Virus record (IMG/VR): IMGVR_UViG_3300032272_000003
Coordinates: 64,001 to 128,000 of that record
Reading direction: 5' to 3' (one strand)
DNA: 64,000 bases
Source of the DNA: a virus
In this document: piece by piece, positions 1 to 64,000 of the stretch
Position numbering within the stretch: the first letter of the stretch is position 1
Layout of the letters: every line of letters begins with the position of its first letter
The notes under the pieces: model-generated
What the model saw: only the letters and a program-made list of their open reading frames with translations
Database searches by the model: none
What the model was told of the DNA's origin: nothing
Made by a program: the position numbers and the translations under genes

Positions 1-312
1 CTTTGGGGTCGGAAGGATTAATGCTTTACCGATAGCGTCATCACCCTGCATGTACATCTCAACGATTTGATGAGACACATTCTCCAAACGTACTTCTAGT
101 GTAGATGGGTGATCCAATTCACCCAGTATTGGGTGACCTTTTGCGGCTTCGTTTACCTTTTGCACTGCTTTTTCAATTTCAGAGCGGAGGTATTGACGGC
201 CATTGCGATTCTTCTTCTCAGATTCCATAAAGACGCCTTTGATATAGAGGTTTTTGCCCTCTTCAGTGGCTTCTGTTATGATGTTCGAGAAGGTCGTTTC
301 TGTTATAATCAT
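1..312 (-). CDS. gp21: Prohead core protein protease (T4 gp21-like), runs off window edge
   Basis: Own translation from ATG 312: MIITETTFSNIITEATEEGKNLYIKGVFMESEKKNRNGRQY...LGELDHP...ENVSHQI...IGKALILPTPK. Has the NRNGR and GELDHP motifs, SD GGGAG, a late promoter upstream, and follows the portal as in T4. Absent from the ORF track. Confidence 0.95.
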   Translation of the reverse strand, partial: MIITETTFSNIITEATEEGKNLYIKGVFMESEKKNRNGRQYLRSEIEKAVQKVNEAAKGHPILGELDHPSTLEVRLENVSHQIVEMYMQGDDAIGKALILPTPK

Positions 313-347
313 GATAAGAACTCCCGAAAGTTACAATTGTATACCTA

Positions 348-355
348 TATTTATG
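348..355 (-). promoter_or_regulatory. T4-type late promoter (CATAAATA) for gp21
   Basis: Intergenic match to the TATAAATA consensus, correctly oriented. Confidence 0.75.
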
Positions 356-374
356 CAACTCTCGGGATTATGGG

Positions 375-857
375 TTATTCGTCCCCTTTATCGCTGTCAT
401 CATTACCGGCATCATCATCGGCACCTTTATCATCAGAACCGTCGTCATCACCGTCTCTGTCTAGCTTATCGCCGTCATCGTCATCGGCATCGCCGTCATC
501 TAGTATTGGTTTGGTGTTTACTGATTTGGCAACCTGTTTAACAACTGCTTGATGAATTGCATACTTAACAGCATCCTCATCACCAGCCACAAACATGTCA
601 ACTATGTTGCGGTCACCATCATCCTTATCATCATCCTTATCACCACCATCATCACCACCATCATCACCACCATCACCATCAGCGTCTTTATCAGCGTCTT
701 TATCAGCGTCTTTATCAGCTTTATCATCAGCTTTGTCGGTGTCTTTATCCAACCCCTTTTCAAGGTCGTTTAATTCGTCGAGAAGGGTATTACGACGCTT
801 CTCTAATTCGTCTTTGTCTTTGTCTTTGTCTTTGTCTTTGTCTTTGTTATCAGCCAT
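375..857 (-). CDS. Highly acidic low-complexity protein, probable prohead core component (gp67/gp68 position)
   Basis: D/K-rich with (DK)n and DADK repeats; SD AAAGGAG; lies between portal and protease. Confidence 0.7.
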   Translation of the reverse strand: MADNKDKDKDKDKDKDELEKRRNTLLDELNDLEKGLDKDTDKADDKADKDADKDADKDADGDGGDDGGDDGGDKDDDKDDGDRNIVDMFVAGDEDAVKYAIHQAVVKQVAKSVNTKPILDDGDADDDDGDKLDRDGDDDGSDDKGADDDAGNDDSDKGDE

Positions 858-890
858 GTCATCTCCTTTTAAATGTCACTTGTTACTTAC

Positions 891-898
891 TATTTATA
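891..898 (-). promoter_or_regulatory. Late promoter TATAAATA
   Basis: Exact consensus at the portal stop, upstream of 375..857. Confidence 0.8.
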
Positions 899-2501
899 CC
901 TCTTCCGGGGCGGGTTCCTCTTCAGCCCTTGGGGCCGGTGCTTCTGCTGGGGCGGCATTAGTTTCATCTGGTGGTTGTACTTCACCACCATCATCACCAC
1001 CAAAGCCACCAGCATTTGCTAAATCGCCTTGCTTGTCTTTATCCAAGTCATTTCGTGCCAAGCTGCCGTCGCCATAGACTGCATTGACTATCTGTTCATC
1101 AGATAGGTCATCATATACCAGACCCATTTCCTGAATCTTCTTCATCTCATTCTCTTCCAGCTCATCATGGGTCAATCCCAGGTACTTCATGAGTGCGAAT
1201 CTCTTGGAAAGAGTGTCAATGGCCTCTGCACTACTATAAACATTGAGCAATGCTGCATTCAATTCCGCTTCTTTATATATAGCGAAGGACTGTGGTAATG
1301 CAATTCGTAGGAACATGTTTGTATCGATGACAACTTCACGCTGGATAGCGTACCTAGCATAATCGACCTCTAATTCCTTAGCAAACATCTTCTGAAGACG
1401 CTTGACGTAACCGGCATAGCGAAGTTCCACTATGTAGGCGGTACCAAGACGGCCATCGTTGTGTGTTCCGCCATCACGACCTTCACTGAAGGTGTCCAGG
1501 TAGCTTGGTGGTATACGTAGTCCAGTGGCAAGTCTCTTGTTGAAGAACTCAAGTTCCTCCATCTGTCCGAGGTTGGCACCACCAGGTAATGTCTCAATAC
1601 GTGATCCTCTACCTTCACCATTCTGGGCGATGTAAAAATCTTCCTGTATGTTGGCAGGGTTGTAAGTGGTATCCACGTCACCACTACCGCCTTTGGCGAT
1701 CTGGCGTTGTTTCATGTCACGCTTGATCTGATTCATGTAGGCTTTAGCCTTCTTGGAAGGCTGATCACCGATATCTATATAGAATACACGACGCTCTGGA
1801 GCACGAACGATACGGTAGATGACCAGAGCATCTTCTAGTAGTTGGTACTGTTTCCAAATACGATGTACTTCATCGAGTACTGATTTGCCGAATGGGCCTT
1901 CGCCAACTTTCAGGATAACCAGTTTATCGATTGGGATAGCTTCAATCTCCGGGTCACCATTATTTTGCTTCTTACCCAGGTCCAACATGTAATGAGTGAT
2001 AGAATCAACATCATTCTCATCCTTCAGCTTATAACCGACAATCTTACGAGCATCTATCTTCTTCCACGACCCGTTTTTAGGTTTACGTTCAAACATAACC
2101 ATACCGTACTTGATGGCTTCACGAGACCAATCAAAGAATCTATGGTCAAGCTTAGTTGCCTTAGTCCAATGTCTCAGGGTACGATTGTGAATCTTGAGAG
2201 TAGATGCCTTTGGTTCATAATCATCAGGGAAATCGATGATGAGTGCATTATCATCATCTGCATTATCAGATGCAATATCTTCTGCAATAATATCCAGGGC
2301 ACGAGAGATATCCATAGAGGTATCCATCCTGTCATATATTTCTAACTTCTCTGGACGCTTATCCGCCATTTGTACCAGCTTGTCAAACCAAGCTGAGTTG
2401 CTATGGTTCGAGGCCATACCAGTACCACGGCCTTTACCGAGTCTAAACCCAACATCGACGGGCTTCCATGTCTTCTCGTACCAACCTTTTGATTCTGCCA
2501 T
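894..2501 (-). CDS. gp20: Portal vertex protein
   Basis: LLEDALVIYRIVRAPERRVFYIDIG and GSRIETLPGG signature motifs. Confidence 0.97.
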   Translation of the reverse strand: MAESKGWYEKTWKPVDVGFRLGKGRGTGMASNHSNSAWFDKLVQMADKRPEKLEIYDRMDTSMDISRALDIIAEDIASDNADDDNALIIDFPDDYEPKASTLKIHNRTLRHWTKATKLDHRFFDWSREAIKYGMVMFERKPKNGSWKKIDARKIVGYKLKDENDVDSITHYMLDLGKKQNNGDPEIEAIPIDKLVILKVGEGPFGKSVLDEVHRIWKQYQLLEDALVIYRIVRAPERRVFYIDIGDQPSKKAKAYMNQIKRDMKQRQIAKGGSGDVDTTYNPANIQEDFYIAQNGEGRGSRIETLPGGANLGQMEELEFFNKRLATGLRIPPSYLDTFSEGRDGGTHNDGRLGTAYIVELRYAGYVKRLQKMFAKELEVDYARYAIQREVVIDTNMFLRIALPQSFAIYKEAELNAALLNVYSSAEAIDTLSKRFALMKYLGLTHDELEENEMKKIQEMGLVYDDLSDEQIVNAVYGDGSLARNDLDKDKQGDLANAGGFGGDDGGEVQPPDETNAAPAEAPAPRAEEEPAPEEV

Positions 2502-2526
2502 TTGTTAATCCTTAATCGTTATCATG

Positions 2527-2534
2527 TATTTATA
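2527..2534 (-). promoter_or_regulatory. Late promoter TATAAATA for portal
   Basis: Exact consensus, intergenic. Confidence 0.8.
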
Positions 2535-2544
2535 CGTGTTAAAA

Positions 2545-3051
2545 TCAAGCCTTGGTCTTGGCTCGGATGGTAATACGTATATTGTCACCAGTGTCACGGT
2601 TCTCCATGTTCACTATGGTCAATGGGGCTTTGTGGTGTAATCTAATCTCTCGTTCGAACTCACCACGGACGGGGATCATGTTCAGTGCCAGGGTAGTGAA
2701 CATATCAATACTTGTGATCGGTACCATGGCACTTAGTGACCAGTCATCATCAAACGGATTCTTGTTTCTGAATGATATCTCAGAACCTTTCTCGGCCACC
2801 CATGAGGTTCCCATGTGGTTCTTCTTGCTCTCGACTATCTTGGTAGGGTCATCACCACTAAAGACGCTAATAGAGCGGTACAGGAGGTTCATTGATCCCT
2901 TTAGAGACCTGGCAAGGTCTGCTGCCTTCCTGGTAAACAATCGCAAGTCAACATCGCTCGCTTTAAAGTCTTTATGCCGGGTAGTGTTCAACCAGTACTC
3001 AAAATCCTCTTGGTTAAGGCTCACACCTTCGAATAGGTCGTCGATCTTCAT
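2545..3051 (-). CDS. Hypothetical protein, ADP-ribosyltransferase-like (R-S-E) candidate
   Basis: LLYRSI / GTSW / FEREIRL motifs in ART order; MKIDDLFE N-terminus. Confidence 0.5.
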   Translation of the reverse strand: MKIDDLFEGVSLNQEDFEYWLNTTRHKDFKASDVDLRLFTRKAADLARSLKGSMNLLYRSISVFSGDDPTKIVESKKNHMGTSWVAEKGSEISFRNKNPFDDDWSLSAMVPITSIDMFTTLALNMIPVRGEFEREIRLHHKAPLTIVNMENRDTGDNIRITIRAKTKA

Positions 3052-3566
3052 TACTTCTTAAGTCCTTGCTTGTGAATACTAGTGAACGGGCTTGACTCTT
3101 TCGCTACCGATGGCCATCCTATAAGTGGAATTGGTGACTCTATGACACCTAATAAAATGATCTTGTATCGACGTATGGCTCCGTACATCTGTGGAAATGC
3201 TTTTACAACCGCTCTGTAATCTACCAGGAGAGGCTTTCGCTGCTTGATGCGGGGCTTGTTAGACTGAAGGATGAAGTCGAGTACACCACGTCTTATATTC
3301 GTCGGTACATATCTCAGGTTGAACGCCATCACAGTGTTGTACTTGGATTCGAAAGCGAATGTTAATATCAGTGGTGTTGGGTCAGTATCAAACCCAGCAT
3401 ATACTGCCCTGGCCAGGTTCCCGATGATAAGGGGTTTCTTCTTCTTCTTTTGATATTCTTTGGAATGATATAAATCAACGTTGAGTGTACCTATACCTAC
3501 CTTGATGGTAGATTCGATTTTATCGTAGAGTTGATCCACATTTCCTCTGTTGGTTACTGTAGCCAT
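3051..3566 (-). CDS. gp2: DNA end protector protein (T4 gp2-like)
   Basis: FDTDPTPLIL, AFNLRYVP..IR and AIRRY motifs resemble the gp2 family; late promoter upstream. Confidence 0.7.
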   Translation of the reverse strand: MATVTNRGNVDQLYDKIESTIKVGIGTLNVDLYHSKEYQKKKKKPLIIGNLARAVYAGFDTDPTPLILTFAFESKYNTVMAFNLRYVPTNIRRGVLDFILQSNKPRIKQRKPLLVDYRAVVKAFPQMYGAIRRYKIILLGVIESPIPLIGWPSVAKESSPFTSIHKQGLKK

Positions 3567-3571
3567 GAGTA

Positions 3572-3579
3572 TATTTATA
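3572..3579 (-). promoter_or_regulatory. Late promoter TATAAATA, 5 nt before ATG (leaderless)
   Basis: TATAAATA-TACTC-ATG. Confidence 0.8.
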
Positions 3580-3670
3580 GCAGTTAGAAAGTGGGATGTT
3601 ATTCAAAATGATGTATAAACATTTGTTTATGGTTACCATAAGTAATCATTATACAAATAGTTCAAAATCA

Positions 3671-3726
3671 AGGGAACTAAGTAGTTCTAAAAGTGGTCAA
3701 AATACATGACCCCTAGGGGGAATATT
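3671..3726. repeat. 56-bp element, perfect inverted copy at 51902..51957
   Basis: Direct base comparison gives 56/56; contains the CCCCTAGGGG palindrome and a GAACTA-AG-TAGTTC hairpin. Confidence 0.95.
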
Positions 3727-3750
3727 AACAAATCCTCTAAAATTACCTGT

Positions 3751-3782
3751 TGTATGATGCGAAGCGTAGCGAGTATCATACA
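3751..3782. other. Hairpin with GCGAAGC/AGCGTAGCGAGT loop, origin-like
   Basis: TGTATGATGC...GTATCATACA stem in a 400-bp AT-rich non-coding gap. Confidence 0.5.
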
Positions 3783-3972
3783 TAAATCTTGAGTTATTAA
3801 CTGTACGTATCATAGATATTTCAATTGTTATTATGATTTAAGGATTGTGTTTATAGATCGTGATGATTACTGAGAGAAAGTGAATCATAGAAGTTAGTAC
3901 TGCCGTCATTATGTCGTGAAACATATACCTTATACTTCTCTTTAATCATGTTCCAAAGTTCTTCTCCGCTAA

Positions 3973-4365
3973 TCATAGGGTTTCTGCCGACTTGTATAAC
4001 TGATAGTCATCATGTTGCCATAAAGTTAGGTAATCAGCACATAAGTAAGTTCCATTATAATCATATATCTCATAAGCTGTACCAATATATTCAATATTAG
4101 CAACCACCGCGATGTCAAACTCATCGGACATCGCATTGATCATCTTACATAGGTGTTTGTAATATTTGAATCCATCATCTGTCACCGGTATATATCCTAA
4201 GTGCCTACCCCTGTATATGGTATCATCCATCATGGCAGTGTTCTCTCTCCAGAAATCAATGATATAGTTCTCACCACCACCATTCTTGGTGAACTCATAC
4301 TTATGTTTGTGGATATGGGCCATGATTATTCTCTCGAATACTGATCTTGGAGGCATTTTAATCAT
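3973..4365 (-). CDS. Small hypothetical protein, W...YKA..L family
   Basis: Ends LWQHDDYQLYKSAETL; ATGA-coupled. Confidence 0.8.
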   Translation of the reverse strand: MIKMPPRSVFERIIMAHIHKHKYEFTKNGGGENYIIDFWRENTAMMDDTIYRGRHLGYIPVTDDGFKYYKHLCKMINAMSDEFDIAVVANIEYIGTAYEIYDYNGTYLCADYLTLWQHDDYQLYKSAETL

Positions 4366-4685
4366 AACATGGTGGCCTTATATAGGGATATTATATTCAC
4401 ATCAGTGGTTCTATAGAGGATTTTAAGCCTCTTACCGACTGCTACGGTGTTATATGCTATACCAATGGCATAGCACCCCTCATTGTCGAAATACTTCTCT
4501 GCTCTTAATATCGCATTCTTCAGATTATTAAGACTTATATTCTGGTTGATGTTATGTATCCATGTATAATGGTTATAAACATCGATGCATACGAGTTGAT
4601 GGCCATAATTACGTTCACTATAGATTGTCCTAATGGCATCCATAACAGCCACATAGTGTAGGTACTTGGTATGATATACGTTCAT
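4362..4685 (-). CDS. Small hypothetical protein, W...YKA..L family
   Basis: Ends IISLYKATML; ATGA-coupled. Confidence 0.8.
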   Translation of the reverse strand: MNVYHTKYLHYVAVMDAIRTIYSERNYGHQLVCIDVYNHYTWIHNINQNISLNNLKNAILRAEKYFDNEGCYAIGIAYNTVAVGKRLKILYRTTDVNIISLYKATML

Positions 4686-5029
4686 AATATCTGGGCCTTA
4701 TATCTGGTGATAATCTCAATGTCCTCTGACTGCCACACTTTATAGGAGACGATATCATCGATCTTTAGTGAGTCAGGTACAACCTTAGCAAACGGAGAAT
4801 ACGTCAAAGTTATCTGATATATTGGGGTGTCGTGTTCTGTGAAGTTCAAATATGTATCTGTGAGTAACTGAATGAGATTGGTATCCCACTCGAAAAAAAA
4901 ACACATGATATTAGCATCGGCGTCGATGCCCGTGACCATGAAGTTACCCGAGGACTCAGGGTCGATCTCCTGTTTCATATCCTTTAACAATAGGATCATG
5001 TTAATAAAGAAATCACTATATTCGATCAT
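4682..5029 (-). CDS. Small hypothetical protein, W...YKA..L family
   Basis: Ends VWQSEDIEIITRYKAQIL; ATGA-coupled. Confidence 0.8.
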   Translation of the reverse strand: MIEYSDFFINMILLLKDMKQEIDPESSGNFMVTGIDADANIMCFFFEWDTNLIQLLTDTYLNFTEHDTPIYQITLTYSPFAKVVPDSLKIDDIVSYKVWQSEDIEIITRYKAQIL

Positions 5030-5463
5030 AGCTTAGCTCCATAATATGATGTTAAAATATCATCATCCTTCGCCCTGGCAATCTCAAATGTGTTTTTTGG
5101 GAGTAAACGGACTCCTGTTTCGAAGTGACGTTGGTAATTATTGTTACGCTCTATATTGGGCATAAAAGAGCCAGTAGCAAAAGCAACAGCAACACCATTT
5201 AAGTTTTTTTTAGCTGACCACTCATATGATAACAGTTTCATCATCTTCCGATGAAACCAGGTATTATAAATATCAGACGCCGTAATACCTTCAATGATAT
5301 AACAATACACCCTAATTTCATTGGTGACAGTTTTAATCTCCATACTGAAATTGAACACATTAGTCTTCAGACACCCACCAACCATTACCATTGCCCGAGC
5401 CTTTAAGTACTCTGTCTTGATAACATCATTACCAACGGCGGTATAATGCTTTCTATCAATCAT
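5026..5463 (-). CDS. Small hypothetical protein, W...YKA..L family (divergent)
   Basis: Ends DDILTSYYGAKL; ATGA-coupled. Confidence 0.8.
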   Translation of the reverse strand: MIDRKHYTAVGNDVIKTEYLKARAMVMVGGCLKTNVFNFSMEIKTVTNEIRVYCYIIEGITASDIYNTWFHRKMMKLLSYEWSAKKNLNGVAVAFATGSFMPNIERNNNYQRHFETGVRLLPKNTFEIARAKDDDILTSYYGAKL

Positions 5464-6185
5464 AGCTTAGATGCCTCCCACATTAACCTGATAGAATCGT
5501 CTGGGTTGGTCCACACAATGGTATCACAATCTTTAATATCAAATTGACCTTTACCATCTTTCCGAACTTTCCATCCCCAATGGTCCAGGCGAATGTACAG
5601 CCTGTATATATTACTCACATATGCACCACGGATAATGCTTTCAATATCTTCCCCACCGAGTCTGTTCATGCTGCCAACCGTCTTGATAAACTTCATCCTA
5701 CCTTCAACAACATTCTCACCTAAAAATTCGAAGTGACGCTTGAGACCATTATAATCACCGGTGGCTTCTTTATATATGGCCCTTGCCTTCTTAAAGGCAA
5801 TTTCTACTTCCTTGAGGGTAGGTATTATTAATTTAACCGCCTCAGTAACGTGAGGTAGTGGCACCAGATCATCAATAATACTTTGTATTAGTTTTTGTCG
5901 GTGCTGGTAGGTGAGGTCACTCACTGATGAGTTGGAGATACAGACGGTGTATTTGTCAATTTCGCTCAGGTTTCGTATAGGTTGGAATTCTGGTGGGATG
6001 TCACAATGAGCAATGCGTTTCATGATCATCGTAGCGATACCGCGACTTGGTAAGGCACTAAGTTCGTCACGGATATCCATTATCTGCCGTGCCAATTCTT
6101 TGGCACGGGCCAGCTTCTCGGCTATCTTCTTCGCATGATCTCGAAGTTCTTCGATATCAACATCATTGATATCGAAATCAATCAC
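5460..6185 (-). CDS. Hypothetical coiled-coil protein with the family C-terminal tail
   Basis: Likely GTG start at 6185 after AAGGAG; ends VWTNPDDSIRLMWEASKL. Confidence 0.8.
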   Translation of the reverse strand: MIDFDINDVDIEELRDHAKKIAEKLARAKELARQIMDIRDELSALPSRGIATMIMKRIAHCDIPPEFQPIRNLSEIDKYTVCISNSSVSDLTYQHRQKLIQSIIDDLVPLPHVTEAVKLIIPTLKEVEIAFKKARAIYKEATGDYNGLKRHFEFLGENVVEGRMKFIKTVGSMNRLGGEDIESIIRGAYVSNIYRLYIRLDHWGWKVRKDGKGQFDIKDCDTIVWTNPDDSIRLMWEASKL

Positions 6186-6351
6186 CGATAAACTCCTTGA
6201 CAAGACGAAGAGCCTCTTCAGGATCATCATCGTCTTCAAGGGCAACACGAATCATGTCCAACATTTGAGATATGGTACCTGACTGCATGGATATCTGGTG
6301 CTGAAGTTCATCTATCTTCGATTGCATCATAATTGATTCTAAACTATTCAT
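6178..6351 (-). CDS. 57-aa hypothetical protein (below ORF-track cutoff)
   Basis: SD CAGGAG; MNSLESIMMQ...LVKEFIGD; first gene after a sigma70 promoter. Confidence 0.7.
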   Translation of the reverse strand: MNSLESIMMQSKIDELQHQISMQSGTISQMLDMIRVALEDDDDPEEALRLVKEFIGD

Positions 6352-6374
6352 ATCATTCTCCTGTGTTATGGGGG

Positions 6375-6403
6375 ATTCTATCAGTTTAAGATTGTTAAGT
6401 CAA
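6375..6403 (-). promoter_or_regulatory. Sigma70-type early promoter
   Basis: TTGACT-17-TAGAAT with TG extension, heading the 6351-3973 operon. Confidence 0.75.
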
Positions 6404-6910
6404 TTGCTCTTTGATGAAATCGATCTTCCAGACCCTGATAAGGTTCTCAAGGGAGATGATCATATATTTACCATACATCATGTAGGGACAATCAATGGTT
6501 TCGATGTCTGGTAGGAACTCATCGTCGGGGTTGATCACTGCAAACTCACCCTTACGATTGATTTTGAATAGAAGTAGGAAGTTTTTATTGACGAATTCTG
6601 AATCGCCTTCGTTCTGAGTAACCCATTTGTTGAATGTAGCGTCACCGCCCTGGAGTAAAAGGTGGAATCCTGGCTTATCAGCATAGGATTTACACTCTAT
6701 TAAGTAGGGGAAGCCCTGTGGTCCGATAATGTCACCAGAAAGAATCTCCTGGGCATCCTCTCGCAGTCCTGTAGCTCCAGCACGGTTCTTACCGCCAGTA
6801 TATGCTCCAGAGTTAGGGGTTCGTCTGAACTCTGCCTCGAATAACACTGTGAACCTCTTAGCGATGTCTAGCTCGAACCGATTGCCTTTCTTCTTACTGT
6901 TAACTCCCAT
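6395..6910 (-). CDS. Holliday junction resolvase (Hjc-like PD-(D/E)xK)
   Basis: NSKKKGNRFE, RRTPNSGA, GDI and IECK motifs. Confidence 0.85.
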   Translation of the reverse strand: MGVNSKKKGNRFELDIAKRFTVLFEAEFRRTPNSGAYTGGKNRAGATGLREDAQEILSGDIIGPQGFPYLIECKSYADKPGFHLLLQGGDATFNKWVTQNEGDSEFVNKNFLLLFKINRKGEFAVINPDDEFLPDIETIDCPYMMYGKYMIISLENLIRVWKIDFIKEQLT

Positions 6911-6928
6911 GGTGAATTCTCCTGGTAC

Positions 6929-6936
6929 TATTTATC
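6929..6936 (-). promoter_or_regulatory. Late promoter GATAAATA for resolvase
   Basis: Consensus variant upstream of SD CAGGAG. Confidence 0.7.
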
Positions 6937-6943
6937 ACATGTG

Positions 6944-6973
6944 GAAAGGGCCAGCCCAATGGCCAGCCCTTTC
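6944..6973 (-). terminator. GC-rich hairpin, probable terminator
   Basis: GAAAGGGC...GCCCTTTC arms; U-tract is weak. Confidence 0.55.
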
Positions 6974-7084
6974 ATTCGTCCTTGCTCAACTCATCTAGTT
7001 TATTGCTCTCGATCAGTCATAGTCCTCCTCCATGATACATCCCTGCCTTACGTTTCATTTGGACGCTGATGTCAATGAGCGGGG

Positions 7085-7092
7085 TATTTATA
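7085..7092 (-). promoter_or_regulatory. Late promoter TATAAATA with no protein-sized ORF downstream
   Basis: Exact consensus. Confidence 0.65.
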
Positions 7093-7153
7093 GTTATAGT
7101 CAGTCCATCGTCTTAGTCCTCCTTTAAAGGAATATCAAAAATATGTCAAAACC

Positions 7154-7182
7154 ATAGTACCACACGACACTGTTAAATACAA
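7154..7182 (-). promoter_or_regulatory. Sigma70-type promoter overlapping a divergent late promoter
   Basis: TTGTAT-17-TACTAT with TG extension; the + strand has GTTAAATA at 7172-7179. Confidence 0.55.
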
Positions 7183-7184
7183 CT

Positions 7185-7559
7185 ATGTTAACGAAAGAAG
7201 AAGCATATGACTATCGCCATAAAAAAGCAGTGTTTGAACGTGCTGTAGAAGAAGCCCTGGAGCTGTATATGTACACATTCAGAGAGGGTACTAAAGTAAC
7301 ATGGATTGATAATATTCGATCTGAATTAAATCAGCATATAATTGTGGCATGTAACCAACCAACAGAGATGATCTATTTACCATTTGAATGTTTGTACAAT
7401 GAGAGATGGATTGATCCTCTAATACTACAACAGATGCCACATATAGTGAGAGAGCGAGAAGTTCAGATTAAGATCGCCCAAACAAGAAAGGATTCACAGG
7501 ATGAAACCGATTATAAAACGTATCTCCACTTGAAAGAGATATTCGAACCGAAGGACTAA
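7185..7559 (+). CDS. Hypothetical protein (leaderless late gene)
   Basis: 124-aa ORF filling the gap; GTTAAATA-CAACT-ATG; no SD. Confidence 0.75.
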   Translation: MLTKEEAYDYRHKKAVFERAVEEALELYMYTFREGTKVTWIDNIRSELNQHIIVACNQPTEMIYLPFECLYNERWIDPLILQQMPHIVREREVQIKIAQTRKDSQDETDYKTYLHLKEIFEPKD

Positions 7560-7816
7560 AGCTTTTCAGCAGCATTTAATAACTCTGCCTCGTGTGTCAT
7601 TTGGGCATTACCGTTGCGGTACATCGTAGTGACAGTCTCCAAGACGACTACCCCATCACCCTTACACGTCCTACAAGGGAACAGTCTTCTGATAGTACGT
7701 TCCTCGAACACGTCATAATACGAACTGTCATCAACAGCTTTACCATTACATGTAGGACAAAGCACACGCTCTACTTTACATGATCCCTGCCCCCTGAGTT
7801 TTTCACCCCTTGTCAT
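7556..7816 (-). CDS. DnaJ-type zinc-finger small protein
   Basis: CPTCNGK and CRTCKGDG motifs. Confidence 0.7.
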   Translation of the reverse strand: MTRGEKLRGQGSCKVERVLCPTCNGKAVDDSSYYDVFEERTIRRLFPCRTCKGDGVVVLETVTTMYRNGNAQMTHEAELLNAAEKL

Positions 7817-7989
7817 AGCTTGAACTCCACCGGCTTAATTTCCAATCCAAACAGAGAATCTTCCTCTCTTAATTGTCTTTCGAGATCGATCATCTGGCCT
7901 TCATACTCACTCTTACCCATGATTTCTGTTTCATTGTCCATCTCATCATTATGGGTATAGTACAACACATATAAGGTATGCTTACTCAT
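7813..7989 (-). CDS. 58-aa acidic hypothetical protein (below cutoff)
   Basis: MSKHTLYVLYY...IKPVEFKL; ATGA overlaps at both ends. Confidence 0.7.
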   Translation of the reverse strand: MSKHTLYVLYYTHNDEMDNETEIMGKSEYEGQMIDLERQLREEDSLFGLEIKPVEFKL

Positions 7990-9704
7990 AACTCGATCCT
8001 GCTGAACCCTTTATCTTTGGTCACTGTAATCACTTGGTCAACTTCGGGGATCATCTCTTCACGATGACTGATCATGAACACACTCTCATCCTTTCGTTTC
8101 AGGAGAACAGTGGCCCGGTACATAAAGTTGGCATCGGCACCCGAGTCGAACAGCTCATCAACCATAAGAAGGTTGCACTTGTGGGTGGTCATGGCAATGA
8201 AGTCGCGGAACGCTAACCCTATAGCCACATTAACACGCAGCTTCTCACCGGCAGACAGATTGCCGTAGCTCAATGATACCCGCTGACTGACTTTGATGCC
8301 AACTGATAGGTCATTACCAATGTCCAGCTCGTGTGGAGAATCCAAAGCATCCAGGTACTTGTTGGCTGTCTGGTTCAAGAACGGTACGTACTGTTCGATG
8401 ATGCTCTTACGGATAAACGACTTACTATCAGTCAGGAGCTTGACCATGATCTTGTAATGGCCATCCAGAACTGTCATCGCTTCCAGGGTAGAGTCGTCAT
8501 ACTCCTGAATGTTACCCTTCATCAGTTCCACCTGGTCGGTGTATGGATTGACCACGGCAGACTTAGACTGCTCCAGGGTCTCTGTGAGCGTATCAATCTT
8601 ATTCAGCATAACAGCATATTGTGATTCTGATTTGAGGTCAGGGTGAGCTTTCTTGAAAGCAGCAATGGCCTTACTAACTTCATCCTCACGCTCGCTTAGC
8701 GGTAGGACGATAGTTGTGATCTCTTCCACCTCTAATGACAGTGCCTCGATCTGTTCAAGAGTGGTTGTGAGTTCTTCTTCACTCACCCACGACTGTTTAC
8801 AGCGGGGACAGGTACCGGCCTCAAGATGAGTCTTGTCATTAATACATTTGGTCATACTTCTGTCATTTTCGACAAGTACGGCTGTCAACTTATCGATATC
8901 ATGTGTGATACTCGATAGCTCATCAGTGAATCCCTGGAGTTCGATCAATGCCTCAAGATTACCTTCAACATCAACACCAGTCAACATATCAAGCTCTTGC
9001 TCGGCGTTAAGGATTTTGATCTCCTGCTCTCCTGACCATTTGCTTTGTTTCTCACTTAGAGACTCGATGTTGGCCAACGTCTGGCGATTGCTTCGCTCGA
9101 TGTTGTTCTTCTGTTGGTCTTCGAGTTGCATATCAACAGTATTGTCTTTGGCCATGGCCTTGACAGAAGAAGCTCGTTTGGTCAATAAGTTGATATCCAG
9201 TAACTGTTCGATGAATGTTTTCTGGGCCGCTGGCTTCAATACCATGAAGTTCTCAGGATGATTGGTTAAGAGAACAGTGTTCATGAACACCTCGTAGGAC
9301 ATACCAACGATCTCGATGATGGCCTCATCTGTATTCTTGGAACTATGTAGAGTACACGGTTCACCATTCCTGAACAGCTCCAGCTTGGCTGGCTTACGGG
9401 CACGGCTGATCTGATAATCAACACCGTCCACTTCGAATTCTAAATTGACCCACATCTTCTTCTTATTGATCATGTTAACGAAGTCGTCCTGCTTGATGGG
9501 TGAGATGCCCTGACCAAACATACACCAGACGATGGCCTGGAAGATGGTAGATTTGCCCACACCATTTTTACTCAATCCTTCGGCACCGATGTCAAGGTTC
9601 TGACCCAAGATCAGAGACACGTTATTAGTGTCCAAGAATACTGTAGTGGACTTCTTACCAAACGACATGAAATTACTAAACGTTACGCTTTTAAAACGGA
9701 TCAT
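7986..9704 (-). CDS. gp46: Recombination endonuclease ATPase subunit (SbcC/Rad50-like)
   Basis: NFMSFG, Walker A NGVGKST, CPRC zinc hook, LSAGEK signature, LMVDE, ISH. Confidence 0.97.
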   Translation of the reverse strand: MIRFKSVTFSNFMSFGKKSTTVFLDTNNVSLILGQNLDIGAEGLSKNGVGKSTIFQAIVWCMFGQGISPIKQDDFVNMINKKKMWVNLEFEVDGVDYQISRARKPAKLELFRNGEPCTLHSSKNTDEAIIEIVGMSYEVFMNTVLLTNHPENFMVLKPAAQKTFIEQLLDINLLTKRASSVKAMAKDNTVDMQLEDQQKNNIERSNRQTLANIESLSEKQSKWSGEQEIKILNAEQELDMLTGVDVEGNLEALIELQGFTDELSSITHDIDKLTAVLVENDRSMTKCINDKTHLEAGTCPRCKQSWVSEEELTTTLEQIEALSLEVEEITTIVLPLSEREDEVSKAIAAFKKAHPDLKSESQYAVMLNKIDTLTETLEQSKSAVVNPYTDQVELMKGNIQEYDDSTLEAMTVLDGHYKIMVKLLTDSKSFIRKSIIEQYVPFLNQTANKYLDALDSPHELDIGNDLSVGIKVSQRVSLSYGNLSAGEKLRVNVAIGLAFRDFIAMTTHKCNLLMVDELFDSGADANFMYRATVLLKRKDESVFMISHREEMIPEVDQVITVTKDKGFSRIEL

Positions 9705-9964
9705 GATTTATACTCCTTTATGACTTGTCTTTTATGTTGCTGCTTACGAGCATTAGTACCCATCAACCTACGTACAGCCTTTTCGGCGGTACGGGTGCTG
9801 TTGAAGACTTTAATACCGTTGTATCCTCTAATATCAGTAGCCGGGTGCCTATTCTCGGGTGCAACATATTCTCTGTGGTAGCACCAGATAGGTATAAGCC
9901 AAAACAACTTGAACAAGTATTGTACCCGATAGTTACCATACTCTTTAATTATTCTAAATCTCAT
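9701..9964 (-). CDS. Hypothetical protein
   Basis: ATGA-coupled ORF between gp47 and gp46. Confidence 0.7.
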   Translation of the reverse strand: MRFRIIKEYGNYRVQYLFKLFWLIPIWCYHREYVAPENRHPATDIRGYNGIKVFNSTRTAEKAVRRLMGTNARKQQHKRQVIKEYKS

Positions 9965-10137
9965 GGTATTAAATTCTTCCGTTTGACACTTCCACAGTGT
10001 TCACATTGCAGTACTATCATCTTCCAACTACCACCACCATCGCTTTTTGTACCATTCACTAAATGATCCGAAATGATCTTCCACTTATGGTCACATCCAA
10101 ATCTACCTATAATTATCCTATACAGCCAACCTATCAT
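9961..10137 (-). CDS. 58-aa Cys/His protein (below cutoff)
   Basis: MIGWLYRIIIGRFGCDHKW...QCEHCG; ATGA overlaps at both ends. Confidence 0.7.
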   Translation of the reverse strand: MIGWLYRIIIGRFGCDHKWKIISDHLVNGTKSDGGGSWKMIVLQCEHCGSVKRKNLIP

Positions 10138-11171
10138 TCTGAGTCATCCTTCTGCATTGCTTCCTTGTAGATACCCACAAGGAGTTCTTTGTCAATACTC
10201 TCAACATCGGTCATCTTTGTCAAGTGGTCAACGACGGCCTGATCGATGGACACGATCTCACCAAGGTCTGTGTCCTCTTCAAGTACCAGGTTGGTTTTGT
10301 TGATCTTATAGACCATCTTCGAGTCACGTATACCGGCATCGCTCAACTTCTCCTGTAGAGAGGCAAGATCGTCATCGCTCATCTCTTCGTCGATCACTAC
10401 CCGGATTGATGTGCTATCATCCATGGTCTCGAAGTCGGCACCAAGGGCTTCCTTAGCGGTCATAGACAATATCTTGATCTTGTTGTACACCACGAACTCA
10501 ACTTCACCGGTTTCAGTATCAAGGATACTGAACCCTAGGTCATCTTCGTTCGAGTTGCTGTAGTTCATCGGGAATGGTGCTCCATTATATAGAACGTTGT
10601 CTTTCTCCTGCCTGGAGTGGTAGTGACCAGTGATGATCTGTTTGATGTGCTTCAGAGACTTATGGGTCTGACCATGCTCCATCACATAGTGTTCATTCAT
10701 CTTGAAGTTGCTGAATTCGAAGTGGCCAAACATATATTTGACCTTGGCCTTCTTGGACACCTTTACGATTTCGTCGTATTCTTCACCAGAACACACCCAC
10801 GATGTCAACATGACATCATTGCCGATCTGTTCATAGTCCTCTATCAGGTTTACCCTGCTTTCAAACACCTGTAGGGACGATGGAAATCTTGTATCCTTCT
10901 TCATGATGTCATGGTTACCCTTCAGCATGTATACCTCCGGGAAGAAGTCGGCCAGGGTATTGATGAGCGCCAACCCATAGTTCAGGCTCAGCACATCTAC
11001 CTTGTCACGCTTGTCAAAGAAGTCCCCGGTATGGACAAAGGTGGACACCTCACGCTTTTCGCACTCTTCCAGCATCCAATGCACGAAGTCAACAACATCT
11101 TTACAATGCTGCTCACTACCATTCTTGGCACCCAGGTGCCAGTCACCACTACTTGCAATCTTCATACTCAC
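10134..11171 (-). CDS. gp47: Recombination endonuclease nuclease subunit (SbcD/Mre11-like)
   Basis: DWHLG, GDFFD, GNHD, GHFE and GHYH metallophosphoesterase motifs. Confidence 0.96.
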   Translation of the reverse strand: MSMKIASSGDWHLGAKNGSEQHCKDVVDFVHWMLEECEKREVSTFVHTGDFFDKRDKVDVLSLNYGLALINTLADFFPEVYMLKGNHDIMKKDTRFPSSLQVFESRVNLIEDYEQIGNDVMLTSWVCSGEEYDEIVKVSKKAKVKYMFGHFEFSNFKMNEHYVMEHGQTHKSLKHIKQIITGHYHSRQEKDNVLYNGAPFPMNYSNSNEDDLGFSILDTETGEVEFVVYNKIKILSMTAKEALGADFETMDDSTSIRVVIDEEMSDDDLASLQEKLSDAGIRDSKMVYKINKTNLVLEEDTDLGEIVSIDQAVVDHLTKMTDVESIDKELLVGIYKEAMQKDDSE

Positions 11172-11173
11172 TC

Positions 11174-11370
11174 CTATAATTCGTCTGCTTTAATCAGCAT
11201 CGTGGCCCATTCTCTCACACTACGGCGTGGGTGTGGTACCAGGTAAATGATTGCTGGATGTCTTTCAACCACAATCAACTGTTCATCCGTAGTCAGCTTA
11301 TTAAAAGCCACTACTGTGTTGTATAACGCCTTTTCAATAGTGATTGGTTCTTGTACCCTACAATCTACTG
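11174..11370 (-). pseudogene. Start-less remnant of the helical-repeat small-protein family
   Basis: Open frame ...FNKLTTDEQLIVVERHPAIIYLVPHP...LIKADEL with no 5' ATG or SD. Confidence 0.45.
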
Positions 11371-11685
11371 TTAGTTGCCTTCGAATATCTTGAAATCTTT
11401 ATGTAGCAACTCAAGAACTCGTCCTTTGTATTCAATGTATGACCACGGATAGCTGCTCACTTTATCTAGCGCTTCAATTGCTTCATCCAGCGTTCGGAAG
11501 TCATAAGAATATTTACAGTTTCTCTCAGAGCAAGAATCATCCCACCATCTCCCCGCTAACACTTGATAATCACCAGTGTCGTCAACTAACAATTGGGTAG
11601 AGTTCGACGCGCTTACCGAGTCGCTTCCATTAGTTTCTTGGATTTGTTCTTTGTCAGTACTCACATTAAGTTCCTCTCTCATCAC
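11371..11685 (-). CDS. Hypothetical protein, possibly cassette-derived
   Basis: ORF whose body is flanked by the 9-bp inverted repeat TGTTAGTTG/CAACTAACA. Confidence 0.7.
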   Translation of the reverse strand: MMREELNVSTDKEQIQETNGSDSVSASNSTQLLVDDTGDYQVLAGRWWDDSCSERNCKYSYDFRTLDEAIEALDKVSSYPWSYIEYKGRVLELLHKDFKIFEGN

Positions 11686-12053
11686 ATATTCTCCGCTGCT
11701 ATAATAATTGCTGCCTCTCTCATGACCTGATCATCTACAAAGGGTGCCAACATTATCAGCCATGGTCTTAATACAATATCTTCTATTTGGTTGGGGATAC
11801 TCTTACCACAGAACTCAAAGGTTAATTCTGATAAGAATGTATGACTGGTGGTATCACACACCATTGTCCATTCAACAACCCATGGTGTATCAGCACGTAT
11901 CCACTTTCCATCAAATTCGGTAGGGAGTAGGGTGAGTGTCATAATAAAGGTCTCACCAGAGCATAATGATATATCACCATCATCAAAGATGTCCTCTATC
12001 CTATCAAACACTTCATTCAAGGTTATCAACCTAGTATCCATTAAAAAGGGCAC
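11682..12053 (-). CDS. Hypothetical protein
   Basis: 123-aa ORF in the gp55-gp47 operon. Confidence 0.7.
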   Translation of the reverse strand: MPFLMDTRLITLNEVFDRIEDIFDDGDISLCSGETFIMTLTLLPTEFDGKWIRADTPWVVEWTMVCDTTSHTFLSELTFEFCGKSIPNQIEDIVLRPWLIMLAPFVDDQVMREAAIIIAAENM

Positions 12054-12092
12054 CTCCTATGTGCCCTATAATATCCAACTAGTGACTAGATG

Positions 12093-12536
12093 TCAACTCA
12101 ATTCTTCATCCTGATCCCTGGCATCGGTGTCATCGCCCTCCTTCTCTTTAATATGATCGATGTAGCTTTGGCTAGGGGCTTTCTCCTGGTCAACCAGTAA
12201 TTGGTCACGGAGACGTTGGTGGCGTTTCTCTTTGTTCAGTACTTGGAGAAAGGCGTGATGGATGCACTGGGTGAAGTATGCGAAGGGGTTGTTGCTCTTG
12301 TTAGAATCAAACTTCTCGAAAGCAGCGGTACACGATACTATCCCATTGGATACCATCTCATCTTTGTAGCTGTAACCGGCAAAATTAGGCTTGGTGGCAT
12401 ACCGCTGGCTCAGTAGAATGAACATCCGGCCAAGCTTATCACTGACCAGACCTACTTCCTTACACTCGTTTATCTCTTTCAGCATCTCCTTATTACTAAG
12501 GTAGTGCTTGTCTTGTTTGATCTGCATAATTAACAA
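12093..12536 (-). CDS. gp55: Late-transcription sigma factor
   Basis: HYLSNKEM, PNFAGYSYKDEM and NPFAYFTQ motifs; likely start ATG 12527. Confidence 0.96.
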   Translation of the reverse strand: MLIMQIKQDKHYLSNKEMLKEINECKEVGLVSDKLGRMFILLSQRYATKPNFAGYSYKDEMVSNGIVSCTAAFEKFDSNKSNNPFAYFTQCIHHAFLQVLNKEKRHQRLRDQLLVDQEKAPSQSYIDHIKEKEGDDTDARDQDEELS

Positions 12537-12544
12537 AATCCTCT

Positions 12545-12574
12545 ATTGTATATTATAAGACACCCATATGTCAA
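12545..12574 (-). promoter_or_regulatory. Sigma70-type promoter for the gp55-gp47-gp46 operon
   Basis: TTGACA-18-TACAAT. Confidence 0.7.
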
Positions 12575-12582
12575 TAGAGTTC

Positions 12583-12590
12583 ACTAAATA
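12583..12590 (+). promoter_or_regulatory. Late promoter ACTAAATA
   Basis: Consensus variant upstream of the 12615 gene. Confidence 0.65.
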
Positions 12591-12614
12591 CATAGACAAA
12601 ATTGAGGATTTAAC

Positions 12615-12833
12615 ATGAAAAAGTATACAAACATCAGTAAGGGACTCCAGCCAATCGAATTTACAGACGGTACAGGTATCTTCCTGCGTCGTGGTCAGAG
12701 CATTGAAACAGACCAGGAACCGGTAAGCGTACCAGACGGTATCGTCGTGGTCGAGGTCAAACAACCAAAGCCTAAGAGAACCGCTATCGTAGAAGTTGAC
12801 GAGGACGAGAAAAGCCCATCTTCTGCTAAATAG
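12615..12833 (+). CDS. Small late protein upstream of tail sheath
   Basis: SD GAGGA; late promoter. Confidence 0.7.
   Translation: MKKYTNISKGLQPIEFTDGTGIFLRRGQSIETDQEPVSVPDGIVVVEVKQPKPKRTAIVEVDEDEKSPSSAK
12825..12832 (+). promoter_or_regulatory. Late promoter GCTAAATA for sheath
   Basis: Consensus variant 68 nt upstream of gp18. Confidence 0.6.
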
Positions 12834-12900
12834 AGGTATACCAAAAGAGAATTATAATCTACTCGTAGATTAGCTAACTATATTTAAGGAGTATAAATCA

Positions 12901-14406
12901 ATGACAATTCCTATTTCAGCGGGTGTTTACCCACGAGAAATTGATAAATCCGTAGTGGTACCTGCTGTCGCGGGTTCAATCGCTGCCATCATCATTAACT
13001 CCCCTAAAGGACCAAGCAACGTGGTCACAACAATCACAAACAACAAGGAATTCGTGGACACCTTTGGTGCACCTGAACCTGACCTTCCAGCAATGTATGC
13101 TGCTTTGGCCTTCCTTGAAAGAGGTAGTAACCTCAAAGTTGTTCGTGTTGTGGGTGCCGGTGCTGTCGCTTCTTCTGCTACATTCGTCGATTCTGGATCA
13201 AACCAGTCGTTGATCTTCGAAGCAAGAGGTGAAGGTGTTTGGGGTGATGATATCGATGTGAAGATCAGCTTGATCGATGACGTTGCTGAGACTATGACGG
13301 TCGAAGTTTTGGAATCTGCAACAGCGGTCGTATTAGAGACATTCGTGATCTCTAAAAACGTAACAAAGAAAGACGGCTTTGGCCGTAGCCAGTTTGCTGA
13401 AGATGTAATTAACGGTGTATCTGCATATGTAACAGTCACAGACGTGCCTGCTAATGGTTACCCTGATGACAGTGGTACTCCTGTAGAAGGCCCATATGTA
13501 CAGAAAGCCCTAACCGGTGGTTCTGATGGTGCTGCTGTAGGTTCTTCTGAAATCAACGTTGGCTGGGACTTGTTCGCAGTTAAGGAAGAAGTCGAAGTGT
13601 CAATGCTTATCCAGGGTGGTTGGGATTTAGTTCCTGTCCAAACTAAGATGATCGGTGTTGCTGAAAATCGCCAAGACTGTATTGCCCTGCTGGATATTCC
13701 ATACGCAGTGACACAATCTGCCACTGCTGTTGACGACATGGTAACATTCGCTAACACAACCTTGAACCAGGATACTTCTTGGGCCGCATTATACGGTGGT
13801 TGGGTAACAGCGTATGACCAATACAATGATAAGAATATCGATATGCCACCTTCTGGTTTCGTAGCCGGTGCGATTGCTCGTACTGCCGACGTTGCTGAAA
13901 TCTGGTATGCACCTGCTGGTGCTGTTCGTGGTCGTTTGAATGCCCTTGGTGTGACTAACGTTTTCACTGAAGGCCATCGTGACACACTGTACACTGCCCG
14001 AATCAACCCTATCCAATCATTTGTTGGTGAAGGTATTCAAATCTTCGGTCAGAAGACCCTACAGTCAATTCCTTCTGCACTCGACCGTGTAAACGTTCGT
14101 ATGCTCATGATCACTATCATGAAGGCTATGACCCTGGCCCTACGTCCATTCGTGTTCGACTTCAATGACACATTCACTCGTGAGAATATCGGAAGTATTC
14201 TTAACCAGTACATGACAGATATCAAATCTCGTCGTGGTGTTACTGACTTCTTGGTTGTGGCTGACGATTCAAACAACACAGCACAGATCATTGATAACAA
14301 TCAAATGATCGTTGATGTGTATGTTAAGCCAACACGAGCTGCTGAGTTCATTCGCTTGAATGGGATTATCTCTGCTACTGGTGCCAGCTTCACGGTTCAA
14401 ACATAA
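12901..14406 (+). CDS. gp18: Tail sheath protein
   Basis: SAGVYPREID, WYAPAG..RG, FGQKTL, LDRVNVR and KPTRAAEFI motifs. Confidence 0.97.
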   Translation: MTIPISAGVYPREIDKSVVVPAVAGSIAAIIINSPKGPSNVVTTITNNKEFVDTFGAPEPDLPAMYAALAFLERGSNLKVVRVVGAGAVASSATFVDSGSNQSLIFEARGEGVWGDDIDVKISLIDDVAETMTVEVLESATAVVLETFVISKNVTKKDGFGRSQFAEDVINGVSAYVTVTDVPANGYPDDSGTPVEGPYVQKALTGGSDGAAVGSSEINVGWDLFAVKEEVEVSMLIQGGWDLVPVQTKMIGVAENRQDCIALLDIPYAVTQSATAVDDMVTFANTTLNQDTSWAALYGGWVTAYDQYNDKNIDMPPSGFVAGAIARTADVAEIWYAPAGAVRGRLNALGVTNVFTEGHRDTLYTARINPIQSFVGEGIQIFGQKTLQSIPSALDRVNVRMLMITIMKAMTLALRPFVFDFNDTFTRENIGSILNQYMTDIKSRRGVTDFLVVADDSNNTAQIIDNNQMIVDVYVKPTRAAEFIRLNGIISATGASFTVQT

Positions 14407-14419
14407 GGAGATATGAGAA

Positions 14420-14920
14420 ATGGCTAATATTCAAGAAGTAAGATCAATCAATAACCCACAAAAGAGTTACATGTGGGAAATTGAAGTTCAAGGTCTCGCA
14501 ACCGGCTCTCTGTCTAACATGGCGTTTTTCGCTAAGACAGTATCAATCCCACAGTCAGCGGTAGAACAGATCATCATCAATCACAAAGCAGGTCGTACAC
14601 ACTTCGCTGGTCGTGATGCTGGTGCTCATACTGTCACTGTAACATTCTGGGATGATGAAGCTCAAACAATCCTGAAGTTCTTCCATGAATGGATGGACCT
14701 GCTTCGCAACCATGTAACAGCAAGTGGTGTCACTCGTGACCTGTACGCTGCCAGCCTGGTAATCAAGCTGAAGGATGAGTCCGACGAAATAGTTACTGCT
14801 AAGATCACCCTGGGACATTGTTTCCCTACTGATATTGCAGATACTCCATTGACTTATGATTCAAGTGAGCCTATCGAGCATTCGGTAACGCTTAGCTTCG
14901 ATGAGAAGATCATCGAGTAA
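14420..14920 (+). CDS. gp19: Tail tube protein
   Basis: Follows the sheath; AKTVSIP, AGR, TVTFWDDE and CFPTDI motifs; ends at a strong terminator. Confidence 0.9.
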   Translation: MANIQEVRSINNPQKSYMWEIEVQGLATGSLSNMAFFAKTVSIPQSAVEQIIINHKAGRTHFAGRDAGAHTVTVTFWDDEAQTILKFFHEWMDLLRNHVTASGVTRDLYAASLVIKLKDESDEIVTAKITLGHCFPTDIADTPLTYDSSEPIEHSVTLSFDEKIIE

Positions 14921-14945
14921 TCGACTAGATCGACAATAACAGATT

Positions 14946-14973
14946 AAGGGTCACTTCGGTGGCCCTTTTCTTT
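14946..14973 (+). terminator. Rho-independent terminator
   Basis: AAGGGTCAC-TTCG-GTGGCCCTT followed by a T-rich tract. Confidence 0.9.
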
Positions 14974-14976
14974 ATG

Positions 14977-14984
14977 TATAAATA
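14977..14984 (+). promoter_or_regulatory. Late promoter TATAAATA, 5 nt before ATG (leaderless)
   Basis: TATAAATA-GATAC-ATG. Confidence 0.85.
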
Positions 14985-14989
14985 GATAC

Positions 14990-15586
14990 ATGGCTATCCG
15001 TAAACTATTTTCAAATCTACCAAACATCCGTCGTGTTGCAGACCTCGTGGGTGCATCCCCTGTAGGGGAACCACAGAAGCAATATGCATGGGAACTCTGG
15101 ATTACCGGAGGCGTTGCTGCTCATATGGGTGATATCAGATTCTTCGCCAAGACAGTATCACTTCCACAGAAATCAATCGAGCCTATCTATACAGAGCTGG
15201 CCGGGGTCAAGTATCAATACCCAGGCAAGGATACAAGTGCAAGAACAATCACGGCGACGTTCTTTGACGATGAACACCTTACTGTATACAACTATATGAA
15301 GAAATGGATCGATCTCATGCATACCCCTGGTGAAGGAGATGCACTGCCCAAGGCACAGACCGTAGCGAATATCGCTGTCAAGCTGAAGGATAGTACTGAC
15401 CTGGTACAAACATTAACTGTCAACATGCCAAACGCATTTATTATCGATCTTGGTGAGGTACCGTTAGATTACGAGACATCGGATGCTATCGAGATCACAG
15501 TAACATTCGCATTCGACGATCCTACTGTTGAAGACGGACAGAAGCTCGGTGATATTACCGATCTATTGAAGAGTGTATTAAATTAA
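14990..15586 (+). CDS. Tail tube-like paralogue (gp19/gp54 fold)
   Basis: Shares FFAKTVS.P, T.TF.DDE and KLKD with 14420..14920. Confidence 0.85.
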   Translation: MAIRKLFSNLPNIRRVADLVGASPVGEPQKQYAWELWITGGVAAHMGDIRFFAKTVSLPQKSIEPIYTELAGVKYQYPGKDTSARTITATFFDDEHLTVYNYMKKWIDLMHTPGEGDALPKAQTVANIAVKLKDSTDLVQTLTVNMPNAFIIDLGEVPLDYETSDAIEITVTFAFDDPTVEDGQKLGDITDLLKSVLN

Positions 15587-16290
15587 TGGCCAATGAATCT
15601 TTAAAAGACCTACAAGCAAGACGTGCATCGTCTAAACCCGCCCGTTCATATTTGTGGCGGGTTGTATTGCCCGACCTTCGGATCACTAATGCCCTGGTAC
15701 CGGTACACGCCGATGCTGTTGCTGCCCTACAAGAGCTTGCCAGTGACCAGCATATGAATGTGAGTGCCCGGATCAATACTATGACAACCCCATACCGCAC
15801 ATTCGAATCACAACAAGCAATGGATAAGAATGGTGTATGGAACTATGCCGGGAAGCATAACACTCCTGAGATTACAATTGAAGTGTTCGAGGAAGAGGAT
15901 GGTTCAACCCTTCACTACTTCGATACGTGGATGAAGCTCATTCGTAATGTGTCAGATGACACCTATAACCCACCTGCTATCTATAAGAACCCTATCGTAT
16001 TCATTCGTATGGATACACAGAGACAGGACTTTGAGGTTACTATATACGAGGGATACTTCATACAGACCATCAACGAAGTTTCAAACGAATATGAAGGTAA
16101 CGACCTTGTACGTTACCAGGTAAACCTAGTAGGGGATAACATAATTCATCATCGTATATCCAACAACCAGCAATACCAGGCAGGATTAAGCCCATTACAG
16201 ATCAGTCCGAGTTTAAGGCAAACCCTGACTAATAACATCGGTGATGCGATTAAGAAGATAGCAGGTGATGCTAAGAATTTGCTACCATAA
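15586..16290 (+). CDS. Tail tube-like paralogue (gp54-like initiator)
   Basis: PARSYLW, YAGK, YFDTWMKLI and YNPPAIYK tube-fold motifs. Confidence 0.7.
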   Translation: MANESLKDLQARRASSKPARSYLWRVVLPDLRITNALVPVHADAVAALQELASDQHMNVSARINTMTTPYRTFESQQAMDKNGVWNYAGKHNTPEITIEVFEEEDGSTLHYFDTWMKLIRNVSDDTYNPPAIYKNPIVFIRMDTQRQDFEVTIYEGYFIQTINEVSNEYEGNDLVRYQVNLVGDNIIHHRISNNQQYQAGLSPLQISPSLRQTLTNNIGDAIKKIAGDAKNLLP

Positions 16291-16293
16291 ATA
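16286..16293 (+). promoter_or_regulatory. Late promoter CATAAATA
   Basis: Upstream of SD AAAGGAG of the gp26-like gene. Confidence 0.7.
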
Positions 16294-16315
16294 GATAGAC
16301 TAAAAGGAGAGAAAC

Positions 16316-17137
16316 ATGGATTTTTTAGAAGACGACGACCTAAACGCTGATGACAAAAAGGCACCGACACCAGCACTACACGAACCAACCGCTACCAAAT
16401 GGTATGATGTTGAGTTACCTTCCAAGGGTAAGCTCGGGTATCCTGCCGTAATCCAATACCGTGATATCCTCGTCCGTGATGAGAAGATCATATCGACTGC
16501 TACCACTAAGGACACCATGAAGGTGTTGAATGATGTGTTGAAAGACATCGTTAGGGACAGTGATTCATTCTTCGATCAGTTAACAATCCTTGATCGTGAC
16601 TATCTGCTTATGTGGATATGGGCCAACAACTACTCTATGACCAAGCATCTGAACATTACATGTCAGCGTTGTGGTACTAAAGAGAAACAGGACGTTAACC
16701 TGGCTGAGGTAGATGTGGAAGACCTGTCTGACGACTATCACCACCCATTCGAATACACCCTGGCAAGTGGCAAACCAGCACTGCTTAGACTCACCGCCAT
16801 TAGTGATGAGAAAACATGCGATGCTCATATGGCCAGTAACCCTAAAGCAGACCGCACTATGGTCATGCTCGCCCTTACAACTGATCTGGGCACTGTTATG
16901 CCGCTTCAACAGAAGCTACGGTATATGGAAGAAGAAATCACCGGCCATGATATAGGTATGATTCGAGCCTTCCACAATCACTTCAAGTATGGTCTCGATG
17001 ATGAGATTCCGCATGAGTGTTCGGTGTGTCAGGAGGTCACGCCGTTTGGAATACCGTTTTCAGCCGAGCACTTTCTGCCCACCCTATCAAACGATTTTGA
17101 AACGTTGTTACGATCTAGTAAAAAATCTGGGGATTGA
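16316..17137 (+). CDS. gp26: Baseplate hub assembly protein (gp26-like)
   Basis: VELPSKG, VRDEKI, DRDYLL and two CxxC motifs. Confidence 0.85.
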   Translation: MDFLEDDDLNADDKKAPTPALHEPTATKWYDVELPSKGKLGYPAVIQYRDILVRDEKIISTATTKDTMKVLNDVLKDIVRDSDSFFDQLTILDRDYLLMWIWANNYSMTKHLNITCQRCGTKEKQDVNLAEVDVEDLSDDYHHPFEYTLASGKPALLRLTAISDEKTCDAHMASNPKADRTMVMLALTTDLGTVMPLQQKLRYMEEEITGHDIGMIRAFHNHFKYGLDDEIPHECSVCQEVTPFGIPFSAEHFLPTLSNDFETLLRSSKKSGD

Positions 17138-17234
17138 CCCGTTATCAGCAGAACTCATGCCAACACATGAGGTCACTCAATATATCGATTGGTGGAATAA
17201 GGATCAAGAATCTGAAGAAGTAAAGCACCGGTAA
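17097..17234 (+). CDS. Baseplate hub assembly catalyst (gp51-like)
   Basis: YDLVKNLG....AELMPTHEV..YI pattern after gp26; start uncertain (TTG 17097). Confidence 0.55.
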   Translation: MKRCYDLVKNLGIDPLSAELMPTHEVTQYIDWWNKDQESEEVKHR

Positions 17235-17247
17235 TAGGCCGGTGCTC
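17224..17247 (+). terminator. Hairpin, probable terminator
   Basis: AGCACCGG...CCGGTGCT arms. Confidence 0.55.
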
Positions 17248-17254
17248 TCACTCG

Positions 17255-17262
17255 TATAAATA
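17255..17262 (+). promoter_or_regulatory. Late promoter TATAAATA
   Basis: Exact consensus upstream of SD TAAGGAG. Confidence 0.8.
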
Positions 17263-17288
17263 GTAGATAACTACTAAGGAGTTCCAAC

Positions 17289-18500
17289 ATGTCCGTTGAC
17301 AACACTATTGAATTATATGAAGATACGTTGCTAGACAGCATACCTGATATGCTGACTGAAGCTGTACGTACAATCTTCCCAGGTGACTTCTATAAGAAGA
17401 CCCAACTACCAAGACAAAAGGCCGATACCTTTATAGGTAACCTATTAGGTAAGACCTTCACCGCCCTGACACCAAAGGCCCGTAAGAAGATCAGAGCTAC
17501 TGATAAGTTCGAGCCACGGTTCATCGTAGGCTACAATCTGGAAGACTCACCACTGTTCTATGAAATCTGGTATGACCCATTTGAAAACAGCTTTGTTACT
17601 GTAGACCGCTTTGCTGGTATCATCGGTAGCAAGCGTGATCGCCTTAATGATGCTGTTGCTGACTTCGTTGATGCTGTTGCTGACGTTGAAGGTGAGAACT
17701 TTGATCGAGGTGATCTACGTGATGCTATGAGTAACTTCTCTTCTGCTGTTAGCGGACAGGCTAAGAAAGAGACTCGTGGACGCCCTTCTGGTACCGGTAA
17801 GCACCAGACTCGTGCCCGTACTGTGGCCGATGCTGAGAGAGCAACCGGTGAACTCCCACCTGAACTATATGACCTTCGTTTTCAACAGGTCACAACACAG
17901 TCACGTCAGGGTCGCCCTATTGCCAAACTGGACGTAAGCCAATTAGAACGTAAGCTGGGTAAGCAAGCTGTCACAGAAGCCCTATTCGGTGATCAGGAAG
18001 CAGTTGACACATTACGTGACTCTATCCTTGAGGCCAACCGATCAAGCTCTGCATTACTTCAGGACATCCTAGGTAGTTCTGTTGAGGAATACAAGACCTC
18101 TCGTATGACCCGTAATTCTGCTAAGAAGTTCTGGCAGGTCTGGGGCCGGGATGTTACGTTTCCATTTTCACTCGGATTCCTCGGTAAGCCTAAAGGCAAA
18201 AAAGCAGCTATCCTACGTGGTGACGATGCTAATGGATTCTTCGTAATCGGTTACAGCCTGAACGGTGTGGTTGATATGGAAGTCTGGTTCGTCAAGGACA
18301 ACAAAACAGGTAAGAGCAAATTCCATGTATTCAATATGACTGCTGGTAAGCTGGTAGCCAAAAAGGACAAACTACGTCAAGCACTGAACGTCGTCACTAA
18401 CACAATCGATGTTGATTTTAGTGATGCTATTGGTAGTGAAGACATTAAGTTTGCCCAACGTCGTATCGATATATCTAAGAAAGAATTGGACACTGAATAA
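17289..18500 (+). CDS. Hypothetical late protein with an internally duplicated domain
   Basis: FIVGYNL..YEIWYD and FVIGYSL..MEVWFV repeats; several LxE/TEA sites. Confidence 0.75.
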   Translation: MSVDNTIELYEDTLLDSIPDMLTEAVRTIFPGDFYKKTQLPRQKADTFIGNLLGKTFTALTPKARKKIRATDKFEPRFIVGYNLEDSPLFYEIWYDPFENSFVTVDRFAGIIGSKRDRLNDAVADFVDAVADVEGENFDRGDLRDAMSNFSSAVSGQAKKETRGRPSGTGKHQTRARTVADAERATGELPPELYDLRFQQVTTQSRQGRPIAKLDVSQLERKLGKQAVTEALFGDQEAVDTLRDSILEANRSSSALLQDILGSSVEEYKTSRMTRNSAKKFWQVWGRDVTFPFSLGFLGKPKGKKAAILRGDDANGFFVIGYSLNGVVDMEVWFVKDNKTGKSKFHVFNMTAGKLVAKKDKLRQALNVVTNTIDVDFSDAIGSEDIKFAQRRIDISKKELDTE

Positions 18501-20746
18501 TGGCCGGTGAAAGAGACACGGATGCTGACCTAAAGCGTTTAGCAGGCTTCGCTGAAAGTACAGAGAAGCTATTAAAAACGTTTCAGAAGAGCCGTGTCTT
18601 GGATGCGGAGACTAAATCACATCAGGCCAAGCTTGAGAAGCTGTTAGAGACCACTAATAAGATCATGAAGGGCGAAGCTACTGCTGGCGAAGCTGCTGGC
18701 TTTGATGACCTCGTGGCTGCCTCTGAGATGTCTCTCCAGGTATTACATAAGTCTAAGAAAGACGACAAACAATTCCAAAGTGCCATGCAGAAGTCATTCG
18801 GTGGTGGTACCAATCAAGGTTCTATTGCTAGGGACATTAGCCGTAATATGTCGGCCTCTGTATCAGACATCGTATCATCTGCTGCTGTAGTCAATGCTGC
18901 TGCTACGAGAGATGTTGCTGATGTGAGTGCCGACTTCCTCGGTGGTCCATTAGGTAAAATAGCTGCCCAGGCCATAGACACCGACAAGATCAGCCAAGCA
19001 TTCTCCGGCGACTCTCCTGCTGAAGAAGTAGCCATGGACCAAAGGGATACAACCAATGAGTTATTAAGGGGTGTATTCGATGAGGCCAAGGATGATGATA
19101 GTGATGTTCAATTAAGAAAACAGATTGGGACTGCTATTGCTGTTCCAACACAACGTACTGCTGAAGAAGAATCTTTATTCCAACGTAATGTGCTTGGTGA
19201 CGAAGATGTACCTAGTAGTGATTTATTCACTAGTGATAGCCTTAATGAGTTAATAGCTCATGATGCGTTACTACATAAAGAAGCATTAATGCTCAACCAA
19301 GAATTACATGATGAATTATTAACCAATTTAGATTCCCTGGACAAGACATTTAAGAATATTGGCCCTGAAGGACTGTCGGCTGCTGCTGAAGAGTTCGCAA
19401 CCGCCATGGGTGAGTTCAGAACTAAACCTATATTGGTTAGGTCTGCCCCTATTGATGATCGTAAGCAGGGTTTATGGCAGAGACTATTCGAAAAGCAACA
19501 AAAAACCGATACCGACATATTGAAAGGTGCCCAAGATAGAACCACTGTGGCCATTAAAGGTACCAGGGGTGCCGAGGGTATTAGAGGATTACTGAGGAAC
19601 ATCAATACATTTGGTGGGGTCAGACGTGCTCAGAGACTTCAAGAGAGACAAGGTAGGGGTGAGCTGACGGGTATTAGTGGATTCTTCGCTGAAAGCCGTA
19701 TACGTAAGGCCCAAAAACAAGGCTTAATAGGTGAGTCTGGTCTTAGACAACAATTACAGGCTGGTGCCGGAGGTGGTGGTAAGTTCGCTGGTGCCCAGGC
19801 AGAAGAATTAAGTGAGAGCACTATTAAATTCAACAATACTGCTGCTGAGTTATTAGAACAGATCGCAGGTCTATTAGAAGATGGCCTGGGTATATCAAGA
19901 CGTATTGCCGATGAGGTGGAAGAACAGGTCACTACTAAGGGGCCTGGTATATTCAGTAAGATTAAAGGATTCTTCTCTCTTGGCCTGGGTGGTATGATGG
20001 CAACTATGTTCGCTGGTGGTAAAAAAACCATATTCGGATTCATTAAGAAGCTATTCAACCCCGCCGCTTTAGGTACAGCCCTACGTGCAGTATCAATACC
20101 AGCAATGGCCGGTGCCGTGGCATTCTTTGTTGGTAACTTTGTCGGTAAGAATGTAGTCAAGCCAGTATTCGATATGGTTGATAAGTTCTTCGGTAACACA
20201 CTGAGCGATGCTATCGCTTCGGGCATCATTAAGATGGGTGTAGTGTTAGAGAAGATACCAGGATTCACTAGGCTGTTTGGTACCAACTTCACTGAACAGG
20301 CTGCAATGGTCGAACGTAATAAGGAAGCTGCCAGAACAGCTCTTGCAGAGGAAGCACGTATTCGTGATATCCATGCTGCTAAAATGTCTCGCTTGGCCGA
20401 AGAAGAACAAATGCGTGAGACAGAGATGTGGCAGAACAAAGTTGATAACGTTAAACATTTCGGTAAGGAGATCGCTGATAACACTAATAAACTATTCACT
20501 GACCCTGTTGGTTATGCTCAAGCGAATATACCTGGAGCAATTACTGCTGTGAAGAAAGCACCATCACAGGCAGAACAGGCGGCAATTATAGCCAACAATT
20601 TACTTGCCACTAAGATAGACAAAATGACAGGTCAACAAGTAGCAGCACTTAGAAAGATCGCTGGTGAGCTTGCCGGTGCCGTGGGTAACATCACCACACC
20701 AGGAGTCAATGACGACCCTGGTACTAGAGGATTAATAGGAGGTTAG
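18500..20746 (+). CDS. Tape-measure / gp29-like baseplate hub protein
   Basis: 748 aa, helical A/G-rich with hydrophobic segments, positioned before the gp48/gp53-like genes. Confidence 0.75.
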   Translation: MAGERDTDADLKRLAGFAESTEKLLKTFQKSRVLDAETKSHQAKLEKLLETTNKIMKGEATAGEAAGFDDLVAASEMSLQVLHKSKKDDKQFQSAMQKSFGGGTNQGSIARDISRNMSASVSDIVSSAAVVNAAATRDVADVSADFLGGPLGKIAAQAIDTDKISQAFSGDSPAEEVAMDQRDTTNELLRGVFDEAKDDDSDVQLRKQIGTAIAVPTQRTAEEESLFQRNVLGDEDVPSSDLFTSDSLNELIAHDALLHKEALMLNQELHDELLTNLDSLDKTFKNIGPEGLSAAAEEFATAMGEFRTKPILVRSAPIDDRKQGLWQRLFEKQQKTDTDILKGAQDRTTVAIKGTRGAEGIRGLLRNINTFGGVRRAQRLQERQGRGELTGISGFFAESRIRKAQKQGLIGESGLRQQLQAGAGGGGKFAGAQAEELSESTIKFNNTAAELLEQIAGLLEDGLGISRRIADEVEEQVTTKGPGIFSKIKGFFSLGLGGMMATMFAGGKKTIFGFIKKLFNPAALGTALRAVSIPAMAGAVAFFVGNFVGKNVVKPVFDMVDKFFGNTLSDAIASGIIKMGVVLEKIPGFTRLFGTNFTEQAAMVERNKEAARTALAEEARIRDIHAAKMSRLAEEEQMRETEMWQNKVDNVKHFGKEIADNTNKLFTDPVGYAQANIPGAITAVKKAPSQAEQAAIIANNLLATKIDKMTGQQVAALRKIAGELAGAVGNITTPGVNDDPGTRGLIGG

Positions 20747-20748
20747 TA

Positions 20749-21459
20749 ATGGCTTTACATTTAGACAAATTGGACGCTTCAAGACTCATTCGAATATACC
20801 AGACGGAAGGTGGTATGTATGCGGTTGCCCATTTACCCGAGACATTCGGTATAGCCTCCGGTGCAGAAGTCACAGAACCATTTGCAAGCTTTACCAGTGA
20901 CGGTAATGCAGCATCACTCATGAGACTACTGGGTGTGAGTAATAAGGTCGGACTGGCCACAACCAAAGTATTCGTAGGCCCGGATCATCCAGCCATCTCA
21001 GTCGATCTCAAGTTCGAAGCATACTATGATGCCTTTGCTGAGGTGATCATACCAGTATTCAATCTATTAGCCATGTCTGCTGCCACAGTAGGTAACGCTG
21101 AGGATTCAGGTATCAAGGCATTAGCCGAAACAGTCGGCCTGATTAAGAAGGGAGCTGCCGGTGCGGCCCAGGTTGCCGGTGCGGCCATTGGTCAGGCACA
21201 ATTAGCAAATCAGATAGCAGAGTCAATCAGTAGCTTCAAGATTCAATACCTCAAGGCTCCAAGTCCTGTACATGTAAAGTTCGGTAAGGTTCTCAAAATA
21301 CCAGAAGCATTCATCACCAGTGTTGATCCTCACTTCTCAAACATACTGGATGCCAATGGGTACCCTATAGAAGCGACAGTGAGTGTTACGTTTGAGATGA
21401 TCAAGCCACCAACCCGTGCCGATTTCTATGACATGGTTTTTAATGCGAGTAGCGACTAA
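20749..21459 (+). CDS. Baseplate tail-tube cap (gp48-like)
   Basis: FITSVDPHFS...GYPIEATVSVTFE C-terminal motif; synteny. Confidence 0.7.
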   Translation: MALHLDKLDASRLIRIYQTEGGMYAVAHLPETFGIASGAEVTEPFASFTSDGNAASLMRLLGVSNKVGLATTKVFVGPDHPAISVDLKFEAYYDAFAEVIIPVFNLLAMSAATVGNAEDSGIKALAETVGLIKKGAAGAAQVAGAAIGQAQLANQIAESISSFKIQYLKAPSPVHVKFGKVLKIPEAFITSVDPHFSNILDANGYPIEATVSVTFEMIKPPTRADFYDMVFNASSD

Positions 21460-21821
21460 TGGCGATAACCGATAGAAAGAGCCTATACAGGCATGTCCTG
21501 GTAGATGGTAATAAAGAGATTGATCCACTTGACAGTGTAATACCTGATATGGAATTCTCTGATGACCGCTCACGTTCAATTGTAATCAGTGAAGACTTAC
21601 TGGGTAGACTCGATTTAATATCCTTCTACCTATATGACACGTCTGACTTCTGGTGGTTGATTGCCCAACATAACGATCTCCTGAACCCTATGGAAGATAT
21701 GTATATTGGTCAGGTACTCATGATACCGTCACAGATCGATTTCTATAACATCTACAATGCCAATGCTATTACCGACGATGTAGAGAAGGTATTCAGTAAG
21801 CGTGAGCTGGAGCTTGAATAA
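21459..21821 (+). CDS. gp53: Baseplate wedge LysM-like protein (gp53-like)
   Basis: RLDLISFYLY....WWLIAQHN...NP.....GQVLMIP. Confidence 0.85.
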   Translation: MAITDRKSLYRHVLVDGNKEIDPLDSVIPDMEFSDDRSRSIVISEDLLGRLDLISFYLYDTSDFWWLIAQHNDLLNPMEDMYIGQVLMIPSQIDFYNIYNANAITDDVEKVFSKRELELE

Positions 21822-23041
21822 TGGCTGAGACTAGTATCTTCGAATACAATTTAGATAACAAACAGGTCATACGACTGTCTGCTGATGTAACCGATCCATT
21901 GTCAGTCCTAAGCATCTCCACGGTTGTCCTAGAAGAACAGCTTGGTTTAGGGTCTCCTATGCTATCAATCAACATGGTCGATGGCCTGGGTGATGTATTG
22001 GGTAAGTTCTTATTCGATCCCACAATGGTTTTTACACTATCATATGGCCTCACTGAAGACACTCTCCAGAATGCCACATTCAAATTCGCCTCAAGCAAGT
22101 ATGAGAATGCAAGTTCTGGGTCAAGCACAAATATATTAACGACCGTGAACTTCATAGGAAGCCACTGGGAAGGTTTTCTCAAGGATACCCATAGTAGGTC
22201 ATGGACACAGAAGCGTTACTCCGCAGTGGCGAGCACGATAGCTGCTGAGATAGGATACACGGCTGATGTAGAAGAGACCAAAGACTTCCATAACGTTATA
22301 CAACCTGACTGGACCAATTATCAATTGTTAAAGTGGATGGCAGAGAATGCTGTTAATACTAAAGACATCGGTGGGTACTTTGTGGGCCTTACCCTGGACA
22401 AGCGACTCATCTTCCGCCCTGTTGATCATTTAGCAGAGGTGGTACCAGCAGCGACCTACGTATTGAACGATTCCGATAAGAAACAATCCGATGATGAGTT
22501 GGATTACTTCAGAGCATTCCTTGTGAAGAACGATTATGTGTCGTCAGTAGCCAAGGCAGCATCCGGTGTTAAGTATATGTACTTCGATTTTGCCACTGGA
22601 CAGTTTATTAATGGCGAGAGTAAGGTATCTACCTCCAAGCAGAGACAATTAAGTGATGTATTTTACATTGCCGATGAGCATGAGAACGCTCCAAATAGAT
22701 ATTATGGTGGTCGTAATACTAATACTCCATCATTATCAGAGAATAATGTATTAAATTCGGCTAATTCAATTAATAGGGCAACCATTTCTATCGAGGGTAA
22801 CACCTTTTTACATGCCGGTGACGTATTAAATATGATTATTCCATCTAATTTAGCACATATTGATAATGTAATTGAGGAATATTACTCTGGCTACTGGTTA
22901 ATTGAAAGAATTGCTCATGTATTTAATATGAATAATGGTAAAGTCGTGTCGAATATTACATTAATTCGCCCTGGTATCAACTCACCTCTTATATCTGGCT
23001 ATGTCAAGTCTACCAAAGGCAAGAAGATCACCGAATTATAA
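21821..23041 (+). CDS. Baseplate hub protein (gp27/GpD-like)
   Basis: HSRSW, IQPDWTNYQLL, GNTFLHAGD and YSGYWLIERIAH motifs. Confidence 0.8.
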   Translation: MAETSIFEYNLDNKQVIRLSADVTDPLSVLSISTVVLEEQLGLGSPMLSINMVDGLGDVLGKFLFDPTMVFTLSYGLTEDTLQNATFKFASSKYENASSGSSTNILTTVNFIGSHWEGFLKDTHSRSWTQKRYSAVASTIAAEIGYTADVEETKDFHNVIQPDWTNYQLLKWMAENAVNTKDIGGYFVGLTLDKRLIFRPVDHLAEVVPAATYVLNDSDKKQSDDELDYFRAFLVKNDYVSSVAKAASGVKYMYFDFATGQFINGESKVSTSKQRQLSDVFYIADEHENAPNRYYGGRNTNTPSLSENNVLNSANSINRATISIEGNTFLHAGDVLNMIIPSNLAHIDNVIEEYYSGYWLIERIAHVFNMNNGKVVSNITLIRPGINSPLISGYVKSTKGKKITEL

Positions 23042-23230
23042 TACCCACAGTGCTAGATGGAGTGCTGTGGCTTCCTCGGTCCTAAACCTTTTACGAATCC
23101 TCTCATATGCATTACTTGACTGACTGATAGCAGCCAACTGTACTTCTGGTTCAGGGTCATCCATATGACCAATGAAAGACCAATGCTCTTCTATCAGCCC
23201 CAAACGATATTTGATATAGACCTGGCCCAT
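23036..23230 (-). CDS. Helical-repeat (DUF4116-like) small protein
   Basis: DPEPEVQLAAI; ends LHLALWVL; likely start 23230 (TGATG overlap). Confidence 0.75.
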   Translation of the reverse strand: MGQVYIKYRLGLIEEHWSFIGHMDDPEPEVQLAAISQSSNAYERIRKRFRTEEATALHLALWVL

Positions 23231-23466
23231 CACATCACCCACAATGCCATGTGTAAGTTTCTGGCTTCATCGGTTGGCTTCTTGATACATCTATACGCCC
23301 ACCTGGACGTTTTAATAGCCGCCAACTGTATTGTCTCAGATGGATTTTCGATGTACATGATGTCAGTCCCTATAATGGATATGTGATCCACTTTGTCATC
23401 TTCAGACAAACTCATTATCCACCGTGTTTTACTAGCACTATATGTAATATAATCCTCGGTAATCAT
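23230..23466 (-). CDS. Helical-repeat (DUF4116-like) small protein
   Basis: YIENPSETIQLAAI; ends LHMALWVM. Confidence 0.8.
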   Translation of the reverse strand: MITEDYITYSASKTRWIMSLSEDDKVDHISIIGTDIMYIENPSETIQLAAIKTSRWAYRCIKKPTDEARNLHMALWVM

Positions 23467-23738
23467 AAGCACCACATCGCTTTATGTAGATTGGTCACTT
23501 CTTGTGAAGGATTCTTAATGTGGTCATAACAATCAGGATGATGAGCAACAGCATATAGCTGTACTTCCTCTAAGGGATTATCAATAAGCCCGAAGAGGTG
23601 TATGTGATTCCTAACAATATATGACTGAGCATGTAGCGTCGGGTTGGGTATCATACCGATACTATAGGCCGACGTGGCAATCAGAGTTAATTGCTGTGTT
23701 GTGCTTAGATTTGAATAATCATGTTCAGAATCGACCAT
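23463..23738 (-). CDS. Helical-repeat (DUF4116-like) small protein
   Basis: IDNPLEEVQLYAV; ends LHKAMWCL. Confidence 0.8.
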   Translation of the reverse strand: MVDSEHDYSNLSTTQQLTLIATSAYSIGMIPNPTLHAQSYIVRNHIHLFGLIDNPLEEVQLYAVAHHPDCYDHIKNPSQEVTNLHKAMWCL

Positions 23739-23986
23739 CACATCACCCACAGTGCCATGTGTAAGACTTTGGCTTCATCAGTAGGATTATCAATACAGTC
23801 ATAGGCCCACCTGGTCGTTTTAATAGCCGCCAACTGTACAGCCTCTGATGGATTATTAATATACATGATGTCAGACCCCTTACCGCTTATAGAATTTACA
23901 GCTAATAGTTGGTCTTCTTCACTCATAGCATTGTACATAGCAAATTGGTCACGCGCCCATTCTTCATAGTCAGTATCCACTTCCAT
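23738..23986 (-). CDS. Helical-repeat (DUF4116-like) small protein
   Basis: YINNPSEAVQLAAI; recent DNA-level duplicate of the 23230 gene. Confidence 0.8.
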   Translation of the reverse strand: MEVDTDYEEWARDQFAMYNAMSEEDQLLAVNSISGKGSDIMYINNPSEAVQLAAIKTTRWAYDCIDNPTDEAKVLHMALWVM

Positions 23987-24010
23987 ATTCTTATGCCTTT
24001 GTAATTTGTA

Positions 24011-24373
24011 TTATAAAGCCCACAAGGCTTTATCTAATATTACCACCTCACAACAAGGATTGTCAATACACTGGATGGCTAATGGACTGGCTATCACCGC
24101 CATGACCTGTAACTCATTGGGTGGGTTATCGATATAAAAGATAGAACATGGATGGGCCTTAACTGCAATCTCCATAGCCCAAATAGGTGGATTAGGGACA
24201 TGCATGATAGCATATCCATTGTTCCTGAGAATCTGTACATTATCATCGCGTTTCATCCTCAAAATCATATGATTTTGTATGGCATTGTGTATAGGAATAA
24301 AATCACATGTAAGATTACTCAGCCACTTGGCATCCTTACCGGCTAACAGATGCTTACGTACCTGACCTATCAT
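24011..24373 (-). CDS. Helical-repeat (DUF4116-like) small protein
   Basis: Three ~22-aa NP repeats; ends LDKALWAL. Confidence 0.8.
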   Translation of the reverse strand: MIGQVRKHLLAGKDAKWLSNLTCDFIPIHNAIQNHMILRMKRDDNVQILRNNGYAIMHVPNPPIWAMEIAVKAHPCSIFYIDNPPNELQVMAVIASPLAIQCIDNPCCEVVILDKALWAL

Positions 24374-24756
24374 AGCTTGTACAACGCTGTGTGTAGTGTG
24401 ATTGCTTCTTCACATGGGTTCTTTATATAATGCAAGGCAATATCCATCTCAGTGACGGCTATCATCTGGGCAGCTTCACATGGGTTCTTTATAAGTGCAA
24501 TACATAAGGGATTACCACGGACAGCCACAGTCTGCTCATGCTCTGTAGGATCGTCAAGATACATGATATAGTACCCATTAAACTTCAGAGCCACCGCAAC
24601 CTCGTATGGATCGCCTACTGATACTTTAGGATTGTATTTGGCCTCCCAAGCTGCCCGATGCTCCCTAGACAACCGGCTGTCATTCGTAGAGCCTTTGGGC
24701 CTGCCCCTCTTTTGTTTAATATTATTAAACATCTTTATATCATTTTGATCGATCAT
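24370..24756 (-). CDS. Helical-repeat (DUF4116-like) small protein with AT-hook-like KRGRPKG
   Basis: IKNPCEAAQMIAV repeats; ends LHTALYKL. Confidence 0.8.
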   Translation of the reverse strand: MIDQNDIKMFNNIKQKRGRPKGSTNDSRLSREHRAAWEAKYNPKVSVGDPYEVAVALKFNGYYIMYLDDPTEHEQTVAVRGNPLCIALIKNPCEAAQMIAVTEMDIALHYIKNPCEEAITLHTALYKL

Positions 24757-25130
24757 AACTGATACAAAGCGTTGTATAAAAGGGTCGCTTCCTTGGTAGG
24801 CTTCTCAATATACCCATAGGCCGACTCACATTCTTCAATAGCCACCAGTTGGACTTTTTCACAAGGATCGGTCATGTATTGGATGGCAGAGCCATTGGCA
24901 TGGACAGCAACCAACATATCCCCTATGTGAGGTTTGACCAGGAACAGGTACATGAACCCGTTCTTATAGAGCCTTGTTCGTATTTCTTCATCGTGGTTCA
25001 CGTCAGTATCCTCTAATGTAACAACACCATCGATCAGGTCAGCACTATACTTGACTCCTAACTTGGATGCGAACACAATAGCCGCACTCTTTAATAGCAT
25101 GATATCAAGCTCTTCATAAAAAGCTATCAT
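24753..25130 (-). CDS. Helical-repeat (DUF4116-like) small protein
   Basis: AVHANGSAIQYMTDPCEKVQLVAI; ends LYNALYQL. Confidence 0.8.
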   Translation of the reverse strand: MIAFYEELDIMLLKSAAIVFASKLGVKYSADLIDGVVTLEDTDVNHDEEIRTRLYKNGFMYLFLVKPHIGDMLVAVHANGSAIQYMTDPCEKVQLVAIEECESAYGYIEKPTKEATLLYNALYQL

Positions 25131-25136
25131 TACTCA

Positions 25137-25220
25137 TTACCCACCCATCAGATCATCGTACATCATATATGCGATGAGACCCATACTGATTGTTATACTA
25201 ATCCATGATACTATAATCAT
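25137..25220 (-). CDS. 27-aa hydrophobic peptide
   Basis: SD AAAGGA; MIIVSWISITISMGLIAYMMYDDLMGG. Confidence 0.5.
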   Translation of the reverse strand: MIIVSWISITISMGLIAYMMYDDLMGG

Positions 25221-25238
25221 TTTCCTTTCTCCAGTTAA

Positions 25239-25649
25239 TCATAGTATATTGGCTTTGTATTGTAATGTCAACTCTGGGTCAGAGTGAGTCCATACAACCT
25301 CTTCAATAAGATGACCGCCATCAGCATGGCAACATAATAACACACAGTAGATGACATCACCGCCTGCCTCTGTATACTCGTCAACATACCCCTCATCAAT
25401 CCTTAAATGGAACAACATCTCCATGGCCAGTTGTTTATGATCCATGTCAGAGAAAAAGACCTCATCCAAATATACACTGAAAAGCTCTTCACCAGTGACA
25501 GTACGGTAATTCATATGAATATAATCGAGTGACTTCTCGTTCCATAAGCCAAAGAATGTATCAATCTTCTCAACCATAGGTATTAGATCATCGACAGTCA
25601 TATCCGATACCCGCCTATGGACGGCGACTCTCTTCTGTTGATGCTTCAT
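25239..25649 (-). CDS. Small protein, WTHPDPE..YKA..L subfamily
   Basis: Ends VVWTHSDPELTLQYKANIL. Confidence 0.85.
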   Translation of the reverse strand: MKHQQKRVAVHRRVSDMTVDDLIPMVEKIDTFFGLWNEKSLDYIHMNYRTVTGEELFSVYLDEVFFSDMDHKQLAMEMLFHLRIDEGYVDEYTEAGGDVIYCVLLCCHADGGHLIEEVVWTHSDPELTLQYKANIL

Positions 25650-26023
25650 AGGATATTGGCCTTATATATTAACTCCATCTCAGGGTCAGGGTGAGTCCAT
25701 ACAACTTCGTCCTGTACCGCACACTCATAGATGCTGTTTGGGATTTTATTAGACATCCTTAAATATATTTTGTATATGGTACCGACATTCTTCTCGTCAA
25801 CAATAAGCTCATCTAAAATTAATATTGATAAATGATGTATCGATTTTCTTATGTCTGGGTCATCCTTGGCGAAAAAGTGTGTACAGAACTTATCCTCATT
25901 ATTAATTGATACTGTCTTTACCTGAACATTAAATAGGTTGGAACTGTGCTTGTTATAATAATCCCTTACTTTCTGAGCGATAGGGTAAAAGTCTTCATAT
26001 GAATATGATGATATATCACTCAT
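25646..26023 (-). CDS. Small protein, WTHPDPE..YKA..L subfamily
   Basis: Ends VVWTHPDPEMELIYKANIL. Confidence 0.85.
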   Translation of the reverse strand: MSDISSYSYEDFYPIAQKVRDYYNKHSSNLFNVQVKTVSINNEDKFCTHFFAKDDPDIRKSIHHLSILILDELIVDEKNVGTIYKIYLRMSNKIPNSIYECAVQDEVVWTHPDPEMELIYKANIL

Positions 26024-26358
26024 AATATACTGGCCTTATAGTTAATCTCTACACCGGGGTCAGGATGAGTCCATATAGGTATATATGTACCTTCCGTTCC
26101 GCCTATTAACAATTGATAAATGTTATATGGTCTTATATCGATTTCGACCCTGGCGATCTCTTCTAATACACGTCTAATATGGACAGTCATACTTTCCTCA
26201 AATCTATCAAAGAAGCAGATGTCGATAAAGTCACCATTCTCTAGGTAGGCATTAATAAAGACATATCCAATATCATCGGGCATCGCATCGGAGAGTTCAT
26301 ATATCCTTTCCATGATAGGTTTGAACTCAGCCGGGGTATACTCGGATATCCTTTTCAC
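26020..26358 (-). CDS. Small protein, WTHPDPE..YKA..L subfamily
   Basis: Ends IWTHPDPGVEINYKASIL. Confidence 0.85.
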   Translation of the reverse strand: MKRISEYTPAEFKPIMERIYELSDAMPDDIGYVFINAYLENGDFIDICFFDRFEESMTVHIRRVLEEIARVEIDIRPYNIYQLLIGGTEGTYIPIWTHPDPGVEINYKASIL

Positions 26359-26612
26359 CCCACATGCTCCCTGGTTGCCAGGACGGCTTTGATCTTATCC
26401 ATGTATTCCTTCACCGGGCGACGTGGTACTTCAACATCGTTCTCCCAGTCAGAGCCAATATACTCATGGCACAGTTCACAGCACCGTGGCCCACGGTAAT
26501 GGCCTATAGCTGAGTGAACAGCCCTTGCACTCTTAAGCACATTCAGCAATCGTGGTGTGGATAGCTTATTCAATTGTTCTGCTGTTAGGTAGTTGAGATT
26601 ACTTTTACTCAT
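26355..26612 (-). CDS. Hypothetical protein unrelated to its neighbours
   Basis: KLSTPRLL...CCELC...LATREHV; coupled at both ends. Confidence 0.8.
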   Translation of the reverse strand: MSKSNLNYLTAEQLNKLSTPRLLNVLKSARAVHSAIGHYRGPRCCELCHEYIGSDWENDVEVPRRPVKEYMDKIKAVLATREHVG

Positions 26613-27007
26613 AATTTGTTTGCCTTATAGGTTAGCTTGACCTCTGGATCAGGATGGGTCCATACGTTACAATGTAGTACTGTTTTCTCAGAAACAGCAT
26701 CTACAGTATCTATAGTATCTGGATAATAGTAACATTCCATGGACAGTTTATAAATCATATCACCACTATATTCATCAATCTCATTTAACATAATACTAGC
26801 CAAGTACTCAATTGTAGTATCATCAATATATTCATGATGGAAATAGTATAGTTGACACCTAACACCATCCACGGTATGAACAATCACACGTCTACCATTT
26901 GTGTTACCTCTTTCCACCCACGCTTTGTGGCAATCAATCATTTGAGCCGCAATAGGTATAAACTCTTTGTGAGTCAGTTCTGATAATCGCTTGTATTCAG
27001 ATGTCAT
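26609..27007 (-). CDS. Small protein, WTHPDPE..YKA..L subfamily
   Basis: Start ATG 27007 after GGGAG; ends VWTHPDPEVKLTYKANKL. Confidence 0.85.
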   Translation of the reverse strand: MTSEYKRLSELTHKEFIPIAAQMIDCHKAWVERGNTNGRRVIVHTVDGVRCQLYYFHHEYIDDTTIEYLASIMLNEIDEYSGDMIYKLSMECYYYPDTIDTVDAVSEKTVLHCNVWTHPDPEVKLTYKANKL

Positions 27008-27012
27008 AAATA
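27005..27012 (+). promoter_or_regulatory. Late promoter CATAAATA, 5 nt before gp5 ATG (leaderless)
   Basis: CATAAATA-CTCCC-ATG. Confidence 0.8.
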
Positions 27013-27017
27013 CTCCC

Positions 27018-27833
27018 ATGGATGAAATGACATTTAACGGTAACTATAGAGCCATTGTAACAGATAACAACGATCCTTTGCAAGCAGGAAGGGTTAGGGT
27101 TCGGGTTATGCCCATGTTTAAGGATGTTGACGCTGACGCTCTGCCCTGGGCGGTACTGGCTGATGCCTTTATGGGATCGCCTAATGCCGGGTCAGTTAAT
27201 ATACCTGAGATAGGTGCCAACCTATTTGTATTCTTTGAGGCCGGTGACCACCGGTACCCAGTATACTTTGCCACTGCTCCATCCATACAGAACGGTACAC
27301 CCGATCTGCCTACCCTCACCAGGGAAGCAGACGATTCAGTTACCGATATCAATACCAATGCTAAGAAAGGTGTAGGGACAGCCTCGGGTAGCTCCTGGGA
27401 TGAGCCTGGTAGCGCCTATGCAGCCGTGTACCCAGAGAATAAGATTTGGAAGACCACCGATGGCCTATTGATAGAATTGGACGATACAGACGGTCAGCTT
27501 CGCTTCCACATATACCATCCAGCCGGTACCCGTATGGAGATCGATAAGGATGGCAACGAGGTTAACCACACACAGGGTAATCGATTTACTGTTGTCGTCG
27601 GTGATGATAAAGTTTATATCACAGGGAATGGCGACATTACAGTAGATGGGGACATGGGTATTAAGGTGGGTGGTGATACCAAGATAGATGTTACCGGTAA
27701 TGCTGATATTATTGCTGCTGGGGATGCCTCAGTAGAGAGTGTTAACTCAACTGTTAAGGGGTCAGCGAGTGTTACTATAGATGGTGGCCCTGCTGTCACT
27801 ATCACTGGTGGATTAATTAGTCTTAATCCTTAA
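27018..27833 (+). CDS. gp5: Baseplate central spike (gp5/VgrG-like OB fold plus beta-helix, no lysozyme)
   Basis: YRAIVTDNNDPLQAGRVRVRV, LPWA, YPENK, ELDDT and VxGD repeats. Confidence 0.92.
   Translation: MDEMTFNGNYRAIVTDNNDPLQAGRVRVRVMPMFKDVDADALPWAVLADAFMGSPNAGSVNIPEIGANLFVFFEAGDHRYPVYFATAPSIQNGTPDLPTLTREADDSVTDINTNAKKGVGTASGSSWDEPGSAYAAVYPENKIWKTTDGLLIELDDTDGQLRFHIYHPAGTRMEIDKDGNEVNHTQGNRFTVVVGDDKVYITGNGDITVDGDMGIKVGGDTKIDVTGNADIIAAGDASVESVNSTVKGSASVTIDGGPAVTITGGLISLNP
27054..27083 (-). promoter_or_regulatory. Sigma70-type promoter inside gp5 driving the 27007-23036 island
   Basis: TTGCAA-18-TACAAT with TG extension. Confidence 0.5.
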
Positions 27834-28171
27834 AGCAATACCATTGCTTTGTATTCAAGTATCTGTGGATGGCTCTCATCGTACCATACTGTCTTATAAT
27901 CATCTGTTTGGTGGTCATCAAACCCTATAGCAACTGCAACTGATATTGTCTTGTCAGACCATAATCTATCAAACCCAGATTTTAACGATTCATTATTATG
28001 ACAGTACCCATACCCATACCATACATGATCGATGGTATCGAACCGGACAGCAATATAAAGCTCCAATGGGTAAGTGTTTATAACACTCTTGAGGTGCTTC
28101 CTGACACTCTCAATAGCAGCATTCTTCTTTCTGAGATTATGGATGACTTCCCAATATGCTTTATTATTCAT
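27830..28171 (-). CDS. Small protein, W...HP.Y..YKA..L family
   Basis: Ends VWYDESHPQILEYKAMVLL. Confidence 0.85.
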   Translation of the reverse strand: MNNKAYWEVIHNLRKKNAAIESVRKHLKSVINTYPLELYIAVRFDTIDHVWYGYGYCHNNESLKSGFDRLWSDKTISVAVAIGFDDHQTDDYKTVWYDESHPQILEYKAMVLL

Positions 28172-28174
28172 ATC

Positions 28175-28495
28175 TTAGAATACCTCGTTTGCAATAAACC
28201 CTAAAGTGTCTGGATGATCATCATTAAACCAGATATGCTTGATTACCCTATAATCATTAATGTCAATATATTCAATCGACACCCCTAATGTGTTGCAACA
28301 AATCTTCTGTTCCAGTAATTTAGTATTACCCATGTCATTAAGAGGATTAATTGTGTAGGGTATATTGTATAAATGTACCCAACGCCCGAACGAAAATCCA
28401 AAAACACGTAAATGTCTATTCCTGTGTGGTGATATACCACGGACACTCTCGACCATCTTCTCATTAATTTCAATTGACATTCGTTTATAATTCAT
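28175..28495 (-). CDS. Small protein, W...HP.Y..YKA..L family
   Basis: Ends IWFNDDHPDTLGFIANEVF. Confidence 0.8.
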   Translation of the reverse strand: MNYKRMSIEINEKMVESVRGISPHRNRHLRVFGFSFGRWVHLYNIPYTINPLNDMGNTKLLEQKICCNTLGVSIEYIDINDYRVIKHIWFNDDHPDTLGFIANEVF

Positions 28496-28545
28496 TTAGA
28501 CCTTTTAATCCTTAAACAAATCTCCCAATACCGTTCCCTACTCAT
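28492..28545 (-). CDS. 17-aa bridging mini-ORF
   Basis: MSRERYWEICLRIKRSK; ATGA overlap at both ends. Confidence 0.5.
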   Translation of the reverse strand: MSRERYWEICLRIKRSK

Positions 28546-28901
28546 AATTGATCTGCCTTATACTGTAAATACTCTGGATCATCTAGGTTCTCCCATACAA
28601 CCTTACGGTGCATAAACATCTTTTCATCTACATACTGAATGGCAATAGCAATCGAAAAACCCATCAAATATGTATATAGCTCAATTAAGTTAACGGTACC
28701 ATATTCTGGTGACGGTACCAAGGTACTACGTAGCCACCCATATTGTGTGGTGTACGTATAAAGCCTAAATGAATTGACTGAATTGACTGAATTGACTGAT
28801 TTAAATTGTGTACGGGGGTTATGGGTTAGTATACCCATACTCATACTCACCAGGTCATCAACATTACCAACCCGCTTAACGATATCATTCATCATCGTCA
28901 T
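28542..28901 (-). CDS. Small protein, W...HP.Y..YKA..L family
   Basis: Ends VVWENLDDPEYLQYKADQL. Confidence 0.85.
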   Translation of the reverse strand: MTMMNDIVKRVGNVDDLVSMSMGILTHNPRTQFKSVNSVNSVNSFRLYTYTTQYGWLRSTLVPSPEYGTVNLIELYTYLMGFSIAIAIQYVDEKMFMHRKVVWENLDDPEYLQYKADQL

Positions 28902-29287
28902 AACACTGTATCCGCTATGAACTCAGGGTAGTACGAGCTATCCTTATTAATCCACACCTCATGAGCTACCCCATGCTTACTACCATTGGTAGAGGTGACG
29001 ATCATGATCGATACTATATCATGATGTATTAGATGACACCCAACATACCATTCAACCCTCGTCGCCCATTCCCTACGTTGCTCTAATGTACTCTTATAGC
29101 TCACATCAGAAGCATATCTGAACGATTCAATCCTATTCCATCGTGATAGATTATCAACATCCGATGGGGCATACCATCCAACAACCCATGCATCATACGC
29201 CTGATAAGCTCCCATGTTCTCAGAGAGTCCCCATAGCTTGGATGATACTGTATTGGCTATCTGGTTGGCTAACATACTATTCATCAT
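28898..29287 (-). CDS. Small protein, W...HP.Y..YKA..L family
   Basis: Ends VWINKDSSYYPEFIADTVL. Confidence 0.85.
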   Translation of the reverse strand: MMNSMLANQIANTVSSKLWGLSENMGAYQAYDAWVVGWYAPSDVDNLSRWNRIESFRYASDVSYKSTLEQRREWATRVEWYVGCHLIHHDIVSIMIVTSTNGSKHGVAHEVWINKDSSYYPEFIADTVL

Positions 29288-29526
29288 AACACATACAACG
29301 CTTTATGTAACATTATCGCTTCTTCTGTTGGGTTCTTAATATACCGGATCATCATATTACTCACTGCTACCAATCTTAATTGATAATCATTAGGGATACA
29401 TGTGATCTTCCTGACAGTATGAACGGCATTCTCCATGCATTTGATCCTCCAGATTGGATACGAACTATACTTCTGTTCCAATTGAGATAGTATACCATCG
29501 AGATGATGTTTATCGAGAGGACTCAT
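29284..29526 (-). CDS. Helical-repeat small protein
   Basis: IPNDYQLRLV...YIKNPTEEAIMLHKALYVL. Confidence 0.85.
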   Translation of the reverse strand: MSPLDKHHLDGILSQLEQKYSSYPIWRIKCMENAVHTVRKITCIPNDYQLRLVAVSNMMIRYIKNPTEEAIMLHKALYVL

Positions 29527-29765
29527 AGCTCATACAACGCTTTATGTAACAACGTTGCCTCCGGGCATGGGTTATTAAGGTATTGGTGTAGATTGTGACA
29601 CGCCACCAATCTTAATTGATAATACATAGGAATATCAATTATTCTCTTAACAGTTCTAACGGCATTATGCCTGTAATAAACCCCTACCAGTGGATGAGAT
29701 GATTTATACATCGTTTCCAATTGGTATAGGACAGTATCAAGATGATGTTTATCGATGGGTGTCAT
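29523..29765 (-). CDS. Helical-repeat small protein
   Basis: Paralogue of 29284; ends LHKALYEL. Confidence 0.85.
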   Translation of the reverse strand: MTPIDKHHLDTVLYQLETMYKSSHPLVGVYYRHNAVRTVKRIIDIPMYYQLRLVACHNLHQYLNNPCPEATLLHKALYEL

Positions 29766-30022
29766 AATCGCCACAACGCTTTATGAGTCAGTTTGGCTTC
29801 CTCGGTAGGATTATTAATGTAACTAATCATGTAGGAACCTATGGCCACCGTTCTTAATTGTAAATCTTCGGGGATATTACATTTACCGGAAAGACACTTC
29901 ACTAAATCTGATATCATCCGATACGGGTACCTCTCATTGGGGGTCATAGTATTAAGCTTGATATCTATGCTGTCGAGTATCCTACGTAGGTTATGTTCTT
30001 CGATGGGTGTTATAGGTTTCAT
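29762..30022 (-). CDS. Helical-repeat small protein
   Basis: Ends NPTEEAKLTHKALWRL. Confidence 0.85.
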   Translation of the reverse strand: MKPITPIEEHNLRRILDSIDIKLNTMTPNERYPYRMISDLVKCLSGKCNIPEDLQLRTVAIGSYMISYINNPTEEAKLTHKALWRL

Positions 30023-30270
30023 AGCTCATACAATGCATTTTGAATCAGCACTGCCTCTTCGCATGGTTCATCTATATACCGGATCATATATACAGCACAT
30101 TCTACAAGTCTAACCTGTATGTCATCGGGGATACCACCACCATAGATTAACAACACGATGCTCCGTATCGACATCCTATGGGATATCTTGACAACCTCAC
30201 GTTCAGCACTATCATGCTTATTCAATAGATACTCGATTTCCTTAAGCTTCTCGGTAAGCTCCTGACTCAT
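30019..30270 (-). CDS. Helical-repeat small protein
   Basis: Ends PCEEAVLIQNALYEL. Confidence 0.85.
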   Translation of the reverse strand: MSQELTEKLKEIEYLLNKHDSAEREVVKISHRMSIRSIVLLIYGGGIPDDIQVRLVECAVYMIRYIDEPCEEAVLIQNALYEL

Positions 30271-30521
30271 AACCCGTGTATGGCCTTATGGAGGAATGTG
30301 ACATCTTTAGTAGGCTGTATCAGGTGTGCCCAGGATGTAGAGGCTAGTTCGACGGCCCTGATCTGTAAATCCACTGGTAGGGGTTTATTACAATCCTCAA
30401 GTTTATACCGCAGATTTACACGGGAAAAGAACGTTTTCATGCCTCTGTTGTTGTCGGTAAGGAGTGCCCTCTCAAGCCGACGACATGCTCTCTTTACTTT
30501 GCTCGCTTCTCTATTAGCCAT
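30267..30521 (-). CDS. Helical-repeat small protein
   Basis: Ends PTKDVTFLHKAIHGL. Confidence 0.8.
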   Translation of the reverse strand: MANREASKVKRACRRLERALLTDNNRGMKTFFSRVNLRYKLEDCNKPLPVDLQIRAVELASTSWAHLIQPTKDVTFLHKAIHGL

Positions 30522-30524
30522 TAT

Positions 30525-30785
30525 CTATGACTCCCATAGTGCTTTGTGCATCAAAGTAGCCGCTGGTGTTGGATCAGTAATATGTCCATACAGGTACGGG
30601 CTACACCTTATCATTTGTAATTGAACCTCTTCAGGGATAACCTCTATCCCTCTAACGATTGTAATGATCTGAATCTGAATCTGAATCTGAAAAGCTGTTT
30701 GAAACGATTCTACCTTATCTTCATCACATGTGTCAATCAACATTTGCATGCTGGTCATCAAATCCATGAAATCGTTTTTCTTCAC
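30525..30785 (-). CDS. Helical-repeat small protein
   Basis: Ends PTPAATLMHKALWES; (ATCTGA)4 expansion. Confidence 0.8.
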   Translation of the reverse strand: MKKNDFMDLMTSMQMLIDTCDEDKVESFQTAFQIQIQIQIITIVRGIEVIPEEVQLQMIRCSPYLYGHITDPTPAATLMHKALWES

Positions 30786-31189
30786 CCCTTAAGGTTCTCC
30801 ATCTTATATTCTGTATAGTGGCTATGGCCAGTGTTCTCCCATAGGATAGCACTGTCTGTCTGGGCGACCGGATGATTCACGTCCAGGCCGGTGGCGTCCA
30901 GGAGGGTGATCTTAACAGCAACAGCACATGACCCATTGAATATCCCCTGTAGCAATGCACAAGTAATATCATGGTAAATATAATCCTCATAAGAGTCGGC
31001 ATCGATTTTCACCCACCCCAGGCCATGGTGGTATGCCTCTATCAGGAACCCTATCTGTTCTGGGCATTTATAATCCCGTCTAAGGAATATCGTAACGGCA
31101 TCGGTGATGTCCTTGCACAACTGTACCTGGGAATCCAACACTTCCTGAATCTTCATCTGTTCGTCAATCTGTTTCTGTTCTTCTGTCAT
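30782..31189 (-). CDS. Small protein, W...HP.Y..YKA..L family
   Basis: Ends ILWENTGHSHYTEYKMENLKG. Confidence 0.85.
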   Translation of the reverse strand: MTEEQKQIDEQMKIQEVLDSQVQLCKDITDAVTIFLRRDYKCPEQIGFLIEAYHHGLGWVKIDADSYEDYIYHDITCALLQGIFNGSCAVAVKITLLDATGLDVNHPVAQTDSAILWENTGHSHYTEYKMENLKG

Positions 31190-31515
31190 AGGTTCTCTCC
31201 TGCTATGTATTGGTAATAATCTGGATGGGCTTCATCAACCCATATAACCTCACTAACCTCACTCACTTTACTGTTGGTCGGGTGTTGGTACCAGTACCAC
31301 CCGATCTTAAAGCCCACAGGGCTTTTCGTATTACTTAGTTGTAAAATCCTATCTCTCAGGATAGGATGGTAAATATTACACTGTGACCTCTCTATGAGCA
31401 TGGTACTCCGCCATTTACAATCAGAATAGTACATCACCTCAAAGATAGAGGAACGCTTTTCACCAATCGATTTAATGATATCACTGGCTATACCTACGGC
31501 AACATGATGTTTCAT
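31186..31515 (-). CDS. Small protein, W...HP.Y..YKA..L family
   Basis: Ends IWVDEAHPDYYQYIAGENL. Confidence 0.85.
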   Translation of the reverse strand: MKHHVAVGIASDIIKSIGEKRSSIFEVMYYSDCKWRSTMLIERSQCNIYHPILRDRILQLSNTKSPVGFKIGWYWYQHPTNSKVSEVSEVIWVDEAHPDYYQYIAGENL

Positions 31516-31850
31516 AGCTTCTCTCCTGCTACATATTCAAGATATTGAGGATGGTCCACATCCTCCCATAATATTACCTCAGATAATAATGTACCAGTCA
31601 TACGATTAATATTACCAAACCCCCCACCATGTATTTGTAACTTAAAGCATAATGGGTTCTTTAATGCGAATGCTGTCTTGATCCTAGTCTTTAATATATC
31701 TTCATAAATAACCGCTGTTGGACCCTTAAATTTAGAACAACTCTCCCATCCCCAGTATAGGTCATAATGCATAAGTACACATGTCCCTTCAGAAGCCACA
31801 GCAATTGCTATTATCTTATCTCTTAATTTAACAATACCTGCATTATTCAT
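31512..31850 (-). CDS. Small protein, W...HP.Y..YKA..L family
   Basis: Ends LWEDVDHPQYLEYVAGEKL. Confidence 0.85.
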   Translation of the reverse strand: MNNAGIVKLRDKIIAIAVASEGTCVLMHYDLYWGWESCSKFKGPTAVIYEDILKTRIKTAFALKNPLCFKLQIHGGGFGNINRMTGTLLSEVILWEDVDHPQYLEYVAGEKL

Positions 31851-32218
31851 AACCTCTCCCTCGCTACGTATTCGATAAAATCTGGATTATATGTATCCTC
31901 CCATATAATAACCCCATCTAAATCTAATAAAGGATGTTTGTGTGCTGGTCTGTGTATTGATCTGGAGGGATAACGCATTTGTATTTGTAACTTGAATATT
32001 ATAGGAGAGTGCGTGACAAATGATGTCTGTATCCTACCCCTTACCATATCATGATAGGTTCTCACTCTCTTCTCCCCGGTAGTAAAAAATATACAACAGT
32101 CCGCCCATTCAAGACGTTTAGAGTCATAAAACGTGATCACACATCTATGATCATCGTCAAAACTACCAGACATCAGTATTATCTCATTCGTTAATTCATT
32201 AATACCTGCATTATTCAT
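31847..32218 (-). CDS. Small protein, W...HP.Y..YKA..L family
   Basis: Ends IWEDTYNPDFIEYVARERL; shares MNNAGI start with 31512. Confidence 0.85.
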   Translation of the reverse strand: MNNAGINELTNEIILMSGSFDDDHRCVITFYDSKRLEWADCCIFFTTGEKRVRTYHDMVRGRIQTSFVTHSPIIFKLQIQMRYPSRSIHRPAHKHPLLDLDGVIIWEDTYNPDFIEYVARERL

Positions 32219-32607
32219 AACATCATCCCAGCAATAAAGCCCAGGTAGTCTGTATGATCTGTATCAGCCCACACCATTATCAATCCTTCTTTGGGCGGAT
32301 GCTCATTATAATTACCCCGACCCCAATCCCAACTACCTGACCCCATCCAGACCATATGATCCCAATCAGATATTATCGCTATACCTATAAGGCTTGGGTA
32401 GGGTAGATACCACGTTAACGTATTCCTGATATTGTTTCTCTCTATTGTGCCAACCCCAGCATCAAACTCAATATTAGGAATAAAATGATCCTTAAAACAA
32501 TACACCAGTCGATAGAAACTATTATTAGTATCGAAGGCATCCCGTTGGGTGGTCTTGGTCTTCTTAATAATCATATCCGTGACCTCTCCCACGTCTCTAC
32601 TGATCAT
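32215..32607 (-). CDS. Small protein, W...HP.Y..YKA..L family
   Basis: Ends VWADTDHTDYLGFIAGMML. Confidence 0.85.
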   Translation of the reverse strand: MISRDVGEVTDMIIKKTKTTQRDAFDTNNSFYRLVYCFKDHFIPNIEFDAGVGTIERNNIRNTLTWYLPYPSLIGIAIISDWDHMVWMGSGSWDWGRGNYNEHPPKEGLIMVWADTDHTDYLGFIAGMML

Positions 32608-32930
32608 AACATATCGTCCGATTTATATTCGAGGTAATATTCATGCTCTTTATTCTCCCATATTAACACATTAGGGTCAACTAACACATCACCAGTGAAC
32701 ATTTTGTCATCAAATACGAGCTTAAGGGCAACAACGTTGTCATTAAAGGCGTCATTAATCTTACGACGAATCATTCGATAGTCGCCCAACATGGGTATGC
32801 ACTTGAAGTATCTGTTCCAGCCCCTCTCAGGGATGTATCCGAATAAAGCCATACTATAATACTGCTCACCCATGTTTCGTGCCACCTTGGTAATGTTACC
32901 AGAGAGGGTATTACTCGTATTATCAGTCAT
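32604..32930 (-). CDS. Small protein, W...HP.Y..YKA..L family
   Basis: Ends IWENKEHEYYLEYKSDDML. Confidence 0.85.
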   Translation of the reverse strand: MTDNTSNTLSGNITKVARNMGEQYYSMALFGYIPERGWNRYFKCIPMLGDYRMIRRKINDAFNDNVVALKLVFDDKMFTGDVLVDPNVLIWENKEHEYYLEYKSDDML

Positions 32931-33265
32931 AACATATCGTCCGCTTTGTATTCCAGGTATCTACTGTGCTCTTCATCCTCCCATAATAACATACTAGGGT
33001 CAGGGGCATCAATCATTCCAACAGCCCATTGTTGAGAGAATATTAGCTTAACAGCTACTATACTATGAATGTTTCCATAATAACCAATGTATCTTTTAAA
33101 TTGACCATATCTATCCTTAGCATGTCGGGATGCGAAGGTCATATAATATGACCACCCTTCACTATCATGATAGACCCATAACCCGCACGAGATATACCAT
33201 GTCGAGTATTCCAGGGAATTGTTTACGATCATACTTGCCAACTTCGATATGGTATCGGCATTCAT
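32927..33265 (-). CDS. Small protein, W...HP.Y..YKA..L family
   Basis: Ends LWEDEEHSRYLEYKADDML. Confidence 0.85.
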   Translation of the reverse strand: MNADTISKLASMIVNNSLEYSTWYISCGLWVYHDSEGWSYYMTFASRHAKDRYGQFKRYIGYYGNIHSIVAVKLIFSQQWAVGMIDAPDPSMLLWEDEEHSRYLEYKADDML

Positions 33266-33603
33266 AACATCACATCAGCAACAAATACATCATAATCCTT
33301 ATGTTCTTTATTCTGCCATAGGATAATCTTTGATCTTGGTGCAGCAAATGGGGCAATGGCAATGGCAATTATATCCTCATCCACACCCACCCCAAATACC
33401 TTCAGACTCTCACTGATCCTGAGTACCTGACAACGGGTTGCATCCATATCGAACCCTACTAACCATGACCCCATGGCGGAGTTAATACTGGCAGCATGAT
33501 AGGCATACATACTGTAGTACCGGTAATAAGTAGTACCGTTACCCCTCTTATGGAGATGCTTAGCGGCTTCTGCTATCTTCTCAGCCAGGACATCTACATT
33601 CAC
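33262..33603 (-). CDS. Small protein, W...HP.Y..YKA..L family
   Basis: Ends LWQNKEHKDYDVFVADVML. Confidence 0.85.
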   Translation of the reverse strand: MNVDVLAEKIAEAAKHLHKRGNGTTYYRYYSMYAYHAASINSAMGSWLVGFDMDATRCQVLRISESLKVFGVGVDEDIIAIAIAPFAAPRSKIILWQNKEHKDYDVFVADVML

Positions 33604-33956
33604 AACATCACCTCAGCTATAAATACATCGTAATCGATATGCTCTTTATTCTCCCACATGATAATCTTATCATTGCCCTTGTCACTCATACTTACAAGGG
33701 CAATAGCAATTACCTTATCATCATCAATGTAATCAGCGATATTACGTTGTATATGGAATACCTGGCTCTGACTGGCTACAATAAGAAGTCCTCCACCGAA
33801 CCAACCACTATTGGCTAGGTTGAAGTATCCAGCTTTATATACCACTACCCGAAACTTCCAGTGCTGACCACCAGACTGCCGGTAAATTGCCTTCGCAGTA
33901 TCGGAGATTTTCATGGCCAGGCCATGTACATTAACACCTTTTACGAAATAGTTCAT
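33600..33956 (-). CDS. Small protein, W...HP.Y..YKA..L family
   Basis: Ends MWENKEHIDYDVFIAEVML. Confidence 0.85.
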   Translation of the reverse strand: MNYFVKGVNVHGLAMKISDTAKAIYRQSGGQHWKFRVVVYKAGYFNLANSGWFGGGLLIVASQSQVFHIQRNIADYIDDDKVIAIALVSMSDKGNDKIIMWENKEHIDYDVFIAEVML

Positions 33957-34312
33957 AGGCTCTCGCTCGCAATATAATCAAGGTACTCAGGATGATCCTC
34001 GTTCTTCCATATGATTTGTTCATATATTTGGCCATTGTAATTGAAAGCAATCGCTTTAACAGCAACACACTTCCAATCTTCAATCCAAATACGTAAAGCA
34101 CTTCTTAAGTCAAGCCTATCTGTGGTCATTGCAAAATCATTGCTAATGATGCTAATACCAAATCCAGAATACCATATTTCATTACTATATGGTGACACCC
34201 TGACACCAACTACACTATTTAATTCACATAGTTGTTCGTAACTATTTAATTCACATAGTTGTTCGTAAAGAGTATTCTCAATACTCTCGATTGTTCTATT
34301 ATCACTACTCAT
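33953..34312 (-). CDS. Small protein, W...HP.Y..YKA..L family (first gene of island)
   Basis: Ends IWKNEDHPEYLDYIASESL; internal 27-bp tandem duplication. Confidence 0.85.
   Translation of the reverse strand: MSSDNRTIESIENTLYEQLCELNSYEQLCELNSVVGVRVSPYSNEIWYSGFGISIISNDFAMTTDRLDLRSALRIWIEDWKCVAVKAIAFNYNGQIYEQIIWKNEDHPEYLDYIASESL
34214..34267. repeat. Perfect 27-bp tandem duplication
   Basis: ACTATTTAATTCACATAGTTGTTCGTA x2. Confidence 0.95.
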
Positions 34313-34356
34313 AACATCTTATCCACCTTTTCTTGTATATGAGAATCCATGGCAAT

Positions 34357-34386
34357 ATATTAACCTAATAAATAAGGGTATGTCAA
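34357..34386 (-). promoter_or_regulatory. Sigma70-type promoter for the 34312-27830 island
   Basis: TTGACA-18-TAATAT; the -35 lies in the first codons of gp25. Confidence 0.6.
34367..34374 (+). promoter_or_regulatory. Late promoter AATAAATA, 5 nt before gp25 ATG (leaderless)
   Basis: AATAAATA-AGGGT-ATG. Confidence 0.75.
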
Positions 34387-34769
34387 GACAAACTAAATAC
34401 AGTGATATCGAATTCCAAATGAAACGCGATGTCGGTGGTGAGATTATCATCGTCCATGGTGAAGATGCTATTGGACAATCGATCAAGAACATCCTCTCTA
34501 CCTACCCAGGCGAGAGAATCATGAATCCCGAGTTCGGTAGTAGGATGAGAGACTTCCTATTCGAGCCTATGAACATCATCACAGTTGAACGTATGGAGCT
34601 GGAGATCAGACGTGCACTCACTCAGTGGGAAGATCGTGTCAATATCATCCAGATCAAGGTCAAAGATGACCTGGACAACAACTACTACGACATCACAGTG
34701 ATGTACAAGATCAAGACTACTGGCCATACCGCTTTCTTCTCAGGGAAAGTCAGACCAGCAAGCGACTAA
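34380..34769 (+). CDS. gp25: Baseplate wedge subunit / sheath initiator
   Basis: YSDI, AIGQSIKNILSTYPGER..PEFGS...LFEP and WEDRV motifs. Confidence 0.95.
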   Translation: MSRQTKYSDIEFQMKRDVGGEIIIVHGEDAIGQSIKNILSTYPGERIMNPEFGSRMRDFLFEPMNIITVERMELEIRRALTQWEDRVNIIQIKVKDDLDNNYYDITVMYKIKTTGHTAFFSGKVRPASD

Positions 34770-34772
34770 ATA
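34765..34772 (+). promoter_or_regulatory. Late promoter ACTAAATA for gp6
   Basis: Consensus variant upstream of SD GGAG. Confidence 0.6.
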
Positions 34773-34789
34773 CGTTGACGGAGTAAAAC

Positions 34790-37336
34790 ATGGCGAATTT
34801 CGATTACACAAATTATAATTACCAAGAATTAATTGCTGAAGTGCAGCGAGTATTAGCTGCTGCCTCTGACAATCCTGCTGTATGGCAGGATTCATATCAT
34901 TCAAGCACAGCCCAGGTGATCATCCAGGTCATTGCTGCTATGACTGATAACCTTCATTATATGCTGGAGAGACGTAGCCAAGAGAACTTCCTACCTACCG
35001 CTCGTTTAGCATCATCAGTAGGAGCAATTGCTAACCTATTGGGATACCGCCCAAGACTCACAGTGTCATCTTCAGGTACGGTACAGCTTATCCTGGACGT
35101 AGCTGCTATTGAGCAGATTGTTATCCCTAAGTACGCCTCGGTGACGCTCGGTGATAAGAACTTTGTTACATCTGACCAGTCATTGATATTGGTTGGAGAG
35201 ACTGTTGTTGATCTTGAAGTGTTCGAGGGTACTGTTGAATTCGTTGAGGTCGATACCACTACCGGTATTATCACCACCAATGATACTGACAAGGATGTGT
35301 TCTATGATTTGACTTCTAACTTCCTCCTTATTAAAGATTACAGTGATATCGAGAATGACAGCTTCCTTATTTCAAGTGATGCTGCTCAAGACTTCTACGA
35401 TGTTACCAAGGCTGACCCTAGTGCCGTAACAGTGGTACCACCTATCGGTGCCCTATCATTTGCTCAGGCCACTGACGAGGTGTTTGACATCCGTTTATCT
35501 AATGATGGGCTACGTGTCCACTTTGGTGATGATGAGTTCGGTGAACGCCCACAGGGTACCCTAACAGTTAAATGGGTCAAGTCTTCTGGCCAGAGTGTAA
35601 CGGTGCCATCTACCGGTGAATCATTCACTATGCCTGATTATCCTACCCTGGAAGATACAGCTCTACCTACACCTAACTCTTACACATATACAATCCTTAA
35701 CACGACTGCTATTGATGGTGCCCTGGCCCCTGAGACTGTGGATCAGATTAAGACCCATGCTCCTGACTTCGCCCGTACCGGTAACCGTGCTGTAACCAAG
35801 CATGACTTCTCATACTGGACTAAGCAATCTGCTGTTGGTGGTATCATCGACGCTGCTGCTTATGGTGAAGAAGAAACAGGCATCACAGTATTCAATGCCA
35901 ATAACGTCAATGTGGTTTACCTACAGACTGACGGTACCGAACTGTCTATCGCCGAGAAGCAAGAACTGAAAGACTTCCTCGACATCTACAAGACTATCAC
36001 TACCCTGGTTATCATTAACCCTGCTGTGAACGTTCCCCTGGATATCGATGTTACAGTCGTACAGAACCCTAACCTATCATTGGCCAGCTCACAGGTAGAA
36101 GACCTGGTACGTTCTGCCCTTGATGAGTTCTTCGAGATTCAGGAAGGCTCTATAGCTAAATCAGCATATCACTCAGAGATCGTTGAACATCTCCAGAACT
36201 ATACTGCTGTTGACCAAACTGGTATATCTAAGAACATCGCTCGTAACGTGACTGTTACTGTTAAGGCTCTGAACATTCTTGACCTGGATGGCTACGGTGA
36301 CCAGGCGGCGGACTTCGTTACAGTTGTCGTCCCTGCCAACCCAACCGGTATAGCAGTGGATGCTACAGTGTATGATTTTGATTGTCTTTTTGATGGCACC
36401 ACTAATATTAACGTAAATGCCCTTGGTTCACAGCTCACTACCTTTGCTGATGTGTTGACACAAATCAATACCCAGATATCAGGATATGGTGTTGCTCGTA
36501 TTAAGAGCGACAAGATCATTATTCAAAGTAATACATTAGGCACCGCATCTGATGTGGACATAACCGATAACAATTGGTGGTCTGCTATGGGCGGAACACT
36601 AGATGCATCAAGTTCTGGTGGTACCAATGCGATTGACACCGTTATCCCTATCCCAGTTTTAGCACAGCCCACTGTACCGGTAGATTTCATCTACCCTACC
36701 TCAGTGTTGCTTGTTGATGAGAACGGAGCCGCTGTTGCTTCTCCGGGCCTCCAGCGTGTTATATATGGTGATGGTATCACTGGTGCCGATAGCACCGGTA
36801 TATCAGGCACTACACCTTACTCAGTAGACATCACTGTCGATGGCGGTGGTGTTCAAACTGTCACCGCACCAGCCAATGACCTATTAACATATGCTGCTGT
36901 GGTAAATGAAATCAATTCCCAGACTACCGGCCTACACTGTGAGCTATTAAATGGTCAATTTATCATCTACAGTCTCGTTAATGGTGCCGGTACAAGCATA
37001 TTAATTGATGATAGTGGCTACGGTGATAAATTATTCACTGATTTAGATGCATTTACGAGTATTGAAGCGGCTGTCCCTGGATTAAATACCGCTGCCGACA
37101 CACCATTAACCGCTGATGTTGGTTATATAGGTGTTGGTACGATTAATTATAAGACTGGTGAGATGGATATGCTCAAGTATTTGGATAATGGTCGCTATTA
37201 TGTGAAGTATTCACAGGATGCTGATCAGAATTTCGCTGCCTCAGCACGCCAAGTACTGTTATTTGATAACCAGGTGCTCACTAATGACCCACTTGCACCA
37301 CAAATACTATCGACTGTGACCGTCGTAACGGCTTAA
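34790..37336 (+). CDS. gp6: Baseplate wedge subunit (gp6 / baseplate J-like) with C-terminal insert domains
   Basis: ENFLPTARL.SSV..IA..LGYRP, FGDDEFGERP and RAVTKHDF motifs. Confidence 0.93.
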   Translation: MANFDYTNYNYQELIAEVQRVLAAASDNPAVWQDSYHSSTAQVIIQVIAAMTDNLHYMLERRSQENFLPTARLASSVGAIANLLGYRPRLTVSSSGTVQLILDVAAIEQIVIPKYASVTLGDKNFVTSDQSLILVGETVVDLEVFEGTVEFVEVDTTTGIITTNDTDKDVFYDLTSNFLLIKDYSDIENDSFLISSDAAQDFYDVTKADPSAVTVVPPIGALSFAQATDEVFDIRLSNDGLRVHFGDDEFGERPQGTLTVKWVKSSGQSVTVPSTGESFTMPDYPTLEDTALPTPNSYTYTILNTTAIDGALAPETVDQIKTHAPDFARTGNRAVTKHDFSYWTKQSAVGGIIDAAAYGEEETGITVFNANNVNVVYLQTDGTELSIAEKQELKDFLDIYKTITTLVIINPAVNVPLDIDVTVVQNPNLSLASSQVEDLVRSALDEFFEIQEGSIAKSAYHSEIVEHLQNYTAVDQTGISKNIARNVTVTVKALNILDLDGYGDQAADFVTVVVPANPTGIAVDATVYDFDCLFDGTTNINVNALGSQLTTFADVLTQINTQISGYGVARIKSDKIIIQSNTLGTASDVDITDNNWWSAMGGTLDASSSGGTNAIDTVIPIPVLAQPTVPVDFIYPTSVLLVDENGAAVASPGLQRVIYGDGITGADSTGISGTTPYSVDITVDGGGVQTVTAPANDLLTYAAVVNEINSQTTGLHCELLNGQFIIYSLVNGAGTSILIDDSGYGDKLFTDLDAFTSIEAAVPGLNTAADTPLTADVGYIGVGTINYKTGEMDMLKYLDNGRYYVKYSQDADQNFAASARQVLLFDNQVLTNDPLAPQILSTVTVVTA

Positions 37337-37347
37337 TGGAGTATTAA

Positions 37348-38700
37348 ATGCCAGCATTAGATTTAGGAACAGCATTAACCACATCATATTCCACAGTTAG
37401 TGGTAGTGTGTTTAATGTCGGCTTAATAAAAGAACGTGTTAATCGTTATTTCCCATCTAATATTCGTGAAAAGGAAAATGTAGAAGAATTCCAAGAGGGT
37501 ATTGGTAATATTCTGGCAGGCTTCAGAAACTCAATTGAGAATATGAAGTCATTTGTTGATCCTACCAAGATCACCACAGACTTTCTTGATAAACTCGGGG
37601 CACAGTTCGACCTCGAATTCCCTAAAGGTGTTACTGAGGAAAAACGTAGGCTTCAAATAAGGGATGCAATCTTTGCATATCGTACCGCTGGTACTGAACG
37701 TGCTCTTATTCGTTTATTCCGCTTAATAGGTTGGGATGTCAATATCGATTACTGCTGGACCCTTAGCCCATTGGGTGCCTCTGAGATACAAATTTACTAT
37801 GACGGGTCAGTGATATACACCGAGCCATCAAACTTTACATATAACAACACCGGTATTACCCCGGTACTGCCCGGTGGAATCATCTTTGGTAATGAGTTCA
37901 TCAATCCTGGTGACGGTAAGGTATACCTGAATGCATATGATGACTTTGGTAACACCTACAACGATCTGTCTATCTATGGGGAGACTTATGGTAATGGTGA
38001 CACCGGCATCATGGTTAAGCTACCTTACATCCGTCTGACTATCAATGAGACTGACTATGGTGACATCACCCAGGAATACATTGATCCAATAACAGGCATA
38101 CCATATGCTTATACCGAGAGTGAAGAGTTCAGCATCATCGAAGAGACTATTCGATTCTTCTTAGATGAAGGTCGTCCTGCTAACGTGGCTGTCCTTGACT
38201 TGGTGACGTTCTCATTCAAGGAAGACCACATACTCTTCGGTGCTAAGGATACGTTAACTGAAATCACTCCTGAATACTCTGGGGCCTATGATGGTACCTG
38301 GGCATATGGTATGCCCATAGACCCATACGAATTTGATGAGAACTATGACCTATTCTTATATGGAGATGTGTCACTATTAGCATCACCACCTGCGGCTGTC
38401 ACAGATGACTTTGAATACGTCTCGGGTGTCTCTGGTATCCAGCAATGGGTTCCTACAAGGGATACATGTGATATCTACTTAGAACTGCCTACCGAGGCTA
38501 TCGTTGAGGTTCAATGGTCTGATTCACCGCGTACCGTAATTGCTGCCGGTGGTGGAGATTGGTACACACATACTATTGTTAATGGTATTGCTGCCGGTGG
38601 AGCATGGGTTGGTAGTCAATCGACTGTTAGAGCGTTAAGGCTAAATATCACTACACCATCAGCATCAACTAACATATTACTGAGGATTACAAATCTATGA
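37348..38700 (+). CDS. Baseplate wedge protein (gp7 / P2 gpI-like)
   Basis: FLDKLG..F, YRTAGTERALIRLFRLIG and RPANV motifs; follows gp6. Confidence 0.75.
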   Translation: MPALDLGTALTTSYSTVSGSVFNVGLIKERVNRYFPSNIREKENVEEFQEGIGNILAGFRNSIENMKSFVDPTKITTDFLDKLGAQFDLEFPKGVTEEKRRLQIRDAIFAYRTAGTERALIRLFRLIGWDVNIDYCWTLSPLGASEIQIYYDGSVIYTEPSNFTYNNTGITPVLPGGIIFGNEFINPGDGKVYLNAYDDFGNTYNDLSIYGETYGNGDTGIMVKLPYIRLTINETDYGDITQEYIDPITGIPYAYTESEEFSIIEETIRFFLDEGRPANVAVLDLVTFSFKEDHILFGAKDTLTEITPEYSGAYDGTWAYGMPIDPYEFDENYDLFLYGDVSLLASPPAAVTDDFEYVSGVSGIQQWVPTRDTCDIYLELPTEAIVEVQWSDSPRTVIAAGGGDWYTHTIVNGIAAGGAWVGSQSTVRALRLNITTPSASTNILLRITNL

Positions 38701-39494
38701 TTTTAAAAGACGGCATAAGCAAGCCAAAGGGTAAATTGGTGATGGAACGTGTATGTGCTATCACTGGTAAGCATATCGATTTCACTCCTGTTTGCAACGT
38801 AGTCGTATTGGGTGCTAAGTTCACTCTCCTACGTGGTATTGGTGGTGACACCAGTACAGCATATCATATAAGAAGAATCAAGCTGGGTCGTGACTTTGTT
38901 AACGCTTGGTTACCTTCTAGTGGTGATCTGACTACTGATGTTGGTGACCCTACCAAACGTAAGATCGACGGCTTCGGTACCGACCTTATTACTGAACTGT
39001 TACCTGATGCCGCTGCTATTGCCGCCCTAGCCGATGGTAAGATATGGATAAGGATCGTTTCATCTGATGAACGTCGTAAGGTTATTGCTATTGATGGTGG
39101 TACTCAGTCATTAACAATCGATTTCAAGTTCGATACTGACCTCGTTAATGAGCAATTTGAATTTGAGATAGGCTACAGCAATGGTGACCCAGAAGCTCCA
39201 CTGGATACCTTTGATACCACAAATATGAATGTTGTTTTTGATGATGCTGCTGAGAGCTATGCACCGTTTACTAATAACTTCGATCTTGTTGATCCGAAGG
39301 TAGACTTCCAATTCACAGTAATCGGACAGGACGTTATCGATTACCAACTACCGACAGTGGTATCCAATATCAACTTCAGTAGTGCAGCACTACACACCGG
39401 CAATGGAGAAGTGTTCTCATACTTGAGATTCCCTAAGATAGGTATCTCACCACTGATTAACATCAACTTCATCTGGACGATCTATTATGACTAA
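38697..39494 (+). CDS. Baseplate / tail-fibre attachment protein
   Basis: KGKL..NVVV N-terminus; ALHT...FSYLRFPKI...FIWTIYY C-terminus; synteny. Confidence 0.65.
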   Translation: MILKDGISKPKGKLVMERVCAITGKHIDFTPVCNVVVLGAKFTLLRGIGGDTSTAYHIRRIKLGRDFVNAWLPSSGDLTTDVGDPTKRKIDGFGTDLITELLPDAAAIAALADGKIWIRIVSSDERRKVIAIDGGTQSLTIDFKFDTDLVNEQFEFEIGYSNGDPEAPLDTFDTTNMNVVFDDAAESYAPFTNNFDLVDPKVDFQFTVIGQDVIDYQLPTVVSNINFSSAALHTGNGEVFSYLRFPKIGISPLININFIWTIYYD

Positions 39495-39831
39495 GTGCTG
39501 TTCTAAATGTAGACAGTATAAGAGTATAGACTGTTATGGTAATAATAAAACCCGAAAGGATAATTTAAACCCCCAATGTAAGATTGCTGCTAGAGAAGCC
39601 AAAAGACGATCTACTAAATTAATAGCAACACCATCATGGATTGAGTTGAAAATGATAGAGGATTTATATGAAGAATGTAGACTATTATCAATTGAAACAG
39701 GCACACAACATCATGTGGATCATATCATTCCTCTAAATAGTAATAAGGTGTGTGGGTTACACTGCCTAGACAATCTTCAGATTCTATCAGCAAAAGAGAA
39801 TCACACAAAATCGAATAAAGTAGAAGGATAA
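39487..39831 (+). CDS. HNH endonuclease (homing type)
   Basis: ATPSW and HHVDHIIPL....CGLHCLDNLQIL...N..KSNK motifs; AT-rich. Confidence 0.9.
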   Translation: MTKCCSKCRQYKSIDCYGNNKTRKDNLNPQCKIAAREAKRRSTKLIATPSWIELKMIEDLYEECRLLSIETGTQHHVDHIIPLNSNKVCGLHCLDNLQILSAKENHTKSNKVEG

Positions 39832-39835
39832 TACA

Positions 39836-41227
39836 TTGACATTTCCAGCTAAAACTATAGTACAAAGTATACAGATCAATGAGCCTGTATCACCATCAAC
39901 TGCTAATCGTCCTAACGATGATTTAGAGACGAACATTGACAATCTGAGATCGTACCTCCAGGCAAGCCCGGGAACTCACTTCGAGTTCGATCAGGACGCC
40001 TATGTTCCCGGTACCCGTAACTTCGATTACAGTGCTGGTAATGTAAAGGTTAAGGGTGGAGTGAATGTGGTTGCCGCTGGACAGCTTATTCTGACAGCCA
40101 ATAACACCAACTATATTCAGTATGATATCGACACTGTTGGTATCATCTTCAATACAACAGGATTCTCTACCCGTGGTATCCCTTTATGGGAGGTTGTACT
40201 CGATGGTGCTGGTAACATCACAGCGGTTAATGACTACCGTGCATTCACTGTATCTAGCGTCACTGATGCTATTCTTGTTGATTATGATAATAGTGTTAGT
40301 TTATTAACAGCCACCACAGTCCAGGCAGCAATTGATGAAGTGGTCGCTACTCTAACTTCTGGTACCGTGAATGATTCTACAAATCTTAATGGCCAGGTCG
40401 CTTCGTATTACCTGGATTTGGCGAACCACAGTGGTGTTATCAGTGATGGTCAGCATGGTAGTAGAACAGGTGGAACAACACATGCTCTTGCTGTTGCCGC
40501 AACATCTCATGGTTTTATGAGTTCCGGTGACAAATCAAAACTGGACGGTATTGTGGCCGGTGCAGAACCAAACGAATTCTCATTCAAGACTATTATTGTT
40601 GCAACTCAAACAGATGTTGTTGCAGATACCACAACCGATACACTGACAATGGTTGCTGGGGTTGGTATAGAAATACTCACATCTGGCGACACCATCACAT
40701 ACAACAGTAACGGTTTGGTCAGTATTACTTCCAATGACAGTACCCCGGATTATCTTCTTAATAAATTGGTTGCTGGTATAGGTATCACCCTAACAGAGCA
40801 AAATGATGGTGGGGACGAATCTATATTGATAGACAGCCAGGATATTGTCATTCTTGATACTCCAGAAGAGATTACTGGACTGACACACGATTCGACATGG
40901 CGTACTGTCAACAACACAACGCTTAACACCGCACAAGCAAAATCAGCTCTTATTAAAGTAATTGTGAGGGGTAGCAAAGTAGGAACACCCTCAGCTACTG
41001 TAGCCCTATATATGAGAGACCCAGATACTGCCCTAGCAATAGGTGACCAAACAGTTGTTGCAGAATGCACAGTAAATGGTGATGGTGTTAACACCTTTTA
41101 CGATATAGATGTAAACACGCATTGGGTAAATTTGGATGCCGTTTATGATTTTGACTACAATGGCCAAGTGACTGGTACTCCAGACACATCAGATATAAAA
41201 CTTTTTCTGATAGGCTATAAGAAATAA
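39836..41227 (+). CDS. Tail fibre-like protein 1
   Basis: TTG start after AAGGA; ANRP..L..N anchor, VQAAIDE and GFMSSGDKSKLDGI fibre motifs. Confidence 0.8.
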   Translation: MTFPAKTIVQSIQINEPVSPSTANRPNDDLETNIDNLRSYLQASPGTHFEFDQDAYVPGTRNFDYSAGNVKVKGGVNVVAAGQLILTANNTNYIQYDIDTVGIIFNTTGFSTRGIPLWEVVLDGAGNITAVNDYRAFTVSSVTDAILVDYDNSVSLLTATTVQAAIDEVVATLTSGTVNDSTNLNGQVASYYLDLANHSGVISDGQHGSRTGGTTHALAVAATSHGFMSSGDKSKLDGIVAGAEPNEFSFKTIIVATQTDVVADTTTDTLTMVAGVGIEILTSGDTITYNSNGLVSITSNDSTPDYLLNKLVAGIGITLTEQNDGGDESILIDSQDIVILDTPEEITGLTHDSTWRTVNNTTLNTAQAKSALIKVIVRGSKVGTPSATVALYMRDPDTALAIGDQTVVAECTVNGDGVNTFYDIDVNTHWVNLDAVYDFDYNGQVTGTPDTSDIKLFLIGYKK

Positions 41228-41249
41228 GAAATAGGCACAATTCTGAGTA

Positions 41250-41257
41250 GATAAATA
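41250..41257 (+). promoter_or_regulatory. Late promoter GATAAATA
   Basis: Intergenic, upstream of SD GAGGAG. Confidence 0.7.
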
Positions 41258-41285
41258 GAGATATCATTTAAAGAGGAGATTAATA

Positions 41286-41639
41286 ATGAAATTAGGCGAT
41301 TTGATTAATAGTTTAGAGAGCTTACGAGTTCTTTCAGTAAAAGCAGTACCAGCAGCAACAGCATTTACGCTTGGCCGTGTAATCAAAGCTGCGGGTGAAC
41401 ATGAAAAGACTTTCAACGAAGCACGTCAGAAGATGTTTGATCTGTATGGTGTTCCTGTTGAAGGCACAGAACAGGTACGTATCAGTGATGAACACATGGG
41501 TACTTTCAAGCAAGAGATGGAAGACCTACTTGCTGTAGAGATTGATCTGGGGGATGCTCATATAAACATCTCTGGTCTTGGTAGCGTCGAGATCGAAGCA
41601 CGTCATCTGATGAACCTGGAATGGTTAATTAAGGGATAA
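41286..41639 (+). CDS. Small helical protein (DUF1617-like), possible fibre chaperone
   Basis: AFTLGR..K, FNEARQK and F..EMEDLL pattern between fibre genes. Confidence 0.6.
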   Translation: MKLGDLINSLESLRVLSVKAVPAATAFTLGRVIKAAGEHEKTFNEARQKMFDLYGVPVEGTEQVRISDEHMGTFKQEMEDLLAVEIDLGDAHINISGLGSVEIEARHLMNLEWLIKG

Positions 41640-41645
41640 TAATAA

Positions 41646-43028
41646 ATGACAACACCAACCGACTTAAAAGTACCTCTAACCCCTATCACCATAGGGGAAG
41701 CTGGTATACCTATCGTCGCTAACAGACAACCTGCTGAATTGGAGGCTAATATTGATAACATTATTGCCTACCTTGATGGTAACTCTGTGAGTGCATTTGA
41801 CTGGGATGAGGTAGCCACAACTGGCATCTCATTTGCTTATAAGTCTGGTAGGTTCCGTAAAGGACATTCATCTGTACTTATTATTACAGGTACCACGGAT
41901 TTGACTGGTGGAGATGTCCTTCATTATATTTTTGTAGACCAAACCACAGATGCAATTATTAACAATACTACTGGATTTCCTATCGGTAGTATTCCTCTAT
42001 ATGAGATCAGCGTATCCGGGGGTGTTATATCCGTAGTCACAGACGTTAGGGCATACTTTAATACATACCAGGCATCAACCCTACCGGTTGATGATTCTGG
42101 CTTATCTTTTGTTGCTGATAATGTTCAAACAGCAATCGATGAAATAGATACAGTTATTGTCGCTAATACTGGAGACATTTCCAATCTTCAGACAAATAAA
42201 TTGGATATAGCCGGACATACTATTAGCAGAGTAATGGTCACCGATGGTTCTGGTAACATAACAACATCAGCAATAACAACAACAAAGCTCGATTATTTGG
42301 GTGATGTAACAAGTCTTATCCAGGCCCAATTGAATAGTAAAGAACCGACTATTACTGGTGCTGCCACGACTATTACTGGTGCCGACCTAACAGCAAATAG
42401 AGTAGTAATATCAAGTGGTGTTGGTAAAATATCAATAAGCACAGTAACCACAACAGAACTTGGATGGCTCACTGGTGTATCAAGCAATATTCAAACACAA
42501 TTGAATGGTAAATCTTCTGTTAGTCATAATCACGATAGTACATATCTCAGACTATCAGGAGGATCACAAAGCGTCTCAGCGACAACAATTTTTACATCTG
42601 ATAATTTATACGTCGGTACTGATGGTGGTGGTGATTCTGATATGTATTTCTATGCTGATTTTAGCAACACTTGGCGAACCCTTCGTTGGGATAATAGTTC
42701 TAATGAATTTCAAGTAGAAGACAGTGGCAGCAATATGAGAACATTAATACACTCTGGTAATATTGATACGTATGTTAGTATTCCAGCTGTTGGGTCTGTT
42801 GGGTCTTACGCTCTATTAATGAACTTCGAAGTTGGTGACTATACTGTCTCTGCTGGTTCAACAATGGCCGGTTCACGATTAAGATACTGGGGTGCTTCTG
42901 CTGATGATTTTGGTACTGTTGATAGTAATGGATATGGTACTACACCATCAGGAACATGGAGAGTCATGGGTAGGGTTAGAACATATGGTAACCGGTTTGG
43001 TTCTACTTTATTTTTGAGGATTAGTTAA
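41646..43028 (+). CDS. Tail fibre-like protein 2
   Basis: N-terminus paralogous to 39836; ELGWLTGVSSNIQTQLN, HNHD and GSVGSY...SGTWRVMG...LFLRIS tip motifs. Confidence 0.85.
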   Translation: MTTPTDLKVPLTPITIGEAGIPIVANRQPAELEANIDNIIAYLDGNSVSAFDWDEVATTGISFAYKSGRFRKGHSSVLIITGTTDLTGGDVLHYIFVDQTTDAIINNTTGFPIGSIPLYEISVSGGVISVVTDVRAYFNTYQASTLPVDDSGLSFVADNVQTAIDEIDTVIVANTGDISNLQTNKLDIAGHTISRVMVTDGSGNITTSAITTTKLDYLGDVTSLIQAQLNSKEPTITGAATTITGADLTANRVVISSGVGKISISTVTTTELGWLTGVSSNIQTQLNGKSSVSHNHDSTYLRLSGGSQSVSATTIFTSDNLYVGTDGGGDSDMYFYADFSNTWRTLRWDNSSNEFQVEDSGSNMRTLIHSGNIDTYVSIPAVGSVGSYALLMNFEVGDYTVSAGSTMAGSRLRYWGASADDFGTVDSNGYGTTPSGTWRVMGRVRTYGNRFGSTLFLRIS

Positions 43029-43411
43029 TGAATACTAGAAATGCAGTACATAACGATGACGGCACAATAGATTGTGAAATCGAACATCCAAATCACGGAT
43101 GGATACCGTTCACAGCTTCGGCTGATGATGTGGAACAACTAGGTAAAGATATATATGCTGCTCTCAGTGTTTCTCAAGGTGTATCACCGTATGTACCACC
43201 TACCCCGGCAGTGAAAATGGCCCGAACCCTTTTAATGGTTCGTGATAGAAGAGATTCATTATTAGCAGCATGTGATTGGACCCATGGTTCAGATTCACCA
43301 TTATCAGTTGATCAAAAGGCACTATGGGCTACGTATAGACAAGAGCTTAGGGATTTCCCAGCCACTATAACAGACCCAGATGTTGTTGTATGGCCAACAC
43401 CACCAACATAA
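43028..43411 (+). CDS. Tail fibre assembly chaperone
   Basis: GWIPFTA and RDSLLAACDWT...WATYRQELRDFP...WPTPP motifs. Confidence 0.85.
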   Translation: MNTRNAVHNDDGTIDCEIEHPNHGWIPFTASADDVEQLGKDIYAALSVSQGVSPYVPPTPAVKMARTLLMVRDRRDSLLAACDWTHGSDSPLSVDQKALWATYRQELRDFPATITDPDVVVWPTPPT

Positions 43412-43439
43412 AGTTTAGACCCTGTTATGGTCGATATAT

Positions 43440-43447
43440 CATAAATA
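43440..43447 (+). promoter_or_regulatory. Late promoter CATAAATA
   Basis: Intergenic consensus variant. Confidence 0.7.
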
Positions 43448-43494
43448 CAAGCATAACGAGTTTAGATCAAAACTATATCAAAGGAGATTAATAG

Positions 43495-43899
43495 ATGAGT
43501 TTTTCAGTATATTTAGAAGCAGCCCTTTTGAATCACACATTCAAGAATGCAGCTTTCACACAACCAACCAACCTTTACGTTGCATTGATGACAGCGGCTC
43601 CTGCCGATGACGCCACTGGTTCTACTATCACAGAACCTTCAGGTAACGGTTATGCTCGGGTAAATCATAATGTATGGGCAGTTGCTACCGTTGGCACCGA
43701 TACTTCTGCTAAGAACACAGGTGCGATCACGTTCCCTACTGCCACCGGCCTATGGGGCACCATTTCACATTTTGCTATTTGTGATGCTGCTACCGTTGGT
43801 AATATGCTCGCATACGGTACTCTTACCACTGCTAAGCAAGTAACAACAGACGATACCCCTTCATTCGCAAGTGAAGCTATCGTTATTACCTTGGAATAA
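43495..43899 (+). CDS. Conserved small beta-rich virion fibre subunit
   Basis: LYVAL.TA.P, GYAR and ITFPTAT..WGTISHFAI.DA.T.GN.L motifs; own promoter, strong SD and terminator. Confidence 0.75.
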   Translation: MSFSVYLEAALLNHTFKNAAFTQPTNLYVALMTAAPADDATGSTITEPSGNGYARVNHNVWAVATVGTDTSAKNTGAITFPTATGLWGTISHFAICDAATVGNMLAYGTLTTAKQVTTDDTPSFASEAIVITLE

Positions 43900-43926
43900 T
43901 ACTAATACGATTCCACGGCGTTTTTG

Positions 43927-43953
43927 GAAAGGCCCGGTATGGGCCTTTCATTT
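43927..43953 (+). terminator. Rho-independent terminator
   Basis: GAAAGGCCC-GGTAT-GGGCCTTTC. Confidence 0.75.
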
Positions 43954-43984
43954 ATACGACGCTATAATTGACTGATTGGTTATT

Positions 43985-43992
43985 GATAAATA
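43985..43992 (+). promoter_or_regulatory. Late promoter GATAAATA
   Basis: Intergenic consensus variant. Confidence 0.7.
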
Positions 43993-44013
43993 CAAATAAG
44001 CATGGAGATATAA

Positions 44014-45501
44014 ATGGCTTTAATTTTTGCAGATCGTGTTAAAGAAACGACAACTACAACTGGCACCGGTTCATACACCCTTGATGGCTCTGTAATCGGA
44101 CACCAAACATTTTTTGAAGGTATTGGCGACGCCAATACCTGTTACTACTCAATCACCAATGGTGTTGATTGGGAAGTTGGTATTGGTACCGTGAGTGCCG
44201 GTGCCCTGGCGAGAACTACAATTCACGCATCGAGTAATGGCGATGCTGCTGTAAACTGGAGCAGTGGTGTTAAAAATATTTTCTGTACTGTATCAGCATT
44301 CGCAATTACTGCTGCTGGTCCTGCTTCTGCTGTTGGTACAATAGTAACAGGCCCATCAGCCCCTACAGGCGATGGAATATGGCTTGAATGTGACGGCTCT
44401 GTCGTAGCACAGTCTTCTTATGCTGCGTTGTTTGCTGCAATAGGTCATGACTTTGTTATGTATGATAGCACATTCGTGTCTACAGTGACGGCATATAATG
44501 CATTTGGAAGATTCGCTTATGCTGGATCGAATTACCTTGCCACAGATTATGATGGTGGAGTAGGTTTATATTATTCTTCAGACTTAGTGACGTGGACTGC
44601 ATCAACTGGTCATGTCGGTGCCCCAACTAACGACATCGTGGTTGATTCTGTATCTGGTAATGTTGTTATATCTGGTGCTGATGGTTTAGCATACTACTCT
44701 ATCAACGATGGTGTGACATTTACTGCATCTGACTTACCAAATAGTGGGCCGCTAAATCTGGCCACGGGTGGAGGCACTACCGTAGCGTACACTCAGGGTG
44801 GTAGTGGATTTTACTACTCAACAAATGGCGGTGTAAATTGGACAGTTAGTTCGGGTGGCCCTGTGAGTGGATTGACTGGTGTCGATTATGACGCTGTTAA
44901 TGGCGTATTCATAGCTTATGCCGGTGCCGGTGCTGGTGGTGGTACTATCTATAAATCAGCAGACGGTATCACATGGTCTTCTGTAGTCGTAACTTCTGTC
45001 GGTGCTCCTGATATTTACAACCTGCTCGACCAAAACGTTGTATGTGATGATACCGGTATCTGTATAGTTAAGGCTGAACAGGGTATGGCACTCTACGTCA
45101 GTGATGATGGTTTCACTACATGGAGTATAGTTACTACTCATGGTTTTGGTTATGAACATTCTGCTGGAATCGAGTATAGGCTAAATTTTGATTCAGTTAA
45201 TAAGCTGTTTGTATATCACCAACCAGTTAATGATGTGGCTGTACAAGTTACCACAAATCGTAGGTTCTTGACTTCAACTGACGGTATTACTTGGGTAGAT
45301 GTGGAGCTTTATTTACCTCGTGTAGAGCCAAAACTTATGGGTCCAAAAGCCATTAATGGTGACGTGTTATATACCGTATTAACTGGTGCCGGTGCTAAAG
45401 AGATTCATAAACTAAACCCAGCCTACACTAGGGCAACCCAGTTCTTTCTACCAAGCAAAGCGAGAGTGGGCGGCAAGGCATTTATCAAAGCTATAGCATA
45501 A
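44014..45501 (+). CDS. Virion fibre protein with collar-like segment and BNR/Asp-box beta-propeller
   Basis: ADRVKETTTTTGTG N-terminus; WLECDGS...YAALFAAIG; repeated SxDGxTW. Confidence 0.75.
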   Translation: MALIFADRVKETTTTTGTGSYTLDGSVIGHQTFFEGIGDANTCYYSITNGVDWEVGIGTVSAGALARTTIHASSNGDAAVNWSSGVKNIFCTVSAFAITAAGPASAVGTIVTGPSAPTGDGIWLECDGSVVAQSSYAALFAAIGHDFVMYDSTFVSTVTAYNAFGRFAYAGSNYLATDYDGGVGLYYSSDLVTWTASTGHVGAPTNDIVVDSVSGNVVISGADGLAYYSINDGVTFTASDLPNSGPLNLATGGGTTVAYTQGGSGFYYSTNGGVNWTVSSGGPVSGLTGVDYDAVNGVFIAYAGAGAGGGTIYKSADGITWSSVVVTSVGAPDIYNLLDQNVVCDDTGICIVKAEQGMALYVSDDGFTTWSIVTTHGFGYEHSAGIEYRLNFDSVNKLFVYHQPVNDVAVQVTTNRRFLTSTDGITWVDVELYLPRVEPKLMGPKAINGDVLYTVLTGAGAKEIHKLNPAYTRATQFFLPSKARVGGKAFIKAIA

Positions 45502-45523
45502 TAGCTGATATAGTATAGTAAAT

Positions 45524-45557
45524 AAGGCAACATCATATCAATGGTGTTGCCTTTTTT
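45524..45557 (+). terminator. Rho-independent terminator
   Basis: AAGGCAACATC...GGTGTTGCCTT followed by TTTT. Confidence 0.85.
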
Positions 45558-45585
45558 GTGCCCCAAATTTATGATCCCAAAAATC

Positions 45586-45593
45586 CATAAATA
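45586..45593 (+). promoter_or_regulatory. Late promoter CATAAATA
   Basis: Directly after a terminator. Confidence 0.65.
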
Positions 45594-45659
45594 CTAATGT
45601 TATATGTATTTGGATTATATAATGTTTATGAATATTAAAATCACTAGGAATTTATCAGA

Positions 45660-48600
45660 ATGGCGGCATTAGACTTAGGAACAGCAACATCAACAGCAGT
45701 TGCTTCTACTACTGGAGCACTAACAACATCACTTGCTTTCGGTGGTACAACAACTGCTGCTGCTTCTACTACCGCTTCTTTTGGTATTGCATTCGCCTTT
45801 GACGGTACAATAACTGCAACCGCATCGGTCGCAACTGCTCCAATGGTCAATGTCATCTATTTCGATGGACAGATCGACGCAGTATCAGCAGCTGAGCGTA
45901 CAGTTGAGAGTGGTGGTAGTGGCATAGATACCAATACCAGATTGATGATGCATATGGATTCTGGAACCCCAACAGATTCATCGCAATATGGGGTTACTTG
46001 TGTTGGTGCTTATCCAAGCGCAACACAAACGAAATTTGGAGCAAACTCATACTTCTATGACGGTAACGGACAAAACACAACATGTGGCAACTTAACAGAA
46101 CTGAATATAGCTTCTGAACATACTATCGATTTCTGGGTATATAGAGACGTTGCTGATAACGGCCCTCTGATTTCAAATTGGGATACTACAACAACCAGCT
46201 ACAAAGCATTTCGTGTCTTGACTGGTGTCGATGGATCAATGGTCTATGAGATTTATGATACTGATAATGTTAGTCGTCAGATTGTTACAGCAAGCGTTAT
46301 ACCACTCGCAACATGGGTGCACGTGGCTTGTGTATTCACTGCCGGAGCACTGACTCTTTATGTTGATGGCGTTTCAGTTGGCACAATTGCTGCACCAAAT
46401 CCGATGCGAGTTCCAACATCATTCCAGACTAGAATAGCGAACTCTAGTACAAATGGGTTAAGTGCTACCGGTGGCAACAATCGTTTTCGTGGATTCATTG
46501 ATGAGATGCGTGTTAGTGATACGGCTCGCTGGACTACAAACTTCACCCCACCAACAGTAGCATATGAGGCCGGTACATCTGAACAAGTAGCTGGAGCCTT
46601 AATATCAGTAGATAAGCCTATCGCCGGTCAAATTGATGTTGAATCATCAAGTACATCAAATATTGGATTACCGATTGATTTTGGTGGTCAGATAGATACT
46701 ACTTCATCTATAAATGCTGATTTGTTGGCTGATAAAGAAATGGCCGGTCAGATCGATGCGGTATCATCCAGTGCATCATCTGATGGATTATTAGTAGATA
46801 GGCTTCTTAGTGGTCAGATCGATGCTACAGTATCACTTGATGATGGTTTGGTACTTCTCTCATCAATTAGTGGTCAGATCAATGCAAGTGCTGTTATTGT
46901 TGGGGCGGTTCTTGGGATAGAATCAACACAAAAATCAGCAATATCCACAATTCCTCTAAGCTCTTCCTCATTAGGCGGTGATGAGGTTTCTGGGTCTATC
47001 GAACTTGATCTATCTGGCACGTCTGCAATTTCAGTAGCCCCAACAAGCTCATCTCCATTGAGTGGGGTCGAAGATCAACTATCAATTGAACTCGTTCTGG
47101 ATGGAGTATCATCAATTTCGTCAGCACCAATGGGGGCATCCCCATTGAGTGGTGACGAAGACGATTTGGAGATTGTGTTTGATCTATATGGGGCAACACC
47201 CGCAGCAATATCATCAATTCCTCTAAGCTCTTCTCCATTAGGTGGTGAAGAAGACGAGGGTATCGCCCTTGGGGTTCCTGTACAATTAAGCGGTCAATCT
47301 GATTCTACCTCTACTATATCATCAAATCTAGGTGTATTGATCAATATCGATACTGATATTATAGAAGCGTATTCTTATGAAGAAAATGTAAGTCTTGATA
47401 TTGGTAAAGAATTCCAACCAACCACTGTGGTTGTAACATCAACAGTAGATGTAACCCCACTATTAGCTGATAAAGAAATAGGTGGACAAATCGATGTATT
47501 ATCAACAGTAGATGCCGGTTTTGGTATTGATATTGGTGTTGATGGTCAGATTGATGCTGTATCTTCTGTTGATGTTTCACTTGATGTAATTAAAGACCTG
47601 TCGCTACTCACACCTATCAATGCAGTTACCACTGTTAGCGTTACTGGTGAACTGCTTGTTGATAAACTATTGGGTGGTGATATTGATGTTGCATCAACAA
47701 TGTCATCACCATTAGATGGTATTAAAGTCATCTATGGTAATGTTGATGCGGTTTCAACCACAACCGGTGATGTAACTAATTTTAAATTTTTAGAAGGTAC
47801 CATTAACGCCACAAGTACCGTTGAAGATACCGATTTCTCTTACAGTATCCCATTAGGTGGGGTATGTAATGCTAACTGTACACCAACAGCAGAACTTGGC
47901 ATAGCCCAACACCTTGAAGCATACTCAAGCCCATTTGCACCAGATTGCGAAGCCACCGTAACAGCAACCATAACGAATATTAAGTATGTTGGGGCTACCT
48001 CAACTTCATCATCAAACATCGTCGGTGCTTTGGCAAATATCAAAGAACTTACCGGTGATTGTAACGCCGTGTCGTCTGGTGCTATCGATTCTGATTTGTT
48101 CTTCAATAAAGATTTGGTCGGCGATACTACAGCAACATCATCCAGCACCGGTAATACCGAGGTAAGTAAACTGTTGTCTGGTACATGCCTGACAACATCC
48201 TCATCGTCTGGAGTATCTGTTGATGTTGGTAATGATATTGAACTGATAGGCCACTCATCAACTGTATCCGTCTTAACTACTACCAATGGTACTATCACAA
48301 ACGATAGACCTATCCTGGGTAATGTGGTTGGTGCAGTAACAGCTCAAGGTACCATGAGTTCTGACGACCAACTGACCGGTGTCATTAATGTAGTATCTTC
48401 CGGTAGTGCTGAAATGATTAATAAGAGCCTCGAAGGTTCACTATCTGCTACAAGTACGGTGATTGTCGCCGCAGAGATGGCCATTGATAAACTGTTTACC
48501 TCTGATGTCGATGTAGTATCTTCCGGTAGTGCTGAAATGAACGATAACTTAGGCGTCTCATTGTATGCGGAAGAGATCACTGCGGTCTCTACTGTTGACC

Positions 48601-49028
48601 TGGCTTCTATGTCAAGAGGCTATGCCCTGGATGGTACCATCACTGGTGAGGGTACCATCACTGATGCTGTCCTCGGCACCCTGGTCGAATTCGGCTCTAC
48701 AGTAACAGTCACATCATCTGTGAACACCCCAGATGTCAATGTATATACAACAGTCGCATTTGATTCTACTGTTACAGTGACTTCAGCCGTAGTTGGTGCT
48801 GATCTTGATGTCCAGAAGACACTTGAGGCTACAGTGGAAGCTACCAGCACAACAACTGGTACCGTACTTAACACTGTGGAACTCTCAGGAGAGATCACCA
48901 CTACATCGACCTCTCATGGCTTCTTCTTCAGTGATGTTGACCTGACCAACTGGCAAACTGCTGGTCCTGTGTGGAGACTCAAGGAAGATCATCGTACATT
49001 GATTATTAAGCCTGACAGACAGTTCTAA
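45660..49028 (+). CDS. Large repetitive virion protein with LamG/concanavalin-A domain
   Basis: TIDFW, WVHVACV, LYVDG and GFIDEMRVS motifs; dozens of ~22-aa G-x-I-x-A-x-S repeats. Confidence 0.8.
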   Translation: MAALDLGTATSTAVASTTGALTTSLAFGGTTTAAASTTASFGIAFAFDGTITATASVATAPMVNVIYFDGQIDAVSAAERTVESGGSGIDTNTRLMMHMDSGTPTDSSQYGVTCVGAYPSATQTKFGANSYFYDGNGQNTTCGNLTELNIASEHTIDFWVYRDVADNGPLISNWDTTTTSYKAFRVLTGVDGSMVYEIYDTDNVSRQIVTASVIPLATWVHVACVFTAGALTLYVDGVSVGTIAAPNPMRVPTSFQTRIANSSTNGLSATGGNNRFRGFIDEMRVSDTARWTTNFTPPTVAYEAGTSEQVAGALISVDKPIAGQIDVESSSTSNIGLPIDFGGQIDTTSSINADLLADKEMAGQIDAVSSSASSDGLLVDRLLSGQIDATVSLDDGLVLLSSISGQINASAVIVGAVLGIESTQKSAISTIPLSSSSLGGDEVSGSIELDLSGTSAISVAPTSSSPLSGVEDQLSIELVLDGVSSISSAPMGASPLSGDEDDLEIVFDLYGATPAAISSIPLSSSPLGGEEDEGIALGVPVQLSGQSDSTSTISSNLGVLINIDTDIIEAYSYEENVSLDIGKEFQPTTVVVTSTVDVTPLLADKEIGGQIDVLSTVDAGFGIDIGVDGQIDAVSSVDVSLDVIKDLSLLTPINAVTTVSVTGELLVDKLLGGDIDVASTMSSPLDGIKVIYGNVDAVSTTTGDVTNFKFLEGTINATSTVEDTDFSYSIPLGGVCNANCTPTAELGIAQHLEAYSSPFAPDCEATVTATITNIKYVGATSTSSSNIVGALANIKELTGDCNAVSSGAIDSDLFFNKDLVGDTTATSSSTGNTEVSKLLSGTCLTTSSSSGVSVDVGNDIELIGHSSTVSVLTTTNGTITNDRPILGNVVGAVTAQGTMSSDDQLTGVINVVSSGSAEMINKSLEGSLSATSTVIVAAEMAIDKLFTSDVDVVSSGSAEMNDNLGVSLYAEEITAVSTVDLASMSRGYALDGTITGEGTITDAVLGTLVEFGSTVTVTSSVNTPDVNVYTTVAFDSTVTVTSAVVGADLDVQKTLEATVEATSTTTGTVLNTVELSGEITTTSTSHGFFFSDVDLTNWQTAGPVWRLKEDHRTLIIKPDRQF

Positions 49029-49034
49029 TAAATA
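49027..49034 (+). promoter_or_regulatory. Late promoter AATAAATA for adaptor/lysis operon
   Basis: Upstream of SD TAAGGA. Confidence 0.65.
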
Positions 49035-49052
49035 CAGTAATAAGGAATATAA

Positions 49053-49340
49053 ATGGCCCGTAAACGTAAAAAGATTTTTGCTAAAAACCCAGATTCTCAA
49101 TTGGATTACAACATCCAGTGGGAAGAGTGGCTTGAAGGCGATACTATTTTAAGTAGTTCATGGGACGTACCTGCTGGCTTGAATCAACTTGCCAGTAATT
49201 ATACGGTCGAAGGATTAGCCACGGTATGGCTTTCTGATGGAATCGTCGGAATAGAATACGAAGTAGTGAATACAATCGTAACATTAGCAGGAAGAATGGA
49301 CCAACGTTCAATCTTTATAAAAGTGGTGAACCTTAAATGA
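49053..49340 (+). CDS. Conserved small virion accessory (fibre adaptor-like) protein
   Basis: KNPD..LDY...W..WL.GDTI.SSSW pattern. Confidence 0.6.
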   Translation: MARKRKKIFAKNPDSQLDYNIQWEEWLEGDTILSSSWDVPAGLNQLASNYTVEGLATVWLSDGIVGIEYEVVNTIVTLAGRMDQRSIFIKVVNLK

Positions 49341-49609
49341 TTATAGATATAGCGGTATTACAATTTGCACTGACAGCTTTCTTAGGGCTGCTATCAATCG
49401 TTGGAGGATTGGTAGTTAATAGGATGTGGAAGAAGATGGATGATTTAGATAAAGCAGATCAAGACACCAATGATAAGATATTCAAATTAGGGGTATCAAT
49501 CCCTACCAAGTATGTCAGCAAAGAAGAGCTGTACAAACTTGTGGATCGTTTATTCGATGAGTTGAAGTCTATCAATGGGAAACTTGATTCTAAAAAAGAC
49601 AAAGACTAA
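49337..49609 (+). CDS. Membrane-anchored coiled-coil protein (holin-associated)
   Basis: N-terminal TM helix, YVSKEE...KLD; directly before the endolysin. Confidence 0.6.
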   Translation: MIIDIAVLQFALTAFLGLLSIVGGLVVNRMWKKMDDLDKADQDTNDKIFKLGVSIPTKYVSKEELYKLVDRLFDELKSINGKLDSKKDKD

Positions 49610-49621
49610 AAGGAGAATAAC

Positions 49622-50158
49622 ATGGCGGTATTTTTATCTACCGGTCATAACCCTAAAGCAGTAGGAGCCTGTAATGGCGATTTTTGTGAGTACCCCGAAG
49701 CTGTTGTGTGGGTGGATCGTATATCGGAGATGCTTAAAGACTATGGCATCGAAGTAGTCAAGGTACCAACCGGTACACTTGGATCAAAGGTGAGATTTAT
49801 TAATGCTCACTGTCAGAGGGGTGACATCGCCCTCGAAGTACACTTTAACAGTAACGTAAAGGCCCGTGGGTCTGAAACACTTTATTATCCGAAGTCAGTC
49901 AGGGGTATGGAATTCGCATCCCTATTACAGGCGTTCCTGGCCGGAACCTTTCAACCTGACCGTGGTATTAAAGAAGGATACCATCACGGCGCTGGTTCAA
50001 CTGGTCGTAAGTTACTATATTTTCTTGCTAAAACCAACCCAGTATCTCTTATCATAGAGCCTGAGTTCGTTTATAATAAGGACAAAATCATTGCAAAGCG
50101 TGAGCAAGGATGCCGTGCTATTGCCGCTGCTTGTAAGACTTACTTAATGGATAACTAA
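49622..50158 (+). CDS. N-acetylmuramoyl-L-alanine amidase endolysin (Amidase_3)
   Basis: GH, E, VHFN, ARGSE and IIEPEF zinc/catalytic motifs. Confidence 0.92.
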   Translation: MAVFLSTGHNPKAVGACNGDFCEYPEAVVWVDRISEMLKDYGIEVVKVPTGTLGSKVRFINAHCQRGDIALEVHFNSNVKARGSETLYYPKSVRGMEFASLLQAFLAGTFQPDRGIKEGYHHGAGSTGRKLLYFLAKTNPVSLIIEPEFVYNKDKIIAKREQGCRAIAAACKTYLMDN

Positions 50159-50161
50159 GAG

Positions 50162-50530
50162 ATGGAAGAGACTACAGTAGAGGCAACGGTAGGAATAGGT
50201 GAGATGATCGCTCCCTATGTGACCGATCCGTTCGTCATGATTATACTCGGTGCAATAGCTGCTTTACTACAGCGTGTCGTCGATAAGAATACTGACGGAG
50301 AGAAGGTATCACTATGGGGCTATATTAAGAAGAACCCCTATCGCCTTGCCATCTCTGTAGTCGGCCTCCTGGTTGGGTACTCTGTACTCCTTCAATTGGG
50401 TGAGCTTACAATCATCAACGCCCTGGGTGTTGGTTATTTCTCCCATAATGTAGTAGAGTCATTCGCTGGTAAAGTGAACTCAGGCAAGCTACAGGAGAAG
50501 GCGAAAGAAAAAGAGGAAGCCGATGACTGA
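50162..50530 (+). CDS. Putative holin
   Basis: 2-3 hydrophobic segments and a charged C-terminus, next to the endolysin. Confidence 0.6.
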   Translation: MEETTVEATVGIGEMIAPYVTDPFVMIILGAIAALLQRVVDKNTDGEKVSLWGYIKKNPYRLAISVVGLLVGYSVLLQLGELTIINALGVGYFSHNVVESFAGKVNSGKLQEKAKEKEEADD

Positions 50531-50846
50531 TTTTTATGACCTATGCGATGCACTTCTTGAGACCGTGCAGCCTAATATCCTTATTGAGAAAGCTCAAAGT
50601 GAATTTGAGACTCTCAAAAAGAATAAGAAACCTCTCACGGACGATGAACGTAAAGAGTGTATGGATTGCAAAGCTGTTTGGCACCATGGACCGAATGGTG
50701 AACCAAGTCCTGCTGTCTGGAAGTCTGTTAACCCTGATAGTGGGAAGACGACGTTCGTAACAAATACTCATCGAGCTTACAACACGGCATCCACAATGAA
50801 GGGTGCTATTAACAAATACCATAACTTTATAAAGGGGACAGCGTAA
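50523..50846 (+). CDS. Hypothetical soluble protein inside the lysis cassette
   Basis: SD GAGGA; KAVWHH and VTNTHRAY; LLE/LIE N-terminal motifs. Confidence 0.75.
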   Translation: MTDFYDLCDALLETVQPNILIEKAQSEFETLKKNKKPLTDDERKECMDCKAVWHHGPNGEPSPAVWKSVNPDSGKTTFVTNTHRAYNTASTMKGAINKYHNFIKGTA

Positions 50847-51256
50847 TGATTGGTGCAGGATTGGCCCTTAATCTATTAGGGAACAAGAAAGCCCTTATGG
50901 GTATAGCATTAGCTATTGCTATTTCCGTCGTAGGCGGGTATATTTGGTACCTGAAGAGCGACATTACATCTCTCGAAGAAGACAAGGTTGAGTTGATTCA
51001 AGAGATTGGTGGGTTGATGGTCACTATCGAGAACTTCGAATATGCCATTGCCAACCAGAACAAGAATGTCCTCGAACTGAAGAGAAAGGCTATTGATGCT
51101 GATGTGAGACTCAAGAAGGCGGTTAAGGCTGCGTCAGTACTCCGTCAGAACCATAAGAAAGAGATCAGTAGCCTGAGCACACAAAAGGTTCCACAGCAAT
51201 GTGAAAGGGCTGTAGATTGGTTGCAAGAGAAAGCTGAGGATGAATTGAAATGGTAA
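50846..51256 (+). CDS. Inner-membrane spanin (Rz-like)
   Basis: N-terminal TM helix, long coiled coil, C-terminal Cys. Confidence 0.7.
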   Translation: MIGAGLALNLLGNKKALMGIALAIAISVVGGYIWYLKSDITSLEEDKVELIQEIGGLMVTIENFEYAIANQNKNVLELKRKAIDADVRLKKAVKAASVLRQNHKKEISSLSTQKVPQQCERAVDWLQEKAEDELKW

Positions 51257-51495
51257 ATAAGCTCCCTACTATTAACAGTATTGTGAAAGTCCCGGTTACC
51301 GGTGGGTTCCACCATGCCAGGATACAGTCAGTGAGATTCTGCCCATCTGGTGATATCTATGCGACTGCTAAGATCGAACGGTCATTCATCAAAGGTGTCA
51401 TCGTTACACCTGATGATAATAAAGTGATCATTGTCCCTATACATAAGGTTGACATATCACTTGAAGGGTATAGGAATCATTATGATTACTCTTAA
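51250..51495 (+). CDS. Hypothetical SH3/KOW-like small protein
   Basis: SD GAGGA; fills the gap between the spanin genes. Confidence 0.55.
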   Translation: MVNKLPTINSIVKVPVTGGFHHARIQSVRFCPSGDIYATAKIERSFIKGVIVTPDDNKVIIVPIHKVDISLEGYRNHYDYS

Positions 51496-51796
51496 GATTA
51501 AGAACATTGCCCTGGCTGCTGTCCTGGTATTCGTATTGGGTGCCTGTGGTACCGCCCCACCTAAGATTGAGGTACGTGAAGTCCTTATCCCTGTGGCTGC
51601 TCAGTGTCCTGCACCACCTGCTGAGGCTTTTGAACGTCCTTGGTTACCTATCCATGATCTGACTGATGTTTCTACCAATGATGAAGTCGTTAAGGCTTAT
51701 GCATTGTCTGTAAAAGAACTTCAGACTTGGGGATTGACTCTCGAAGAGTATTTGAGGGGTTATATTCCTGATGAAACAGTTACAAATCCTGAATAA
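51482..51796 (+). CDS. Outer-membrane spanin lipoprotein (Rz1-like)
   Basis: Signal peptide with lipobox LGAC and a Pro-rich mature part; start ATG 51482. Confidence 0.8.
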   Translation: MITLKIKNIALAAVLVFVLGACGTAPPKIEVREVLIPVAAQCPAPPAEAFERPWLPIHDLTDVSTNDEVVKAYALSVKELQTWGLTLEEYLRGYIPDETVTNPE

Positions 51797-51802
51797 CGAT
51801 TA

Positions 51803-51839
51803 AGAATGAGCCGATTATATCCTGTATTCGGCTCATTCT
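51803..51839 (+). terminator. Long hairpin after the lysis operon
   Basis: AGAATGAGCCGA...TCGGCTCATTCT 12-bp stem. Confidence 0.7.
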
Positions 51840-51901
51840 CACAAATAACGATTGTAATCTCCCTAATAATAATAATAATATATGAATATTACGAATTTGT
51901 C

Positions 51902-51957
51902 AATATTCCCCCTAGGGGTCATGTATTTTGACCACTTTTAGAACTACTTAGTTCCCT
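51902..51957. repeat. 56-bp element, perfect inverted copy of 3671..3726
   Basis: Direct base comparison gives 56/56. Confidence 0.95.
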
Positions 51958-52024
51958 CTAATTTACACTCATTTTTAGTTTATTATGTATTGTCTATTTT
52001 AGTGTATTGTGTTACGCTATTATC

Positions 52025-52402
52025 ATGACAAATAAATTTGACTATAGAGAACTTATGATATTCAAGAACAATGTGCTACAGAGTAGCAACGAGGGTATGT
52101 TCAATATAATTGATGACATTATAGCGGCTGTCGATAACGATGCCTTTGACGCATATGCGATGCTACACACCCCGGAACTAACAGAAATACAGTGGTATGT
52201 GGTATTCTTTTGTCTAAGACACCACTACGCTATAAACGTCAACAAATGCAAGACCCAGTTTAATGGGCATAAACCCATGAAAGTAGTGATAGAGTACAAA
52301 CCCTGGCAACCACACCTACAGGCTGCTGGGAGAATGTCTTTATACTTAGAGGCGATGGCAGAATCCAAGAAAATGGTAGATGATGTGTATGCTGCCCTAT
52401 AG
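52025..52402 (+). CDS. Hypothetical protein
   Basis: ATG 52025 lies 6 nt after a possible TTGTCT-17-TACGCT promoter; ends DDVYAAL. Confidence 0.7.
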   Translation: MTNKFDYRELMIFKNNVLQSSNEGMFNIIDDIIAAVDNDAFDAYAMLHTPELTEIQWYVVFFCLRHHYAINVNKCKTQFNGHKPMKVVIEYKPWQPHLQAAGRMSLYLEAMAESKKMVDDVYAAL

Positions 52403-52721
52403 ACTCACACCTGAGAACACGCCACGATTACAATTGTCCCTGTGTGTCTGGGATGGTAACGGGTGCTTCTATAAATCAATCGTCAGGCCACATAACGTTC
52501 AGGGGTACCACTTTCTGAAAACGTTGGAGGATGGTGTATACATGGGAAGGTCATTAAACGAAGCCGCACCGATACTTTATCAAATTATCAAATACCAGAA
52601 CCAGATGGTGAGAGTTCCTAATATGACCATGGATCAAGACGCTATGATTCACTATATGTTTGAATCGGGTATGGATGTTCCTGATCTTGATGAGTACATA
52701 ACGGTACTGTGGGCATTATGA
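52380..52721 (+). CDS. Small protein, LEDGxY family
   Basis: LKTLEDGVY, AMIH; ends YITVLWAL. Confidence 0.75.
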   Translation: MMCMLPYRLTPENTPRLQLSLCVWDGNGCFYKSIVRPHNVQGYHFLKTLEDGVYMGRSLNEAAPILYQIIKYQNQMVRVPNMTMDQDAMIHYMFESGMDVPDLDEYITVLWAL

Positions 52722-53092
52722 AGGTTTATAAACTCACTGAAGAGAAATTCGTTTCATTGAAACTGGAACGGCTTTATGATACAGAGTGGTGTGGTATAAA
52801 AAGTTATTACGACATTGGTAACACGGTATTTAATGATAATAAACCCATCACCTATTTCCCATACTTAATGGCTATCGAGGATGGGTGTTACTTCTTCACC
52901 CACCGAAGGAATCAAATGGCCATCTACCTGTTGAAGCATAGAGGTGAGCTGATAGTTATAGATGATACCGATGAGGGGGAGATGGAGATATCAATGACGT
53001 ATGACATGGACGAAGCAATAATCCATGATGCGCTGTTAGATAGTTCGATAGAGGACATGGTTGGTTATCTGAGGCTGATACTTTCATTATGA
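52718..53092 (+). CDS. Small protein, LEDGxY family
   Basis: AIEDGCY, AIIH; ends YLRLILSL; ATGA-coupled. Confidence 0.75.
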   Translation: MKVYKLTEEKFVSLKLERLYDTEWCGIKSYYDIGNTVFNDNKPITYFPYLMAIEDGCYFFTHRRNQMAIYLLKHRGELIVIDDTDEGEMEISMTYDMDEAIIHDALLDSSIEDMVGYLRLILSL

Positions 53093-53415
53093 GTAACCTC
53101 GAACACATCACGAAGAAGAACTTCAAGGCCACTATGGTCCATATGACCTGGTTCAAAGTTGCTCCTTCCCAAAACCATTACATACGTAGATGGGGTGTGA
53201 ATTCCACTATAAGACTTCAAACATACCAGTCACTAACACAATTGGATGATGGAGTGTACATGGCTCTTGATAGGATGTTGATACTTTACAATGGTGAGAT
53301 GTTCTGGATGAACCGTGTTAATAATATGCACCAGGTAATTCATGATACCTTTATGGGTAAGTTTGATGATAACCTTACTCTTTACAATCGACTTAAAATT
53401 TTAATAGGAATGTAA
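53089..53415 (+). CDS. Small protein, LEDGxY family
   Basis: QLDDGVY, QVIH; ends RLKILIGM. Confidence 0.75.
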   Translation: MSNLEHITKKNFKATMVHMTWFKVAPSQNHYIRRWGVNSTIRLQTYQSLTQLDDGVYMALDRMLILYNGEMFWMNRVNNMHQVIHDTFMGKFDDNLTLYNRLKILIGM

Positions 53416-53416
53416 A

Positions 53417-53872
53417 ATGACAACACCATACATATACAAGGTGATGCAAGTAAATGTACTTCGTGGTGATACGATGGAATTGACTATCGATCTGGGGTTT
53501 GAACAGTATTTGGGTGTTACCATGAGTATCAACGGCGTTATGGTGCCCAACAGCATCGATGAGACAGAGATTACTGCTGGCGAACCTGTCAGAAAGGCTG
53601 TGCAATTGTTTATGAGACGCCACCATGAGAACAATGGTCATTGGTGGATACGTTCAGAAGAAGCAGCCAAACTAGGGGAGACTATAGTAGTTGGTGGTGA
53701 CATATACCCAACATTCGAGGATGCATGTAATTGTTATTACGGTAATAGTGTCAAAGGCTTCATACATAATACAGGGCTACACTTAACCTACCATGGTAAT
53801 GGCGATAAGGTAACAAATCTGAAAGAGATCAAACAAAATGCGGAGGTGTATCTTGTCCACGAAAATCTATAA
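53417..53872 (+). CDS. Degenerate thermonuclease (SNase-like) protein
   Basis: Y.YK...V..GDT....IDLGF pattern retained; catalytic DGDT and RL.GID.PE altered. Confidence 0.6.
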   Translation: MTTPYIYKVMQVNVLRGDTMELTIDLGFEQYLGVTMSINGVMVPNSIDETEITAGEPVRKAVQLFMRRHHENNGHWWIRSEEAAKLGETIVVGGDIYPTFEDACNCYYGNSVKGFIHNTGLHLTYHGNGDKVTNLKEIKQNAEVYLVHENL

Positions 53873-53977
53873 TGGTTTAAATTCAAATCCAATGACATTA
53901 TCCAGGCCATGAAGGACTTAAGACTCATCCAGACTATAAGGCTATTAAGGCATACATGGGCATGACCACAACGTAGA

Positions 53978-55588
53978 TTAGAATACAAACGGCAGGGCGT
54001 CCAAGTCTTCACTGTCATCTTCGGTGGCCAGGGCCACGGCACCCATGTTGTTCATCTTCTCATCACAGTCATCATCGTACCGAGCCATCTCACTTAAACA
54101 GAGCGTGGTCAGTACGGCACCCATGGCCAGATCGTCCTTCTTACCAGACTCGGCGGCGAACGATGCACCTTTCTTAACGAAGAACTTCAGTTCACTCAGT
54201 AATGCACGGCTATGAATAGTCATAGCATGAGACTCAACCAAATCTTTCAACCTAGAACAGCCCTTCAGCTTGGTAGGGTTGGTCATCAATATACCCTTTT
54301 TCTTTCTCTGGGATACGAACTCAGCATCATCAAGGATCGGGTGATCAGAATTCTGCAATAGATGGATGACACCCATACCGATTGGGTTGGATTCGATTGT
54401 GTAGTAAATCTGTCGGCACTTCATCTTGTCAAGCAGTATCAGGACTTTGATGATCTTCTTGGCGAAGTCGGTAAGGTTCATGTTATTGTCACGGAACTCA
54501 CCCACCTGCTCGAATGTCTTCTTGTCGAATATCTGGATAACCGAGTAGTCACCACCGGCACCGATACCCTCTGCCACGTCAATACCCAGCACAAGCTCTC
54601 TACGAGCCACCACACCATAGAAGTCGATGTCGTCAATGACCTTGACCGGTTCGATCCATGGAAGCCTCTCAAGGCATGAGGATTGTATCAAGGTACCTTT
54701 ATCAGATACGAAGGCACACTCAAACTCCTGGGCATACTTGGTAGCGGTCATCTTCTGGAGCATCTTCTTTTTGAATGCCTCAGTTCTGCCTGGTACCTCA
54801 CCACTGAACACCTGGATAGGAGCAAAACCATTATCACCTCGCTCGGCACCGAACCATAGCTCAGCGAACAATCCTTCGGATGTATTAGGGGTGGATGTGA
54901 TGATTACTTTCTTACCATCTAGTTCACCACCAGATAATGATGGCAGGATAGAGGTCCAGAACTCTTCAGCGATACGTGGTTCAACGAACGCAAACTCATC
55001 CAGGTACAGACCTCCTGTGAGCGTGAACCCACGGAAGGTATCGTCTGTGGTCGTTGCAGATATTACTGTTGAGTGGTTATCGAACTCAACCTGATGCTTA
55101 TTGTACTCGATTACCGCTGGCTTGATCCATGATGGTAGGAATTCATAAGCATATTTGAATCGTTTAATAAGATCGATGGCATTCTTACCCTTATGTGCTG
55201 CCATACCGATTACCTTGTCTTGGAAGAAACACGTCATCCATAGATAGAAGGCAACGATTAGAGTTGACTTGCCAGACTGCCTGGGCTGAAGAAGGATTGA
55301 ATAGTCATTGGCCACCAGGCTCTTGATGATTTTCTTCTGGTATTTACGGAGTTTGAATAGGGCAGAGCCTTTGTCAGTTTGGATGTAAACGAAGTTCTCT
55401 ATGAAGTAAATAGGATTCTTAAAGCACTTGACGTACTCAACCTCCTGCCAATCTTCAAGGACATCACTCTCATGGGGCTTCTTAATAGATGCTCTCTTGG
55501 TTATGTTGCCTTTTGAGTCAGTACCCCTCGCCTCAATAAGGCGCGGTTTGTTCTTAGTTCTCACACGTTTGGTTGGTTCATCTGCCAT
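53978..55588 (-). CDS. gp17: Terminase large subunit
   Basis: NPIYFIENFV, PRQSGKST, YLDEFAF, ITSTPN, GIDVAEG and DDLAM motifs; likely start ATG 55588 (frame open to TTG 55723). Confidence 0.97.
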   Translation of the reverse strand: MADEPTKRVRTKNKPRLIEARGTDSKGNITKRASIKKPHESDVLEDWQEVEYVKCFKNPIYFIENFVYIQTDKGSALFKLRKYQKKIIKSLVANDYSILLQPRQSGKSTLIVAFYLWMTCFFQDKVIGMAAHKGKNAIDLIKRFKYAYEFLPSWIKPAVIEYNKHQVEFDNHSTVISATTTDDTFRGFTLTGGLYLDEFAFVEPRIAEEFWTSILPSLSGGELDGKKVIITSTPNTSEGLFAELWFGAERGDNGFAPIQVFSGEVPGRTEAFKKKMLQKMTATKYAQEFECAFVSDKGTLIQSSCLERLPWIEPVKVIDDIDFYGVVARRELVLGIDVAEGIGAGGDYSVIQIFDKKTFEQVGEFRDNNMNLTDFAKKIIKVLILLDKMKCRQIYYTIESNPIGMGVIHLLQNSDHPILDDAEFVSQRKKKGILMTNPTKLKGCSRLKDLVESHAMTIHSRALLSELKFFVKKGASFAAESGKKDDLAMGAVLTTLCLSEMARYDDDCDEKMNNMGAVALATEDDSEDLDALPFVF

Positions 55589-55608
55589 GGATTTTTTACC
55601 TATCATTT

Positions 55609-55616
55609 CATAAATA
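55609..55616 (+). promoter_or_regulatory. Late promoter CATAAATA antisense to the terminase leader
   Basis: Predicted +1 (55622) coincides with the 5' arm of a closed stem. Confidence 0.55.
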
Positions 55617-55621
55617 CTATT

Positions 55622-55699
55622 GAAGCGGGTGTATATAATGTCGCCTACGTTAGAAGTGTTTTTCATCCTCCTTTTTGATACTTCACACCCGCTCCTTTT
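55622..55699 (+). ncRNA. Candidate small RNA with anti-Shine-Dalgarno loop
   Basis: AGCGGGTGT/ACACCCGCT outer stem followed by TTTT; inner GAAGTGTT/GATACTTC stem; loop TTTCATCCTCCTTTTT. Confidence 0.45.
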
Positions 55700-55728
55700 A
55701 CTACTTCCTTTTACATACCTCAAACTTG

Positions 55729-55736
55729 TATTTATA
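55729..55736 (-). promoter_or_regulatory. Late promoter TATAAATA for terminase
   Basis: Exact consensus right after a terminator. Confidence 0.8.
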
Positions 55737-55742
55737 CATAAT

Positions 55743-55768
55743 AAAAAGCCCCGTATTACCGAGGCTTA
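55743..55768 (-). terminator. Rho-independent terminator
   Basis: AAGCCTCG-GTAATA-CGGGGCTT followed by TTT on the minus strand. Confidence 0.8.
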
Positions 55769-55792
55769 AAGTTCTTCTTATTGTCGTTTTTG

Positions 55793-56431
55793 TTATTCGG
55801 ATTTCAGAACCTTAATATAGTCTGAAAAAAGAGCCTCATGGACAGTTTTACATACTTTATCAAGCTCTGGCATAACATCTATGATACTAATGGGGATGAA
55901 ATGCTCACGAAGTAGTACCTTCTGTGAATAAATGAAGAGAAGGTTGTTTACGTTCTTGGCACCTGCTAACTCATCTAAATTTTCTTCGATAAGATCAGCT
56001 ATCGAACGACGTTTACGAACACCACTGACTGTGATACCTTCCTTATCATCGCCTGACTCGTTCACTGCTTTCTTACGTTTGGTTGGGGATTTCTTAGCAC
56101 CCTTACCCTTTGCAGTTGGTCTGGTGGCTGTTACATCGATTGGTTGGATAATCTCAATCTCAAGATCGTTAACAGGAGTGAACAGACGTTCATTCTCTAC
56201 TATAATCTCCAGACGAGAGTTATATTCACCAGGGCCGATCATCTCTTTGAGTACAGGAAGGTTGAAAACTGCTTCTGCATTGACGACAAGTGTTTCGAAT
56301 GTCAACTGGACACCCTCTTTCTCGATTACATACCGAGCCTTGATGTTTTTGGTTTCAATACCCTTAACATCAACACCAAATTCAATTGTGTTGACTTCTC
56401 TGTTGTCTAAAATTAGTCTTTCCGCTGCCAT
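55793..56431 (-). CDS. Hypothetical late protein (Ig-like N-terminus)
   Basis: Beta-rich N-terminus, basic linker; late promoter TATAAATA at 56502-56509. Confidence 0.75.
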   Translation of the reverse strand: MAAERLILDNREVNTIEFGVDVKGIETKNIKARYVIEKEGVQLTFETLVVNAEAVFNLPVLKEMIGPGEYNSRLEIIVENERLFTPVNDLEIEIIQPIDVTATRPTAKGKGAKKSPTKRKKAVNESGDDKEGITVSGVRKRRSIADLIEENLDELAGAKNVNNLLFIYSQKVLLREHFIPISIIDVMPELDKVCKTVHEALFSDYIKVLKSE

Positions 56432-56787
56432 ACTCTCACCGTTATTGATTTCAATATCTGCCTGATATGATGATACTTGACAGATATGCCGCTTGTTACT
56501 GTATTTATACCCTTCGTAACTTTAATGATTAGGCGTCCAATCTTGTCCTTAGCATCGTAGCTTCTCTTCCAGGTTCTACCCCTATAAGTGACGATGATGT
56601 CGAATGTCTTCTGATCCTTTGCAGGGGCAGGACCAGCACCACCACCGGTACCAAATGATATCTTGATTGGGCCTAGAGAGAAGTAACCAATAATCATACC
56701 AGAACTAACAAACGAGTTGGCGTATCCCTTACCTATTACTCTACCTCGGGTGACTATACCCTTTGCTATTCGTGGTAGTGCAGCCAT
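56413..56787 (-). CDS. Hypothetical basic late protein
   Basis: 124 aa with GTGGGAG linker, in a late operon. Confidence 0.7.
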   Translation of the reverse strand: MAALPRIAKGIVTRGRVIGKGYANSFVSSGMIIGYFSLGPIKISFGTGGGAGPAPAKDQKTFDIIVTYRGRTWKRSYDAKDKIGRLIIKVTKGINTVTSGISVKYHHIRQILKSITVRVWQRKD

Positions 56788-57317
56788 TACTGAGGCACAC
56801 GCTCGAAGATGTCAATGATTGACCTAACACCAGAATCATCATATAGATCGAATATCTTGAATGGAGTGGTACCATCATCTTCATATATGGTCAGGGTCTT
56901 ATTAATGGGGTTGACAAAGGTACGGTTACGGTCGTACTTTAGAATCTCGGTAACGATAGCCAGGGTTTCGCTGTTTAATGCCTGTTCAAACCCAGTGGTA
57001 CCGGCAGTCAAATGGTCCAGTTGATCTTCTTCCCACGTCTCAAAGGCAATATCCTCGACATACGATTCATTGAAGGCAACATGGTATTGTTGGTTCTGTG
57101 GAATACCGGCTCCAGCAGTAACAATGAACCCATAGTTAGTTCTGTTGTCATAAGTAGTGAATATATACTTGTAAATACCATCACCAACCTCTATCATATC
57201 ATCAGTGACAATGACGGAATCTGTGGTGGCACTGATTTCCCAAATCTTGATGGTAGGGGATAATCCGGGTGTGGGTACTCCTGTCCTCGTTATATATGCT
57301 GTTATGATTTTGGGCAT
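56787..57317 (-). CDS. Hypothetical virion-associated protein
   Basis: GLSPTI, MIEVGDGIYKY and LTIYEDDGTTP motifs; SD AAGGAG; late promoter 57339-57346. Confidence 0.75.
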   Translation of the reverse strand: MPKIITAYITRTGVPTPGLSPTIKIWEISATTDSVIVTDDMIEVGDGIYKYIFTTYDNRTNYGFIVTAGAGIPQNQQYHVAFNESYVEDIAFETWEEDQLDHLTAGTTGFEQALNSETLAIVTEILKYDRNRTFVNPINKTLTIYEDDGTTPFKIFDLYDDSGVRSIIDIFERVPQ

Positions 57318-57338
57318 GGGTGGTTCTCCTTGTGATAG

Positions 57339-57357
57339 TATTTATGAGTGATAAATA
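57339..57357. promoter_or_regulatory. Back-to-back late promoters
   Basis: CATAAATA (-, 57339-57346) and GATAAATA (+, 57350-57357). Confidence 0.7.
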
Positions 57358-57395
57358 TACAGACAAAGTTCAATTAAAAAGGTAAACGTTATAAT

Positions 57396-59936
57396 ATGTC
57401 AATTGTAAATACGAAGAAGTCCTATGATGGTGACATGTCGGACGTAACTAAGGAACCAACCGGGTTCCCAAATCGCACGGATTCAGTAATATCATTCGAT
57501 GAACTAACAAGAATTTTTACAATTGAACCTGTTGATGTATCATTCGACATATACACGAAGGGTAATCAATATACCATAACAGGTACTTCCCAAGTCACTA
57601 TCGATGATATAGAAGGTGATTATTTTATATATTTTGATGAGTTAGGAGAATTACAATTTGTAGCTGGATTTGATCCAAGAGTAATATCAGATTGGGTTTA
57701 TACATCAGTTATACACTGGGATGCAACCAATAAAAAAGCTATAATATTTGGAGAAGAGCGCCATGGTTTGACTATGGATGGAGCAACCCATAGCTATCTA
57801 CACACCGTTAAAGGATCACAATATATTTCCGGGTTTGCACTCGATAATATTCTACCAGGCGAAGCCGGGGATTTAGATATTCATGCCCAAATTAGTGTCA
57901 ATAACGGGCAGTTTAGGGATGAAGATATCCTCCATAATATCATCGATGATGCTCCCCAAAATTTGAGCCTACCAGCAACTATTCCAGTTATTTACCGAGA
58001 CGGCGTTGATGGATATTGGAGAATGAAAACTGCTGATTCATTCCCCATGATTTATTCAGGAACTGCTGGATATGTTGGTGCCAGTGGGAGATTACCATTC
58101 AATGAATTTACCGGCACCACATGGCAATTGACCGAAATTGGTAATGGGAAATTTGTTGTAATGCATATTTTAGCAACCAATGATACCAGATGGCCAATAA
58201 TGGCTATACAGGGGCAAAGTGAATATATAACATCATCTGAGGCTAAGGATGGAGTTGCTTCCGAATTACTAAATTTAGCCGGACTACCATTTCAAGAATT
58301 TGTTGCCCTTGGTTCTATTATTTTTACGTCCTCAAACAACATGACAAATACACCACAAGCCGCAGTCATTGCTACAGATGACGGTCAGCCATATTTCGAC
58401 TGGAGAGAAATTACTTCGTTCGCTGGTGGAGGTGTTGTACAGGATCATGGTTCTTTATCTGGTTTATTAGACGATGATCATCCACATTACCACACTGATG
58501 CTAGAGGTGATGCCAAGTATTCACAATTAGGTCACAATCATGTTGTCTCAGAAGTGTTGATAGGGGATTACGTTGGTGGTGGTACTCCATCTATCGATGT
58601 TGGCACATTAGGGAACGGTTATATAGATTCTGTTGGACTTATTGGTAATAATGGTTTTGGATTGGTAACACAGAATGGCGCGTTAACTATTGATATAGCC
58701 GCAGGTGCAATCAATATTAGAGCCACCGATGATGTCACATTACCGTTAGAGTATCTTGGATTTGCCGCAGTCACGAATTTGGACGTGTCTGTCTTTATCA
58801 ATGGGCCAGCTTTAGTATATCTTGACTACACCAATGGTGCATCTATTCAAGTATCAGCTACCCATCCAGACCCATCCGAAGTGAGACAAGATATCATTTT
58901 GTTGGCTGAAGTTCATTTGGGTGCCACTTCCATCAATGACATACATGACATAAGACAATTTGTAGGCAATCATGTGCAAGAGAATACCATATTACATAAG
59001 AACATTTTTGGCACATTAGTTGATGGACAGATCAGCAGTGAAACTGGTGTTAGAAATTTGGTAGTGGAATTTGGAGGATTCTATCGTTGGGGCAATAATA
59101 TTCAACAACAACAAACATTCGATTCATCGGGTACTGATACTTTCGTATATTGGTATAGAGATGGAGTGGGTGGGTGGACTACTCTCACTTCTGAAACACA
59201 GCTCAACAATACCCAATATGATGATGGTACTGGAACATTAAGCAATTTGAATAATAACAGATATAGGAAGGACTGGATTTTTAGGAGTCTGTCTGGACAG
59301 GTTAATGTGTTACTGGGACAAGTCCAGCATACATTATTATCTTCGGCAATCGATGAGCCAGTCCCAACATTACCAGATGGGTTAGGTGAGTCTGTACATA
59401 TATACCTACTATCCACTTATATTATTCAAGAAGGGACAAGTATAGGAATATTCACTGATCTTGCGAATAGGTTCAAAGGGGGTGGTGCTGGGTCAACAAC
59501 AGATCATGGAACCTTATCTGGATTGTCTGATGATGACCACCTACAATATCACGACGATACGAGAGGGGATGCAAGGTATTTCACCAAAGCAACCTATCAA
59601 CACGCAGCGTCAGAAGGACAATCATCAACAACAAATACAGTATTCCAACAAAAACTAAGAATGACTACTGGTACATTACCTTCGGGTGATTATAAGATAA
59701 GTTGGAATACAGTTGTAACTAGTACGGTTGGGGATACCGCAGAAATGCAAGTCCAAATAGATGATACTATTACAATAAACTTAAGTTCTACATCTGAGAC
59801 CGATGCTTCATCGATGTCTGGTTTTTATATTGCTACTGGGGTATCAGGTGTTCTCGATATCGACATAGATTACAGGGCAGTATCCGGCACAGCATACATA
59901 GAATATGCGAGATTGGAAATTACACGGGTGAACTGA
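57396..59936 (+). CDS. Large beta-rich virion/fibre-like protein
   Basis: 846 aa; two DHGxLSGLxDDDHxxYH repeats; late promoter. Confidence 0.7.
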   Translation: MSIVNTKKSYDGDMSDVTKEPTGFPNRTDSVISFDELTRIFTIEPVDVSFDIYTKGNQYTITGTSQVTIDDIEGDYFIYFDELGELQFVAGFDPRVISDWVYTSVIHWDATNKKAIIFGEERHGLTMDGATHSYLHTVKGSQYISGFALDNILPGEAGDLDIHAQISVNNGQFRDEDILHNIIDDAPQNLSLPATIPVIYRDGVDGYWRMKTADSFPMIYSGTAGYVGASGRLPFNEFTGTTWQLTEIGNGKFVVMHILATNDTRWPIMAIQGQSEYITSSEAKDGVASELLNLAGLPFQEFVALGSIIFTSSNNMTNTPQAAVIATDDGQPYFDWREITSFAGGGVVQDHGSLSGLLDDDHPHYHTDARGDAKYSQLGHNHVVSEVLIGDYVGGGTPSIDVGTLGNGYIDSVGLIGNNGFGLVTQNGALTIDIAAGAINIRATDDVTLPLEYLGFAAVTNLDVSVFINGPALVYLDYTNGASIQVSATHPDPSEVRQDIILLAEVHLGATSINDIHDIRQFVGNHVQENTILHKNIFGTLVDGQISSETGVRNLVVEFGGFYRWGNNIQQQQTFDSSGTDTFVYWYRDGVGGWTTLTSETQLNNTQYDDGTGTLSNLNNNRYRKDWIFRSLSGQVNVLLGQVQHTLLSSAIDEPVPTLPDGLGESVHIYLLSTYIIQEGTSIGIFTDLANRFKGGGAGSTTDHGTLSGLSDDDHLQYHDDTRGDARYFTKATYQHAASEGQSSTTNTVFQQKLRMTTGTLPSGDYKISWNTVVTSTVGDTAEMQVQIDDTITINLSSTSETDASSMSGFYIATGVSGVLDIDIDYRAVSGTAYIEYARLEITRVN

Positions 59937-60008
59937 TAAGTTATCAGTATGGATACCAGAATTCATCTTTATGTGGTTGTTCGGGACTTCGACTGTCTAA
60001 TAAATATT

Positions 60009-60380
60009 TTATAACATAATATCAATTAGTATGGTTTCTAAATCGAAGTCTTCATCACCGATCTCCCACTTATATAATACAGATTCTCCTTTAAAATTAC
60101 CACGACTGATGAAAAAGTCAGTACAGTGTATAGTGAAGATAATACCATCATGATCAACAATCACCCATTCGAATTCATCATACTCACCCTCAATGTTCAT
60201 ATCAGTCTCTTTGATCATATTCCACAGTACAACACGACGTAGGACTCTTAAGTATTTAAGCTCAACAGGTACCATTGGTGATGATGACACGTATTGCCCC
60301 GGTACACATCTCCATTTGGTCTTAATGAGGTTATCATACCGTGCAGGTAAGTCTTTTAGATTGTATTTTTGATATCTCAT
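60009..60380 (-). CDS. Small hypothetical protein
   Basis: Paralogue-like to 60377; ends LETILIDIML. Confidence 0.75.
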   Translation of the reverse strand: MRYQKYNLKDLPARYDNLIKTKWRCVPGQYVSSSPMVPVELKYLRVLRRVVLWNMIKETDMNIEGEYDEFEWVIVDHDGIIFTIHCTDFFISRGNFKGESVLYKWEIGDEDFDLETILIDIML

Positions 60381-60721
60381 AGGCTGACACTCATCAGGAA
60401 GGCTTCAATATCTACATTATTAGGTATTCCAGCCCGATCATGCTTATCATACCATCGCCATAGGTATTCTTTATCATTATAATGGAGTGCCAGGGCTGGT
60501 ATTGAAAAACACATATCACCCTGCTTGATTAAAATATATGTCTCATCGTGGTATTCACCCTCAACCATATGATATGCTACCACATTATGACGATTCATCG
60601 GGAATGATTTTATAGATTTGAAACGACCATAGTGGTGTAATCCAAAGAAGCCATAACCAGCCATTTTGAATTCTTGAACATGAAATAACAGCTCAGATGC
60701 TGGGAATTTGAGAAACTTCAT
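60377..60721 (-). CDS. Small hypothetical protein
   Basis: Likely start ATG 60721 (MKFLKF); ends IEAFLMSVSL. Confidence 0.7.
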   Translation of the reverse strand: MKFLKFPASELLFHVQEFKMAGYGFFGLHHYGRFKSIKSFPMNRHNVVAYHMVEGEYHDETYILIKQGDMCFSIPALALHYNDKEYLWRWYDKHDRAGIPNNVDIEAFLMSVSL

Positions 60722-60861
60722 CCAGCGACACCAAGAAACAGGGCTATCACGAACCATCCCTTTACCAACCCCACAACACATATGGCTAATGTGGCTACAA
60801 GTGCCACGATAAAAGGGCGTCCACTTTAATCTTCAAGACCTTCTTCATGATATCACTCCTG

Positions 60862-60869
60862 TATAAATA
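60862..60869 (+). promoter_or_regulatory. Late promoter TATAAATA, 5 nt before gp15 ATG (leaderless)
   Basis: TATAAATA-GATGT-ATG. Confidence 0.85.
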
Positions 60870-60874
60870 GATGT

Positions 60875-60903
60875 ATGGTACACTACTATAATGCTCAAGT
60901 CAA
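60875..60903 (-). promoter_or_regulatory. Sigma70-type promoter inside the gp15 start
   Basis: TTGACT-17-TACCAT, driving the 60848-60009 genes. Confidence 0.55.
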
Positions 60904-61630
60904 ACGGTACATCTCTCAGTTCCTTAGAATCTTCTCAGGTCTACAAGTTCAAACGGGTGTAGATAGAGATTCATCAGGTGACAACGACTATATCGATGTC
61001 CCGGTACATTATGGCTCAATGGACAGGGTGATTGCCAACGTGCTTCATAAGGAGGGTACCTTCGTACCTAATAAAGTCCCTGTCATCTCTGGGTATCTAA
61101 CAAGCATTGAACTGAACCCAGAGGCAAAGAAGGCAAAAACACACCAAGAACACATCGCCAGGCTGGAGACCGGTAATACCAAGCCATCAATCACTACTAG
61201 ATTGATGGGTGTGCCATATAAAGCACAGATACAACTCAGTATCTTTGCATCGAACACTGATCAGATGCTTCAGATGCTCGAACAGATTTTACTGATGTTC
61301 AATCCTTATCTGAACATTCAGAAGTCAGACAATATCGATGACTGGTCATACCTAACATCTGTCGAACTGATTTCAATGAACAATGAAGAGAACTACCCTG
61401 CCGATGTGAACGAACGTTTGCTCGTATGGTCGTTGGACTTCACATTTGACTGCTGGCTCAACTTCCCAGCCAAAGAACAAGAATCTATCATCGAGAATGT
61501 GTCGCTTCGAGTGCATGACGATACAATCCAAATCATTGGACTCGAAACTGCTGAAATCTCATCGCTGCCTAGCATGGCGAGTGGTGTGGCAATCAGTACA
61601 AGCGGCAGTGCCGATATGGATGTGACATAA
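60875..61630 (+). CDS. gp15: Tail sheath stabiliser / tail completion protein
   Basis: YYNAQVKRYI..F...FS, VPVHYG, VPY and QMLEQIL..FNP motifs. Confidence 0.92.
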   Translation: MVHYYNAQVKRYISQFLRIFSGLQVQTGVDRDSSGDNDYIDVPVHYGSMDRVIANVLHKEGTFVPNKVPVISGYLTSIELNPEAKKAKTHQEHIARLETGNTKPSITTRLMGVPYKAQIQLSIFASNTDQMLQMLEQILLMFNPYLNIQKSDNIDDWSYLTSVELISMNNEENYPADVNERLLVWSLDFTFDCWLNFPAKEQESIIENVSLRVHDDTIQIIGLETAEISSLPSMASGVAISTSGSADMDVT

Positions 61631-61631
61631 C

Positions 61632-62144
61632 ATGCCCCAAGTATCAGATATCAATAGAGCGTTATTACCCAAGAAGGTTGACTCCTTCTATGTGTCATTC
61701 TTTGGCTTACCAGAGAACACCGCCAACATCCTGGGCAGACAGGTCAAATCACTTGAGCGTCCTACCCTGACGTTCCCACCTGCTGCGATGTACAACAAGG
61801 GTAAGAGACAACAAGTAGTCGGTAACCTTGAGTTCGCCGACTTATCAATCGTCTTTGAAGACGATAACAATTCTTTAGTGATACAAGCACTATATTATCA
61901 ACTGTATCGTCAAGCGGGTCGTTTGCCAGGCCAACCAACCGGCAACGATGCCAAGTTTGAGATCGGATTGAAAGCCTACGGTGCCGGTGACAATGCAATC
62001 ATAGAAGAGTTCACCATGAAAGCGTGTTGGATCGCCAATATCACACACTCAGAGAACATCTATGCAGACAGCACAGCAAACCTTATCACTGTCACCATAG
62101 CATTCGATGATGTTGAGTACAAATTTATAGAGGAATGTCCGTGA
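61632..62144 (+). CDS. Tail tube-fold protein (gp3/gp19-like terminator)
   Basis: RPTLTF, LSIVFEDD, CWI and ITVTIAFD motifs; next to gp15. Confidence 0.7.
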   Translation: MPQVSDINRALLPKKVDSFYVSFFGLPENTANILGRQVKSLERPTLTFPPAAMYNKGKRQQVVGNLEFADLSIVFEDDNNSLVIQALYYQLYRQAGRLPGQPTGNDAKFEIGLKAYGAGDNAIIEEFTMKACWIANITHSENIYADSTANLITVTIAFDDVEYKFIEECP

Positions 62145-62608
62145 GAATAGATGAGTTATTTTTGGTTGAAGCATCAATCGGTCGAGTGATGAAGCATGTA
62201 CAGGATTCAGAATCCTTTGCTATCATGACATCGTGGAGAGTTGAGAACGACATACAAAAGAACATCTCGGATTTCAAACGTCTTCAGTCAATGATTCGTG
62301 CCGAAGGGTTGGGATACATTCACTTGGATGGCCATGGCCAGGAAGAAGATGAGACCGGTCGTGTGGTTGATGTGAAGGAACCATCACTACTGATACCTAA
62401 CATCTCATTGGCATCTGCGGAACGTCTCATGAAGACATTCAACCAGTTTGGTATCGTATATCGTGGTTCAGAGACTAATGAAAAGGTTAGCCTGATTGAA
62501 CAGGGCGGCAAGCAAACCAAGCTCGGTAGCTTCCATCCTAATAAGGTTGCTCAATTCTTCAGTAAGATCAAAGGCCGTCCGTTCGTATTCGAATCTCAGG
62601 ACTGGTAA
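62135..62608 (+). CDS. SAM-lyase-like (T3 SAMase/DUF3293-like) protein
   Basis: TSWR...N...G.G.E...KEPSL...FNQ.GIVY...KLGSF motif order. Confidence 0.5.
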   Translation: MSVRIDELFLVEASIGRVMKHVQDSESFAIMTSWRVENDIQKNISDFKRLQSMIRAEGLGYIHLDGHGQEEDETGRVVDVKEPSLLIPNISLASAERLMKTFNQFGIVYRGSETNEKVSLIEQGGKQTKLGSFHPNKVAQFFSKIKGRPFVFESQDW

Positions 62609-62609
62609 C

Positions 62610-62960
62610 CTAAATGTAGCCGGGAGTCTCATTAACAATAATAGCAGCTATCTTCTCATACTGTTCGAGCGTGATCTTCGCACTATTCACTCGAAGATCA
62701 CGATCTATTCTTCCCTTTAGGTACTGACGCCTTATATGCTTTCTGGCGGCTTCTAAATCATCGGTATTACCAAGACGAATCGTGTCAATATTCCAACTGC
62801 CCATACCTACACGATAGCCGTCCTTCTTTCTGAACTTCATCCCGGTATCAGTGATAACCTGGGTCTTTGTAACCCGTTCAACCTTTAGTATACGTACACC
62901 ACCCCCATTGAACTCGAAAATAACCTCATCACCTACTTTAACACCAACCAAACTACTCAT
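62610..62960 (-). CDS. Hypothetical beta-barrel protein
   Basis: VKVGDEV...VERVTKTQV...KFRKKDG; SD AGGAG. Confidence 0.75.
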   Translation of the reverse strand: MSSLVGVKVGDEVIFEFNGGGVRILKVERVTKTQVITDTGMKFRKKDGYRVGMGSWNIDTIRLGNTDDLEAARKHIRRQYLKGRIDRDLRVNSAKITLEQYEKIAAIIVNETPGYI

Positions 62961-62969
62961 ATCAATCTC

Positions 62970-63341
62970 CTACATCGTTACCGCAAGGAATGCGGATTTC
63001 CAACTACCCAGCTCTTTGAATGACTTTAGTAGCTCTGACTGGAATGCTACGATGTCATCAGCCTCGGCACCATACTTGTCATTCTTGAATGAGATTGTGT
63101 AAAGTCCTGTGTTATCCTTGAAGAAGTAGTTCACGACGCTGAACTCAAACTCACTATACACGTCATTGTCTGATATCAGTATGTCGCCTGGCCGGAGTTC
63201 ATCACAATAATGTACTTCAGGACTATTCATAATATCTAACACAATACTATTACCTACCATATTTCTTATGAGATATCCATATATCGTTACCACTGATTCA
63301 GTATCAACACGATGGAGGTTGATGTCCTTAGTATCCATCAT
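62970..63341 (-). CDS. Hypothetical protein
   Basis: 123-aa ORF; ends WKSAFLAVTM. Confidence 0.7.
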   Translation of the reverse strand: MMDTKDINLHRVDTESVVTIYGYLIRNMVGNSIVLDIMNSPEVHYCDELRPGDILISDNDVYSEFEFSVVNYFFKDNTGLYTISFKNDKYGAEADDIVAFQSELLKSFKELGSWKSAFLAVTM

Positions 63342-63783
63342 GTTCCCACTGTTTTGTAGTCATATACTTGTTTGCCTTTTGAATGAAGATGTAGATTTGA
63401 TCTGATGTCTCTGGCTGGTCAATCAGTCGCTCAATATAGTCCCAGAGTGGTATATGATTCCAATTGGTCATGTAGTCTTCGAAGAACGTGTTTCGTTCAT
63501 TATCATCCTTGAAAGTCATTTTGAATGCAGTCTTGCCCTTTTTGAAATAGAAGCTGTTACCAGCAGTATCAACAACACATTCCATAGTAAAGAATAGCAA
63601 TTTGTTTTCGGTTGGATCGAAGTCCTCCACCTTGTCATACTTACCATAGAAGTCTTTTAACTTCACCGGATCACCAGTCCACGTTTGCGGCTCACCATAT
63701 TGATTCACATAGTGATACTCTGGGGCACTAATCTGCCATATCAAAGCATCCTTTTCAATTCTAGTTAGATTCCGTAAATTCAT
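63328..63783 (-). CDS. Hypothetical protein
   Basis: SD AGGAG; 151 aa. Confidence 0.75.
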   Translation of the reverse strand: MNLRNLTRIEKDALIWQISAPEYHYVNQYGEPQTWTGDPVKLKDFYGKYDKVEDFDPTENKLLFFTMECVVDTAGNSFYFKKGKTAFKMTFKDDNERNTFFEDYMTNWNHIPLWDYIERLIDQPETSDQIYIFIQKANKYMTTKQWEHDGY

Positions 63784-63791
63784 AAATTCTC

Positions 63792-63977
63792 CTAAAGCAT
63801 CATGGTTAATACAAATTCTTCAAAGGTAAGATCGATCTTACCACATTCCCAATCACGTAGTATTGCCATGCCATCATCACCACATTGTGGTATTGTCAGA
63901 CCAACATTATCACATTGTGGTATTGTCAGACCAACATTATCACATCTCTCAAATTCTATATAGAATAGTTGACCCAC
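63792..63977 (-). CDS. Hypothetical protein (start may lie beyond the window)
   Basis: Ends FEEFVLTMML; 30-bp tandem duplication at 63881-63940. Confidence 0.55.
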   Translation of the reverse strand: MGQLFYIEFERCDNVGLTIPQCDNVGLTIPQCGDDGMAILRDWECGKIDLTFEEFVLTMML

Positions 63978-64000
63978 ATCATCAACAACAATACCTTTAT

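Follow-up and report, generated by a model that had tools for sequence, protein, structure and literature searches.

A T4-type late box five bases ahead of start codons points to probable leaderless late mRNAs in a sediment phage

In a T4-like myophage recovered from a sediment metagenome, we identified T4-type late promoter boxes that lie exactly five bases before the ATG of the first gene of a unit (a layout referred to here as N5), and these N5 genes probably make leaderless late mRNAs, with transcription starting on the AUG itself. In the proposed mechanism, host RNA polymerase carrying a phage gp55-like sigma factor would read NATAAATA boxes as T4-type late promoters. In the eight transcription units with the putative promoter exactly five bases before the ATG of the first gene, transcription would start on the A of the start codon and would give an mRNA with neither a leader nor a Shine–Dalgarno (SD) sequence, to be translated by ribosomes that recognise a 5′-terminal AUG. 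The same type of promoter, placed 16–38 nt upstream and combined with a strong AGGAG, would serve the bulk structural genes, and two modes of translation initiation would then operate inside one late regulon. The leaderless mode would apply to first genes encoding gp2, gp5, gp25, gp15, a gp13/14-like neck protein, a tube paralogue and a phrog_11591 virion protein. The best explanation of the sequence data is that, for the first gene of each unit, the N5 message is leaderless or carries a leader of at most 1–3 nt.

The window analysed here, a 64,000-nt stretch of DNA, comprises bases 64001–128000 of one 147,679-bp virus contig that is rated 43% complete by CheckV; counts that might be called genome-wide are therefore contig-wide. 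In the phage collection searched, it is closest to the Alishewanella phages Slicko01 and Slickus01, with ∼40% terminase identity, and the nearest relatives of gp15 and the terminase include those of the jumbo phages PA5oct, Phosso and Atu_ph07. Given the completeness estimate and these jumbo-phage relatives, the genome of the phage may far exceed the contig in length. Contigs from three sediment runs yielded the same phage only, with few single-base differences, which lay away from the covered N5 sites. Among the sequencing runs listed as containing this DNA, none was of RNA. The gene names proposed in the initial annotation of the window (gp2, tube paralogue, gp5, gp25, gp15, terminase, sheath and tube) were confirmed by PHROG matches, which also identified the portal and a head protein in the window and the capsid and scaffold just before it. 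A 56-bp repeat (3671–3733), ∼105 nt upstream of the gp2 start, is a breakpoint of the contigs from the source run. Both ends of a 48,235-nt contig fall on 3697–3733 in opposite orientation, so that the 48 kb flanked by the inverted copies may be able to invert, or may have been assembled in an arbitrary orientation.

Position and spacing of the late boxes

Six late genes with a box five bases before the start codon had been listed in the initial annotation, and all six sites read as claimed (Table 1). Five of them are genes with a PHROG name, but the sixth, at 7185, proved to be an orphan with no PHROG or Pfam match and no homologue among 5.8 billion proteins. This candidate ORF, which also has a weaker box, is the weakest of the six sites.

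Table 1. Late-box sites and related features in the window (positions are those of the window).
Feature	Position	Strand	Details
gp2-like DNA end protector	3564–3579 (gene 3051–3566)	−	TATAAATA box 3572–3579, spacer TACTC, ATG 3564–3566
Orphan ORF, 124 aa	7172–7559	+	GTTAAATA box, spacer CAACT, ATG 7185
gp55-like late sigma factor	12093–12536	−	T4 gp55, 3e-14 (phmmer); phrog_234 'late sigma transcription factor', 1e-32
Sheath operon (contrast class)	12615–14920	+	72-aa gene with a late box 24 nt ahead of it, followed by sheath and tube; TAAGGAG 8 nt ahead of the ATG in both
Tail-tube paralogue, 198 aa	14977–15586	+	TATAAATA box 14977–14984, spacer GATAC, ATG 14990; phrog_45, 1e-27
gp5-like baseplate hub protein	27005–27833	+	CATAAATA box, spacer CTCCC, ATG 27018; phrog_430, 2e-52
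gp25 baseplate wedge subunit	34367–34769	+	AATAAATA box, spacer AGGGT, ATG 34380
Terminase large subunit promoter and leader	55664–55736	−	Terminator, TATAAATA 55729–55736, TTG 55723, probable ATG 55666–55664 after AAAAAGGAGG
gp15 tail sheath stabiliser	60862–61630	+	TATAAATA box 60862–60869, spacer GATGT, ATG 60875

The pattern TAAATA-N5-ATG occurs seven times in the window compared with 1.27 expected, and 0/100 shuffles reached seven. No long ORF follows the seventh match (11502–11515, minus strand), which is the one to be expected by chance. Across the contig, a tally of how far TAAATA lies from an ATG opening at least 60 codons gave eight cases at spacing 5, two at spacing 6 and none at spacings 3, 4 or 7, with a broad hump at 14–38 (Poisson P ∼6e-10 for the N5 spike against neighbouring spacings on the contig). 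The excess at spacing 5 that had been predicted was found in this phage and in relatives (see below). Two of the eight N5 genes fall beyond the window, at contig 143522 (the phrog_11591 virion protein) and 145004 (the gp13/14-like neck protein, phrog_211). Also outside the window, N6 boxes at contig 22855 (plus strand) and 36472 (minus strand) precede ORFs of 122 and 113 aa from no known family, and a near-variant at contig 16637–16640 (minus strand) has the arrangement CATAAATA-N2-ATG-GTG, which places the GTG at N5.

All eight N5 starts on the contig are ATG, and when all sets were combined, N5 triplets opening at least 100 codons were ATG in 95 cases and GTG in 4. The base preceding the N5 ATG is a pyrimidine at 7/7 of the phage's own sites, 8/9 sites in Pelagibacter phage HTVC008M and 83/84 environmental sites, compared with 60% for all genes here. 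This bias fits the usual preference of transcription start sites for a pyrimidine at −1 and a purine at +1.

The presumed reader of the late box is the gp55-like sigma factor encoded in the window, and NATAAATA boxes stand before the capsid, scaffold and portal genes and the sheath operon as well as before the N5 genes. In a review of T4 late transcription, the late box is numbered from −13 and extends to −6 (PMC2988020), so that, as the initial annotation had reasoned, N5 spacing would put the A of the ATG at +1, assuming that T4 start-site geometry holds for a divergent sigma factor. The contig encodes a homologue of the gp44 clamp loader. No gp45 was found on this 43% complete contig with Pfam models or T4 gp45, and the Pfam control likewise matched nowhere.

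Most N5 genes are located at strand switches or just past a terminator, with gaps of <100 nt, at places that require a promoter. The gp5, gp25 and gp15 genes are each the first plus-strand gene after a minus-strand block, across a gap of <100 nt, and at the tube paralogue a GC-rich hairpin and T-run terminator lies directly upstream of the box. This gene is one of two tail-tube paralogues (198 and 234 aa; 14990–16290) downstream of the main tube gene; only the first has an N5 box, and the second adjoins it and lacks an SD. At the gp5 site, the same 16 bp hold the box and ATG on the plus strand and, on the minus strand, GGGAG, five bases and the ATG (27007) of a divergent early gene. Within 27005–27020, the gp5 start codon overlaps a start codon of the minus-strand ORF in the palindrome CCATGG, and for the gene opposite gp5 the start at 27007 is more likely. 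The SD of that start, GGGAG, is the complement of the gp5 spacer, and the complement of the late box separates this SD from the ATG. The gp5 gene also contains a TG-extended sigma-70-like promoter (27083–27054).

Start codons and SD-led late genes

We considered whether the real starts of the N5 genes might be SD-led codons further downstream, an objection that the initial annotation had raised against its own proposal. Homology argues otherwise for gp2, gp15, gp25 and the neck protein, in which, judged by alignment with relatives, the N5 ATG is the true N-terminus. The alignments of 25 homologues to gp15 begin at residue 3; the gp15 frame is closed by a stop 27 nt upstream of the start and has no further start codon before codon 49. 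The profile match of gp25 also starts at residue 3, and residue 2 of the neck protein (145004) is aligned with residue 7 of an environmental homologue. Two gp2 homologues (71% and 55% identity) share the M-A-T opening that follows from the N5 ATG, and an SD-led GTG at codon 10 was rejected as the gp2 start on these grounds. The stored gp2 gene call (P0090, 162 aa) opens at this GTG and drops nine residues that are conserved in relatives. Neither gp5 nor the tube paralogue has an SD-led alternative start.

None of the eight N5 starts is preceded by an SD, whereas the sheath, tube and 43495 head protein genes are strongly SD-led, as had been noticed when the window was first read. The sheath, tube, 43495, capsid, scaffold and portal genes have (T)AAGGAG or TAGGAG 5–8 nt before the ATG, and for the capsid, scaffold, portal, sheath and tube the AGGAG lies in a leader of 16–38 nt. 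Promoter-proximal genes thus fall into two clean classes, with spacing of 5–6 and no SD in one, and a 16–38-nt leader with an SD in the other. When the first 35 nt of coding regions were folded, the N5 genes showed no significant reduction in structure relative to the other genes (P = 0.07).

The large terminase ORF (53978–55723, minus strand) had also been proposed to open at a TTG with the same spacing. The spacing of 5 was borne out, but the TTG is improbable as a leaderless start, with an in-frame ATG 19 codons downstream (codon 20) that follows AAAAAGGAGG and homology only from residues 31–80. The terminase box is directly preceded by a terminator, and from the sequence the message is best read as a leadered late mRNA with a leader of ∼57 nt. 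Two AAGGAG-like sites are present in this leader (55664–55723, minus strand). One is 5 nt before an out-of-frame GTG, which opens a mini-ORF of ∼7 codons whose TGA lies over the terminase ATG, and the other adjoins the probable terminase ATG with zero spacing, making this an odd initiation region.

The N5 genes had been described as encoding mostly low-copy virion parts. In agreement, every identified N5 gene encodes a low-copy part and every high-copy part is SD-led, and SD-led genes also include those for the 12-copy portal and a baseplate hub protein. The only quantitative hint for a role in dosage is that coding bias scores lower in the N5 genes (P = 0.03). Two late tiers that set virion stoichiometry would fit the visible pattern, an idea that we regard as tentative and that carries the caveat that only the first genes of units can be leaderless at all.

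The N5 layout in other phages

In T4, Slickus01 and Syn9, ATAAATA was found at N5 before a long ORF in no case and formed only a hump at 10–45 nt. KVP40 had no matches to the pattern, EcS1 had three, with none at annotated CDS starts, and 0–4 matches were found in each of Phosso, XacN1, RHph_I1_18 and Atu_ph07. Since T4, Syn9, Slickus01, KVP40 and EcS1 have no spike, N5 is not a by-product of the box itself. PA5oct had two N5 ORFs. In HTVC008M, 9/45 ATAAATA boxes stood at N5 before a long ORF, and these nine boxes compare with seven at leader distance (16–43 nt). Seven of these N5 sites are in the annotated stretch that was examined, all at annotated CDS starts (7/7), and the others are at 75559 and 142360. 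The HTVC008M N5 genes include gp2 (DNA end protector), a gp25-like wedge subunit, gp48 (tube cap) and gp29 (tape measure); gp25 of HTVC008M shares 30% identity with gp25 here, and both have an N5 box.

Around gp15 homologues, 37/240 ATAAATA boxes in 80 IMG/VR loci and 52/356 in 80 metagenome loci stood at N5 before a long ORF. Together, these 160 environmental T4-like loci contained 84 non-redundant N5 cases, with at least one N5 case in 67/160 loci and at least one at N4–N8 in 96/160. The environmental N5 genes belong to phrog_211, phrog_11591 and tube-like families, which are common to the N5 set of this phage. For tube-like genes and gp2, the link between phages consists of profile matches only, as pairwise comparisons were not significant. 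Among orthologues the sequence of the spacer varies and its length is kept. These data are best explained if the N5 status of particular virion genes has been conserved over long evolutionary distances. Counting against a strict rule, the distance from box to ATG ranges from 4 to 8 nt in the phrog_11591 family of the environmental loci, which would imply a shifted start site or leaders of 1–3 nt in some cases. Several environmental loci (L114, L117, L150, L159 and others) have late boxes back to back (TATTTAT, ∼5 nt, ATAAATA), which would drive divergent leaderless phrog_211 and phrog_11591 genes from a gap of ∼30 nt.

In 80 IMG/VR loci found with gp25, this gene is operon-internal and there was no N5 spike. 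The gp15 gene is operon-internal in all distant relatives, and its N5 box is therefore, as far as these loci indicate, specific to this lineage or closer kin. No close relative of gp15 (single query) or gp2 was found in IMG/VR; the closer relatives by protein were gp15 homologues with 45–61% identity and gp2 homologues with 49–71%. On a wider scale, it is possible, though we would not favour it, that the T4-like phages of a large aquatic and sediment clade employ leaderless mRNAs for low-copy parts (gp2, gp5, gp25, gp15, neck and tube initiators) and SD-led mRNAs for bulk parts, with stoichiometry set partly at translation initiation and a per-gene status that predates the split of the lineages.

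Alternative explanations and comparison with known systems

Leaderless translation is inefficient in E. coli-like hosts, which we counted against leaderless N5 messages, this phage otherwise using strong SDs. A/U-rich tracts ahead of an AUG can help translation initiation, and the boxes might be late promoters whose genes are translated mainly from longer transcripts started upstream (read-through or late antisense), with the A/U-rich box acting as an SD-independent ribosome landing site. The spread of 4 to 8 nt in one environmental family would suit such a role, as would the transcription of both T4 strands at several sites and at different times in the cycle (PMC2988020). However, the spacing is far sharper than a loose enhancer allows, a terminator lies directly before the 14990 box and the pyrimidine at −1 (83/84) is a signature of transcription starts, not of ribosome binding. 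At 16–38 nt, moreover, the same motif always comes with a separate AGGAG, and we consider translation from upstream-started transcripts unlikely. It seems very unlikely that the layout simply results from the packing of the genome where early and late genes diverge, with signals on two strands overlapping to no benefit of their own, because the exact 5-nt rule and the pyrimidine at −1 would be left unexplained. The 16 bp of gp5, with box and ATG on one strand and SD and ATG on the other, would be consistent with packing, as would the location of most N5 genes at strand switches and the environmental loci with two divergent boxes back to back within ∼30 nt. In contrast, there is no divergent junction at the 14990 gene, and the layout is kept at gp2, gp25 and neck genes despite ∼26–30% protein identity.

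The promoter might also fire at the AUG for the sake of timing or robustness and not of dosage, giving messages that could still be translated late in infection if ribosomes, S1 or initiation factors are altered by the phage or by a host defence. Leaderless mRNAs, according to Brock et al. in 2008, are reportedly translated independently of S1 and of an SD and are resistant to kasugamycin, and the layout predominates in SAR11 phages. Since the essential bulk late genes here are still SD-dependent, bypassing the SD could not rescue virion production as a whole, and we view this purpose as quite unlikely. Leaderless mRNAs at the heads of N5 units are the reading that we prefer.

If the messages do start on the AUG, late expression in the T4 family has a second, SD-free tier that is absent from T4. 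Late-promoter prediction failed in a study of pelagimyophages (PMC7029224), and the N5 layout may explain this failure. Annotation is also affected, as the stored gp2 call, nine codons late at the SD-led GTG, shows how gene callers can misplace the starts of N5 genes. The layout could serve as a simple sequence criterion by which true starts and late genes are located in uncultured T4-like phages, and as a natural system for studying how leaderless translation doses the components of virions where the host otherwise depends on strong SDs.

T4 late promoters consist of TATAAATA at −13 to −6 and are served by the gp55 sigma factor, the gp33 co-activator and the gp45 clamp. The same 8-bp box is used here, with no other conserved element noticed, and this phage further resembles T4 in encoding a gp55 homologue and in having the box before virion genes on either strand. 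In T4, however, ATAAATA always lies 12–41 nt before long ORFs, which leaves room for an SD, and never at N5, whereas about a quarter of the promoter-proximal late genes of this phage are predicted to have no leader. Closer in layout are HTVC008M and uncultured aquatic T4-like phages, in which ATAAATA-N5-ATG occurs at gp2, gp25, tube-related, neck and phrog_11591 genes. Their proteins are ∼26–38% identical to those of this phage where pairs align, and unlike HTVC008M this phage has kept a large strong-SD class.

Known leaderless mRNAs include that of lambda cI, transcribed from PRM, and those of mycobacterial and archaeal genes, with a −10 box fixed 6–7 nt before the start codon. The hallmarks of such mRNAs are the absence of an SD, an AUG start, with ATG preferred in the gene, and a −10-type box at a fixed short distance, and the N5 genes here show these sequence features. 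In GeneMarkS-2, this signature serves to predict leaderless genes (PMC6028130). Known leaderless genes depend on the main sigma factor of the host; here a phage late sigma factor would take this role, for some of the virion genes, and strong SDs occur within the same regulon. Likeness to poxviruses is by analogy only. Poxvirus late promoters have a TAAATG initiator that overlaps the start codon, and slippage adds a 5′ poly(A) leader. A late-promoter element is thus fused to the ATG of structural genes in both cases, but the poxvirus polymerase is unrelated and its mRNAs carry the 5′ poly(A) leader. T4 late promoters and leaderless mRNAs are each known separately; the literature searched, with key subscription papers outside its coverage and an earlier description therefore possible, contained no description of leaderless T4-type late genes and no paper on the fusion of the two as a T4-like gene class. 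Specific to this phage, as its sequence is read here, is a predicted leaderless class beside a strong-SD class within one late regulon.

Follow-up and report, generated by a model that had tools for sequence, protein, structure and literature searches.

Hyperplastic regions and lineage-specific multigene families occur in T4-like and other large phages. A variable region joined to a conserved terminal element is also found in many paralogs of the poxvirus ankyrin/PRANC proteins, whose F-box-like PRANC element spans about 40 residues and has Skp1 as its partner, and the internal proteins of T4 carry an N-terminal capsid-targeting sequence that is cleaved by the prohead protease. Here, we analysed a window of 64,000 nucleotides from a novel T4-superfamily myophage (positions 64,001 to 128,000 of record IMGVR_UViG_3300032272_000003; coordinates below are those of the window). 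A preliminary description had proposed that about 45 small proteins of unrelated families share a separable, constant C-terminal tag docking to one hub. These proteins instead form two large paralog families, A and B, accompanied by scattered singletons, and thus do not represent 45 independent events. Together, A and B have 39 recognisable members in the genome, corresponding to about 15% of the phage genes.

The main array (23036-34312) contains the 31 small genes of the preliminary description, all on the minus strand, and one unrelated gene, and the 31 are real genes. It is bordered on the left by a plus-strand tail/baseplate protein gene (21821..23041; phrog_350, E 5e-19) and on the right by plus-strand gp25-like and gp6-like baseplate wedge genes (34380..37336; phrog_261, E 3e-37, and phrog_219, E 3e-34). 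A plus-strand gp5-like baseplate hub/spike gene (26991..27833; phrog_430, baseplate hub subunit and tail lysozyme, E 2e-52) separates the two antisense arrays and overlaps the gene 26609-27019 at its 5' end and the gene 27830-28171 at its 3' end. Since in Alishewanella phage Slicko01, the nearest known phage, the orthologs of the baseplate genes form an uninterrupted series, with that of 21821..23041 right next to the gp5-like gene, the arrays are insertions. A sigma-70-like promoter consensus (TTGACA-18-TAATAT; 34357..34386, minus strand), picked out by a consensus scan alone, immediately precedes the first gene of the array 34312-27830, and the late-promoter motif TATAAATA is absent from the minus strand between 23 and 34.4 kb. 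The array genes are probably early genes.

Family A comprises 15 genes in the whole genome, 13 of them in the array, where in-genome iterative HMM searches (alignment A2) delineated two minus-strand blocks. The first (23036..25130) contains seven DUF4116-type mini-repeat genes ending in ..LHKALWxL (23036-23242, 23230-23475, 23463-23750, 23738-23986, 24011-24373, 24370-24756 and 24753-25130), and the second (29284..30785) contains six genes (29284-29526, 29523-29774, 29762-30022, 30019-30270, 30267-30521 and 30525-30785). As the preliminary description had noted for the tail-bearing proteins in general, the tails are conserved and the N-termini diverge, the pairwise identity of family A being 0.44 in the last 20 residues versus 0.13 elsewhere. 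The A2 profile matches external PF13475 proteins with E-values down to 1e-25, among them P0003 and P0005 (E 1.8e-25 and 9.7e-25), both of which pass PF13475 (25.3 and 59.4 bits), and the repeat NPSEAVQLAAV..YIxNP is visible in family A and in its external relatives. No family A protein alone reaches the PF13475 gathering cut-off (24.9 bits); in the window, 24011-24373 comes closest with 14.6 bits (E 0.025) and the remaining members have no match. Family A shares with DUF4116 (PF13475) the same unit of about 23 residues, YIxNPxxEvQLxAV, and the same terminal half-repeat helix, which reads NPTEKVKxL[HY]xxL[WY] in the external proteins. Its tail corresponds to the half-repeat that closes a DUF4116 array, the capping helix, which is present also in relatives from other genomes, and this speaks against a separable docking tag. 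On the other hand, family A proteins are much shorter, with 1.5-3 repeats behind a variable N-terminus, and they carry an invariant Ala and stop exactly at the terminal Leu, whereas in the external relatives the former position is taken by K, T, Q or E and the protein is not Leu-terminated but runs on or ends in K. Judging from these alignments, family A appears to have acquired both residues, which hints at a constraint added in the present phage.

Family B numbers 24 genes in the whole genome, 18 in the array and five at 3973-6248, and no relative was found among about 15 billion proteins. BLASTP and HMM clustering (alignment A1) defined the minus-strand subgroup B1 (25239..27019), with four genes ending in W-THPDPE..YKAN(I/K)L (25239-25649, 25646-26023, 26020-26358 and 26609-27019); amid them lies the unrelated gene 26355-26612, which has no such tail and matches phrog_9405. 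Subgroup B2 occupies two further minus-strand blocks. In the first (27830..29287; 27830-28171, 28175-28495, 28542-28901 and 28898-29287), two members match the B2 HMM with E <1e-21 and two more weakly (E ~0.005), and the A1 profile recovered 4/4 genes. The second (30782..34312; ten genes, 30782-31189 through 33953-34312, assigned by HMM and alignment A1) displays the C-terminal pattern W.n..H..Y..[YF][KIV]A...L. The five distant minus-strand genes (3973-4365, 4362-4685, 4682-5029, 5026-5463 and 5460-6248) end in ..YKAxxL or ..WEASKL and, as had been suggested, belong with this W..YKA..L group according to BLASTP, HMM and alignment A1: 5460-6248 is linked to B1 by BLASTP, and the B1 HMM gives E-values of 0.005 and 0.049 on the group. 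Since even HMM searches connect the subgroups only faintly (E 0.005-0.5), further members of family B could easily be unrecognisable.

Pairwise identity within family B is 0.30 in the last 20 residues versus 0.14 elsewhere. The AF2 model of 32927-33265 (pLDDT 91, pTM 0.82) predicts the order a-b-b-a-b-b-a, in which helix 103-111 (pLDDT ~95) is the tail, contiguous with the conserved beta3-beta4-Trp core; the conserved stretch of the family spans beta3-beta4-Trp as well as the terminal helix. The tail is thereby predicted, with good model confidence, to form the final helix of a compact alpha/beta domain, again at variance with a separable tag, and it may well be buried, as suggested by the model confidence values and the amphipathicity of the helix. 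The shape closest to the family B model in the ESM Atlas is the little finger of Y-family DNA polymerases (PF11799 IMS_C; TM 0.46-0.51), a four-stranded sheet with two helices that recurs in a PDB scan with Z 4.0-4.5. For a two-layer sandwich, which is a common architecture, such TM and Z values amount to background; the matches span only family B residues 1-81 to 1-93, leaving out the tail helix, and the sequences are not similar.

On balance, we think it probable, though far from certain, that the array genes are old tandem duplicates whose ORFs end at the last core Leu, coupled through YTATGA, placed antisense around the gp5-like hub gene and probably early. Two lineage-specific multigene families would have been inserted antisense on both sides of the hub gene and would afterwards have grown by tandem duplication. 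The conserved end would correspond in family A to the capping helix of a short DUF4116-type repeat array and in family B to strand beta4, which bears the invariant Trp, followed by a turn and the terminal amphipathic helix. The C-terminal third would in either family be a structural core that must be kept, while the N-terminal surfaces would drift to near-randomness. Each ORF would halt right behind the last core Leu, its TGA overlapping the next ATG (YTATGA), so that the duplication unit would carry the Leu-stop-start junction, and the overlapping genes could form translationally coupled chains. The tails are saturated at synonymous sites (pS ~0.72), indicating that the duplicates are old and without recent gene conversion; since each conserved tail residue is, in addition, encoded by 2-4 synonymous codons, selection acts on the protein and not on the DNA. 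Tandem paralogs with a shared short terminal motif are not independent events, because the motif is largely inherited with the stop-start junction. The families may serve in host takeover or anti-defence.

Leu ends 26 of the 31 array genes. The motif of the preliminary description, [YFH]-[KIVN]-A-x2-3-[LM]-COOH, matches 28 C-termini (18 from family B, 7 from family A and 3 others) versus 0.24 expected from its internal frequency, an enrichment over background. The reduced form A.{2,3}L terminates 32/39 family proteins and 11/213 non-family proteins, the latter about five-fold above the 2.25 expected (p=2.5e-5) and all being small minus-strand genes; no enrichment is seen in Slicko01, taken as control (2 vs 1.9 expected). 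With Ala at -4 or -5 and Leu at -1, this minimal signature is statistically real, phage-specific and extends beyond both families, and to that extent the shared C-terminal form stands. It is, however, low in information, essentially two residues, and the A and B tails themselves appear as family-specific motifs that are alike only weakly. C-terminally anchored PSSM cross-scores of A versus B reach just the top 3.1-3.9% of random peptides (p ~0.03-0.04 per member), hhalign of A1 versus A2 gives a probability of 0.14% with the tails not aligned, and HMM comparison found no A-B link; the A-versus-B tail profile scores 1.7 bits in register, the best among all offsets tested. The likeness is real but weak, looks structural rather than due to a shared plug-in tag, and would mostly reflect that both kinds of protein end in an amphipathic helix cut back to its last anchor residue.

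None of the looser members proposed at 52-53.4, 60-60.8 and 63-64 kb matches the preliminary motif; what they share is limited to a hydrophobic terminal helix with L or M as its last residue. The plus-strand 'LEDGxY' trio (52380..53415; 52380-52721, 52709-53092 and 53089-53415), without a match in any of its three proteins, is a third small orphan family with the ends ..LWAL, ..ILSL or ..LIGM; its sole external relative, an ortholog of 71% identity on a 751-bp ENA contig, has kept the tail. Two minus-strand orphan genes related by weak BLASTP (60009..60781; 60009-60380 and 60377-60781; E 0.001-0.07) end in ..IDIML and ..MSVSL and have no relatives in Pfam, PHROG and Atlas, and an AF2 model from this pair was unusable (pLDDT 46). 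A run of small minus-strand orphan genes with hydrophobic terminal helices starts at 62970..64000 (62970-63341 ends in ..FLAVTM) and extends past the window to genome position 128848. The supposed remnant, a 45-aa minus-strand ORF at 11174..11311 ending in IKADEL, gave no significant match to the family A HMM (E 0.59). The 11 non-family A-x2-3-L-COOH proteins include the minus-strand singleton 7556..7816, ending in ..LLNAAEKL; a search for hidden paralogy among them by HMM iteration did not grow, and hhalign was negative. Most simply, these extra singletons would be far-diverged members of such families.

Another reading, which we regard as unlikely, is that A-x2-3-L-COOH after an aromatic residue or His and a Lys is a true C-terminal recognition signal, a docking tail or degron presented by at least 40 early proteins with different folds to one partner, either from the host or from the phage. 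It would account for two observations that run against the preferred explanation, namely the enrichment in non-family proteins that Slicko01 lacks and the lineage-specific Ala and terminal Leu of family A, absent from its external relatives. The small size and minus-strand location of 11/11 singletons, selection at the amino-acid level, the in-register A-versus-B score and a phage-encoded ClpP-type protease, annotated 'ATP-dependent protease' and located outside the head module, also point in this direction. However, the tails are built into two different domains as their terminal helices, the similarity between A and B tails is weak with a negative hhalign result, and a two-residue motif carries little information. 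Furthermore, no PDZ or S41 protein that could act as reader was found among the phage-encoded proteins, nor was a tail partner, and by eye the motif matches neither ssrA-type LAA nor clamp-type QL[SD]LF. It is quite unlikely that one reader, for instance an unfoldase with the phage ClpP-type protease or a host factor, recognises Ala at -4/-5 and the free Leu carboxyl on at least 43 small, probably early proteins of at least two unrelated folds. If A-x2-3-L were a recognition signal, it would add a novel mode of protein addressing or turnover to phage infection, and the one-reader version would imply that a diversifying arsenal is docked in common or removed at a set time.

Two known C-terminal signals were considered as candidates. 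The ssrA-type degron has the consensus ..LAA-COOH, and an ssrA-type/ClpX C-motif degron was rejected, as the tails end in A-x2-3-L and no member ends in LAA. Sliding-clamp-binding C-terminal peptides are of the QL[SD]LF or QLxLxL type, and this candidate was rejected as well, the tails having no Gln-Leu start; a gp45 clamp domain (PF09116, PF02916) was not found in the phage, which does have a clamp loader.

It is very improbable that the tail is shaped by the DNA, with the last codons fixed either by the next gene, whose ribosome-binding site and overlapping start lie in this 3' end, or by a YUAUGA context needed for termination-reinitiation. YTA does end 36/48 4-nt overlaps, an SD of at least 4 nt lies inside tail-coding DNA at 9/26 family junctions (e.g. 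GGAGAG encoding G-E), and the phage supplies tRNA-Leu(UAA) and tRNA-Leu(UAG). On the other hand, this SD frequency (35%) is below that of ordinary starts (51%), YT precedes just 15% of non-overlapping ATG starts, 17 Leu-terminal genes have CTT, CTG, CTC or TTG before TAA, TAG or TGA, and the Slicko01 overlaps show no Leu preference (2/18); the codon diversity and saturated pS of the tails also argue against it. As had been stated, the terminal Leu is not forced by ATGA, since TTA and CTA make up 11% of NNA codons and yet Leu ends 25/26 family 4-nt overlaps, with TTA and CTA both used, compared with 11/22 non-family ones; TAA-terminated members likewise end in Leu. That all tail-bearing proteins, A and B included, form one very old superfamily with the tail as the last trace of common descent is scarcely credible and, for A versus B, close to refuted: the tail is the most conserved part in every group and the extreme divergence inside family B shows fast drift, but family A, which has external relatives, is an all-helical DUF4116 repeat, family B is a predicted alpha/beta sandwich, and neither HMM nor hhalign found an A-B link.

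The arrays provide a clear case of extreme in-genome diversification, in which the members of two families keep only a C-terminal core, and family B adds a fold family without counterpart among about 15 billion known proteins. Since such arrays usually hide host-takeover or anti-defence functions, families A and B are worth screening. The poxvirus PRANC element and the T4 capsid-targeting sequence are conceptual analogues, combining a variable body with a constant terminal module, but here the constant part is the core of each family's own fold, and no sequence relation exists. Set beside hyperplastic regions as a class, and not beside a specific example, the locus shows the same blocks of small, fast-evolving, mostly orphan genes between conserved modules, running opposite to the late genes and absent from the nearest relative. 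It differs in its unusual scale, with 39 members of only two families, in the almost uniform chaining by ATGA overlaps, in a family that has no known relative, and in the unusual position of the arrays, which flank the hub/spike gene within the baseplate cluster.

The 31 tail-bearing genes of 23036-34312, whose products end in a conserved C-terminal helix, mostly of the minimal form A-x2-3-L, were assigned in the preliminary description to unrelated families sharing one tag. All 31 genes are indeed present, together with one unrelated gene (26355-26612), but BLASTP, phmmer and iterated HMM searches within the genome sort them into two families. Family A, composed of DUF4116-type helical repeat proteins, occupies 23036-25130 and 29284-30785 (13 genes in the region), with two more genes at genome 34102-34839. 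Family B, composed of alpha/beta domain proteins, occupies 25239-27019 (without 26355-26612), 27830-29287 and 30782-34312 (18 genes in the region) and is also represented by five genes at 3973-6248 and a single one at genome 22122-22496. The 'LEDGxY type', proposed as a further class, does exist but constitutes a separate trio at 52380-53415. The gene 26355-26612 (minus strand), located within the block of the family B subgroup B1, encodes an 85-residue protein that belongs to neither family, carries a CCELC..H motif and matches phrog_9405, whose function is not annotated there. Since this product ends in ..REHVG despite its place in the array, array position does not confer the tail. The reading that we regard as probable is that of two hyper-divergent families of tandem paralogs, each of which would keep its structural core at the C-terminus, with every ORF cut back to its last core Leu and linked to its neighbour through a YTATGA overlap, copied along with every duplication. 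Such an arrangement would be ordinary in kind.

The arrays are carried by a single phage contig of 147,679 bp, of which the window covers bases 64001-128000. The phage is a myophage with a distant relationship to the T4 superfamily, its tail sheath and large terminase sharing only 34-40% identity with their best matches, in Alishewanella phages Slicko01 and Slickus01; no near-identical DNA was found in the phage collection (near-DNA search) or in IMG/VR, and an IMG/VR scan with the 21821-23041 protein revealed no relative. The region 23036-34312 lies within the baseplate gene cluster, which includes plus-strand genes for a tail protein (21821-23041), a gp5-like hub/spike (26991-27833), a gp25-like wedge (34380-34769) and a gp6-like wedge (34790-37336). 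Since the Slicko01 orthologs of these baseplate genes are contiguous and on one strand, both minus-strand arrays (23036-27019 and 27830-34312) are lineage-specific insertions flanking the hub gene. Downstream of the tail sheath gene, three paralogous genes (166, 198 and 234 aa), probably tail-tube-type, succeed one another at 14420-16290 (plus strand). At the genome ends, bases 1-1139 match the final 1,154 bases (146526-147679) with 92% identity and two ORFs are present as diverged copies at each end; this could correspond to an imperfect terminal repeat or to the assembly of two variants.

A sigma-70-like consensus, TTGACA-18-TAATAT, is situated at 34386-34357, upstream of the larger array. 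Within the window, the T4-type late motif TATAAATA occurs more often than expected (11 vs 5.1, with 0 of 100 shuffles reaching 11) and is found just upstream of structural (late) genes, on the same strand as the gene, at window positions 891, 2527, 3572, 7085, 14977, 17255, 55729, 56502 and 60862, while a motif scan of the minus strand of the arrays detected none. The presence of the sigma-70-like consensus before the larger array and the lack of TATAAATA on the array minus strand suggest that the arrays are early-expressed. The five minus-strand family B genes at 3973-6248 lie among the head genes and have a TATAAATA motif upstream of them on the minus strand (7085-7092); unlike the main arrays, they might be expressed late. 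From position and analogy alone, the arrays could be engaged in host takeover or anti-defence.

A weaker form of the tag proposal, in which some partner would read a minimal C-terminal Ala/Leu signal, seems to us unlikely. When C-terminally anchored PSSMs are crossed between the families, family A tails rank within the top 3.6% of random 9-mers on the family B matrix, and the reciprocal comparison places family B tails within the top 3.1%; on a refined matrix, derived from 12 family B members with the A...L spacing, the median family A tail is within the top 3.9%. The A vs B tail profile score reaches 1.7 bits in register, with values of -2 to -8 for the remaining offsets that were tried. The likeness is real in register but slight, consisting essentially of Ala at position -5 and a terminal Leu (-1). 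Among possible readers of such a signal, domain searches found no PDZ or S41 proteins and no gp45 clamp domains, absences that weigh little in a record that is 43% complete according to CheckV. A ClpP-family protease gene is present outside the window (genome 131119-131859, L006:11119-11859, minus strand); among PHROGs it matches 'ATP-dependent protease' best (E 9e-46), with 'head maturation protease' ranking lower, and it is located outside the head module, close to the gene for the clamp loader (genome 128848-129777). A ClpP-type protease encoded there offers a lead, but solely for the degron variant. The modular adaptor model with one tag, as originally stated, finds no support: the family A HMM does not match family B (E above 10), the two family alignments compared by hhalign reach a probability of 0.1% with the tails not aligned, and the PSSM cross-likeness is slight.

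Of the 213 proteins outside families A and B, 37 have a terminal Leu (17.6 expected, p=1.4e-5) and 11 end in A-x2-3-L (2.25 expected, p=2.5e-5), all 11 being small and encoded on the minus strand; examples are the products of window 7556-7816 and of genome 128181-128516, 17351-17746 and 20870-21175. The control phage Slicko01 has no such excess (21 Leu ends vs 16.3 expected, 2 motifs vs 1.9, Leu at 2 of 18 overlaps). Since many of these singletons lie in tandem runs of like-sized orphan genes and, especially, since the family B subgroups are linked to one another only at E 0.005-0.5, hidden paralogy of the singletons is plausible. Direct searches did not demonstrate it, giving weak pairwise links, a stalled HMM iteration and negative hhalign results, and the one structure prediction failed. 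The loose 'class D' proteins have no match in Pfam, PHROGs or Atlas, did not grow on HMM iteration and were negative in hhalign against family B; that prediction, an AlphaFold2 model based on a 6-sequence alignment, was unusable (pLDDT 46).

The reported conservation gradient was confirmed: the C-terminal 20 residues have a pairwise identity of 0.30 in family B and 0.44 in family A, vs 0.14 and 0.13, respectively, for the rest of the protein. The proposed pattern [YFH]-[KIVN]-A-x2-3-[LM]-COOH is likewise enriched (28 C-termini vs 0.24 expected), but 25 of the 28 belong to families A and B and cannot be counted as independent. A terminal Leu is present in 69 of 258 ORFs, vs a Leu content of 8.3%. 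As the preliminary description held, it is not forced by the ATGA overlap: TTA and CTA make up 11% of NNA codons and Leu ends 25 of the 26 family overlaps, as well as 11 of the 22 non-family 4-nt overlaps. A main cause at the nucleotide level was rejected after testing NNA codon usage, general start context (YT stands before only 15% of the remaining ATG starts) and Shine-Dalgarno constraint (SD of at least 4 nt in tail-coding DNA at only 9 of 26 family junctions). Several synonymous codons are used at conserved tail residues, and synonymous sites of the tails are saturated (pS about 0.72) with a pN of 0.17-0.49, indicating that the paralogs are old and that selection at the protein level maintains their tails. 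A minus-strand cluster of 22 tRNA genes (genome 58291-61041; L003:18291-19929 and L004:26-1041) contains tRNA-Leu(UAG) and tRNA-Leu(UAA), which read CTA and TTA, the final codons of 52 genes.

Family B represents a new alpha/beta domain. An exhaustive HMM/profile search of 1.84 billion cluster representatives (~15 billion proteins) retrieved only the phage's own proteins and two fibronectin-III repeat proteins, regarded as spurious, and a word-indexed protein search returned the phage's own protein as sole match. AlphaFold2, provided with 22 family B paralogs as alignment, predicted with confidence (pLDDT 91, pTM 0.82) a fold of the order a-b-b-a-b-b-a (a, helix; b, strand), in which the last strand carries a nearly invariant Trp and the tail (..Y.EYKADDML) forms helix 103-111 (pLDDT about 95). 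These confidence values, the amphipathic conservation pattern and the continuity with the conserved beta3-beta4 core suggest packing of the tail against the domain. Fold searches (Foldseek against PDB and BFVD, VIA-align wide, Atlas) gave nothing above background; the likenesses at that level include Rubisco small subunit (E 9e-3), ribosomal protein L1-like domains and the Y-family polymerase little finger, the best matches having Z 7.3 and TM about 0.5, and the majority end before the tail helix.

The family A profile retrieves external proteins with E down to 1e-25, several of them above the Pfam threshold of DUF4116 (PF13475), while all family A members of the window are below this cut-off (best 14.6 bits vs 24.9); no functional literature on DUF4116 was found in the library searched. 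An ortholog of 24753-25130 with 98% identity, all three differences being in the N-terminal 18 residues, is encoded on a 1,434-bp ENA metagenome contig, and an ortholog of 52709-53092 with 71% identity on a 751-bp one, indicating that related phages are present in nature. The external DUF4116 proteins have in common with family A the repeat unit YIxNPSEAVQLAAV and a final half-repeat, e.g. ..NPTERVKALHKKLWVK, ..NPTEKAKQLYKTLIKERS, ..NPTQKVKELYNQLYNIANDK and ..NPYPSVIKLYNELTK. Since both elements match, the family A tail is the helix that caps the repeat array and was inherited together with the domain. The phage proteins differ from their external relatives in carrying an invariant Ala in place of K, T, Q or E and in ending exactly at Leu.
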